A stretch of 64,000 nt of DNA, from contig NW_002060953.1 of assembly GCF_000150275.1 (NCBI RefSeq), forward strand, positions 1,872,310 through 1,936,309, read 5' to 3'. Positions within the stretch are counted from its first letter, which is position 1, and each line of letters starts with the position of its first letter. The translations under genes were made by a program, and so were the position numbers. Below the pieces are notes generated by a model. That model was given only the letters and a program-made list of their open reading frames with translations, did not search any database and was not told where the DNA came from. Positions 1 to 64,000 of the stretch are shown piece after piece. Source of the DNA: Trichoplax adhaerens. Taxonomy: Eukaryota; Animalia; Placozoa.

Positions 1-2118
1 CGTCTCCTTCTACATTAATGCTAGGAAAACTTGATTGCAGAAACTGAGAGTACTGCTGGAATGCATTCCGGTAACCTCAGGAAGCACTATCCATTGCAAA
101 TCGTTGATATCATTGGAACAGATGGTAAAAAAGGAGAAAAAAATAAGATTTTTGTCCTATACGCCGAAATGATATCGTTCATCACATCAAATTTACAATC
201 TCTTACATAACTTTATGTCAATTTATTACTTTAACGAAAAGACGTAGTGGTTACATTACGTCATTTCAAACAGTACATCCTAGAGGAATTATTGTAGAAA
301 TTTTTAACACTGTTGGCAGCTATTTGATCCATAAGTCGAGAAATATGGATAATTATTATATTAATGTTATCATCTATTGCTCACTAATAATCAAAACACT
401 AGGCATACACACAACAATAGGCAATTATTCAGTATTCATTAAACCATTGGTAAATTTCATGTCTATTTCCAAGATATCTATTAGAAAATCATGCTCACTC
501 AAGGCTTACGCTAAATCCCCTCCAATCGATATTTCGTTTTATTTTATACAAGAACATCTATCAGTCATAAAACTTTCAATTTCATCAATAGTAGAGTAAT
601 CCATGGGAAAATATTGGGTTCTAGGATCCTACTTGTATTGTGACGACAAGTACAGTCTGAGGAATTAATTTGAATTCTATTTGATCAGCTCTCGCTTGAA
701 CGTTGCTATAACTATTCTATTGCTGCATGATGACAGGTGCTTTCAACTGTAGCCTACTGTATATTTAGGGTATTTATCTCTATCTGGAGCCAATTTCATT
801 TCTGCACTCTAAAAATGTGATTATAATCATGACAAAAGTCTAACGTGGCTAGACGGCGTATTATTAAAGGCTTAAATGAATAAGACGGCGGGCAACGATA
901 TTATTCCACACCTAGAATAACGACACTGAAAGCAGGCTTTTGTTGGTATTGTAGTCTAACACTTTAATTAAGGGGAAAGAAGTGGCAAGTAGTAAAGGCC
1001 AGATATCAATTTATCAAGATTGCGGTAAATCTTTTCAGGCGTAGAATTCAATCTTGAGATTGTTGATGACTTGAGCCAATACGTTAACCTTGTATTTCAA
1101 TTCATTCTAATGTTGGGCAAAGTCGAAGTAGACTGTTTACTCAATTATTCTATTGAGAGTAGGCTGTTAAAAAAGTAACCTAAGCAAAGAGGAAAAACTC
1201 TTTCTTTAGAACTACCCTTTGGAGTTGAATGCTTACTCTCGCCAAGTCTCTCGAGCACTAGCTGTAGTCGGTATGGTATAGGTTGACAAGATTTTTCTCC
1301 ATCCTCTGTCCACTATCCAATAAACTACCCCCATATGTGTCAAGTTCAATAACAATTAAATTGTTCTATTGCGTGTAACCATCCAATTTACGTCTCATGA
1401 TTGGGTCTATCTCCCGTGAATATCTAAAAAAGAATACTGCATCATCCATGCTGACTAAAGAGTGAATAGATACAAACTATCTATCCTGTAATTCATTGAC
1501 AAGGCCTTGGTTGTCCCTCCATATTCCCCTGTCACAATGTCATCACTCACAACACGTTCGCTGGATATCTCCTACTATAAGATAGGATAGTACGATAAAA
1601 TGGAAAAAGTTCAGCTTTGAACTACTGTAATTCATTGAAAAGGCCTTGGTTATCCTCAATATTGCCCTGTTCCAATACGCGTGTCATCACTATTTCTCTT
1701 GCAAAACGTTCACAGGAAATCTCCTACCATGGGATAGGATAGTACGATACAGTGGAAAAATTTCAGCTTTGAACTACTAGGACAAAAAATAGAGCCGATA
1801 TTCATGCCATGAGTAGTGCAATGGATTTTTGATTTTTTTTATTACCACAAAAAATGGAAAAGTCCCTGGCAGCGCTTATGAAAGAGTCAATGAAAATTCT
1901 GGACAGGCTCTTTGAAAATTGTGGCAAAAATGACTCAAACAGGCATCTATGAACGACTTTTTCTTAGCTAAAACTTACCAGTATAAGATTTTAATGGTAG
2001 GTCCAACCAGTGAATGATGTCTTAACGTACTTTTCCTATCCAAAGTGTCCTGGCTTGCTACTATCGAGCAGCAAAGGATTAACATGGCGATCCATCTCGC
2101 TGGTCGTGCCATCGCCAT
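1..2118 (-). CDS. SELENOT: Selenoprotein T, 5' part (exon 1 2118-1979; exon 2 86-<1; runs off the window)
   Basis: Exon 1 reads MAMARPARWIAMLILCCSIVASQDTLDRKSTLRHHSLVGPTIKILY-TG|gtaag (signal peptide, then GPTIKILY). The acceptor gatag at 90-87 is followed by T-GCT-TCC-TGA-GGT-TAC, giving C-A-S-U-G-Y-RNAFQQYSQFLQSSFPSINVEGD. This matches the SelT signature GPLLKFQICVSUGYRRVFEEY...YPDIRIEGEN (thioredoxin-like CxxU). In-frame TGA at 79-77. Confidence 0.93.
1486..1778. repeat. Two-copy tandem duplication (~140-155 bp) inside SELENOT intron 1
   Basis: ctgtaattcattga.aaggccttggtt...gataggatagtacgata.a.tggaaaaa.ttcagctttgaactac occurs from 1486 and again from 1625. Confidence 0.9.
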
Positions 2119-4412
2119 GGCGAATCAGTGAAAATTGTCTTTGAAGATTGACTGGGGAGAGTAGAGTACCAAGACTAAATGGCGTTTACTGCGAAGGCTG
2201 ACTACTCAAACAGGTTCGTTGGTTGGGTTGCATTGTATGAATTTTCTGCAAGCCTATTTTCATTACTAAGACTTCACATTGCCTACAGTGCATAGGCATT
2301 GTTGGTACTGTACACTCAGCAGTATAGGTAGGCACCCTGTACAAAATGAATGTCACCCTTTGGTGATACACATAGCACAAGCTTTGGTTAAGGTACAACT
2401 ACGGTAAAACAAAAGTGATAGACCAAGCTGAAAATGGCCGCTACCCAAATCACGATTTCATCAAAAGAAAAATGAGTTGCTTTCATTTCGATTATGTCTA
2501 GTGGATAGGGATGTTTCATTGAGTTAAAATCGCTCTTAACAACATCGTCTTTGTCATGAAGAACGAACTTTTTCCATTGGAACTGTATGAATGAAACACA
2601 TGGTGGCTCTGTAATCCTGAGCAAGACCTATTGTCAGTTAAAGGATACGCCAATATCTTGATAGTTTAATTTGGCATAGCTCCGTCATCTCCTTTCATCC
2701 TTTCAACTTTTATCGATCCATTGGTAGCTTTTCAACCGTTCCTCCAGTATTGGCCTACTGAATGGATTGACCAGTAAATAATGACACGATTTAAAGTAGA
2801 GAGCGACTACTCTACCTTCATCTTCCATGTTATAATTTGATACTGGTAGGATACTTTGCCACACCGGCCTCCATTGCTAGCGAAATAAATGTCACCTTAT
2901 TGACGCACTAGTGGCAATTCTTCGTATACTGTACTATCAATCTATCTATGATGAGGGTGACGTCCATTTTTTTATATTGCCTACAGTACTTTTGTCACTT
3001 ACAGTATTTAAAGAAAATAATATCGCCTCAGTACTGTACTGTATACTGTACTATAGGAGAGATGGATGTGGTGGAGTAAAGGTCGTACTGTAGCTACAGT
3101 GCAAAACTCATGACACTATCGTGCAAAACTCAAGGTGCTTACATTATTTTTAAAATAAAATACTGTGATATGGTGCCAGAATATGCTGGACTGTACTTCG
3201 CCATGGATAACTAGCCTGTCTGTATACAGTAGCTTTCTTCTAGCACTGTAGTCACACGGTACCCAAAAGTGGCGATAGATAATCGATACAGTCCTGTAGT
3301 GTAAAGCTCCTGTATGGCAAGCAAATAAGAATTTCAATTTGAAATGCTACTATACGTATACCCTCATTTACATGATCTACACTAGAGAGTAGAGACCTTA
3401 AGCTTAGCAGTAATCGATACCCTTTAATGATATGCTGAGTGCATGTACCATGGTGCATACTGTCATCACAACTTGCAAAGGGATCGGCTAATAGTCAATC
3501 GTCCACAGACTATCAATACTACTGTACAGTGCAGGCGGTAAGAAAGGCATTACTATCAATTTGATTATGGCAATAGCATCACCAAACATAAATGTAAAGA
3601 CAACAATGAAAATGATCCATCATCACCAAGTCAAATAGTCCAACAAAGCCAGAGTAATTACGTCTGCCAATAAACGTACCTTCAAATGTGTAAAAGTATT
3701 GATTCCAATTGTTGAATCAGTACTGTATAATCGTTGTTGCTTACTATTTTTAATACATTTTTTTTTCAGCCTTACATTAAATTAGTGCAAAAACGTTGGG
3801 AGAACAAAATGAAGATGAAAATGCTTCAATTATTCCAACGACGCACTTGAATAAAGACTTATTGTAGGATAACGATTTGTTACTGCAGTATAGACTGTTC
3901 TATAGCTACCTAACTGATAATTTACCATGGTAACCCAATTTTCAAAAAATCTACATAGGTATATCACATTACATGTTGAAAATAATAATGTTATATTCAA
4001 ATAGATTGTCGAATCCAAACCAATAAAATCAAGATGATATAATAATAAAATTTTCATGTACCTAATGATAACAATTTTTCCTTATACTGTAACACCGTAA
4101 CAAAAATCAACAAATACATACTCGCTAAATGATATTCCGCAATTAATATATCTTTTATACAGTGACACAAAAATTGTTTTTATAACATCATGTAACCACA
4201 AATGTAATTAGTAGTATTACTAAGGTATCTAGCAACTAAAATTCAGTTAGGCATTTACAATGCAAATTGTTAACGTCTCTAGGCCGATCTTCTTCGTTAT
4301 TGATAACAATAAATGAATTGACGGTTTAGCCTCTTGCAAGAATTTCTATTATTATACACCATATAGTTATTTATTTCATGTTGCCATATAGAAAGAACTA
4401 CTGTATCCTGCA

Positions 4413-7400
4413 TTAATTTCCTAAATTTCTCCTTGAGCCTCTATTTTCTTCATCAGAATTTTCGTGCCGCGTCGATTCGCTAGCAGCAAGATTATCGTCA
4501 GATTCCGGAAAGTAACGATTAGGGGCTGCGTGATAGCGTTTGTTACGCTCATTTTGAGCGTTAAGTTCATCGATTTCTTCAATATCATCATATTCACCCT
4601 ATGGAAGACATCTATATTCAGTTATTGATATCATTGTCTATTGCATAAACACTCTAATACACAGCTACGTTGTCAATTGCACAACCCCATTGATATACTA
4701 GTATCTCACCTCATCGACTAATTCCAAAGCTTTCGCGTAAACAACACGTGCACTATTAGATCGTTCCAAAAGTGATCTAAAGCATAACAGAGTAATTCAA
4801 GTCGATTATTTTATTACTGATCATATACTTAAAATGGTTAACTCATCTTACCCAGCCGAAGTTTCGTTCGATTGTGCAGGGGGAGACCAATTTGTATAAC
4901 CATAGCCGCTACCGGTAGGATAGGTATTCTAATGTCATAAATACAAGAATTTTATTTATATCGATTCTACCATAGAAGCTTGACGTAAACTGTAATGATA
5001 AATACAGTATATCAAAGAAAGATACTGCCGTCCTACATACCCTATCCAATTCGTCTCCTAGCCAGTTAACTGCTTCAGTCCACTTTTGCTTCCAAACATG
5101 ATTATCTTGAAATAATTCCAATGCCACTCTATAGCTGTCGTTAATTAAAAATTCTTTAAGCAACTTCTGTCATCTTACCCTAATCCCAAATTGATGGCAC
5201 GATTTCATGTACGTATGTTTACAAATGCTTATCTCACCTAGGAATAAATGATACAAGGAATTTCATACACAAATATGAGCGCTTTTGATGACGACCACGA
5301 GAGTTGATAATGATATCAAAGATACCAAGTCGTTCATCGGAAATACCTATAGGAAATTAAAGATATATTAAATTGTTATAAATATAATATAGCGACATAA
5401 AGGCATCGAGCTCAACTAGAACCTTGCATAGCTAGGTGTATACGCTGTTGTTGCCAAGAATCTTCTATGGTCAACACACTAACAAATAAATCTATGTAAG
5501 GCTTTAAACGATCCCCAGACGGAGCGTGCTGGATCTATTTCGGATAGATCAAGAATTAGCTCTAAGATTAATCTGACGACATCTATCTATAATAACTGTA
5601 ATATCTGAAATTGAGGTGAAATTTAAGCGTGCATTACTACTAATGAATATTAAACACATACATAATAGAGCAGCTTGGAAACAATCAGCCTCGAGAAATG
5701 CTCATTTTCCCAAGAACAAAACTGAAACGATAAAAAGCGATAATAAATCAGATTCCCTAGTAAACATGGCAGTATTACAGTATATGTTATCAATTTGCAA
5801 AAATGTGCTCTAATTTTGAAACCAGAATACCTCGATCAACTTGGCGGTTTCTTCATTTCCAGGATATTCTTCCAAGATCTTCTTCAAATATCTACAAAAA
5901 AAATAGCAAAAATACTTTAACATCAGTGGGAGACAAATATAGCGTATCAATGCAAGTAACAATTAAAACAAATTTTCATATATCCTCACATTTTTCTGAT
6001 AAATAACAACATTTCTACTTCTCGAGGTAACGGTAGAATCCATTTTTTATGATCATGTGGTGAGAGCTCGGTATATGGGTTTTCTCCATAATTGCCAGGC
6101 TAAAATTGCATCAGTAATCACGGAAAGTAATTCAGTATTTTATCACAACTTAATGAAACTTGACAATTAAAACGAATAGACTTTACTAAAAAACGTACCA
6201 TGGTTTCACATTGTTTTTCTTTATTGGATATATCACAGCTGCGAATAAGTATCGAAGTAACTGCATGTAGTTTACTAAGATCCTGAGATTGGTATCTCAA
6301 TACCGATCCCGTATTTTCGTCCGAACTTAAGTTCATAAAGACATCTGCAACGCCTAAGCGTAGCAGTTGAATTCTCTATAATACGTAATAGCAACATTAT
6401 TTAAAGTTAGTAAGTGGCAAAAAATATACAAATTAACAACCAACAATTATTGGAAAAGTAATGCTATTTATTAACCTGGCCCATTCCAAAATTAGCATAC
6501 ATTAAAAACAACTGAAAATACTGTTGATAATATCGGCCATGTTCAGGCAAATCTCTATTAATTAGCGATAAAACTGCCTTAAGAATGTTATCACTAATAG
6601 AATGCGTATATTCGGTCTCCTCGTCATCTAAATAAGACATAAATGGAAATATTTTAATTAGCATTGTGTACATAAACTACTAAAAAAAACTACTTCAGTT
6701 AATGCTGTATTTGCCTCTTTTACATACCATTATCCGCTGATGATAATCTCAAAGGTGATGTCGGTGTTTCTATCAATGTCAGATGGCATAGTGTAACAAT
6801 AATTTTGGCAAATGTGTACCGCATCTATAAAATTGAATGCACTAAATTAATTTCCATGTATAAAAATTGTCGAGGATCAGTTGAATTAGGCTGATAATAA
6901 TTAACACAGAACCTCCCCAACTGGACATTCCAATAGATATTCTGTAAATCTTTGAGGATGCGCAAATAGCACATTCCGTGCAAACCATATTCTTGCATTT
7001 CTACTATGGCGAAATATTAACGCAATAGCATCGTACCAGTCGTTATATGAACCCCTAAATAAGGCAATATACAAAAACTATTGATCAAGCATGCACACCA
7101 CTTAAACCATCAAACAATATCAGAGCCATACCTAATGCCCTTTTTCGTTCTAAATCCTATACTAAATAAAAATTTACTAGCCATCTCGATACTTAAAACA
7201 CCAAATTCTTCCAGATCAGGTGGCTACAAATAATTAAATATTCATTAACAAAGTATTAACAAAGTTGAGAATTGTTGTGTATAAATGTAGTAAAGTTAGA
7301 AATCTTCAAGTTTACTCTTATACAACTCTACCGTACTACTTACTTGATTATCCCGGCTAAGGTGCTGAAAGTTGGCAATTATTAGCTTACGAATGAATTG

Positions 7401-10400
7401 AAAGTATTCGTAGCTATAATGCATTTGTTCGTGCAAAAAATAGATATTTTGTCGAATGACGGCACCGTGAATTTGTTTAGGTATATTTACAGCTTGCTGG
7501 AAACCATCTACAATGTTAGCACAACAAGAACTCTAAACAAATGGATCATGCTATTGACTCTGAAAACTCTGTAGTTTTTTGAAAGTAACAGCTTACGCAT
7601 ATTTCCATCATTATCTACAATGTCTTTTCTTTCATAAAAAAGGATATAGGAATTCCACCATCTTTTTTGACGTCGGAATGACATTCTGTGTAGATAAGAT
7701 AATTGAAAAATATTATACACGTATATTAGTAAAGAAAGTAATCCCTTACGAAGACAGAAATATTCCATCAATATTACCTTTTTACTACTTGATCATATAC
7801 CTCACCCATGTATTCACCACCAAAACACTGAGATTTCAATTCCTTAATTGATGTATACGCGAAGCAACATAAGTAATCAATACTACCGCTATTAAAATAA
7901 GGTATTGATAGAGAATACCTCGTCGTCGTCCATCCTACATTCTGTAACATCTCCGTCATCAAATTTAAACCACTGACCACCATTACCATCTTCACCCCTA
8001 TATTCAATTCATCCTTAAATACATACTTCCAATACAGATAATAATTTATAGAATTTTTAAACTACCTTTTTATTATATAAGAATAATAGTGACCACCATT
8101 AGCTTGACCACTGTGTACAATCATGCCAACTAGCCGGTACTGAGTAACTGGAGAGTCTTCACTATCAGTTTCGATATCTTCTATGCTTTCATCTAAAATG
8201 GGCATATTTATAATGCGCTGTTATCAGAGTAAACTAATTATTAGCACTCCATGCTTTAAAATATCGAAAACGATACGTTACCTTCAATTTTAGCCAGTCC
8301 AGCCACAGTAAATGGCTCCATATCGAATTCACGTGGAAACTCAAAATAATCGTTAAATTTTACAGCGCAATCCCTTCGAAACAATGTGATATGCAGTTTA
8401 TTATATTATTGTTGTTATCGTTAAAGCCAAGAAATAGAAACGATAATACCTTTCCCAGTCGTAATCAAATCTTTTCAACTGAATTGCCAAAATCTTTGGT
8501 AACTTTTTAATACACATCCTCTTCACGGTGTCAACCTTATTTAAGATCGAGTGAAGGCTGCTTATTATAACATTCAATACTCGATACTACTACTAAATTT
8601 AGCATGATCTAATGCATGAATATTTCGAGAAATATCAAAACATACCTTTTTATCGCATCTTTCACAATAATATGCATTAACGCCTTCGAGCAAATCTCCT
8701 TTAACATATTGCTCTAAAGATTCAACCATGTTCTGATGGTTACGAATATCAACGCTGATTGCGGTGAAAGATTCATCTCGCGAATAACGGTGAGGGCAAC
8801 CCTTACAGATCTTTTGATCAGCAAATGTACCACCAAAAACATGCGACAAAAATGGCGGAAAACCTTGATCTTTCAATGCTTCATCCAGTGTATCCACTAA
8901 ACTATTAAAGAATTCGTAAGCGTCCTGTTGTTCTCTTAAATTAACTGGATTACCTTGAAGACTATCGAAGAAAAGCCCAAAAAAATTAATTAATAATTAT
9001 TCTAACAATCCGCAAATGCAGCAGTAAAAATTACAAACCGAAACATTTTCCAGAAACCACGAGGGATATAGTATTGTAAAAGACTTTCGGTTAAATGCGC
9101 AAATATACTCTGTACTTGCTTTAACAAACATAAATTATATTCTTTTATCGGCATATCTTTTCTACTATCTTGAAACCTCTGCCGATCTTCCCGGATATAG
9201 GGGTCAATATTCAACTGCAGGAGAATAAAACCATCCATCGAATGACCCACTGTATCAGTACTATCAATCCAATTGAAACAATACTCTTACCTCGATATCG
9301 CCTCCCTTATCAGAACCGTCGTAAGCGTCTACCTCTTCTTTTTCAAAACTTGTCTGAACGTTTAGGACACTTTTACATACCTCCGGTATCATAAATAGCT
9401 GAAAGTATACTTGGCATATTTAGGAACTGCATTTGAGTACAATAAGAAAATAATATAAGCAAAACAAACCTGCTGTAGCACAGAATTCATATAGCATGTA
9501 GCACCACCATTTTTTAGTCCAACATAACCATTAGAAGGTCTACATCCAACGGTAGGAGAATACTCCCAGACATCCAAAGCATTAGAAATTTCCGCTAATC
9601 AAAATTTTGATAATATTAGAATCAATAGTTCTAATAATGAATTAATCCAATTTTATTCCATTTATAGATAAATACTTACGGTAATTAAACAATTCAGATA
9701 AAATATTGCATACAAGGTGGAAGTTCGATATTGAACCGACACAGAATGCGACTAATAGATCCATTGCGGCATTAGTAGTAATAGGGGTATGACAAATTCG
9801 CTTCACCTGTTTCCAATTTATGTCGTCTATATTGTAAATACATGAATTTAAAGAATGATCTCCAATGATATATAAAGCAATAAAGGTTAACCATGTAGAC
9901 ATGTATTACATATACCGATCGTTCCTTAAGGAGTAAATTTTATTCAAAACTTTACTTATACGCGACGCTTTATCATCTCACCTTTCTTGGATCCAATATC
10001 ATGTAGCAACTTCGAAGCAGGAAACAAAAATTGGTACATGAGTTCCTAAAAATGACATATTTAAAATTAGTAATACTATTTCAGAATGACAAGCCAACTA
10101 ATGATATCTTTCGTATCACCTCTATGAAACTAATGTTGTCATATTTGCAGCCAATGTACGATTTCTTTTGACCGGAGATAAAGGATAAGAGCTCTTTGGT
10201 GACGCTTAGATGGCCGTCTAGTAATATTTGATCAATGTCACCAAGCACGTTATTCTTTTTAAATTTCTCCTGAAAGGGACAGCGAAATATCATTAATATG
10301 ATTATAAATAATCATAAATAGCCGAATTAGAAAATCACACCTTTATATTTCGTAACCAACTAATTTCATTAAGAAGCAAGTTCTCCGCTTTAGAAACTGG

Positions 10401-13400
10401 GACCTTGGTTACATGGCCGTAATTTAACAGCCTACAACAAGTAATATCATAATCACACACGCAATCATAGATCGTAATAGGCTTCACTTTCACTGGCAAT
10501 TAGAGAAATTGAATGTTTACTAAATAGCACATTACATTGTATATACCTGCATGAAAGCAAAAAGTATTCTCCAGAAAACAGCGCAAATTCTTCTACAGCA
10601 GTCTAAAAAATAGCATACAGTGATTATACCAACTAAAGATTACATACTCTGTAAATAATGGTGTTTAATATAAATCATATTATCTGAGTGAAGTCATACC
10701 GTTAAAATTGAAAAAAATAGTTCTAGAAAATGTAAGAGACATCTATTTCCAGGGCTACACTTAGTAGCGATCGTTAAAAACTGCTCAGCAGCACAAATTC
10801 GAACAGACCTAAATAAAACAGTAAATGTTGAAAGCATTTTGGCTAACAGTTAGCCTTAGTAGTGCATAGATACGAATGCATGTTTAGCGCATAATAATAG
10901 TGACCTGTTTCTGCATACTAACAACACGTCTACGATAAACAGCTGCCATGACTTTTCACGACTAAGTGTATCCAAAATTGAAGGACACAGCGCCAAGGAT
11001 ACACCTAAAACCTGTAGAAGAGTAAACGGAATCATTGTAAAAAGTATAACCAAAACAAGAGCGTTACATATTTCTACAAATACCTCAAGGGCTTCCATTG
11101 CAACAGGACCTTCGTCAATACACGATGTAACCGTCGAGGTCTAAAATAGTTTACCATTTATAATTAATCTTTATTATAGCTGATCAAAAATTAATATTAT
11201 TTTCTTAGCGTAAAGATGACAGAATTTCTTTTACCTTTCCATGACGGAAAGCCTTCTGTAATTCGTCGATAGAGATATTGATGCAAGACAGGAGACCGCC
11301 AGCGGAAGTCCAAGCAATCTTGATGAAAAGCCGTATGTCTTCAATACTAGGCATGTACCTTGTAGCCTAAGTATAAATTGATGTATGAATTGATATCACT
11401 TTATACACTTATTACACGTAAATATTTTTATTTGTACCTTCTCTTTCATAATTTTCCCCATTTTTGCGGCGATATTTATTAACATAAACTCAGATTGAGG
11501 ACATGGAACTGTCTGCAAAGCTTGTTGTAAAACTAGAGCAGCCGAGTGTGCAGCAGGCGTAACAGATGAATTTCCATTTTCACGAACAGCATCAGCAACG
11601 ATTGCAACCTGGGCATGACCAGTTACGGTCAGCAAAAATTTTCCTATTTTCAAACACAGATGGCATAATTGCCTATAAAAAAAAAAAATATTAAAAAGAT
11701 ACAAATCCACGCGTATTTTTCCTTTACCATTTATATATTTTACCTCTGTATCATTCTATTACACGATTGCTCAGATATATTTTGCCGAAGAAAGCTAAAA
11801 ATATAGCTTAAACCACCAGATTTAATAAAGGATTTCTAGATCAACAAACAAAATGCATAAATATGATATATCAACTGGGTTGTCTAAAATTTAGGCTGCT
11901 TAACATAGGACAGTACTGAAATTTAAATAGTACAGAATACTTTATTGATCTTAACCTGAAAATTTTCAGTGCTTTCACTTTGTGGTAAAAAAGCAGGCAT
12001 CAACATAGCGTAAATTACCTGCAGTAAAACACAGAAGATGAATATTTTTATTAATATCACAAATTTGCAGATAAAATGCCTACCTCTAACGAATACAGAC
12101 TGCGTAGAGAAACGGTCTCCCCAAGTTGGTTTTTCAACATTCCTCCGTCATGAACTTCATCATACTGTTCAACTATACCTTTACACACCGTTTCTACGTT
12201 CTTTGTAATAAAATTTGCTATATCGCAAATATAGAGATAATTAGTAAATAGAATATGAAATAATGCACCAGAAATACACAATGTAACTTGCGCACATGCC
12301 ATCAAATCATAGCATCTTATGGGCAACCTACCTGAGGGTAATCGTTGCAGCAAATCATAGACACCATTTACTATGCCATCGGTTGCTTCGAAAATAGCAC
12401 CCACATCAGCCAGGTCGAACAAAAATTTAACATGGTTTTCCATTCCAGCAAATACCTAACACCATAAAATAGTTAACGATAAAAAGACAGTACTCATATA
12501 ATAATCAATTTGCTATAAATGACAAACCACTCCTGGTAGGCATTTTTCTGCATCAATATTTGGGCCATCATAATGCCCATTAGGATAGCCAGAAGAAGAT
12601 TCTGAAGAACTGTCTGGCGACGACGGTACAGAATTAATTCCTTGATTTACTTTCGCATATATGATCTAAGCATGAGCAGTTAATGAAAATTACTTAATAA
12701 GTCATTAACGCGAGTGATGATGTACTGTATGTATAAACAGTAGAGGACTGAAACTAAGAGAGTATTTTTGCTTACCGATCTATCACGTATTGGCATATCA
12801 CAAACCAATTTGTTATCATCAGCCGGATTTAAAATTTCATTATTTACATATAAATCCGTACGATTATTACCACAAGACCTTAACCTAACATACAATATTA
12901 GCCATTTGCGTTATGTCCTTTCCAGTCGTAATAAAGAAGCTAAAAATGTTATCAATACATAGAAACGAAATCTTCACCTATTTAAAATACGTCGGCGAAG
13001 GGTTCCTACGGACTCGTTAGAATGAGTGTAAAAGTCACTATCTTCTACACCTCTAAGATGATTTGGCAGCCTAATCTGAAGGGTTATGTGCTTACCGCGA
13101 CAAGCTCTATCACCGTAACAACGATTTTATCCATTATTGCTAAGATCGGTATAATTATATCAATATTTTCAATATACATTTTATATTTACCTCCCATGCG
13201 GTAAGATTGTCCTATCTCCAGAAAATTCATCATCACAGTCTGCAAAGTAATCCTTTATTACTTTCAGGACTCTAACGTTACGAGTAGCTTCTCTGACAAT
13301 CATGTCTTGACTTTCGGTGGAACTACTTTCGGTCATAGCAAAAGACCTTAAATTGTTGCATGACACTTGCAAGCGTTTCATGCAAGTCTCTATAAATTCG

Positions 13401-16400
13401 CTATCAGCCAAAACCTACACCATAGAGTCAAAATTAGCATAAATTGATTGGCTGTTTAAGTATATTAGCTACGAGCTTGGGCATTTGCATCAACTATTCG
13501 TACCTGACTATTCTGTACATCTGGATTTAAGGTTATATAAGTTTCCTTCAATAACTCAATCGCTTTATTTGCCACATCCTCTTCGCTACATAATACAACC
13601 TAAACAACATAGTTAGTTAGTCAAAGAAGGTGGATTTACAACGAAAGTCGATATCATTTTAAAGAGTAAGAATTAACTATCCTACCCTCCAGATATAATC
13701 TACACCAATGAGCTCTTGGTCATGTTTGTATATCGGCTTTGTTTCATTATTAATTTTAGTACCTCCGTTAACAGCACGAAAAAATAATTCAAAGCACCTA
13801 AAAGCATTCATTTCCAAATAAAATATCTGATTAATAAGTGCAAAAAGTACAATAACTTATATAATATCCATAGATACCTGACGCCGTTTTCTGTAAGAAG
13901 GCTAGGGTCGAACGTCAGAATATTTTTTTCAAAGAACTTCTGACATGTCTCAGGTTGCATTACAGTGGTATCTTCTAAAATCTATAACGGATCGTGTGTT
14001 TAGCTTCCATAATCTTTATTGTCGTAGTCCACTAAGAAATATGTGAAATGAATAAACAAATACTACTACTTACCCTAGAAAACCAAGTAAAACAAGCTTC
14101 TCTATCACTTAAGTGGATTCCTTTTTCAGCCAAGCAAAACCAAATCTATAACAAGCAGACGTTGCTGTTATGAATACTACTCATACATACTGAAAATCAG
14201 AGCATATTAAGTCGCTTACAAGTTCGGCTTCAGGCAATTGTAAAATTAGATGGCCGTCTCTTAAACAATATCTTCAGCAAATAAAAGTATGTAAGGGTTA
14301 CCCCAGAATTAGTATACGACAAATAATTGCACTTATTATAAATAGACTTCTACGATCAACGTAATAGCATCTCTACCTCAAAAATGTAAGTCTTTCGTCA
14401 ACTTGTTGAGAATGGGAATAGTGCGAAGCAGGCATAACGTCTGAGGTGGAATTCTCTCGAAAAGCTGTTAAGGATAAGTTGGAAATGAATATTGATCATC
14501 TATAAATGTAATCCTTAACAAATTCGACTAACCTTGAAAATGTGCTCTGGCCTTATTCATATAAATCGATAAGTTTTCTGCGGTTACAGAAACAATTTTG
14601 TGTTTCTGTTGTAACTGATTTATAACTTCATGGCGATAAAATAAATGCGATAATGGCTGAGAACGAGAATAATCTCGAGGTGCCTAGGTGATCGTAACGA
14701 TAAAATCAAAATTAAAATTCAAAAAACAGTTTAAAATCATTACAGGGGTAATAGTACCTCATAAAATAGCTGACAAATTTCTTGGATGTGCTTGACAGCT
14801 GGAATGACCCAATTACTTTCTTTCAGCTCTTCTACACATTTATCGATCCAATTTGTCTTTTGTACATCGCGATCCTGTTATAAGTTAACTTTAGTATAAT
14901 CTTGTCTAATTATCACAGTCATCTACAAATAAAAGTAATTACCGGTGAGCAATTGTAGTCCAAAATTTTAATATGTGCAGACAAGGCTAAATCCATAATT
15001 TCAATAGGGACGTCCCTGTCGTGAACTAAATTCCACAATAATTCTAAAACCTGTAATTTTTCATGTGATACCATTAGAACTCCAGCACAGTATATTCTAA
15101 AGATCAATAGGTAACAAAGTCAGTTATATTTATTACTAAATTTACTTTTTGGGCCATGAAGCCTTCTTTATCATCTTCTGCAAGACGTCTAATCAATTCA
15201 ATCAATTTCTCTCTTTGTTTATTAGATGCATTGGTCCAACTTTTCTATTTTTGCAATAATATGTAGAAGTGTAAGTACGTTACCAGACTTTAAAAAAAAG
15301 TTGTAATATCAATACATTACTTGAAAACAGTCGAATAAATAATCCAGTTGTTGCGCGGAAAAATCCCAAGCTAGCTTTGCTAGCAAATCATGCACATTTT
15401 TTACAATGGCTTCGTGTTTTCCAGCCTAAAAGTATAGAATGTCATTTTTTATTTCATTTTCGTACAAATGATAATAAAATAAGAAACAAAAATTTTGGCA
15501 AACCTGGGCCGCCCATATTAAATCAAGATCACGAAATGTAACAGCCTTTTCTTTAATCGCAAAACGAAGGATTTTCTCTAATTTTTCAACGTACTAATTA
15601 TACAAAGATGATATCCAAATCAAATGGTTGCACTCTAACATACATGTAATTATATTAATTAAAATGAAGCAGATATTAGCATCAATTTACTTGTGGTTGA
15701 TGTAAATTGTCCCGTAAAACTACATTAAGAACATCATTTTGTTGTATCCATTCCTGAAACATCAAAGCAATTTTAGAAAAGCAAATAAAATTTATAGTAT
15801 TATTAGCGAATCATTCCATAACGCAAGAACCCAGTAAATCCAACTTACAGCGATTCGATCCGCTGTTAGCCAATCATCATCTGGATATGAAGAGCCAGTA
15901 TTACGATGAGTAATGTACGATACGTTCATTATTAATCTGTTCATCTGCAAGAATAGCAATGTAAGGAAAGATCAGATTTATTCTATAATGCCTTGTTCAC
16001 ATAGTACCTTATCTAATTTTCTTACCTCGTTTAAGGCACTCATTTTGCCATTGAAGGAAGACATCTGTAATAACCTAATCGGCAAAGAATAGGTCAATAT
16101 GGTAAGTGACATTAAGAATAACCTGTGATTAGTATTTGAAAGAGTACCTTAATACAATCTTAAGTCTAAACAGTTCAACAGTTCGGATTACTTCTTCTTT
16201 GCCTGGCACCCTAACAGACAGATTCTTCAAAGCCTAGCGAGATATATAATTTATCAGCGTGTTATTTTTTCGCAATCTATCATACAGCTAAAATATTAGG
16301 GTTTAATGAGCGCTACGTTTCAGTGAACGATAGAAGAAAAGAGGCACTATCGACATATCATACCCTAATAATGCTAGATATTGCGTCACTTTTCGATTCA

Positions 16401-17989
16401 CTCTTGGATTCTTTCTTCAACTCGTCATCGCTGAGCTTATCCAATAACTTGGTGATATGATCCTAAAAAAATAAATACAATACGATCAAGCAAAGCTCTA
16501 CTCCCGTCAATTAAAAAGTGAAGCAAACCTCACCACAATAGGCATCATGTAATTCCGAAGGGTAGTTTCCGTTAAGAAATCGGCACAATTTCCGAATGGC
16601 CTGTTATATGTTAATAGCAATAACTAGATCTTTTTCTACGGATTACAGTTCTCTAACAATTTGGTTAATGCTACTTAATAACGTACATACCTATAATCAT
16701 AGCTATCGCTAATTACCTGATCAAGGACGCAATGATTGGCACAGTTAGATTGGGTCCATTCAGCACGCGATCCACTACCGATTCAAAGCCACCCAACATT
16801 CCAAATTTATTAATGACATCAACAAGCCAGCCCTGTGTCAGTAAAGCAATTGGAGTTTAATGCCGTTGAATACATACATTAAAGGGTATAAAAAAATGTT
16901 CATTTTATTAGTTACTTTTGGGAATTTTGAATCAACAGATCTAGCGAATAATTCATCGGCGTTATGGCAGGATGCAACGGTTTCAGACGATTTTGTGCTG
17001 TTATGCTGATGAAATCTGAAAGAACAGCATTAATTTAGATATTGGGTACTTGACAGAAAACGATTACTAGCAATAACAATTGACAGAATTTACCTTGAGC
17101 TCGGATTCATTGCTACAGCTAATAAATCAAGTAACGGCAAAATATCTTGATGAAACGTTACAACGCATAATTCTACCAGTTTCTCAATGTTTTTCACAAT
17201 TGATCTCTAATCAATACAGAATTGAACACTATAATAAAACGCCATATCCAACAAGTTGTGTTACGAGGTCAATATTGCCACAACTTGCCTGAATCTCGAA
17301 TTTCCATCCACTCACGGCATCATCGCATAAAATTTTAGTAAAGGATGAAACTAGGCCATCTTTAATAAATCTCTGACAATATTGATGTGCTTCATCTATG
17401 ATAGTGGATAAGAGAGCGTGTGACGGTAAGTTCAAATGTAAGGCAAATACTGTAGATAATATACACAAATAGAGTTCTCTGCCAAGTAAGGCATTACCTG
17501 TACATTCAAATATATCACTTTGTTGGCCAATTTTAATGGAAGACTCTAATAACACCAGTAATTCACCACCCGGTAAAACTGGAACTACCCAACGTGTTTT
17601 ATTTATCATTTCCTCCAGTTTATTAAGTTCAGCGATTGGAAATGTGATTTCTACCTTTGTCATTTCATCACTATCAACTAAGTTGAAAATTAAACAAAGA
17701 CAATCAAGCTCCACAGATCAATTAATGGTAAGCGCAGTGAGTAATTTATGCAGCTTGACTAACCTGTTTCGGTATTATCTTGTTTTTCACCTGAAGGAGA
17801 TTGGATAGTGCTAATGGTTGTGTTACTGCTGCTCATGGTTGTAGTAGTTGTTGATGTTGTCGTAGTAGTAGTGGATGTATCACTGTTATCTTCCGTTGGG
17901 ACATCACTAGTTGTATTATTCCCAGATGAGTTGGCAGGCTTTGAATTTTTATTATTTTCTGAGCCTGTTACAAGTACTGACACAGTCAT
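4413..17989 (-). CDS. USP9X: Ubiquitin carboxyl-terminal hydrolase FAF/USP9X orthologue (multi-exon, about 65 coding exons counted by eye)
   Basis: N-terminal [28 protein letters not shown] and [30 protein letters not shown]; Cys box [20 protein letters not shown] (~9470-9590); [14 protein letters not shown]; [12 protein letters not shown]...[24 protein letters not shown]; His box [15 protein letters not shown] (~8066-8190); C-terminal [31 protein letters not shown] and LERSNSAR, all characteristic of USP9X/faf. Start ATG at 17989; last exon 4598-4413 ends ...[11 protein letters not shown]. Confidence 0.95.
17207..17288 (-). other. Non-canonical GC-AG intron in USP9X (82 nt)
   Basis: WKFEIQ (CAG)|GCAAGT ... 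tgattag|AGA ([15 protein letters not shown]). Homology with USP9X EIH|RCIINN requires the donor to lie exactly here. Confidence 0.85.
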
Positions 17990-20743
17990 GATGCTTTTAA
18001 TACTGAATAAGCAGTGACTGATTGCTTAATTTACAATCAAACACAACCAGATCCTGATAAAAGGTGGTCATGAAAGATAGTTCAACAAATTCAGTTAATA
18101 ACTTGGTGTAGAATACGTTGGTAATAATTTTCCAAAGATCCCAAATCCACTATGTCAATTCTGCTAAGTCTTTACCTATGATTGAGAACATCACGAGACA
18201 AGTTAATCAAGCCTGTGCAGATATTGAAAAAACAGGTTTGTATCACACTATTTGTAAAGGTTAGCCGCTCAATAGTAATTAACCACCAGGCTATACACCA
18301 GATAGCATAACAATAAGGAATATTGAGCATGGATAAGAAATTAAGAAGGTAATCGATTTAACACAATTGTCCAATTTACAGGCATAGCAAGACATTAGGG
18401 GATAATACACCTGTAACTGCATGTAACCACAACGATTCATAAAATGATAGAACATCTTTCCCGTTAGGGCATGGAAGACAATGGAATGATGAAGAAAGAT
18501 GTACCGAGAAATGTAGCTCTTACTAACTTTTAAGCTAAATTAGTCAGCAACCAAAGTGAATATACCATTAATTGATTGTTAAATAGTATGCATCGTTTCC
18601 ATGATATATACCTACAAACTACCTACGTCAATGTACAATGTTTAAAGGCCAAGATAGCAGCTATATTGCAAGGTCAATAAAAGATTCTCTAATTATGTCC
18701 AAATCATCGCTCGTCCAGGGGTGTTTATTGGCTTAATTTAGCACCTATCGGTTGCTATTTCTCAAACCTTTGTAGATGATAGCAGGGGATGAAAATATTG
18801 TAACCTTGACAACTCTGCAAATCTTCAACATTACTACAACTTGATTGATCACTTGAAACGTAAGAGTTGTAGCACTAAAGTACGCTATTGAAATTTTGTA
18901 GTCTTGTCAGAAGAGTCTTAATTATCATTAGCCTTGGCTAATGATTATTACTCCATGTTGACATCACTATACTTGACTTTCAAAGTGAGAAGTATTACAC
19001 TCTTCACTTTTTCCATCATACTAAACAAAACTAAGAAAAAAAAGAACGTGAGAGAAGCATTCAATCCTCCTGTCAGTCTCTTTCATCTACTCCTCATCAT
19101 GTCAGTAGCCATCTCCCATGATTATTCGTTAATGATGAATTATTCTTGATCGATCTCTTCAACGTGACGTATTGTCCTTCATGAGAAAAACTGTAATCAT
19201 TGCCATTGGGAGAAATTGGCGTCTTGTAACTAAACTTCATCCGCAAAAGGAAGAATTATCCAATTACAATACTACTCTACTTGGTCATCTCATATTACCC
19301 AAGTAAAAATTCATCATGATACTGATTGTCATGATTTGCTTGATTGATTCATTCGTTGCAACGTATTTGTTGTATGCAATACTAAAACACGACGCCTATA
19401 AGGTAGTGGTTTAACTTTTGTAATGTACACGATTGCAATGACTCTAGACTAGATCATAAAGAGTAGAATCATGCTAGGCAAAAAAAGAAATACTTGTCGA
19501 TTATCAAGGATATCAAAGTACTGGTTGGCAAGGCATAAAATAATTCAATCCGATGACGAAAACACTTCTTGAGGCAATGGGCAATTTGTTCGGACTAGAC
19601 GTTACAGTCATGATGGCTTTGGGGTACCAACATACGTACACTGAATGGGATTCTCTCTCGTTACTACAAGTTTACGTCGGTCTAAACTAACCTTTCAAGT
19701 TTGTATTGCTGGGGTTCTACTCCGTTTAAAGTAGTTGGTTGGTAGGAGAATTGCATCACTAAGATCCATTCATTGATCGAAGACTTAGGCCGATGTTGAT
19801 GGAGGAAGAAAACAACACTGCCCCATGATGTTGGGGGTAACCCTGCAAGTACCGTTGTTGACACGGTCGATGCTATCGGTGACTCTATGGAAGCGAAAGA
19901 AAATAAAAGTTGAATTGGAAGTGGTTCTTCTTCATTGGACAGACAGTAATGGATAGAGACTATTGGAGAAAAGAATTGACCCTTTACTATGGCGTCATGA
20001 AGACGAATGAAAAGTGAAATTAGAATAAGGCTTAGGACGAGTTGCGTCAAGATTCACCAACAATGTTGGAATCCCAATGGAAAGCAATGAAAAATGGCTG
20101 CAGACGAGCCAGTCGATGGCCTATACCACCATTGACATGAATTGAAGAAGGTAACATAGTATGGTATTTCAATCACTACGATAATCTTTATCAAGCGTAT
20201 TGGATACTTTATAACCTTGATCCAGTAGCAGTAAGAGGATTATTTGGGGGTAAAAATGGACAATCATTGATGCAAGGTATTGCAAGTTGTTGGGCCATGA
20301 TCAAAAAATGATCAACTCATTTAATGAATCGCTTAGCGATTGATTCCTTTTCGACAGTAGTCGATGACTACGCTCCATTTATCCTATCTTTGGCCTTGCT
20401 GCCATCAACTCCAGGTCGATACCCTGTCTTTCAAGGCAAAAATAATGGCTAAATGCAATGGATAGCATGTCAAAGCAGCCATTGCTTTGGCTGCATCTAG
20501 CGCCTTGAGAGTGTCGAGATCGCCATTCGTATCGATTGCCGTCGTTTTGACTCTCTGTTATCCTGCCTACGTCAGTCAGCGCTGTATGATACATTAACCT
20601 CTTCCTGCAAGGCCATTCTGAGTCCGACTGCAGCGACAAGGTCGGCCCATGGTTTGATACCCACTGTTGGGCAACACTTTCAACGGCAATCTACTCCTTT
20701 TTCAAGGTGCAACTTGAAATCAAGGCATAACGTGAAAACTTAC

Positions 20744-20900
20744 CTTTAAAATAACATCAATTCTCTTCAACAACGTCGACTCAAGCCAAGCAATGGAAAG
20801 GAACTGAATCTCCAGTCGTCATGGAGGTGCTCGTCGCTGACAAGAAATGGAGGAAAAGTAGGACAGCAGTCAGTACAAGCCCAATTCAACACAGCGATTG
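20744..20900 (-). other. Probable non-coding first exon of USP9X (5' boundary uncertain)
   Basis: The ATG-bearing exon starts after an acceptor (ccaccttttatcag|gat) at 18053, so an upstream exon is implied. A strong donor, aaag|gtaagttt, lies at 20744/20743 in a GC-richer segment. Confidence 0.5.
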
Positions 20901-21014
20901 TCCAAGGGGCCGGCAATGGAAACAGCCCATTTGTATGGCTTTAAGCTATGTCTTGCGACATACCCCTATCGGCCAGTCGACTACAGTCCACTCATAACAA
21001 ATGAATTCTACAGT

Positions 21015-21998
21015 CCATATCAGTGCTGCACACTGTAAAATGATAGTACATTGTACTGTGATGGAGGTACTGTAGACTAGGAATGGACTGACCGCTTGCT
21101 TGCCCTACAATGGTACAGTACTAATATCCGTGCTGCACACTGTAAATCGACAGTACATTGTACTGTCGATTTAGGTACTGTAGGTTGACTTGGAATGGAC
21201 TGACCGCTAGCTTGCACTGCTTAAACAGTGATACTGATATCAGTGCTGTACACTGTAAACCGACAGTACATTGTACTGTAATGGAGGTACTGTACTGTAG
21301 GTAGACTAGGAATGGACTGACCGCTTGCTTGCCCTGCTTAAACAGTGGTACAGTACTAATATCCGTGCTGCACACTGTAAATCGACAGTACAGTACAGTA
21401 CATTGTAAATTGACAGTACATTGTACTGTCGATTTAGGTACTGTAGGTTGACTTGGAATGGACTGACCGCTTGCTTGCACTGCTTAAACAGTGATACTGA
21501 TATCGGTGCTGCACACTGTAAACCGATAGTACTGTACATTGTACTGTAACGGAGGTACTGTAGGTAGACTAGGAATGGACTGACCGCTTGCTTGCCCTGC
21601 TTAAACAGTGGTACAGTACTAATATCCGTGCTGCACACTGTAAATCGACAGTACAGTACATTGTAAATCGACAGTACATTGTACTGTCGATTTAGGTACT
21701 GTAGGTTGACTTGGAATGGACTGACCGCTTGCTTGCACTGCTTAAACAGTGATACTGATATCGGTGCTGCATACTGTAGACTGCTGCACACTGTAAACCG
21801 ACAGTACTGTACATTGTACTGTAACGGAGGTACTGTAGGTAGACTAGGAATGGACTGACCGCTTGCTTGCATTGCTTAAACAGTGATACAGTACTGATAT
21901 CAGTGCTGCACACTGTAAATCGACAGTACATTGTACTGTAACAGAGGTACACTAGGAATGGACTGACCGCTTGCTTGCACTGCTTAAACAGTGATACT
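21015..21998. repeat. Tandem array, 8 units of ~108-146 bp with alternating A/B variants (higher-order dimer)
   Basis: Core ggaatggactgaccgctt/agcttgc begins at 21080, 21192, 21309, 21455, 21572, 21713, 21847 and 21955. It is preceded alternately by gtagacta (A) and gttgactt (B). Confidence 0.95.
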
Positions 21999-23902
21999 CT
22001 GACAGAACTATACCTAATTTGAACCCTGGTTACGGTATGGTTTGCGATGGTGTACCGTACTACTGTCCCGTCCGTAGTCTACGGTCGAGTTGAATGGCCA
22101 CAAAGAATCATCAGCCTCGGCACTATTTGACACCGAAGGTACCGTCGTTTTGCCCCGCTCTCTTCCTTTCTTCCTTTTTTTTTGAAGAGCCCCTGTAAAC
22201 AACTGCTGTGGATTTTTCTCCATCGTAATACTGCAATGGTCCACCATCAACTTATTGTGCGCCGTGAGCAGTACTATGTGCATTTTGAGAGGGAGGATGC
22301 AGTTGAAATGACGAGCGGCAACGAGCTAGTCGGCACATCCATCATTGAAGGAGCAAGCGCTGGCAGCCGCCTTTTCCTTCTTTTTTCAATGTTTTATATA
22401 CAGTACTGTACAGTACAAGATATTGCTGCATGGAGTAGTCCCTACACTCCTGTATTAGACCGCATCAGGATACTGAGTAGGAGTAAAATGGACTGGATTA
22501 GACCTGAGAAAGGTTCGGTGCAAACCCTTGATGATCTACAATTCTACATGCGTACAGTACTGTATATCACTGGATCCTTTCAATTTGTTTCTGTTTTGAT
22601 CCATTTTGGGATTTTTTTCTACAACTGTGCTAGCAAAATGGACTGATTGTTTTTCACCGTACTGGTACCGTACTGGTACCACGGACTTCCAACAGTGCTC
22701 TACTGTTTCGTCTGTTCGTACTGCTTACAGTGTACAGTGTACAGTACCAACAGCACTTTTACGTTTTAGTACTGTACTCGACCGAAAGAAGACAAACTCA
22801 AATCCTTCACTCGAACAAAGGTGACGTCAATCTGACTCAATCATCGACGAAGCACGTACTGTACAGTACACTCGTACAGTCCAAGGTGACGTAGTACTGT
22901 CGTATCAACTAGTGCGCAGAAGCACGGATTCGAGGCAGCTGAAATAGCGCTATTGCGCCTTTTTCTCCAAGAAAAAATGGCGTTCCTCGACGATCAATAG
23001 CGCAGTACTAGATTGCTGTAGTCAAAAAAATAAACTAACAGTAAAATTAATCAAGCTGATTTCCCTTTGCAGATTCTTTGCAGTACAGAAATGGACTCAG
23101 TAGCTAAATTTGGTATACATTATGTTCAGTAGTCTACTCAAGGACGAGCAGAACAAGACTCGGTCTCCTCAATAAGCTCAACGTTGAAGGAATGATTATG
23201 TTCTACTTAGTCCATCATCACTCGCCCTCGAGACTGTACTTTTTACCTTCCTTCACTTTCCACTGTCTGTGTAGAATACAATAAACTGAAGACAAAAAGA
23301 AGTCTATTATGAGTCTCCTTCTTGTAGTCCTTAAATGAATTCCATAGCAAAGAACAGAAATATGCATCCATATAAATGCATTCTTCGATTTTAGGCGTTG
23401 TTGTGCATACCACGATGGATGCAGCACTCTGTCTATCATCATAAAGCCATTCAGAATCAGGAACGGACAGCCATAAGCCAAGGCTACTAACAGAACTCGT
23501 CGTCTTCGAGGTCTTCCATTTTAGTAGTCTTTCAGAATGAAGCTCAATGTCGGAATTATAGGATCATCGTCTTCTAGCGATCCATAAATAGAGTATGGCC
23601 AAAATAGCCGACACTCCAATACTCTACTGTACAATACTTACGATCAGGATGGCCGCCTAGTTTGACTGCGATGTACATGGATTGATTATTTCTTCGCCAC
23701 AGAGCTCAGCCTACAGTTTGTACAGACTTTCCAGCATAGCATGTATTTGGTATGCTTCAGTCCAAAATAGATCATGACCAAGGTTGTAGGTCTCCACAGA
23801 CTCCACTGCTTCCCCAATGTACGTGAATATTACCTTAGCCTCTGCAAAATTTCCACGACCGGATACATCATTGAGGCGAATAAAGCAGAGATGACTAAGA
23901 AA

Positions 23903-24767
23903 AATAGGATAAAGACCCACTCCTTAAACGAGAGCACTTTTATAAAAATAGGCTGGTAGCCTGCTCCAAGTCTCTCCCTATCGCAGAGTCAAATTTTCGT
24001 ACGCCAAAATGGAGTTGGCTTTTCAATAACGACAAAAACCCGCTCATAGAACGAACATTTTTATAAAAAAAAATAGGCTGGTAGCCTGCTCGAGGTCTCT
24101 CCCTATCGCAGAGTCAAATTTTCGTACGCCAAAATGGAGTTGGCTTTTCAATAACGACAAAAACCCGCTCGTAGAACGAACATTTTTATAAAAAAAAATA
24201 GGCTGGTAGCCTGCTCGAGGTCTCTCCCTATCGCAGGGTAAAATTTTCGCATGCCAAAATGGAGTTGGCTTTTCAATAAGGACAAAGACCTGCTCGTAGA
24301 ACGAGTACTGTTTATAAAAATAGGCTGGTAGCCTGCTCCAAGTCTCTCCCTATCGCAGGGTCAAATTTTCGTATGCCAAAATGGAGTTGGCTTTTCAATA
24401 ACGACAAAAACCCGCTCGTAGAACGAACATTTTTATAAAAAAAAATAGGCTGGTAGCCTGCTCCAAGTCTCTCCCTATCGCAGGGTCAAATTTTCGCATG
24501 CCAAAATGGAGATGGCTTTTCAATAAGGACAAAGATCTGCTCGTAGAACGAGTACTTTTCATAAAAATAGGCTGGTAGCCTGCTCCAAGTCTCTCCCTAT
24601 CGTAGGGTAAAATTTTCGCATGCCAAAATGGAGTGGGCTTTTCAATAAGGACAAAGACCTGCTCGTAGAACGAGTACTTTTAGAAAAATAGGCTGGTAGC
24701 CTGCTCGAAGTCTCTCCCTATCGTAGGGTAAATTTTCGAATGCCAAAATGGAGTTGGCTTTTCAATA
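23903..24767. repeat. Tandem array, 7 units of 121-125 bp
   Basis: ataggctggtagcctgctc starts at 23948, 24073, 24198, 24320, 24445, 24567 and 24688; units are highly similar. Confidence 0.97.
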
Positions 24768-25523
24768 CCATCAGCCCGTTTGCATAAACAACACCTAAAT
24801 GAATGGCTGCTATTGCGTAAGAAGGTTGGCAGTTGGGCATATCTGAAAATACTTCATTGCCATCGATAGTTGAATAGTAATGTAAATAAAAAATTCAGCC
24901 ACGGCTTCGTCTACTCTATGTGTAGATGGGCAAGATCTCGACTCACGTCAATAATAAATAGATACCAGTAATTAATCCATTTTTATGGTCGAGGAAAGCA
25001 AGGAAGGGAAACATGAAGTAAAAATTCGCACGATATAGAAAATTGGGCATAGACCGTACTGGACAGTGTACAATATTGAGCTGGAAATTGAAAATGGATT
25101 GTTTTACATTAACAGGGTTGATGAGCTTCATTGAACCGAAATACGGTCATGACTACACCTGGAAATATCGCGTTTTATCCAACTTGAATTTATTTTGAGC
25201 CTATCGAATGAAAGGCTATTAATATCCTCGACTACGCCGAAAACAATCATACCTAGTCATCATGTATTGTGTTATAAAATCTTGCCAAGCAATTACATCT
25301 GTAAATACGAGCGAGTATCTAAAAAGAAAAGAGTTTATGGATAACGGATTACGACAATCAAACATTAAAGTGATTTTATAATCAAGTGATTCCTAGCTTG
25401 CAGAATGTGTCCCTTAGTCACAGACTAACAGCATTGAGTTACAAAAGTAAGATTACGATTTAGTCGCAGAAAGGATCCTATAAAACGCCAGGCGCAAATT
25501 TTAATCTTAGAAAATTATAGGAA

Positions 25524-27462
25524 TTAAAGCAGCACAGCTGAAAGGAAATAGATCACAAATAGTAATGCAATATTGACAGTTAAGCCGGAAGCACCATTGG
25601 GATACGCTTGACTGTCGGACATGGTCATTTTTTGAGATTTTTCATCAGGATAAGCATTGCAGTCCCAAGCCAAAGCAAGAACATTTTGAGTGGTAGTCGG
25701 TAAGCTATATATATTATAAAATGTAACGTTAACTTTTTCTTTCTATCTCAACAGCATTTAATTTTAGATACGGTATACTTTAGCGAAAGGATGGCAATGG
25801 CATCAAGCTATAATAGACGTTATCGCATACTGTCTACCTAGAGCAATTGAATACGTGCATTATGTCACATAATGCTAAAGTTTAAAGATAGAATTCTATT
25901 CTGTCTAAGCTTGAAAGTGTGATCGAGTTAGAATCTAAAAGTGTTCGCTAACAAATAGATAAAACGAACATCTTCTGCTTACAGAACGCCGGCAAAGGTG
26001 GCGTTAAAATAATAAAATTAGAGTGAACAAATGGCATGAAATGATGCATCATTTCATTTTACTTAAAATCAACTTTTCATGAGCGTATCTTCCTCAATTA
26101 ACTACGGAAATACTACGAAACTAGAATTGCCAACAATCACGCTTGATTCAGGACAGCAATACAACGCCTTAGATGCAAAGTATTTCATTCAACAAATTAA
26201 AAGTAATATAGCAAAAGCATTCTGCATTACTTACCAGGATATAGCACTTTGACATTGTTGCTTAGTTACACTGCTAACAATTTTTCGGCGATCAGTGCTA
26301 CAGAAAGGGATGGTAGTACACGACATCTTGATCCATTTGTCACTGCAAAAGGCAGAAACACCAGCGGCAGCATAGCTCGATTTCATTGAGGCAATAATCG
26401 CACTTTGTTGATACAAATTAGGTACAACCCACGACGGAAATGCAATATCCTTTGGCAATGGGCCGCAATACATGGAATTAATGCTAGCCAGAGATGATTT
26501 GACGCAGGTTGATAAAGTAAACTGTTGACCAGTAGATTGGCATATCGCTTGCGTATTTAAACCATTAACATTGACTAATTTACTACCGCATGTTTTTAAG
26601 CCACTACAGGAACGACTAAAATCCAGATAGGTAGCCGATTTGGTATCCGAAGAACACTTTGGCAATGTTCCCTTACATAAGACATCTTTTAAAGAATTTT
26701 GGCATGTAGTGGAAAGTTGTCGTTGCAAAATGTTAAAGTTGCTAATGATGAAATGTAAAGTTTTGGTCGTTCTCTTGATGATCGTAGCCGGAACCAGATA
26801 ATTGACATCGCAAAATGACATAATGCTTGCACTAGGTTTAACGCACTGATTAACATCTCCTTCAACCCAAACAGTCACGGAACCTGGTGAAGCTGCCCGA
26901 CGTTGCTGAAATAGATATGTAAAAATAAAATATTAAAATGGATAGAAATGCCTTTGATTAAGCAATGTCTTTCCAAGCAATCCTTTCAATATTTCTCAAA
27001 CTTTAAATTTTGCTTCCTATGGCAATTTATACTACTGTACAAACCAGTTGCAACTTTCATTTAATTACCATCGCAACAGATAAAGTAGTTTTAAAGTAAA
27101 ACTGAGAGTAAATATAATATACTGAAGCCTTCAACAACATTTATTTGAATGACTACAATGAGATTTTCAGGTCGAGCATAGTTTAGTGCCCATATTGCAG
27201 TCGATCATAAAGTAGTCACCAATCATACGTGCGGTTACTACTACGTTAATCTTACTATAATATGAAAGCTTTCATACGGGTTCTTATAGGCAATTTCCTC
27301 TGATGCTACTTTGCCTGAGTCTTGCTTGATAATATCGATAATTTCTTGAAGCAGTCCATGATGACCACTTAACGCGCTAAGATGGCTAGAATGGCCTCCA
27401 TCGACTACACACATACTTATTGCAATCCCAACTAACAAGATGATCGATGTCGAGCCTACCAT
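25524..27462 (-). CDS. Paralog A: secreted/GPI-anchored protein with two Frizzled-like cysteine-rich domains, 352 aa (exons 27462-27256, 26905-26235, 25704-25524)
   Basis: Signal peptide MVGSTSIILLVGIAISMCVVDG. Canonical GT-AG introns, phases 0 and 2; exon lengths 207+671+181 = 353 codons including stop. 16 conserved Cys (CQNSLKDVLCKGTLPKC; CSDKWIKMSCTTIPFC; WDCNAYP). C-terminus YPNGASGLTVNIALLFVIYFLSAVLL* has the form of a GPI signal. Confidence 0.88.
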
Positions 27463-27599
27463 GGTTTTTCCTTTGTCAATGAAGTAATAACTTTGTTATT
27501 ATAGCATTCCATAAATTGATTCAATTGAGGATCAACGCGTAAATTATAAAACAAAATAAATGTGTGCATTAAAACCTTAAATATCGACAGAGAGAGTGC

Positions 27600-28176
27600 T
27601 CAAGCATTAATATGAAAGCATCATAGATGAATTTAAATGTATCTATGGAAAGACTTGCATCTACTCTGAAATGCATGCCATGTCCGCCTTACTCAAGGTT
27701 ATAATAAGCATACTAGCGGTTGGACTGCAATAAAAGTAAAAGCATCCGTTCACTTTTATTTTTACTCCTGTATATACTCGTGCTTTTTTACCAGCATTAC
27801 AATTGTATAAGGTATGAATTCAAATATGTCTATGGAAAGACTTGCATTCACACTGCAATGCATACATGCTATCTGCGATTTACTGAAGGCAGTATTAAGT
27901 GCATTGCATAACAGCATTTGAACTGAAATAAATTACTGATAGGTTATAGAAGTACAAGCAACTATCCACTTTTATTCTTACTTTCTTGTATATATTTTAT
28001 CATTAATAGCGATGATGAACATGCAATGAGTGAAAGGTCTACTAATTTAAATGCACAATGTATGAATTCAAAGATATCTATGGAGAGACTTACATCTACA
28101 CTGTAAGGCATGCATGCTAAGCGCACTTTACTTAAGGTTTCATAAAGTGCATTCAAGCGCTTGGACTACAATAAAT
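27600..28176. repeat. Degenerate ~190-250 bp triplication immediately upstream of paralog A
   Basis: tctatgga(a/g)agactt(g/a)cat..ac.ctg.aa.gcat recurs at ~27642, ~27829 and ~28076; ttggact.caataaa recurs at ~27720 and ~28161. Confidence 0.75.
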
Positions 28177-31100
28177 TCAGACGAAACACGGCAAATATTG
28201 CTACAGGACTAGTAGGTTATAACAGGAAATTCATAGCTATAGATGTAAATTAGCAGATAATGTTAAGCCGAAAGTTATCGTCATCTGTAAGTTCAAAGGC
28301 CGCAATAGCAGAATTAGCGAAGCCAAAGGGTAGTATTTCAGGGTAATTTGAAGCTAGTTTAAATCCCCTATTTAAAAGTTTATAGGACAAGGTCGTACTT
28401 AAAAAAGACATTTTTAAGTCTTAGTCCTTCATTTTAATACTAAGCGAAGCAGTTAGCATACAGAGCTAAGTCCATGTTTCTCAAGTAAGAGTTGCAATAA
28501 CTTCATGTGCAGGATTTACTGTTTTAAAATGCGATCATTAGTGACATCACTTTATACTATCAAACACGAAGCAAAGCAGAATGTAGATAAATTTCTGAAA
28601 TGGCCGTACTAAACTCATAGCATAAAATCGAACACGATATTCTAACTAGGTAACGAAATTCTTCTAGCAAAAAGTCAAAATAGAAAACTTTACAAGTATA
28701 TTTGCCTGATGGTATTAGCTCGAAGTCATAGAAGCAACAGCGGACTTCTGAAATTCTTAAGTAACAACATTTGATCAAACTAACAGAAAACAAAATTCAA
28801 TTCGTAAATTAACTATGGCATTGATACACCCGATCAAGTTACGTGCCTATATTATTTTAAGAACTGTCTTAACTATGCTAAGCAAAAAAGTAATTTACGA
28901 GTGATGGCTTATTCAAATACTTCAACTTTCTTTTATCTATTTACTTCTCTATAATACTTCAACTATCAAACATGTTCAGTAGGGGTAACGTGGGAAATAC
29001 GATAACATAGTAGAAATATTTCTTCTATTTATCAGCATGAACAGCTATAAGCTCTTACTAGTCAATGCTAAAATGCAGTTCCAACTGAATTTTACAATGT
29101 ATGTACTATTGAGTAAGAGTTCGAAGTGCTGAATAAATAGCTTGGAAAAGTTTCAATTTTGCACCGACTAAAACCATTATTCCAATCGTATTTCAACTAA
29201 TGCTTTGTGTTAAACGATCAAGTTATTACATGAATAAGAACAACTATACAAATATCCTTATTCAAGGGTCATAGGCAATTCTGTGGCAACTTTGCATAAT
29301 AAATTCCATTAATAGTTTCGTTAGTTGTACGCAAAATAAGTATGTTGTAGTCACAAGCGACACCAATTAGACAGCAGCTATCACTATCTTAATTTACTTG
29401 ATATACTTACTTTTGGGTGAGAAAAATTAAACTTGTTTTCGCTATTAATGCTCCAAACTCTACTGGTACAAGAATTGAAATAAATCTATCGGTCAGTCAA
29501 TTCGAAATAAAGATAATTTCTAATAAGTTGCAATTACAATAAAATGCATATACCATATGTTTCTTCCTATCCACATATGCAAGGTGCTACAAGAAATTAT
29601 CGGATATCCAGTATTATCTTTTAGTATTTTATATGGATATTTAATGATTATTTAAACACATTACCGTAAAACTGCCATAAAGTGCAAGTAAATACAGTAT
29701 CGAACTGTGAACAAACTCAATCATACTGCTTACCTAAAAATCATATGGTGATGCTTTTATTCGTGTTTTCGTCATAATTACAACTTTATGCGGACGCAGT
29801 ACATTGCTTTCGTAACTTTACTTGTTTGGCGAAATCGATTTGTAGCTAGAACTACATACTAATATATAATATTTAGGAGGAGACTAAAGTAGGATACCGT
29901 GGCCTCTGATAAAGACCTGGAACACTCTGCAATAACGAATATTCAAAACAGCAAGATATAACATAGTAGTCTAGATCATCTATCATTCTTGTTGTAGCAA
30001 AATAAAAAGAAAGCTAATACAACTTCTTTTATCAATAAAATTATACTTTAACTACTACTAGTATAGGCTGATTCAAGCACTTATTGTTATTAATCCAAGA
30101 TCAAAATAAAGCTAGTTTTCTCCTCTTATTTAGCACTTCCTTTCTATTTAAATACCTATCTTTGTTAGACACAGTCTGCACAGTTAGTAGCAGAATAACT
30201 TCATTATAACTATTATAAAACCCATACATGCTATTAGATCTACGATTGCATAATCGATTAGAACACTTAATAAGTAACTTTTCTTGATTCATTTCCCAAA
30301 CCTTAGTGGTATGTATTAAAATTGTCAAAGTAATTACGGATTCGTATAATTTTGAAAGTCGAACCTGATATGTTGCAAGAGTACATAAGACATACCAAGA
30401 AACATTTCTTGCTTTGCATCCTATCAGCAAATTTTGGAGTTTATGAAGGTGAATTTATAATGTATGCCATCGATAAAAGTCCCAATCTACCCGTAGCCCT
30501 ATAAACCAATATTTTTAGTAAGAGGAAGCCGATTAAGAAAGCACAAAGTTGACAAGGATCAAGTTTAGACAAATTCATATTATGGTCTATTTTAATACCG
30601 TCAATCCTTTCAAGTTTAATAAATATCTTGAAACTTGGAAAATTTAACGACAGTGTGGTACGGCATGATATGCAATTATCCAAGACCGATTTTCATAATG
30701 TTATGCATTCTGAAAAAAAACCAGCATAATATACAGCTATGATTTTATCACGGTTTTTGGCCTAACTTGTTCATCATAACTTTCTCATACCGATTTGTGA
30801 AATGTTGTACAAACAGCGAGTCTGATGGTATTTTATACCGTTTCTTCGAGTAGACTGTATCTCAATATGATCAAGGATTAGTAAACTAAAACCTTCCCAA
30901 AAAGGAAGAAATATGTTTCTCTTAATCTTAGCTATGCATCTGATTCTCTACCACTGGCTTAACTATAAAGGAATTAGCAGCCTTTATAACGTTTCATACT
31001 TTGAACATACAGCAAATAGTATTCTATTTTTAGATATCTTTCCTTTAAAGTATGGAAACATACCGTAGTTGCAAGATTACCAGTTCTTTCTAAAAGAGTG

Positions 31101-32699
31101 CGAGTATATCTCGATATAGTTTGGACTGAACTGCTTCAACCTCCGGAAAAAGAAAGGAATATATAACCTCAATCCCGTCATTCTCAACGACTGGCTTTGC
31201 TACAAATTGACTAGCAATATCATAATATCGTATATTTTAAACATTTAGCTGATATCATCCTATATTCAGATATCTTTCCATTAACGTTTAGAAACCTAGT
31301 CGTAGGGCTTTTCGTTCTAAAAGTGATGGTCCATGATTCTAGCAAATAGCTTTCGATAATAGTTGTTAATGCTATAGTTATTTGATCCAATTCAAACAAT
31401 TATAAAATAAGGTAATCGATGCTAAAGAGTATTAAATTTAATTTGAGATACTCGTAAATGATGATTGTGTTTGGTGTTTCAGCGATATTGAATGATATTC
31501 ATTTATTGTCAATTCATATTCTTCTAGTACTGTCGTTCTTGAATAATCTAAAAACGATAATGAATTCCTGTATTTAAACTGCATTTTTATCATTCTAGAT
31601 CTTACCTTATGATTTGAATACATGCACAGGTGAAAATTGATCGACAACGAGCTATAGTAACTATATAGATATAAATAGACATAAATATCTGCTTTGATAA
31701 TGTAAACGATAAAAACCTACATAATGACATGGTGTAGAATAATAAAACTTATTATATGTTGGAAACAAATTCTTTGCTGATGACATTTCCTAATTTAAAT
31801 TGGTTCTTACGATCTCAGAAAATGCCATCGCTCGTACACCATAGCTCGCTAGATTAGAATGTGAGCATTATCAGTATGTTACATATTAATTAAATATAGC
31901 TATCTAAACTATAAGCTCTTGATGGTATAGATGAGGGCCCCTTCGTTGTAATAAGAAATGAGTGATTTAGTAAATAATTGCTGTTATAAATCTAAGTTAA
32001 ATAGGCAATATGGGGTAGAATAATTTATGTCAGAGATAAATTAGGTAATAATATAGGTAGCTTAATACATCATTAACAATAGCTATAATGTACTTCAGAT
32101 GATACGAGACAAACTGCTATTAAATCGATATTAATTCTCGCGATTAACTATAATAACTGGAATGTAATTATTTTCAAGTAAGGGCTACCCTGTAAGTATA
32201 GTTTTTTAACCACCACATTCACCTACTTAATTGAGAACAGTAACCGTTTAAAAATACAAATAATCACAATGATATAAGAGTGAAGTCTTTGTAGTTTGTA
32301 TTCGTGCGCTGGAATTATATTCGAAATCTGCGCAAATAATCTAATTAAGGTAAGGTGAATAAGTGACAATCATTTTTTATTTTAAGAATAGAGTCTATAT
32401 TTAAGGATACTTTATCAATTCATATTTTTAATAGCATAGCTGGTATAATGAGTCGATATAAAGGTAAAAGGAACGATTAAATTTGATAGATAATAATAAA
32501 AATGAAGGAAATACTTGCATTTGAAGGGTTAAGATCAGCTTTAAAAAATTTATTACCCTCTGCTTTTAGTCCATTGATGTTACGCAAAAAAATTCCAGTA
32601 GAAACTCTTATTTTGCATATCTTCAAAGAAGAATACGAATATAAGTTAGAAAATTCGTTGCCTTGCGAATTTAAAGTATTGATTAAGAAAATAAGGGAT

Positions 32700-32900
32700 G
32701 AATTCTCACTTTTAAGGCGTAAACAGAATATTGCATAATGGACGATCACTATCGATTCCATGCGGAAAATTTCTCACTTTTAAAGCGTAAATAGAATATA
32801 GCATAATGGGACGATCACTGTCAATTGTATGAAAAAAATTTGTCACTTTTAAAGAGTAAATAGAATACTGTATAACGAGATCATAAATGTTAATTGTAAG
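32700..32900. repeat. Tandem repeat, ~68 bp x3
   Basis: t(c/g)tcacttttaa.g.gtaaa.agaata...cataa at 32704, 32772 and 32841. Confidence 0.85.
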
Positions 32901-35900
32901 ATTGAAATCAAGAAAATTTGTCCATCCTCAATTAACGGGGGGGGGGAGTGCTATTATCAAGGAATTGCTTCCGCATCGTTTTCAAATCAACGATTTTAAA
33001 AATAACTAATATAGGCAACCCTATATATTTCTGTAATTAACCATTTATAGACAGTATATAGTTATCCTTTATTGGTTTCCAGACTAGTGGCGTATAAAAC
33101 CAAGACAATGTTTCTGTCTACTGTTATATTAACTAAGAGCATCTAATTTGCTTCATATATTTTAAGTTCTATATTGGATGGCACGAGAAAATAAAAGGCC
33201 ATTCCTGACTACTGTTGTTGTTAATAAAATAGTTCCATTGGCTTTATCGTATCGCTGTGTGGCATAGCGCTTCAGAAATTCAATCAATAGCTAGTCCTGT
33301 TACTATATTCATTAAAATCTTCATTTTTATATTGTTAAGGATAGATTACAGTCTTGGAAGACAACTCTCTTCGTAATCCTTGAAATCCTGTCATTTGCTT
33401 CGTTATTAAGTTTCTTCTTTCTTCTATTGATAAACTTCCTTTAGGCATTGCCTTTATTGACATGAAGCTGAATTGTCCAATATTTGTATCCTATTTGAAT
33501 AGATTTTAAAGTGATCTCTATTTATTAGGTTCCTTTGATATTGGCTTTATAAACGTAAAGCAATATTGTCCAATACTTGTATCTTAAACTAAATTATAGA
33601 GGGCTAGCGAACTATTAAAAGGATAAGACTTACACATATTTATCATCTTTATCAATCCAGAGTTATACAACTAAGCTAAAAGTAACTACAATTTCTTTGA
33701 CGACGTCTTATAATTATCCTCGGTAAATACTTGTAAAAATATTTTTGTAAATTTTATTATATACTTTTTATTCATCATTTTCTATGTATTACCTTCTTTA
33801 CACAAAATAGAATTGCCAGGTATTTGTATTCTATAGAATTATCAATTTTAAATGGAAGTACACCTTTGAAAAGAAGAGATTTAAAATTCTAGTAAACCTC
33901 ATTTTATTCAATAAAATTCTATATTAACGCCATCATTAAATGTAATTTTTTCGGCAATAATTCGTTTCGTCTTGGTAAATAATCTATAAGAATATTTGAT
34001 TTAATTCAAGAATATATTTAGATGAATTTCAATATTAGTTTACCTCTTTATAATTATGTAATTTAGCCATAAATGGTTTTAGGCTATTGGCTGTTATTTC
34101 CATCGGTCTTTAGCTAACAATCTTGTCGTCATCTTGTCCTTGCATTTAGCTAGCTTGCTTCATTTTTTCCTTTTTAATATTGAAAGTAAACCGGTATTAT
34201 CCTTGCTGATTATTTCAGACGATATATTATACCATTAATTACGCTGAAATAGTGGTCAATGCCTACAGCTAGGCATCATCTTATTCGACAAGTGATCTAT
34301 AAGACCTATAGGCAATTAAAGATAAAGGAAGCGGGCAATATATCAAGAATAACTTTCAATTGGTTCTCTTAATCTGAAATTACATTAAACATAGTTACTG
34401 TATCCGATTTTATCCAACAGTAATCATTCTGCGACAGAATCAATCATTTTTCTGCCGCCCGATATTGCAATTACGTCAACAAATATCGTACAATCATATT
34501 GAAAACCGAAATTAATATAATTAAATCAATTAAACGAGGACATGAAAGAATAATTATAGAACTAAAATACATTTCTATTCATATCATGGAATGCGTTACT
34601 TGTCGGCGAGATCAATTTTACGTAAGACAGTGACAAATGCTTAATCTTTCAAATTGTAGAAGAAAGATATCTTCAAGACATAAAATTGCTTATAGTCACA
34701 TGGTTATATTCCTTGATTATATCATCCTAAGGCATCCATTGTCTAATTAATAGCTTAATAAACGAAAGATAAACGAGTATTATGATTTTAAATACTGACA
34801 CTAATAAAACTAATCACAGGTGCTGTTGAAATAAATGCCAAAGGCATAGCTTCTGCTTTACTATTGTTATCATTATTTACCGTAATTTATCATGTCATGG
34901 CATCCCTAAATCGGACTCTATCCGAGTGCTAGCGATTTATTAGTTCCTTTATTTTGCTCCAATACAATAGTGTCTTCGTTTCGCCTATGCCATTTATCAT
35001 GCTAAAACTATTTATAGTATTTGGTGTATCGCAATAAATTCAACAATTCACCACAGCCTACCACTTATTTCCGTTGTATCGTGAATTGAAGACGTTATCT
35101 CTAAAGTTGATATATACCCAATTCGAACGTGAAAAACGGATTTCTTATTTACTTTAGGTAAGTCTGGATTAAAATAAGGATGAGTGAGTAGAATTTTTTT
35201 GATCATACGAGTAATACTGTTTGCTACTCATTATCGGACTTGAAGTTGATCTGTAACAGTATAACTAAATTTGGATTATTTAAGCACGTTAAATGTGATA
35301 ATAACCAAACAAGTAATCACGGAAACTATACTATAAGTATCTATATGACAGATAAAAGTTATTCCACTGGTGTAGTAGCGCATATGTTATACCATACGTG
35401 TGGATCTATTGGGAAGATTAATACTAATTTGCCTACAATATAGCAGGATATGAAAAATTTTCTGATTGTCAACTAAAATGTACCGCTTACTAAATATTTA
35501 ATTATGAAACTAAATTATAAGTTATTACCGATACCCAAATGTAAAAGTGATTACCGGAGGATTTAGAATCGTACTGAAACGTAGACCAATTTGGCTAAAC
35601 TAGATTACAGGTCGTAGGATAAGAAAGCAATTATCAATTACGAACTGAAATAATATTCTGGGGATGCATCATGAACGATCTTATTTGAATAGCTACTGCT
35701 ATGATATTCTAATAATCTGTTATATTGTATTAGAGGTTATTTAAAGATAATACGTATCAGCAACACATATTCTTGCTTGTAGAAACACAATTCATTCATG
35801 GATTGATTTCTATTTTGTATGTCCTACGAGGACAAAAATAATAATGTCTAGTATAGGCTGACAAATGTCATGTAGTAAGATGTTTTAACCTAGAAATAGA

Positions 35901-38900
35901 TTTTCAACTGATGATATCGTCCTAGGTGCTTTCTATGATTTGATAATTGGAGTTCTGATAAATTTCCGTTAGCTAGTTTCAAGTGTAATGAAATATCTTC
36001 TAAGTATATGCTAGTTCGATTGAGTATGATCTCAATAGCTACTTATGATTAATTAGTAATGATAAAATCTTTACAAAGTTAAGCTTAATGTACACAAATT
36101 CAGGTGTCATAAATAAAGCTAATTTCTTTCTTGAATAATCCGACAATTCAATACTTATGCACGCATCGACATTAAACAAATAATCTTTCTTATTTAAAAC
36201 TCGATCAATTTGGCATACTTTCTATTAGGTATTATGCTACAACGATAACTGATTAATATCTTTACATTCATTTACAATACCGTGTCATAAAATCTAGTAA
36301 ATTTCAATAATACAACTGTTAAACTAGCCAAGATAGCGTTAAAATAATCTATGCTTTCAAGTTATAATTTACATATTTCCTGCGGACCAGTTCGAAGTGA
36401 TGATATATCTTATCGAGATGTTTCAAAGTAATAGATTTGATGTTGTTACTAGTCATCGCTAATAACGATAGATTGCGTTAAGAAGCTCTGTTCAGCATAC
36501 GAGTAGTGCTAAACAACGTCGATTTAATCGACATGGGAAATTCATATTTTAAACTGGATCATAAATTAAATGCATCGTTCTTAAGTAGCTTGTTACGAAT
36601 GATATCATTAATTTTGGAATCTGAATTAAAGGACTCATTTCTTGTTTTTAACCGAATGAAATTTTTGGAAGTCCCTACTAATAACAAACGACTGTTTGCA
36701 TTCATATTTCCTCCTATTATACTTTTCATATAAATACTGTATGCTCCTTTATGCGTACAGGCGAATTCAGAAATTGTTTGATGATGCAAATAATAGCATA
36801 GGCTCCGACATTGTAACGTTTCCTTTCGATTGATTTTGAGGTAAATGCATACATTATCCACATCTAAAGATTGATTCTTTTCTTCCATTTTCTCTATTTA
36901 TATTGCGTATATTTTATTGCTATATAACAGCATGAATCAATTTGACTTTCACAAGAGCAGTTAAACCGAGTGTAGCCATCTTGAGATATTTGTATATTTA
37001 TTTCTATAAATTTCATGCGTGAGCTTTTTTGATTTATTTATAAAAATGGTGGTTACGCGAAGTATAAAAAAATCAATTCTAAATAGCAAAATACTAATTA
37101 AAATTAACCGATAATAATAAAGCAAGATATTGATTTTGCAATTTTAGTTCTATGCCAGCTACTATAAATTAATATATATTACATCATATGATTCAAGTTT
37201 TACGTTTAAGATAGTAGGTATTTCTAATAATAAGTAAAGTATTGGTTATTTTATATAATCGTTTTTGATATTTATGGCATATGCTGTACTAATACTATTA
37301 AGTGCGAAAGTAAACATTCTAGCTGATATAATAACATTATGCACTATCAGATCTTTTTAGCTTTCATAGATCATGCAATCTTTTCGAACGGATTACTTCA
37401 TGTAAATTTAAGAATTTACTCACTACTGAAAGTTTTAGTTAAGATATTTCTATTCACCTTTTTCCATACTTTATTAGCACTAACGATGGATACTAGTTGA
37501 ACAGTGGTTAAGAATAAATTATTTAATTTAAATCACTTTTTTAAAACTGACATCAAGTTTTAAGTGTTTTTTTTCTATCATAAGTTGAGAGAGATAAACG
37601 CCTCGTATATTGTACGGATGAACACGTTAATTTCTACAAGTTTCAGTGTACCTGAAAATTCATAATCAGATTTTTGAATATTAATCTTGATAAATGCTTA
37701 TAGCAACCTGGAGGATTACAAATTTTTATCAGTCAGTTTCAGTACTAATTGAGGATTAAAAGCAGAATAATATGTACTAGAGTATATATATAATTCCTTA
37801 CATTAATTTTCCAAACCGATTCTACTCAATAAAATAATAAAGACCAATGAAAGAAGGATAGTACCGTATATCATTTCCATCGGAGTATCGCACGAAGAAA
37901 GCAATTTTATTCTATTATACAGCTGTCAAAGATATTGTATTGCAACCATAGTCCATCGCAATGACGTCGCTAATTCGCTTTGGATTCTTTCTCATAATCC
38001 TTTATTCTTGCTCAACAATCATTAACTTATAAAATATACATACCTAAAAATAGGATAAATCAATTATGCCGTTCGGTAAAAGACTCTATATTCTCTATAA
38101 GATATCGATCTATTGATCCATAATAACAATAGTGAGGGTTATGCCTGAAATTATAGCATTGTTAACAAATAGCCATATTATTATGGATTTGATGAACAAA
38201 AAGTGATCGATAAAGGTTACAGGACAGGATCTTCTTTATATCTGATATTTATTAATCACGCTATGATTACGAGTAAAGCGATATATTATAATTGAAAGCG
38301 TAATGCGTTGATCATTTCTAAAAATGAAATTTCACGAATTATCAAGAGTATATTAATAATTATAACTTAGGGTTAAAATTCATATGAATATAATCTATCC
38401 AATAAATGTTAGTGCATTATCAATTACTCTCAGCCGGAATTTGATGGACATTTCCTAAACTGCATGCCGAACTTGCATAGGCAGAACAAATAAAGGTCTA
38501 TATATATTTACTTATAGTATTGTGTCATAATTTATATTATATAATTAACTCCTCGGCTGTCATCAAACACAAGACGAGCCCTGTATTATTCATATTTCAT
38601 TACTCATTACTAATCCATCATTTAATTAAGTACTCTGGTCGTAGTTTTTGCTCCCTAAAATAACTTGGCTATATTCTTAGGACCTTTTCTTTGATTTTAT
38701 GTACAATCAGGCAGCCAAGGTGAAAATAAATGTCCTTCAAAGATCGTCTCTAACGTACCATGATATAGCAGTAAAATTGCTTATTCGAGCATAGCATAGA
38801 TTTACAATCTAACTTATGTCTTGTTCTTACGGTGTTGCCTTGTCATTAGGATAGTTTAATAAGAACAGTAGTAGCTGGTATAGAGAATATCCATAGTTGT

Positions 38901-41669
38901 AGTACTAGGTAAGATAAGTAATGCCTTAACGTGAATGTTGTTTGTAATAGTTCATTACATATTTGATATTGATTGTTATTGTGTGAAAGTTAGCAATATG
39001 ATGATTGAAGTTCTAGTTGATGATAGTTGAATTAGACAACCTACGAGCTTAGATTAAGATTAAGTATGAGTAAGAGATTTAAAATATTTACTGATAGAAA
39101 AGCTATGTAAGGAACATCTCAGTTCGAGATGTTTCTCCTAGTATGGTATAATAATAATACTGTTGTTGTTTACAAATTAGAGAAACGGGAACATTTGAGT
39201 TGAGTGGTGTGGTAAAAAGTTGTAGATGTATCTTTGCTGATAAAAGTTTCATCTTGACTGTATTTTGCTGTGTGTGTTTAACGCTAACTAAAAGGGCGTT
39301 TAAGTCAGTAGCTACTTATAGACTTTTGCTGTACGTTACCTTGCCGTAGAAGTGAAATTGTGACACTTGTCCGCTATGCAATATATCAACCATATGATTG
39401 GCGCATTACTTTCAATGTTATTTCAGAATGTACTAATGCGTCTTATATAAGATCATGAACTTATGTATACCTGTTGTTGAAAAAACAGGAATATGCATTT
39501 TAAGCTACTTCTGGTAATCTTCCGAAAGAAGAGATCATACTAAAGATAAACTCCGTTTCATTTACTTAGATGACAATATTTCATATATGGCTATCTTATA
39601 TTTGACTAATGTCCTTGCAGTAAATATCTAATTGTATTTTTAAGCAGATATTCAAGTCAATCACTATCCATAAGATACAATAATGATTTTGCACTCTAAA
39701 ATTAGCTTGATTCAACTATAGATCATCTTTACATACATTTCATTGATTTCCTTTGAACATGAAATAAATTATTATCATGTTTACGCAATCGATTAATGTA
39801 AATATTATTCCAGTCTATCAATGCTAAAATATACTTAACTGTAAATAACTTTCTAGTAAATACTTCTATTCATCGCTGATATAATTCAATAGCTCTCTTT
39901 GCTACAATTTTATTTATTTTCATCCACCACTGGCTAGATCAACTATGTTCTTCACCTGATCAGCCCCCTAAAATATATGCCTATTTTCGAGTATAAAAGT
40001 AATTACTTCAGCTTCGAGAGTATTTTTAAATCTGTTAACGAGGTTTATCTTGCTTTATTATTCACTCTATAGCTCTTACGTACCGCTCTAATGAAATTAT
40101 ATAAATGTAATATTATCTCGTCTTTTGTAATTATTTTACTTTAAGCATATTTGTTATTTTCTGAAATTAATCAGCTATGCTCGTATGCTATTGAACTTAG
40201 GCTTTTCGCTTCGCTATATGCGTGCTATTCATTCATTAACAATAGTAAGTTATTAAGGATGATATGTTGCGTTGCTCTTAGATATGGAGACTATCGACTA
40301 AGCTACTAAGATTTCGGATGAGTGAGGGGGTACTGTATCTAGTAATATATAGCAACCATAAATTCATACAGCACGGTAGTATTCTCTAAGGTTTCTCAGT
40401 AAGAATTAGAAATAAAGTTAGTCATTCAGTACACTCTTATATTGTAATGGAAATTATGCTGACAGCATCCTGTTTTTAGACATTATATTATTACATGATC
40501 ATGATATAAGGCATATACTCAATTGCTCACGAAGTCGCGATCAAGCAATAAAGTTCAAAGCAATGTTCACAGGTCATTATGTCGGTATTACTTGTCTTTT
40601 ACAAAAATCTCATAACTCACAGCATTGATAAAACCTATCATGGTCTCAATGAAATTCTCTGTTTTCTGAGAAAAAATATTCCAACAGGTATTTTTACATT
40701 ACGAGTCATATGTTCATAATTTCGTATTTCTATACATTAAATGTTAAGGGTGCTATTCATTCGTTGATGGATGGGTAGTAATCGATTCGATCTGATATTA
40801 TAAAATTCTCCGCTCAAAATTGAATGATAACATTATCAAAGGTACCGTTAAATAGGTTATATTAACGATTGGATTTACCATTTCGCTTACTGTGTTAATA
40901 AATACTTGTTCAAATCTATCAATATTGATATGATGATAAGACCTAAAAACTGTAACAAAGCGTTTTTGCATTTATTTAGTGATAGTGATACATTGACTTA
41001 TCTTTAGCCATTCCACACACAAGAAATTAATATACTCCAATATACCCGATGTTGACTGACTATTTATATTTTAATTGTTATACAGATAATTCCCCTTCAT
41101 TATAATTATTGCATATACATGTTCAATAAAACCCATAGAAGCGAAAAAAGTTCTTTCTTTTTACCTCTAAAGATGAAACGATGTCTTGGAATATTTTAAG
41201 TAAACCTCAGCTCATAATGCTTCATTTATAATTTATGATAAATTGAGGTCATGTGCTTCATCTCTTGCATTTTCCATAATATATTTCTTGATCTATCAAT
41301 ATTGGTTTGTCGAGAAAGAAAGAAACGGATGTGACTATTTACCCGATGTTAGATAATAATATTAATTCAGATAATAGCAAATACGTGACTCAAGGAACTT
41401 ATTATTCCTCACAATATTCCTGGATTTGTCCATGCACTCTCTTTGATGTAATATGGGAAGAGTCCTACGCTATTTAACACCAATGTTAGCTAATAAGTTC
41501 AATACTCGTTTAAGGAAATGATAAGGAATGGTAACTTGGGATTTATGCGTATACGCTAATCTTAGCTAATGATATTTATTCGTTGCGATTATAACTATGT
41601 GAGGGATGAATAATTTATTCTATGAGATATTCCTTGCTCTGTTAACGCTTATTTGATGAAATAACAAGT

Positions 41670-42410
41670 GATAGAAACTAATCCTTTTAAATTAAGCTTG
41701 CTCATACTAATATGCCCACTAGTGCTGTTTAATCTCTATGGTAGAGGAAGTTTTGAATTTCTTTCTGGACTAGGATTGCAGAATGCTAACGTAATATTTT
41801 GTGAAGCTTGCAAATTATGCTTATTCGCGCTTGGTATGCTTACTAATACTATTAATCTATAGCGTAAAGAAGTTCTTATAATTCCTTTCTAGACTGGGAT
41901 AGTAGAATGTTGACGTAACATTGTGTAAGTCCCATTAAATTAAGCTGATTCACCTTTATATACAAACTAATGCCGTTTAATTATTAGAGTATAAGAGGTC
42001 TTTCTAGACTAGTACAGCAGAATGCTAACATAATATTGTGTGAATCCAATTAAATTAAGCTGATTCACCTTGATATGCAAACTTATGCCGTTCAATTACT
42101 AAAGTATAAGGAGTCTTTCTAGACTAGCACGGGCAAAATGCTAACTTAATATTGTATGAATCCCATTAAATTAAGTTGTCCTCGTTGATATGCACACCTC
42201 TACTGTTCAAATCACTCTCTGGAGTAAAGGAGTTTTTCAATTTCTTTCTAGACTAAGAGAGAGGAACGCTAAAGTAAAATTATGTGAAGCCCATTAAATG
42301 AAGCTTATTCACCCTAATAGGTCCACAAACGCATTTTAATTACCAGAGCAAATCATTTTTTCAATTCCCTCTTAAACTAGGAGAGCCGAATGCTAAAGTA
42401 ATACCGTATA
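41670..42410. repeat. Degenerate tandem repeat, ~115-128 bp x ~6, about 2 kb upstream of paralog B
   Basis: Recurrent ttctagact...gaatgctaac.taatattgtgtgaatcc.attaaattaagct.attcacc; the attaaattaagc-like core is at ~41687, 41813, 41934, 42049, 42165 and 42293. Confidence 0.8.
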
Positions 42411-44416
42411 AAAATCGGATTGTCCAATCTGTGTACGAATGTTAATCAGCAACCATCGATTAATTTGATGAATCGATTTTGACGAGTGCTAGCCTGTTTT
42501 TATATACATAGCTGTCAAAATAGCATGCCTACCAATCTGATAATAGTGATTACAAAAAGAAATCAATCCATTCAGTACTGCTGTACTAGTTATCTACTCT
42601 GTCTTTTCTTAATTCACTACTTTGTACATTGCCTACCTTTTCTCTTGGATCAGGAAGGCTATTATTTGAATATTAATACGTTATTGATTTCCTCAAGCGT
42701 CCTTTTATCCCATTTTAACCCGTAATAGTATAGATAAGCGATTGCCACAAGCTGTCCAGAATATTCAATCTTTCTTTATTAGCCACTGATCCAAATAGGA
42801 AGCGCCATTTTCTATGATGTTTCTGTAAGCCAGGGATGGCCTACAATATTCTCCTCCACGATGCATTCTTCTTCCTAGTGCCTCTTTTCAACCAATTTCA
42901 GTCATCTTTATCCACACTTTTCTCCTCTTCAAGTATTTTTAACTAGCTACTGCCTCCAGTATTGATAATATGCATTTATTTTAAATCAGGCCAAACCTAG
43001 CTAGAAAAAGCATTTCGTCAGTTCTTCTAAACTATCCAAATGGCTTCATTGATTTCCCATTTGCCGGTTTCTGAGTATCGTTAAACTGGCGTCATCAAAA
43101 CCCTTTGCTATTGGTTCGCTAATTGATTTTATGATGTTAATTCCTATTTTCGTAATCCCTCCTATTCCTATTTTCCAATAGGAATGCTGTTCTAATTTCA
43201 GGAAGACAAATTATTGTCCATTTAAGTGACGTTATTGTGATGTCATGATGATAGACGTAATCGTAATATTGGCATGATAGAAATTAAATGGAGTTGCTCT
43301 TGCATCATTGCCAACCTATACTAAATTAGCATCATGGAGTAGTCGCGACAATATTGAATATATTCTCACCTATTACTATGACCAAATATGATAACTGTCA
43401 ATTTATTAAGTATACATATAGATATTACTCGAATAATATTCAATAACGTGAGCTTTTATAAATAGCTACTATAATTGGAATTGAGTATTGAAAAAAATCG
43501 TATTTAAATAAATACTTTAGCAGCTAATCAAATCGTTGGATGATTTTGCAGGGGAGCAGTTTGGAGGTAGGAATGACTAGAGTAGATTGGTTCTAGGTCA
43601 ACGCTATTTCAATTGATTGCAGTCATTGCAAGTATTGCTTACGCCATTTTCTTCGATCCGATAGGGCATACAGTTTTTAATTCTACTTATATAATTAATT
43701 GACTTGCACTACCGTCTGTAGCTAGCTTTTAAATACTGTCGATCAGAAGAATTGTTTTGTTAATGAGATTGTGCATAGCCAATGGGCTAGCCGATGTTGG
43801 TCTAATGGACTAGAATAATTGCAATTAGTATGGATACTATTAATTGAAGACAAATATTGCCGATAGAGTTATTAATAGCTTGTTCTCATCCTCTAGCTGA
43901 TCCAACAAGAAGAACTATCCGCCCACCTCAATCTATCCAATCCTTAGCTAGAAAACGGAAGATACAATCTAAGACAGATTTCCCTCTCGCTGGTTTTTGA
44001 GAAATTGAAGAGAGATTACGCTGTTGCAATGAAGTATGCTTATTAAGTTCGATGCAATCTTGTCTATTGATAGTATCTTGAGTCCTTAAATTTTCATATC
44101 GAGCCATTAAAATAATGAATAATATGCACTAGAATGGCCAATTGATGCTTATGATTCTTAAATTATACTGTTAATTTATGGAAAAAAATATTTGCATAGT
44201 TGTAAAAATCACTATCTCGGGCATATTTGATTTTATTCTCAACTGCATGACTTTCTTTCCCTTGAATGTTCACTTTTTCGCATATTTTTGAATTGAAATA
44301 CTCTAAGGGAACAAGTCCAGATAATTTGCAGGGTGATGCTTGTCAATTTATATTCCATATTCATTATAACTATTAAATAAAAATCAATGCCATTCAATTT
44401 TAGATTGTCTTTCGGA

Positions 44417-46077
44417 ATGGCTTCGCAAAACTGGATAGCGGTTATTTTAATAGCGACATTATTCTTCAGCAGCATTAAAGGGCAAATTGGCCACCCCTCA
44501 ACTATCTTAAGCAGTCATTTCAATTTGCTGGATAATACAGTTCATTTAATGATGCAACAACCAGTCGCTTCTAATTTTACCATGGAAAAACGCTCTTTAG
44601 AGGTAAGATTGAGTCTCAACCTTAAAAGTTGATTACCCATGTTGACAGCTTGACGAATGATTTACGATTCCTTATTGATTAGCATGCTGCTTGATTCTAA
44701 GGTTGGTAACTCAAGTTTAGAGCTTTGATGGATAATTTATGATAGTTTATTGATGGGCAGGCTGCTTGACTCTTAGATTAGCTGCTCATGTTTAGAGCAA
44801 TAACGAATAATTTAGGATACATAATTGATTAGCAGGCTGCTTAATTCTACTTTTCTATAGATCTCTTTTTTCATACAAACAGTTTTGATTCTTTCACTTT
44901 TATGTAACTAGCAGCAATGAAAGGATTGCATGACAAATTATAAATCAACTAAGATACTAAATGTATATAGTTAGATGAGCTACTAGAATTGCAATTCAAA
45001 ACTCGTATAATCTCAAATACCAAAATAGCTGGAAAACAGAATTTTCAATACATGAATACATTCATTTTAACTTTGTTTCTTTGTAGCAAACAAGAGAAAT
45101 CGCCAAGCCAAATGTCACTGTCTGGATTGCTGGCGATATCGATTCATGCAGCCTACCTGATGAGAACATCAGATCCTTTTGCAAGATCGAATATAAAGTT
45201 CCCACAGTCATAGCCAAGAGGACTTCTCGACTTTTTCAGTTTATTATCAAAAATTTCAAGATTCTAAAATCGCAAATGTTGACTGATTGTCTGTACAGCT
45301 TGAAGGAAGTGCTCTGCAAAGGAACCCTACCTCAATGTTCTAAAGATACTGTAACCGCTTCCTATTCAAATATTCAACAAGCTTGTGCACAAGTGCGTTG
45401 GTGTACATCGTCTTTTACTAGTCTTACAGATCAAAGTTGGATGCAATCTTGTCAAGTTTCTGGTCAAACATTTGATTTAAAAGTATGTAAGAAAGCTAAT
45501 GTAACCTCTATTAACCTACAAAATTGCGGTCCATTACCCAAGCAAATTACATTTCCTACATGGATTATTCCAAATATTGAGCAGAAATCAAAAAGCAAAG
45601 CTCTAATTCGAAGAAGCTATAGTCATGAAGGCGTAAATTCGCGTTGCATTGATAAATGGGTTAATATGTATTGCTTAAGTGCTCCATTTTGTAGCAGCCA
45701 TCACAATAAAATTGTAAGTGGAATTACGCAACAGCAATGCCAGTCGGCATTAAACTGGTAAGGGATACGACAAACTAATTTCTACTTTCTGACAATCTTT
45801 CTGCTGTTGACAGTTTTCCCCTTTACCCTTAAATATCTATCATGACAGCATTCTAATTCCTGCACTTCCATGACAACATTTTAGCTTACCTGATCGAATT
45901 CGAAAATTTCTACTCTTAACGGTCGATTGCAATGCGTATCCAGACGAAAATTCCGAAAAAGAAATTATGTCAAGTGAATGTGCTTATTCAAATGGTACAG
46001 AATCGATCGAAGGCGATAACTTGCGATGGCTTCTTTTATATTTTACAATCGTTTTATTAACCTATATAATTTTGTAA
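44417..46077 (+). CDS. Paralog B: secreted/GPI-anchored double Frizzled-like CRD protein, 349 aa (exons 44417-44602, 45087-45757, 45885-46077)
   Basis: Signal peptide MASQNWIAVILIATLFFSSIKG; ...EKRSLE|QTREIAKPNVTVWIAGDIDSCSLP. Open frame through all 16 Cys; TG|C Cys codon split by the phase-2 intron. Tail VDCNAYPDE...AYSNGTESIEGDNLRWLLLYFTIVLLTYIIL*. Exon lengths 186+671+193 = 350 codons. Confidence 0.9.
44660..44850. repeat. ~75 bp x3 degenerate repeat in paralog B intron 1
   Basis: ttgat..gca.gctgctt.a.tct at ~44675, 44750 and 44824. Confidence 0.75.
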
Positions 46078-47994
46078 AGGGAAGCTCTTTCGTGTAGCAG
46101 CTTACGCGTAGAATTAATTATTTTTCATCACTTAAAAAGATAAAATTAAAGTAATCGCATATAGGAGAGAGAAAGTAGCATAGTATTTTTATAAAATAGA
46201 GTAGGTCTCGTTGTTATTTCTACTGAGATGTGACATGAAATATTTAAGCTAATACTCAACTGTTCACACTATTAGTCAGCTAGGAATCGTAGCTATCAAT
46301 ATCTAAATTCGTCGTAGACATCCATTTAGAGTCAACTTATTGTCGTAATTTTCCTCTATATGGAAAAAATTACGAAAAAAATAATCTAGTGAATTTTATC
46401 AGATACATTTGATCTATTGGAGAATAATTTTGAACTAAATTAAAGTAAAGTTATTTAAAAAAAGTAAATGTTTACTCTAAATGCACTTAAATCATATCTT
46501 TGAATATTGAAATAGATTCTGTTTTATATCGAATTTACTTTGCGTTTGCCCTTAGTTAAATTAATACTCTTGACAGTCGCTATGATAGCATTTTCTTGGC
46601 TTCTGCAAATGCATTAATTGACAAGATATCTATTATATTAATAGCTATAAGATGTAGACATATCTTAATGGATGAATCTTATTTATTAATTTCCTATTAG
46701 TGACTTACTTAACGTAATAGTCTGATGTATTGATAGATGAATAAATGACATAGACAACTTCTATCTGATTTTAAAGGGCATTGGATGAGCAAGGAATATT
46801 GTAGACTTCCATACTCTACTCTTATTTAACAAAATGTGCTACTTATATGCTAGTTTCCATTATCGTTCAATGCGAACAGTATAGCATAGTCTAAAACGTG
46901 AGAGAAATATTCATGAACTAAGGGAGAATAAAAATATCTATAGGATTAGCTATTGCATGAGAAACTAGTAGTTTATCATAGGAAGATTAGTATAGGTGCG
47001 AATTACAAATCTTTGAACACCCGGAAAACGATAGCCTGATTAATTTGCTCCGTATATCGCATGAGTTGATCCTTTTGCTAGAATAACTATCTATCATTAC
47101 TAACTTATAGTGATAATTTCCAGTTGTATGGATATTCTACGCCATCATCATATCAGTTACTGTTTCAGGATATTCAACTATCTGAACATAAGAATACTTC
47201 AAAATAACACTGTCTACATTTTATTCCTTTCCGAGTAGCTTTATTACTTTACCAACAACATTTATAAATATCCGGCATTGAAAGACAATCTATAATATTT
47301 TTTTGCAGCGAAAGAATCTGGCTGAAATAAATTGTACACATGGCATTGCAATTAAGCAAGTACCCAATATTATGCCTCGTAATATTGATAGCTCCCTAAT
47401 GAAATTAGTTGTGGCCTTTAAATCGATTCAGTATAGAAAATACAGGCTAAATGGGCATCCATGAATGTAGGCGTTTCGGAGCATGAATATTTACACTGCT
47501 CTAATCTTAGATGCTTTTGCAATATTAATCAAACCTTGAGTATTAGTTATAGCAAGTTTTCTTTTTCATTAAAGTAAGTGAGGATATTAGTATTCTAAAA
47601 TCATAGCAATACTTATCGATAGAAAAGACTTAGGCAATAAGAACGATACGGTAGCTTGAACGATCATTCACGAAATAATGTCAATGTTGCCGGCTAGAGT
47701 TTGTCCGAATGCTTATTCTTAAAAAACATGGATTGAGAGTAGCACTAACTTCTCGGAATGTGGATTGTAGAGGCAATATCTCATAAATTAGGAGTAATAC
47801 AAATCATGAGGTAAATTGAACAAGATATTAAAAAAATACCATGCCTCTGTTACCAATTAACATTGAATTAGCCAACTAACGTGCAATATACCTAAAAAAT
47901 ATGCTCTACTAAATAAATTAATAACATGGGTACCATCGTAAATTATATCTATTGCGAAGAAACTTAAAGCATATGGAAAGATTTCACCTAGAAT

Positions 47995-50670
47995 CTATAA
48001 AGAAGTGGAGATAAAATACCCTGCAAATAGTAACAGCAAATTCATCATAACTCTGAGAGCACTATTTGTTGCTGAGTAAGCCTGTTGGCTAGACATCATT
48101 AACTTTGTGGACTCTGCTTCAGGAAAGTGAGCACAGCTAAATGATTGCTCAAACCCTTTTCGAAAGACCGCTGGCAAGCCAATGCAAGAGAAGGAATTGT
48201 CGTCAAGAACCAAAACCTTAACAGTTGATAAATACTACTTCGTGTTTCAACTAGAATAAAAATAATAATCATTTACCATTTTATGCCTTCTTGGCTTTGC
48301 TCTTTGGTGACTCTACCAACAATCTTCGAGCCATCAGCGCTACAAAACGGAACAACATTACAAGTAATGTCAAGCCACTTTGTCGTACAACTTTTGCTTA
48401 TAATGGCTTGCATGAAACCGGTCTTTAGGGTAGCAATATTTAGTCTTTGGTAGGGTATATTAGTTAACATCCAAGTAGGAAATTGAATATCTTGAGGTAA
48501 ATGACCTCAGGATTGAGCTTCGATGGCTTTTTCTTGTGTAGGTACACATTTAGCCAAATCGTAGCGCTGATCGGCATCAAAACTTAATGTTCCAGTGTAA
48601 CTTTTAGAGTTGTAGCCAAAAAATGGCCAGCAAGAGCCGACTGTCGTGCAGTCTGTGGTATAATTCTGATAGGTAAAGGATGTTGCATCAGCAGAACATT
48701 GAGGTAAAGCGGATTTGCACATCATATTCTTGACGGCTTCAGCACAAGCCTTGGGTAACTGAGCCTGGATCATGACATAGCTGTTCATTGCAAACATTAA
48801 AAATCGCGATATTCGATTAAGGATAATGGTGGGAACTTTATAACTGATACCACAGAATGTTTGGATGTTACTGCCAGGTAAACTGCAAGAGTTTAAATCA
48901 GTTGCTACCCAAACTGTCACTTCATGAGAATGTCGTTTAGCCATCGATCGAGTGGTCTAAATAAGTAATAGTTGAATTCTTTAAGGAAGTTTAATGTAGC
49001 CAACATTGACGAGAAGTCGAGATTTAATGAAATTAAACGTGTAACCCTCTACTTTACCCTATTTTTTAATGCACATCTGCAGATTAAGGTTGTAAAATTG
49101 TATAAATCGAATTTTTGCCGAAAAGACACTATATCAGTAAGGCAATGTTGTAGTCGGCTTAAAGTCGAAATTATCTACGAGAATGAGTTATAATTTGACA
49201 CTGCTTGACCACAGTAAAACTATGAAATTATTGGGTCAAGGATACAAGTTTTGGCATAGGAAAATAGACTTGGCTGAATATTAGATTTACACTTTGCAGT
49301 AGTACTTTTAATTTTGGAATGTTAAGATTTGGATTTGTTTTACAGAGGTCGAAACGATCATTTTCTTCCACTTAATCATCCCAGTCCTTCATTGTCATGC
49401 ATAACTATCAACTTCTAAATTGATAATCCTCGAAAGATTATAGCTAAGACTTTCATCGATTTCAAGGATTATCAACGATGTTGATGAATAATGCTCATTT
49501 TACATTTATTACAATTTTACGAGCATGTCAAAATTACGGAAGGAATACACGTAATCATTGAATAAACTGTAAGTGATTGGTAGACTCGTTCTGAGAGGTC
49601 TAGATCGATTTAGCATTGCACGCCTCAAAGATGAAGTAGAGAATAGATTACTTTAAATGACATGAATGGAATGTATAGCGAGTAGTTTCTGATATATTAA
49701 GAAATGGATTATTTTAACCTATGAGGATGAATTATGCTCAGTTTGGATCTATTAAACTTTGACATGTAGACATGAAGATTACCGAAGGAAAAGAAGAAAT
49801 CATTGAATAAAATGCATGCGATTTGGAAACTCGTTACGGAGTAATCTCAATGAATTTAGATTCCATGTTTCATTGAGAAAGCTACCTCTGCTTTGCAAAA
49901 GATATAAATGGAAAGAGATAATTTGAGCCGATGTTGATGGATGATGCTCTGCTTGGATTCATTAAAACTTTTACGAACACATGAGGATTACGGAAGGAAA
50001 TAAATGAAAGAATTCAATGTAGTAAAATGCTTTCGATCTCAAGACTTGTCGTTGAGTAGCCTCGATCAATTTCGATGTGATGCTTAGCTGAGAAGTTAGC
50101 TATACACTCGTTATAGACGAAATAGATTATTTGAATGAAATTTAGTTAAATGGGAGTTAGAGAAATTTTTAGTGTATGTTTAACCTGCAGTATCGATCCC
50201 ATTTCAATTTTATGATTATATCAAGAGTGTGTAAGATAGACTGAAATGAGTTCTTCTCTCTTGTGCAAAAATCATCTTTGTTAATCGGTACAACTTGACT
50301 AGTCTCTTTGCAAATAGTTTTGAGAAAATTAATCTGTTATTGCACCTAGAAATATTCGCACTGGAATAATATAAAGTAAAATAGCACCATTTCATACTAA
50401 TTAGAATGGTGGCTGCAGTGGTAATTCTTGGCTTTAGAATGAGACTTTATAGGTAGTACGTAAAACTAGCAGTTTGCTTGTCATATAGACTGCCATCACT
50501 TAGCAGACTTTACCTAAAATGATTACTTTGCTCTTCAACAGAACATCCTTGACTGAATTTAATAACATAGAACCGCCATCTTGGAAATGATCCTGACTGG
50601 AAGCACGGGCAGGATGGCTGCCAAATAAATTAGATATGACTAGAACAGAATGAAGTATTGACTTGAACAT
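47995..50670 (-). pseudogene. Paralog C: probable young pseudogene of the double-CRD GPI family (candidate exon 1 50670-50527; exon 2 48956-48277; exon 3 48178-47995)
   Basis: Exon 2 is homologous throughout (VTVWVATDLNSCSLP...CAEAVKNMMCKSALPQCSAD...FPTWML...CTTKWLDITCNVVPFCSAD). Lesions: in-frame TGA at 48509-48507 replacing a conserved Cys; two other Cys replaced by Ser; exon-3 acceptor reads cattGG|cttgcca instead of AG. The GPI-like tail (ATNSALRVMMNLLLLFAGYFISTSL*) is still open. The exon 1 assignment is less certain. Confidence 0.8.
49440..50140. repeat. Degenerate ~210-245 bp triplication in paralog C intron 1
   Basis: attac(g/c)gaaggaa at ~49533, 49778 and 49987, with similar downstream context (gaataaa...actcgtt). 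Confidence 0.65.
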
Positions 50671-52205
50671 GTTAGTCAATTGGTTTCTTCTCTTAAAGCT
50701 TTCCTCCTGCTAGTCAATAAAAATCACAGAGGTAAGGACTTAAATGAATACGCTGTGAAATGGTTTAAAAAGGACTTCTATGCTACCTTGGGTCACCGAA
50801 TATCTTTTAATGGGTCAGAATCTTCTTTCGCGGCCGTTAGATTACAGAGGATGCAAACTAGAAATTGATGCTTGTAACCATTTCATGGATTGAATGGTTA
50901 CCAGTTATTATTGGATATCAAGTTTTTGTTTATGTCTGTTTAGCAAGCCTCTGTTTATTTATTTGATCTTTCCGATATTGCTTGAGAAAAAGTGTGCTCA
51001 ACTTTTCAATGATTGGGTCGTAGCTCTGTCACAATAAGACACCGATTTACTTTAGATTAATAGTCTAGGATTATGAAGCAGAGAACTGTGCTATCAACTT
51101 TGTTATAGAGGCATTATTGGTATTTTTCGCTCGTCACTATTCGTTATTATAAAATGTTAGAGCAGAAATTATTCATAATACTTGTTATACTGCGCAATTT
51201 GGAGGCCAAAATATATCTAATTCAAGGTTTTAGCGAGTGTATGCTTTTCTGTTCATCATTTAAATTTTAGGTTATACTCTGCTATATTGACATGTAAAGC
51301 TAGACAGGAGGCTTTGCCTTTGTGAACAATTTTATATTATGATAACGAGGAGTGTGAAAAATTTCGATCATATCTTGTTAGATCAAGCTATACCCTAACG
51401 TTATCATTAGGTAAGAAATAATCGCGGCATCCGTAATTTTGGTGTTACTATGCCGAACTCATAATAAGAGAATTCTACGTAGTTGACAACTTCGTGTTTA
51501 AATTAAAATTTGAAGAAAGCTTAGAATATCATTGCAGAATTCATATCCACCTTGCCATACCCGCCGTAGCATATCGAGTTATGCCATGCAAATAAGAGCT
51601 AATGGGAAATTTTTGTGTAGTCAACAAATTGGATAAATCAAATTCTGTAATATAAATCTTGTAATAAAGTGTCTTCTCAAAAATACAGCATGAACTACAG
51701 TTTCTTATAAATTTCACTTTATTACATAAGATTAGGTTCGTCCCCTAACTACCAAGGACTATCTAGTTTCAATAGGACTATCTTTTACAGCGAAAGTTCG
51801 CGGTTTATATACTCTTTATTACAGAATGAATTTTACACATTGCAATCATATCTTGCTAATTAAGTCGCAAGATAGCAGTCTTTCATCGCGCAAGCTATTC
51901 ATTATTCACGCGTCTAATTAAAGCGCCACAAAACAACTCTCTGAGCACTTACATAATTTGCACTATCTATTATTATCATGAAATCTTAATATAAACATTT
52001 CAATAGTATCAAGGTGATACGCATGTAAACCTTTGCTACAAATAGATATCTTCAAAATCATACTGTCTAACAAATGAGTACTACTACTCTCGTAGAGTCT
52101 TACAATCATATTCCAAGCAATATTTGGGGATGCACGATAAATTTAAAGAAATACCGGTGGCGGTCAACAATTGAGATAGTATACTCGTTCTTCTAATAGT
52201 TTTAC

Positions 52206-52889
52206 CCTTTTATGGCCTCTATGCATTGCTTTTTACTGGCTACGTTAACTATTCTTTTCTAGTCATGGCCGCAAAATGAAAAGTTTCAGACAAGTGCAAA
52301 TAGCCCAAATACTTTTGCAACGTTGAGAAGGTCCAACAAGATTTGCTATGTTGTGAACTCTATTCTATACATTTATGATGTGATCTAGAATAGTGGGAAA
52401 AATCCAGGTAGGAAATGTGACATTCTTGGAAATTGCTTGCATGTCTGATGTAGGACTGGCGAATTTAATGAAAGACAGTAGCTATAATTATATTGTCGGC
52501 TTGTAGTCGCTAGACAACTATTCTCGTAGCCAGCTAAATAACCTTCCCCTTGATGGAGGTATTTCTTCAACTCGACGCAAGTTTTGGTCATATTTTGGTA
52601 AGCAAAGGCTGAAGAGTCAGCTGAGCATGAAGGTAGATAACTTTGGCAAAGGCAGTTTTGAGTAGTTTTTTTATACTATGGTGATAGTTTTCGAATCACC
52701 ATCAATTCATATGTGCTTTTAACAAATGAATAAATATCGTTCAAAGCTTAAAAGGTTGCAACACTGTATGTTTTAGGTAGATTACAATGTAGCCGGAGGA
52801 TAGCTTCTGGTCGAACACAAGATTCCCATTTCTCCAAAGACCAATATACTAATGTTATATTCAGTTCGTATATTATACTTGCGAAGAGG
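52206..52889 (-). pseudogene. Paralog D: degraded pseudogene (exon 2 remnant) of the double-CRD family
   Basis: Acceptor tgtag|CCT at 52889 and donor GG|gtaaa at 52206. Translation across three frameshifts and four stops gives ESCVRPEAILRLHCNL...LCQSYLPSCSADSSAFAYQNMTKTC...SCLATTSRQYNYSYC...TCKQF/KNVTFPTWIFPT...SQRCKSIWAICTC/SFCGHD*KRIVNVASKKQCIEAIK, collinear with paralogs A-C and E. Confidence 0.88.
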
Positions 52890-54877
52890 CTACATTGAGG
52901 CAATTGAGAGCAAAAGGTAGCATTAATACTATCTTTAAATTCAAAGTACACGGCAAGGAATAAAAAATATACAAAGCCAAAGAATTTTTGATTTAGAATG
53001 ATTTTAATTAATTATTTAACTATCACATACAAGTAATATCTTTGATGATAATATTGATACTCTGCTTTTACGTGAAGCAAATTAATTACTTAAACTAAAC
53101 CCGCTCATACCACTTTGCCAACATATTAATTTCTGATGTCCAGGAAATGAACTATTGCAATCAAATTATGATCATAATACAGCAATGTAAATAATTTCAG
53201 TGGATGCAGCATTCGTAGGATGAGTCTTCATGATAAACACCTAGCTATTATTTATGTTTTACTATAATTAGTGATGACTTTGTAAACATAGCACATACAC
53301 ACCAGTGCCCACTAAAACGAGCATTTTCCCTCCTTATGATAGTAAGGAACAGTAAAACAAGATAGAAAAATTGAGGGAACAAGAACTGCTATTTTTAAAG
53401 ATGGGCCAATCGATACCAACCAAGATTATGTACTCATTTGCCACGTGGAAAAACTGCTCAAATAGGAATACCGGTTGTAATCAATTTTATATTTCAAATT
53501 TCCTAATCCCAACACGATCATATCCTTGTAAGAGTGGATTAAGGAGGAGAATAGAAAATGTTTCAATAATGAGAAATGGCGATACTACCTTCAGCCATCA
53601 AAGAAAGAAGTATTGATAGCCAGATGAGCTGCTAATAAATAAATCCTTGCTGTTGGAGAAGAATACCTTAATTGGATGTACAAAATTATTATCGTGAAAT
53701 TGAGCAATAAACTTGCTAATATTCTAAGGTCAATCCTAATGTAATAAAAGTGTCTCACAATAATGGTCTTAGTCAAATGGCGTTTTCTAAAAGGCTTTTA
53801 CTACAAGGTTTTTAAGAATAGTAGAGCAATAATCAACCACAGCAAAAATCTAATCTAAAATTTAAAATATTCCGAGCTCAAAGTGAAGTGAAGCCTCTCT
53901 TTCCTATGTAAGCTCATCTCCACAGTTCCTAAATGCATTTCCATCCTTGTCAGCAATATTGCTTATAGGATTCTCAACTTCTTTAGAAGCTGTAAACTAC
54001 TTTTCAAATCTACTATTATGCAAACTGTAAGTTCTTTCAATAGAATAAGAAATTCAATTTAATGACTGATTTCAAGCTGAGCTACAGTCTACATTTCGCA
54101 TGCAGGTGTGCAATTCAATCAAGAAATTCTGATCTGTTTAATAATCAATTTTAGACCAAAATAGGACCGATTTAAGTCTGGGCATAAATAGCGCTTTTAA
54201 AAGCAGTGTTATCACTTAGAAATGAACCATTATAACTGTAAAACTTATAATTTATTCAATCCCTGATATTTCGTTGGATAACCTTCAAGCTTCTTCGATA
54301 TCTTTGTAAAGTATCGGCCTTAAGGCTTTGAATAATGTCGATATATTTTTCATCATCAATCGCGTCTAAATTTCCATCGGTAAACTAAACGATTCTATGA
54401 TAGCAGTTAAAATTAAAATTATCTTTATAGATACCATTTATCTATAGACAGTATGAATGCCTTCGGATTAACGCTAAATAGTGTCAATTTGAGCTAGATA
54501 TAGAATTTTCTCTAAGGTTAAAGTGCTTTTGGGCTTGAGTTTTTAATTATGAACATTATTCAATATCCGATTAAAAGTAACCAACAAAAATAAGTTGCAA
54601 TCGTAAAATTGTATTTAATTTTGAATACTTTCGAAATTGAAGATGTATTGATGTAATGATATAAGGTTGACAAAGAATTTCAGCAAATTCCTTAAATTAA
54701 AGGCCTTGTATTTTCATAGAAAAGACTTCAGTATTTTATAAAAAGTAAAGTGTATGTAGAAGAGTAGGCCACAGCTTGATAATAAAACGGTTATTCAACC
54801 CTAAACAGGCTTAAAAATTTTAGCAGATTACTTAGAATTCCATAGTGTTTATTTTTCTGGCAAATAATTTATAACTT

Positions 54878-54915
54878 ATATTTATATTTGTATTTGTATT
54901 TATATTTATATTTAT
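54878..54915. repeat. Imperfect (TATATT/TGTATT)n hexamer microsatellite
   Basis: tatatttatatttgtatttgtatttatatttatatttata. Confidence 0.7.
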
Positions 54916-57053
54916 AATTGCATGGAACATAATTTTTATGTTGCCTATTGGCCTGTGGTTTGATTATGAATAATTTATTAGATAAATGGATTACGAAAAA
55001 ATTATAATCGATACTTTTGAATTGCGTAGTATTTATTTTTCTTTACTGATTAAAAATCGATTCACATTCTGATGCTGAAAATACTTATACCCAATTAAAT
55101 TCAACTGATCTCATTCCCTACTGGTAAAGTAAATAGGAGTCAGTTGATGTAATCTCATTAAGTATAGCACGATACAATTTGGCTCATTTTGCATCAATTC
55201 CAAGTTTTAATCGCTTCTTTCCATGATAACTATTACGGTAAGAAAATATTATGGGTAATAAGAACTCACACATCAGTGATGGAATCGTCTCATCATAGAA
55301 TATCCATAAATATTTTTTAGACTTTAGCATACTTGTAAGTGTAAATAATAAGTAAGTAATAGCTATTCCATTATTGTACTTATAATGGCATTGAAAATAA
55401 GGTAAGTTCAATTTCAGGAATGAAATAAGACATACTATTGACAAGTCATTGCAGCGATAGAGATGCAGACATGAATTGGGCCTTAGTAGCGGAAAAATAT
55501 GAGATGGTAAATAAGTATATGTTGCCTTTTCCAATGCGATATTCATTATGGCACAGTATTCAATTTCAGTACTAATACAATAAAGGATCAAATGGACAAA
55601 TTATTACAAAAATAAAGGTGTGGATGTATATTGCTTATAGTAGCGTAAAATATGGGATTATCAATAAAAAGTATAATTATACATATTCAATTCTCTATTA
55701 CTGTAGTTTTATTGATATTACATCTAAGTAGTAGAAATATAAGAGATCATCTGTACAAGTTACTACAAAGATATAGATGAAGATGATTGTCCTTGATAAC
55801 CTAAAAATATCGTAAATAATGTAAAGATACATATTAGGTACTCCAATATACTATACTACACGTGTAATAGTATTAAATCTCGCTGATAATATGTGTATCC
55901 AAGGACAAGCTACTATAGAGAAAGAGTTGTAGATTTCGACTGTTATAAGTAGTATAAAGATATAGCTATCAAATAAAATGTATATGATAGGTATTTCTGT
56001 ATTAAACCTAAGAAATAATAAGAAATCAAGTAGTAATGGACGAGAAACTATTGAAAAAATGAATACCTTTGAAATCGAACTTATATTGGGTTTAGGGTAG
56101 AACACTAGTTTATTATAATTTGTAACACCCAGTTTATCTTTATTACCATGTTTAAAAGTATTATAAAAGGGTAGACTACGAATTTGACCAACTAAACTAT
56201 TTAACTCGAAGGAGACTATTCTTAAATCCCAAAAATGGCTTAATTCTAAGTCTTCTTACTTCATACTTTCTTGAGCTACTTGACTACTGAGCCACATTTT
56301 CTTGTAAATGCTGCTCAAGCATTTAGTGATATCAGATATTAAATTTATTACTTTAATTACTCTAAATCAACCAAGCTATTAAATAAGTAGGATTAGATAA
56401 ATGATATCCTAAATATGCGAAAAGACATATGCGAGAAGACCTAATTAATGAAAATCTTTATTGAACTTTAAATTGTAACTTTTTGCTGTTTATAACAACT
56501 ATCTATAAGAAAAATAAGACAGAATCATAATTTCTTCGATATGATACTCGGATCAAAATTTTCGGGTTTATACTACTTTCAATAGCAAAATAGTGTAATT
56601 CGTACTGCACTTTAGAATCAAAATTAGCTTCCAGTTTTATCAAAATTGTAGCGTATATGCTATGCAGATTAAATACACATATATTCCTTCAATTACAAAC
56701 TTACATTACATCCTTTTTACCAAAATGAATCTGCTGATTGTTCGGCAGATCCACGCGAATAAAGTAGAAGTTAAGTTTGTAATATACTAAGATATCAAGT
56801 AAAATCGAATGCAATCAAATCAAATTAGCTATTTTAAAGATATGATACTTATTATAACGCTAAAGCTTAAAGAAGTATTCTAAAAATTAAACCTTCATTA
56901 CGATGCTATGGAAAATTTATGACTGAAATAGAGATGTTGGTATAGACTATCCTTACTGAAGTAAGAATACGGATAAATATTATAAAGACGAAATTGAACG
57001 ACGAACAAATCTATTTCTCAGGTAATTTTTCAAATCTGTAGCGAAGTTATCTT

Positions 57054-60000
57054 TTAATTTCCAGTACAATTTATAAGAAGATGTATTAATTGATGTGGTA
57101 CTAAGAATAACAAAATCAAAGCGGTAGCATTGATTAACCCGATTTGGAAGGATAACGAAGATGTTCCATTGGTTTCAGAAGTTACATTTGGATAGTAATT
57201 GCAGAATTGACGTTTACGTAAATTGATTCTTGTCTTTTCTGGCAGACTAATGATTAAAAAAGCAAGATTAGATCAATAGCTAGAGTCTAAGGAATGATTG
57301 GAATACACATAGTATGAGTTTACAGTATTTTATCATCTAGAGTTATTGCCATGACATTGAATGTGGCGACTTAAGTAGGAAGTAGTTGAATAGCAAAATA
57401 AGGATAAAAGAATTTCATACGTAATCAATTTAGAAATGATGAATTTTTGCAGTTCTATACGATGAAGTCAAATCCATACTGTGGTTTACGAAACGTTATA
57501 AAGCTGGAGAAAAAAATTATAAGTCAACATTGAATTTGGTTTCTTTCACTTTCTTATAACCACCAGTATTTTCTGAATAATCAACTAGCTTCCATGAAAG
57601 CTACCCGAGGTATTACAATTGGGGTTGCTCGTGATAGCTTATAGTTTTTAAGCTTAATGGCGGTCTTACTATTTAATGATATTCAATATAATCAATGCAA
57701 TCCACAATGATCAATTGGCTTTCATTCAAACCGTCTGATAGGGTGCAATTGAATTTTATTTCGATAGCTTTTAATTGTTAATTTAATGACAGCAATATCG
57801 ATCGGAATGTTCATGCAACTTGTTCACTAATATTCAATATAATCAATGTTATTTAGAAGGCTCAACTTGCTTGCATTAGAGATATCTGATATACTAATAT
57901 TGAACTTTATCTTGATTACTTTTAATTTTAAAGCCCATTAACAGTCCCTATTGATCGGTAAGCTCTTGCAATTTGTTAGCTAAGGTAATATTCGACATAT
58001 TTAATGCGATCCAGAATGATTAAGATGCTTCCAGTTAAGCTATCGGATATACTACAATTGGGCTTCATCTTGATATCTTTCAGTTTCAAAGCTTAATAGC
58101 AGTTCTATCGAACGGCATTTCAAAGTAACTTATTTACGAATATTCAATACGATAACGCAATCCTGTAAAGAGGGGATCTATGGAATACCCTAGAAAAGGC
58201 TATTATTAAGGTAAGGCATTGCTAATAGAAAGGCTTTGGTTAGTATGAGTAATCATAATGGAGTTGATGAATTCTTCTACACTATTAATGACTTCATTTC
58301 GCTAGTTGCACAAGTATTTTACATTAAATATAAATAAGTTTATGATGCCTGCATAAGCTATAAGAAGCTTAAATTAATTTTTTTAAACTTTACATGCCTA
58401 AAACGTCTCATTTTCTTGATAACTAGCAAATTGTTTCAATTTTGGATCAATTACTCCATCTTTAGTTATTAGCGCCAGAATATGTTTTAGTCACCATCAA
58501 CTTGATTCATATTCAATTTATCACTGCGACAACTAGTAGAAATGGAATATGAAGTTATTCACTTACCAAGCAACAGCATTTTGACATTGCTGCCAGTCAA
58601 AAAATACTTTAATATGTTTTCGATCCTGATCACATACTGGAAATCGATGGCAGAAGAACTGGGCTGCCGTATCCATACATCTTTGGGTGATACCATTGGA
58701 TTGGGATATTATACTCAAGAACTCTTCTGTATTATCAAGTAGTTCTGGCATCTTCTTAGCCAATGCAACAGGAAAAAGGAATCCATCTGGATATGGACTG
58801 CAATAATGATGCTGGATATTGGTTCGATTATAAGCAGTACAATAATCAACTACCACGTATCTGTGACGTGTTGATTGGCAGGCAGCGATTAGATCAGCAA
58901 AAGGCAGATTAATTTCATTAGAACATTGAATCAATTCATGGCATTGATCTCGTAAATCGAACGTTATGTAATGGGATAAATCATGAGAGCATTTTGGAAA
59001 CGAAAATCGACACCAAATTTTACGAATGATAGAGAAACATCGGCCTAAAATTGGTTTTTGATAATTTAATGTTCGTATGAAGTCATACACATAATGTTTT
59101 TTGTAAAAAGAAAGTAATACATTAGGAACATAATAATGTAGTGAGCAAAATTGTTGTATATTATTATCCGGTTTGCTACATCCTTCTGTTTCGCCAATTA
59201 CCCATTCTTGTGTTTTATTTTGAAATAGCTCGTTGTCTTTATTAGCCTAAAAAAAAGAATTGTCAATTTTTATGCCTATATTTTGTCAATGATTAAGGTT
59301 ATCTAGTTATATCATCATAGTCTATTCCAAGTATTGTTGTCTTGGATAGCGATCATTACTGTTGCATTTCATTACCACTTCTAGTTCATTTTAGAATGAA
59401 TAAGCAAATAACAAGAATTCTATTACGCCAACGGACGATTTTATTTTAAAGACATTGAGGAAAATAAGCTCGATTCGATATCAAGTATACCATAAATGGG
59501 ATTAATCTTCAGTGTGAAGAGTTTTCAAATGCATGTGGAGATACATGAAGGAAATGATATTGTTCTTTTCTAACATTAAATTTGGCAATATGTTTAAAAA
59601 CGAGCTAGTAGTCAGAATATATTTCGTTTGCCGCTTAGATTCTTTTGCCAATAGGTAAATACATACTGTAATATCGCAGAATATTGGGTGCATGTATTAA
59701 AATGCTAGTACCTGTAGTATCCGAAATATTTACAAATCCATGGATTTCCAGTTGGCTAAATCTAATCACCCTGGCCTTTTCGATTTTGATTCTTGACTAG
59801 ATACTACCTCGATAACTACCGTATAAGGAATACTCAAATAAAACCTATGAACTATTAAACTTGAGCCTTCATATTACAGTAACTAGATAGTTATTACTAG
59901 ATAGATGATAGATCCCTTTACATAACCCTTATTTTACTGCAAAGTAGCCTATTGGATAACTATTGAGAATTGGATTGGTATAGTTCAAAATTGCCTAGAC

Positions 60001-61014
60001 AAAATATAATCACGCTGTTATACAGACTAAGCGCAAATGCATTAACATCAACTATTGTAAGCTGGTATTAGATTTAAAATCAATTTGTTTACAAATCGCA
60101 ATAGCCATTTTATAAGAACGTTTTGTAATTTACATGTGATTAGCTAATTGAATCTCTATGAATTGGATTAATATAATTTAAAATCGAGAGAGATAAAATG
60201 GGATGTTGTCCTTTCAAGAGCAAATGCAATAACTGTTGTAAATTGGTATTTGGCACTTTCCACTAGTGATAAAGTAAGTCTGCACACGTCAACGCTTACG
60301 AAGAACGCATCTTACTGACTTATAGAGACGAGATGAGCTATATCAACAAATAGTTCAGTTATAACGAACGAATACTGTAGTCTACGTAATAGTATTACAT
60401 CAAAATCAATTTTTACGTGGATCACAACTAGGCTTATTATAAAATAGTTTTGTAATTTACCACTAATGAGGTCATTGGATATTAATTAAAAATTAAATAT
60501 GATTAAGGACTAAAGAGAAAGAGAGAAATAAGATCTAACGTTCAATGGACTAAGCGCAAACAGGATAATTATTGTAGATTGGTTTTGGATTCAAAATCAA
60601 TTTCATCGTGGATTACCATTAGCCTTTTCGATATTATGGATAAGGTACTTGATTTGATTTATCTAAACCATTAATAATAATAATTATCACTAATAACTAA
60701 ATGTAAATAATGAACTGAAGATACCCCTAACAAAATCGTTGAATACCGAAATTAAAAATTTTTTTTTAATTGTTATAGATTTTAAATACGAAAAGTCAAC
60801 TAACGTGATTGTAAATGTGCAGACTTTCATTGATATTTTTCATTATATTAAAAGTTGCTTCTGCAAAGTCTCCATGGTGGTCGCCTTTCTTCAGCATAGA
60901 AGTAGAACCAGCGACAAATGGAGCCATGTTTAACCCTTGATAGCTGATCGAAGATGGTATCAATAAGGTCAAGTTGACGAAAGTGATGGTCATCAGTCGT
61001 ACAAGGGACATCAT
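57054..61014 (-). CDS. Paralog E: most divergent intact double Frizzled-like CRD, GPI/membrane-tail protein, 360 aa (exons 61014-60805, 59246-58567, 57246-57054)
   Basis: Signal peptide MMSLVRLMTITFVNLTLLIPSSISYQG; ...HIYNH|ANKDNELFQNKTQEWVIGETEGCSKP. All 16 Cys present (CFSIIRKIWCRFSFPKC; CMDTAAQFFCHRFPVC). Exon 3 reads cattag|T-CTG-CCA, giving CLPEKTRINLRKRQFCNYYPNVTSETNGTSSLSFQIGLINATALILLFLVPHQLIHLLINCTGN*. Exon lengths 210+680+193 = 361 codons. Confidence 0.87.
57670..58150. repeat. Degenerate ~153 bp x3 repeat in paralog E intron 2
   Basis: atattc(a/g)a(t/c)a recurs at ~57679, 57830, 57988 and 58140, with similar intervening blocks (tctgata...aattgaa.tttat.t.gat..ctttt). Confidence 0.7.
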
Positions 61015-61099
61015 CTTAGGCAGCTATACAATTTAAGGCAATGCTTTGTCGAAATATTTTCTTGAATGAAATATTTCAATCTTGACTCAGGTATTTATT

Positions 61100-62810
61100 T
61101 ATTGCAGCGATTTAATGTAGCCCATCTTGCATCATTGGAGCTGTTGATTCTGTAAATAAATATGTAATGATGACTATTGGAATCCAATTAGAATATTTAT
61201 TTAATCATTGAAGGGTAAAATGTGTTTGTCATCTTTGATTGTATCTTAACATCATTGGCTTAATCTTTAGACGCTAATCAAAATGTCGTAATTATTTCTT
61301 ATAATTAATTTAGCATCAGTCGAATTGTTGATTCTATGAATAACACTGTACTGATGACTGTTAAAGTCCAATTAGAATATTTATTTAGCCATCGAAAGGT
61401 GAAAATATTTTTACTCATTTTTGACTGAGTCTTCTAAACATTGATATTCCAATCTTCATAACTTACGAAAATAGATAGACTCTGAAGATGCAGTAGCTAT
61501 TTTCTGAAGTCAATGGTGCATCAATTAAGTCATCGATTCTATGAATAACATTGCACCAATGACTTTTGAAATCCAGTTAGAGTATGAAATCGTTGAAGGG
61601 TAAAACGGTGTTTCTGATCATCGACTTTATCTGATAACTTCAGCATTCTAATCTTCATACATTAATTATGAAGAATGAAAAAGCTATTTCCAACCCTTAT
61701 CCCTTACTTTCAGTATTGCAATCTCCACACATTTACTTAAATGTTGAAGCTATTTTCTCTAGTTAATCTAGGATTAATGATGTAATCGTTTATTATCTAT
61801 AGTATTATTGTTTATTTTATCATTGATCGCTAAAATAGTGTTTCTTAATATCAATATTCTAGTTTTCATACATAAATGTAAGCCTGACTGTCGCAGCGAT
61901 TTCACTTACATCAATGTTGTATCAATCGAGCAATCAATTTTCTAAATAAGATTGATGAATGGATGTTAAATTTTTAAATCTAAATAAAATATTTATTGAA
62001 TCATTCAAGGGTTAGATGTCTATCTCATATTTGATTCCATCAACTTCTTAATATTAATAATCCAATCTTCTGAAACTAACCAAAATGTAGCAGCTATTTC
62101 CTATAATCGGTCTTACATTCATGCTATTGATTCTATAAATAACACTATGCTGCTAAATTTACGTAGAATGTTTATTAAGTCATTGATGGGCAAAACTTTT
62201 TTTCTCATCTGGACTATATCTTCATAACATCAATATTTCAATTTTCATACTAATCAAAGCGTAGTAATTACTTGTTGTAGTCAATCACATATCAATCGAG
62301 CTATTGATTCTATAAATACCATTACATCGATGACCATTGAGATCCAATTAGAGTATTTATTGAATTGTGGAAGGGTAAAATGATGTTCCTCGTCATCAAC
62401 TTTATTATTTCCCTTGAATATTCTAATCTTCATACATTAATCATTGAGGGTGAAATGTGCTTTTAATCCTTGACTTTATTTTTGACCTTCAATATTCCAA
62501 TCTTAAGATATTAATCGAAACGTCGCAGCTATTTCCTCTAGTCAATCTAGTATTAATCGAGCTATTGATTCTATAAATAATATTTTTGTTTATTGAATCG
62601 TGAATGGGTAAAGTGATGTTTATCATCTTGGACTCATCTCTTAACGTCAATATTCTAATTTTCACTCATATACGTAAGCCTGACTATCGCAGCAATTTCC
62701 TGTAAATCAATGCTGCGTCAATCCTGCTATTAACTCTATAAATGATATTATGTTAGTGACCGTTGGAATGTGGTTAGAGTATTTATTTAATTATTGAAGA
62801 GTAAACAGTG
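61100..62810. repeat. Degenerate tandem array of ~185 bp units (about 8-9 copies) directly upstream of paralog E
   Basis: Recurrent gctattgattctataaataa...gatgac..tt...atccaattaga.tatttatt.aatcattgaagggtaaaa; the gattct.t.aata core is at ~61146, 61329, 61535, 62128, 62306 and 62566, with more diverged copies at ~61940 and ~62730. Confidence 0.8.
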
Positions 62811-64000
62811 ATTTTCGTGTTTGTTTGTATACTGACAGTAGATGATAGCAGTCAGAACTTTATATATAACTACAAATGTCGGATAATTTGGTGCTCTTGC
62901 TAATATTAATCATGTTGATGATGCTGTTATCGACGTTTTGTTACAAGATTTCGGACTTCATTGCTCAATAGTGATTGATCTCGGTTGATGATGCTAGATA
63001 GCTACATGAATTTTGTTCGACAAGACTATCGAAGTCTGCTTCTTGAAATTCCAATCTTCCTTGATAATGGTTTCTATTCCATTGCAGGAATAATCTGCTA
63101 TAAACATGAGAGTTATTTTCGATTAACTTGTTGCCATAGTTTCATCTTGACAAATCATCTCCAATTTAATTCGTAATCGATCAACAACTCCTTACCCTAG
63201 CAAAAGATGGTGAGTTAGCTTAATCAATCCCATTCTACTGTATTACAGTAATCACTTGCAAGAATTTGTATACAGGTAGATAGATTGACGTTGACCATAG
63301 ATGAATTAGAGCTGCTGATCAAAAAAGTAGGGAAATCGTAAATACTAATTTTGCTTTACTTGATGCTATTAGTAATTCAGTAGAGTAATAATTTAAAGAC
63401 GTGATTAATGAAGTAATAAATACAGCCAGCGGTTTGAGGAAATATTCCAATCTACGATGATTGCTTAAATTATTTATACTTTACATATCGTCAATTATCC
63501 TAGAAGCCCAATGACTATCGATTCATTTTAAAGAAACATCAAAGATCCCATGTTACCTTTGGTATCAAGTATTTTGTATTGATAATAGCTTATAATAGTC
63601 TATAAGTAGCAAAAAAATGTTGCTATTGAGATAGTAAATGGAATTTTCTAACGGTATGCTTTCAAGAAGATATCATTTCCTCTACTAGCTACTCTAGCCT
63701 TTTTCATCATTTCTAAATTATTGTATACCATTTTGATCTTTTATTAATTATTTCATAATTATAGACTATAATTCATAGTGCATCGTAGGATGAATTCAAA
63801 TCTTCCCTACTTTTGTCTAAACTTTAAAAAATAAACTTCCCTATCTTCAAATTAACATGGTAGAAGTAGCTGTAAAATTCCCTTATACGGTAAATAAACT
63901 GAAACAGCATGGCATCATAGGTTGGAATAAACAGCTACGGCAATATAGTTTTTTTAATTTTCAACTTACTGGTTGATGATAATTAGCGGTTGGGAATTAT

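Follow-up and report, generated by a model that had tools for sequence, protein, structure and literature searches.

A tandem cluster of Trichoplax genes predicted to encode GPI-anchored proteins with two divergent Frizzled-type cysteine-rich domains

Introduction

Frizzled-type cysteine-rich domains (Fz CRDs) are the lipid-reading modules of the Wnt, Hedgehog, and sterol pathways. To our knowledge, the ligands of every characterized Fz-type CRD (Frizzled, sFRP, Smoothened, ROR/MuSK, and the NPC1 N-terminal domain) are hydrophobic molecules or lipid-modified proteins, held in a helical groove. Folate receptor/Juno, glypicans, and RECK belong to the broader CRD group and are held at the cell surface by a GPI anchor, as is their functional analogue GAS1. 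These proteins bind vitamins, small hydrophobic molecules, or morphogens bearing a lipid modification and have no signaling domain.

Here we describe a family of Trichoplax adhaerens proteins that have in common with the CRDs of Frizzled, sFRP, Smoothened, ROR1/2, and MuSK a core of the form C-x8-C-x6-C, Fz cysteines 1–5 and 7–9 in the same order, and a predicted helical fold. However, these proteins carry 8 rather than 10 cysteines per domain, with the C6–C10 disulfide apparently missing, and they consist of two back-to-back domains and a GPI-type tail, with no 7TM, NTR, kinase, or kringle domain. They are ~350 aa in length, their hydrophobic stretches are limited to the signal peptide and the C-terminal tail, and the seven-transmembrane domain of Frizzled and Smoothened was not found in them. 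Like sFRP and Sizzled, they are small extracellular proteins built around the Fz CRD and lack a signaling part (the structural matches include sFRP3 and Sizzled); unlike sFRPs, which are soluble and combine one CRD with a netrin-like (NTR) domain, they have two CRDs and a predicted membrane tether, and Pfam scans detected no NTR domain in the family. Multi-Fz proteins such as Corin (including amphioxus CORIN, P0043, and an Oculina protein, P0038) also have more than one Fz domain per chain and are retrieved by the family profile, but they are large multidomain proteins of 859–1306 aa. In these, the profile matches discontinuous parts of the chain, the Fz domains do not sit side by side to form a 16-Cys unit, and a GPI-type end is absent. 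Repeat 1 shows a weak structural likeness to the N-terminal sterol-binding domains of NPC1, NPC1L1, and NCR1 (Z 3.9, 3.4, and 3.4, respectively), distant members of the same fold group; their scores are far below those of Fz-type CRDs, their cysteine pattern is different, and they are part of large polytopic transporters. The resemblance to folate receptor/Juno, glypicans, RECK, and GAS1 is one of working mode and not of membership; there is no sequence or structural match. Across profile and structural comparisons, the matches point to the Fz-type CRD group only.

No paper describing a double-CRD family was found in the literature searched, and the gene identifiers appear in none; the family is also not mentioned in the two placozoan cell-type studies searched, nor in the supplements searched for one of them. 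An earlier reading of this DNA from sequence alone had noted that no described protein was known to be simply CRD-CRD-GPI, and for the literature searched this holds.

Results

The locus is a single tandem cluster of a multigene family

A Trichoplax multigene family is represented in the region by one tandem cluster, with three genes that are intact in the main exon (A, B, and E) and two decayed copies (C and D). A tblastn search of the window (the whole stretch of 64,000 nucleotides analyzed) with exon 2 of copy A recovered exactly five copies, at the places proposed for five paralogs in the sequence-only reading: copy A itself (26237–26905, minus strand), B (45087–45755, plus strand; E 1e-68), C (48282–48923, minus strand; E 4e-47), E (58569–59204, minus strand; E 4e-26), and D (52211–52855, minus strand; E 9e-7). 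A sixth copy lies ~10 kb before the window. The set is not limited to the five copies described in the sequence-only reading: exon 2 occurs at least 30 times in the Trichoplax genome, on 10 contigs, and the cluster in the window is one of several. The paralogues are 19–46% identical around an invariant cysteine frame, and the family makes up a large share of the Fz-like domains of the genome. Some members bear the automatic UniRef label “FZ domain-containing protein.”

Gene structures and transcripts

Gene A is encoded on the minus strand by three exons. Exon 1 (27256–27462) has 69 codons (residues 1–69 of P0001), which include the ATG and encode a signal peptide and an N-terminal region of low confidence, and it is followed by a phase-0 intron. 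Exon 2 (26235–26905; 671 nt) encodes repeat 1 with its 8 Cys and the greater part of repeat 2, with 6 Cys and the TG of a split Cys codon, and a phase-2 intron interrupts that codon as TG|C. Exon 3 (25524–25704) supplies the last base of the split codon, an LP-x12-C-x2-YP motif, an N-G-A small-residue site, a 15-residue hydrophobic end, and the stop. The product is the annotated 352-aa protein TrispH2_010510 (P0001), an exact match to the three-exon model proposed earlier; its C-terminal 15 residues have a mean hydropathy of 2.9, with nothing beyond them.

Gene B, on the plus strand, is transcribed and spliced as modeled, and exon 3 is present in its mRNA. RNA contigs from runs of separate studies contain the joint 44602|45087 (X9 and X14) and the joint 45757|45885 (X9 and X11), both of the GT..AG type. 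Upstream of the coding exons, the transcript has a non-coding 5′ exon, of which the RNA contig contains at least 215 nt; the 3′ end of this exon maps to 44004–44033 (the loose end of X9 record 9) and is followed by a GT donor at 44034. The first coding exon (44404–44602) has its ATG at 44417 and encodes the signal peptide, and the RNA contig match begins at 44404, just past an AG. Exon 2 (45087–45757; 671 nt; P0154/P0006) encodes both CRD repeats and exon 3 (45885–46077) the GPI-type tail, and RNA contigs extend the 3′ UTR to at least 46655. Transcripts lacking exon 3 had been named as evidence that would count against a GPI-type tail; those of gene B show both coding introns spliced and exon 3 included.

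The remaining copies lie on the minus strand. Copy C has a signal-peptide-like exon 1 (50509–50670) and a broken exon 2 (48277–48956; 680 nt), in which a TGA at 48507–48509 replaces a conserved Cys codon and an AGC (Ser) at 48294–48296 replaces another Cys. The truncation is also present in an independent database record (P0035), and no RNA contig maps to this exon in four runs. Its exon-3 homologue (47995–48198) has a hydrophobic end and no clear splice acceptor. Copy D is a pseudogene, represented by an exon-2 relic (52211–52855) with seven in-frame stops. In gene E, a signal-peptide-like exon 1 of 70 codons (60805–61014) is followed by an exon 2 (58567–59246; 680 nt) with 14/14 cysteines intact; the gene sits on a very long tree branch (3.0 substitutions per site). 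A putative exon 3 (57054–57246), with a pyrimidine tract and AG acceptor, LP-x12-C-x2-YP, N-G-T, and a weaker hydrophobic end, is a candidate based on motif conservation and the good acceptor, and the public annotation of the gene (P0015) has a different 3′ end.

The gene design first read from the DNA (signal-peptide exon, phase-0 intron, exon of 671–684 nt, phase-2 intron, and last exon) stands, exactly for A and by RNA for B; exon 2 measures 680 nt in C and E, against 671 nt in A and B. The motifs described for the last exon, CLP-x12-C-x2-YP followed by N-G-A or N-G-T and a hydrophobic end, are likewise present.

Two homologous domains with Frizzled-type cysteine order

The encoded protein starts with a signal peptide and a brief N-terminal stretch of poor order, continues with two 8-Cys domains that are homologous to each other, and ends in a tail that has GPI-attachment signal features. 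Both the signal peptide and the two internal repeats, with 16 Cys in total, had been proposed from the sequence. The 14 cysteines of exon 2 are invariant across 20 family members, and an hhalign comparison of repeat 1 with repeat 2 gave a probability of 92.7% (E 6e-8) with the cysteines in register.

Both repeats are divergent Frizzled-type CRDs, as the sequence-only reading had suggested, and sequence profiles, the internal-repeat test, and the predicted fold all support this assignment. At the level of Pfam, 17 of the 20 family members matched Fz (PF01392) at E ≤ 0.1 (best E 9.9e-9), and two of them, P0003 (34.5 bits) and P0004 (33.4 bits), exceed the curated cut-off of 32.1 bits. Copy A scored 20.5–22.1 bits, under the cut-off (E 2.4e-4 at 22.1 bits), and copies B and E had no Pfam Fz match; canonical Frizzled CRDs encoded in the same genome score far higher (99.7 and 78.2 bits). 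Compared with these canonical CRDs, the repeat-1 profile gave a probability of 83% (E 8.9e-6), and repeat 2 alone was not significant in hhalign (E 0.37). Against PDB sequences, 20 of the 22 matches of the repeat-1 profile were Fz-type CRDs, and a single-sequence search found nothing. Each repeat has eight cysteines and not the ten cysteines and five disulfides of a canonical Fz domain. In the profile alignment to the Frizzled CRDs of the genome, family C6 and C7 align with Fz C7 and C8, and a non-Cys residue occupies Fz C6. By this alignment, Fz cysteines 1–5 and 7–9 appear to be kept and the C6–C10 disulfide lost.

Full-length comparisons used the database proteins P0001 for A and P0154/P0006 for B, whereas sequence searches with the copies of the window used single exons. 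The AlphaFold model of A has a pLDDT of 80–97 over residues 80–325 (86 for repeat 1 modeled alone). Foldseek gave no significant E-values for either model, with Fz CRDs heading the plausible rows, and we therefore used VIA-align for the fold comparison. Against 48,161 PDB chains, the best 12 matches of the whole protein were all Fz-type CRDs (Z 6.7–4.6, mostly over residues ~200–320), and the next unrelated chain had a Z of 3.7; repeat 2 within the whole model matched Fz-type CRDs with Z 6.1–4.6. For repeat 1 alone, the best 11 of the matches to the same 48,161 chains were all Fz-type CRDs (Z 6.0–4.1, 93–111 residues aligned). The models thus predict a mainly helical CRD fold, with modest Z. 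All of the structural Z-scores are below 8.

C-terminal tails

All 11 full-length models end in a terminal hydrophobic stretch of 15–20 residues, which lies after small residues and a polar spacer and has nothing following it. The same features can be read by simple hydropathy in copies A, B, C, and E of the window. These C-termini look like GPI signals and a GPI anchor is probable; this heuristic hydropathy reading agrees with the C-terminal signal that had been proposed.

Relatives in other animals

Full-length two-CRD relatives with all 16 Cys are encoded in Xenia and Hydractinia (Cnidaria) and in the homoscleromorph sponges Oscarella and Corticium. Conservation of the full set of 16 Cys in Placozoa, Cnidaria, and Porifera contradicts the initial description of the family as lineage-specific. 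These homologues were found by exhaustive profile search; word-indexed searches gave just 2–5 proteins. Environmental homologues occur as ~240-aa ORFs on ENA/Logan contigs.

Discussion

The sequence-only reading had put forward Wnt or lipid binding, scavenging, and recognition as functions that these proteins might have. On balance, we lean toward the view that the products of this tandem cluster of GPI-type double Fz-CRD genes bind lipidic ligands at the cell surface. The GPI anchor would hold the mature protein at the outside of the plasma membrane, where it would act as a binding module that lacks a signaling part. By analogy, the most likely mechanism would be capture or presentation of lipidic ligands, since all characterized Fz-type CRDs bind hydrophobic or lipid-modified ligands. 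The large size of the family, its turnover by gene birth and death as seen in pseudogenes C and D, and the 19–46% identity around the invariant cysteine frame suggest a diversified ligand range and not service to a few placozoan Wnts.

Several features of the family could also be read in another way. Tandem clusters, gene birth and death as in C and D, long branches such as the 3.0 substitutions per site of E, and low identity around a fixed cysteine frame form a pattern that would be typical of recognition families, and the proteins might be variable molecules of recognition or adhesion, directed at microbes, food, or self/non-self. In that case the CRD pair would be just a rigid scaffold held by disulfides, and the ligands of its variable surface would be proteins or glycans and not lipids. 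However, an architecture that has been kept from sponges to placozoans points to an old core function, and we regard this reading as doubtful.

It is unlikely, slightly more so than the recognition role, that the proteins are dedicated Wnt modulators, i.e., membrane-tethered counterparts of sFRPs that sequester the Wnt palmitoleate or present it to Frizzled. The fold and profile matches are indeed Wnt-binding CRDs (Frizzled, sFRP3, Sizzled, ROR2, and MuSK), and GPI-anchored Wnt modulators such as RECK and glypicans are known elsewhere. Trichoplax, however, reportedly has few Wnt genes, for which ~30 fast-diverging paralogues plus pseudogenes are many; moreover, the far higher-scoring canonical Frizzled CRDs are also present in the genome, and the family appears to be without the C6–C10 disulfide of Wnt-binding CRDs.

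In the Oscarella proteins, a clear transmembrane helix and a charged cytoplasmic tail replace the GPI-type end, the tail of gene E is atypical, and the tail is missing from the public models P0004, P0008, P0011, and P0015, so that the placozoan proteins might have a transmembrane anchor or be secreted. We consider this quite improbable: the 11 full-length models follow the established GPI-signal pattern, and the tail-less public models look like annotation truncations.

Finally, we give almost no credence to a 16-Cys ectodomain that is a single domain of another kind (folate-receptor-like or GFR-alpha/GAS1-like) with a superficial Fz likeness, because, while folate receptors likewise combine 16 Cys with a GPI anchor and a folate-receptor cluster ranked 5th in the Atlas feature search (score 0.81, a lead only, as are all matches of that search, which score <0.9), there is no Pfam match to Folate_rec (PF03024) or GDNF, folate receptor and GFR-alpha are absent from the top 50 structural matches, and the ectodomain has a clear internal repeat. 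The folate-receptor and GFR-alpha/GAS1 readings were rejected, with no match of any kind.

More speculatively, and with less than an even chance of being right by some distance, the double-CRD unit could be an ancient surface receptor class of non-bilaterian animals (sponges, cnidarians, and placozoans) that is absent from Bilateria. It may have served as a membrane-tethered module for lipid/sterol sensing and capture that predates the Wnt-Frizzled pairing or runs in parallel with it. In placozoans, expansion to ~30 genes would have produced a repertoire for lipids of food and microbes with a chemosensory, nutritional, or immune role.

Little is known about the origin and diversification of CRDs before bilaterians, and the family bears on this question. 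It presents a minimal architecture that is new to the literature searched, two adjacent 8-Cys CRDs on a predicted membrane tether, which homoscleromorph sponges and placozoans have both conserved and which has undergone a strong expansion in Trichoplax. Should the ligands prove to be lipids or Wnts, the ligand specificity of CRDs could be studied here in a simple setting, and the family would offer a way into the sensing or uptake of hydrophobic molecules by a nerveless animal.

Family Copies in the Window and Across the Genome

Using the main exon (exon 2) of copy A as a tblastn query against the window, we recovered five family members where the sequence-only reading had placed them: A itself (26237–26905, −), B (45087–45755, +; E 1e-68), C (48282–48923, −; E 4e-47), E (58569–59204, −; E 4e-26) and D (52211–52855, −; E 9e-7). 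The window, C1404:1872310–1936309 of Trichoplax sp. H2, is AT-rich eukaryotic DNA (29–44% GC). The three-exon model proposed for A was borne out by reading of the sequence and by an identical public protein, TrispH2_010510 (P0001, 352 aa). A phase-0 intron separates exon 1 (27256–27462, −) from exon 2 (26235–26905, −; 671 nt), which ends in TG|GT with a Cys codon split; exon 3 lies at 25524–25704 (−). Counterparts of B are TrispH2_010511 and, in T. adhaerens, TRIADDRAFT_59591. The window copies entered all searches exon by exon, and the full-length analyses drew on database proteins.

The cysteines are all kept in A, B and E. In copy C, a TGA at 48507–48509 replaces one conserved Cys codon and AGC replaces another; because an independent database record (P0035) stops at the same point, the premature stop cannot be put down to assembly. 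Copy D survives as an exon-2 relic interrupted by seven stops. At 58531–58567 (−), the public model of E (P0015) takes an acceptor ~35 nt after exon 2; it terminates 15 residues further on, with neither the final Cys nor the tail. In the exon 3 proposed earlier for E (57054–57246), an AG acceptor is preceded by a pyrimidine tract, and the conserved LP-x12-C-x2-YP is present. Judged from sequence, it is the more likely end of the gene, and the 3′ end of P0015 is probably an annotation artefact.

The interval between A and B (28000–44000) comprises ~16 kb at 29–35% GC with no ORF >110 aa, and tblastn detected no family relics in it. Satellite-like tandem arrays occur at 21072–21930 (units of ~120–263 nt, 3–5 copies), where they yield long spurious minus-strand ORFs, and at 23944–24767 (units of 125/247 nt, 3–7 copies, 91% matches).

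Searched in six frames, the genome as a whole gave 36 matches across 10 contigs; at least 30 of these matches are exon-2 copies. About nine copies cluster on contig C1412 and five on C1409; C1393 and C1408 have a pair each. The contig of the window bears a sixth copy, with an intact exon 2, ~10 kb before the window (C1404:1862056–1862724); the cluster therefore reaches past the window. Throughout the family exon 2 measures ~660–720 nt, always with the split Cys codon at its end. In a maximum-likelihood tree the window copies belong to a 13-member clade with the C1412 and C1393 copies (SH-aLRT 99), E and D having very long branches. The C1409 copies and others form a further group of greater divergence, which weakly joins cnidarian sequences.

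Internal Duplication and Relationship to Frizzled CRDs

All 14 exon-2 cysteines are invariant in a 20-member alignment with 19–62% identity. When the alignment was cut after the eighth Cys and the halves were compared by hhalign, repeat 1 matched repeat 2 with a probability of 92.7% (E 6e-8) and the cysteines in register. Thus, the protein is an internal duplication of an 8-Cys unit, in agreement with the two repeats first proposed.

Pfam Fz is the sole recurrent family: it matches 17 of the 20 members at E≤0.1, with a lowest E of 9.9e-9. Its curated cut-off is exceeded by two annotated members from T. adhaerens (34.5 and 33.4 vs. 32.1 bits), copy A scores under it (20.5–22.1 bits), and the Pfam scan gave no Fz match for B and E. 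P0001 bears the UniRef name “SUEL-type lectin domain-containing,” a label without any Pfam lectin match. Among PDB sequences, 20 of 22 matches to the repeat-1 profile at E<1 were Fz-type CRDs; when set against the genome’s own three best canonical Frizzled CRDs, repeat 1 gave a probability of 83% (E 8.9e-6), and canonical Fz gave no significant match to repeat 2 by itself (E 0.37). The sixth and seventh Cys of the family align to Fz C7 and C8 with a non-Cys residue at Fz C6, also in the PDB profile search, which suggests that the family lacks the C6–C10 disulfide of the canonical Fz CRD.

The Pfam Fz model matches 22 places in the Trichoplax genome, with canonical Frizzled-type CRDs at 99.7 and 78.2 bits and members of the double-CRD family at 23–30 bits. 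The family is a divergent branch supplying many of the genome’s Fz-like domains. Other tandem groups of Fz-domain exons (26–38 bits) are located at C1414:10945006–10949816 (five places) and C1378:322392–329655 (three). These were not recovered in a search with a double-CRD family protein, and may be further lineage-specific Fz-CRD families.

Predicted Structure

An AlphaFold2 model of P0001 from a 23-row alignment reached pLDDT 80–97 at residues 80–325, with low confidence elsewhere. Compared with 48,161 PDB representatives by VIA-align, its best twelve chains were all Fz-type CRDs, most top matches covering residues ~200–320 (repeat 2). The Z values are modest: Smoothened 6.7 and 6.2, MuSK 6.1, Ror2 5.7, ROR2 5.5, FZD4 5.4 and Sizzled 5.2, down to sFRP3 at 4.6, with the first unrelated chain at 3.7. 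Repeat 1 modeled alone (pLDDT 86) likewise had Fz-type CRDs as its best eleven matches (Z 6.0–4.1; 93–111 of 119 residues aligned), with NPC1-type N-terminal domains next in rank (Z 3.9–3.4). Foldseek E-values were not significant for either model. The Fz-type fold alone heads this ranking of predicted structures, consistent with the sequence evidence; a different fold, which the sequence-only reading had named as evidence against itself, did not emerge.

Transcription and Splicing of Gene B

RNA contigs of four public runs were compared with window positions 44400–50399. Gene B is transcribed and spliced: its first coding joint, 44602|45087 (GT..AG), occurs in runs X9 and X14, and its second, 45757|45885 (GT..AG), in X11 and X9. 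Exon 3 therefore belongs to the B mRNA, and the tail-less transcripts that would have spoken against a GPI-anchored product are not what was seen for this gene. The 3′ UTR extends to at least 46655. One contig runs upstream into 215 unlike letters, the end of which maps to 44004–44033 and is followed by a GT donor; a non-coding 5′ exon of B is thus joined to the next exon at 44033|44404. By this contig the H2-annotated start (ATG 44387; protein P0154, beginning MPFNF) is intronic, and the T. adhaerens model, starting at 44417, agrees with the contig. The start at 44417, also the one first proposed, fits the RNA; the alternative is an in-frame ATG inside the 5′ exon, at 44029. For copy C no RNA contig of the four runs matched within 44400–50399, a contig-level absence that is no proof of silence.

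Probable Membrane Attachment

The N-termini are hydrophobic and signal-peptide-like. At the C-terminus, copies A, B and C and 11 full-length public models share one layout: small residues (N-G-A, N-G-T and the like), a polar spacer, and then 15–20 hydrophobic residues with nothing beyond. This order of elements is the established pattern of GPI-attachment signals and, read here by eye and hydropathy only, it points to GPI anchoring. The rival is a non-GPI topology, as in Oscarella relatives, where a transmembrane helix leads into a charged cytoplasmic tail, in contrast to the GPI-type end of the Trichoplax proteins.

In 12 of 19 members, the exon 1/2 junction carries a basic motif (R-x-x-R or K/R-R), placed 15–22 residues ahead of the first Cys (for example, window 26890–26905, −, and loci L003, L023 and L025–L027); environmental, Xenia and Oscarella homologues have similar motifs. 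The motif may be a proprotein-convertase site removing the exon-1-encoded region, or the basic N-terminus of the mature protein.

Relatives Outside Placozoans

Searched with the family profile, 1.84 billion representative proteins yielded 227 matches at E≤1e-3, 98 of them reaching E≤1e-10. Among the named matches, full two-domain ones were found in the cnidarians Xenia sp. (octocoral) and Hydractinia symbiolongicarpus and in the homoscleromorph sponges Oscarella pearsei, O. lobularis and Corticium candelabrum. An alignment of 14 full-length proteins shows no variation at 15 of the 16 cysteines, and at least 90% of its rows retain the remaining one; GPI-type tails occur in the Xenia protein and in several unnamed relatives. 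Many further matches are ~240-aa ORFs on environmental eukaryotic contigs, ending in W by read-through of the same TG|GT donor as in Trichoplax exon 2. Two environmental homologues (L031:3720 and L032:3741–4140) have a phase-2 intron in the same Cys codon, and a downstream exon 3 in L032 encodes C-x2-FP, a stalk rich in Ser, Thr and Pro, and a hydrophobic end. Amphioxus CORIN and Oculina sequences differ in being long multi-Fz proteins, generic Fz matches to the family profile. The first view of the family as lineage-specific thus has to be given up: with cnidarian and sponge relatives sharing the 16-Cys pattern, it is old and not placozoan-specific, and it is in Trichoplax that an expansion to ~30 genes is seen.

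Possible Function

In the literature searched we found no paper on the family, and databases give some members the automatic label “FZ domain-containing protein.” We class it as a known domain, the Fz-type CRD, in an undescribed minimal tandem, membrane-tethered architecture. One rival account would make these proteins variable recognition or adhesion molecules. Another, that they are Wnt-specific modulators, sits poorly with the family size, divergence and pseudogenes, which favor a broad set of ligands over Wnt by itself. The ligands of known Fz-type CRDs are lipids or lipid-modified proteins, and the family proteins have no signaling part; by this analogy, they would most likely act as surface-tethered binders of hydrophobic ligands.
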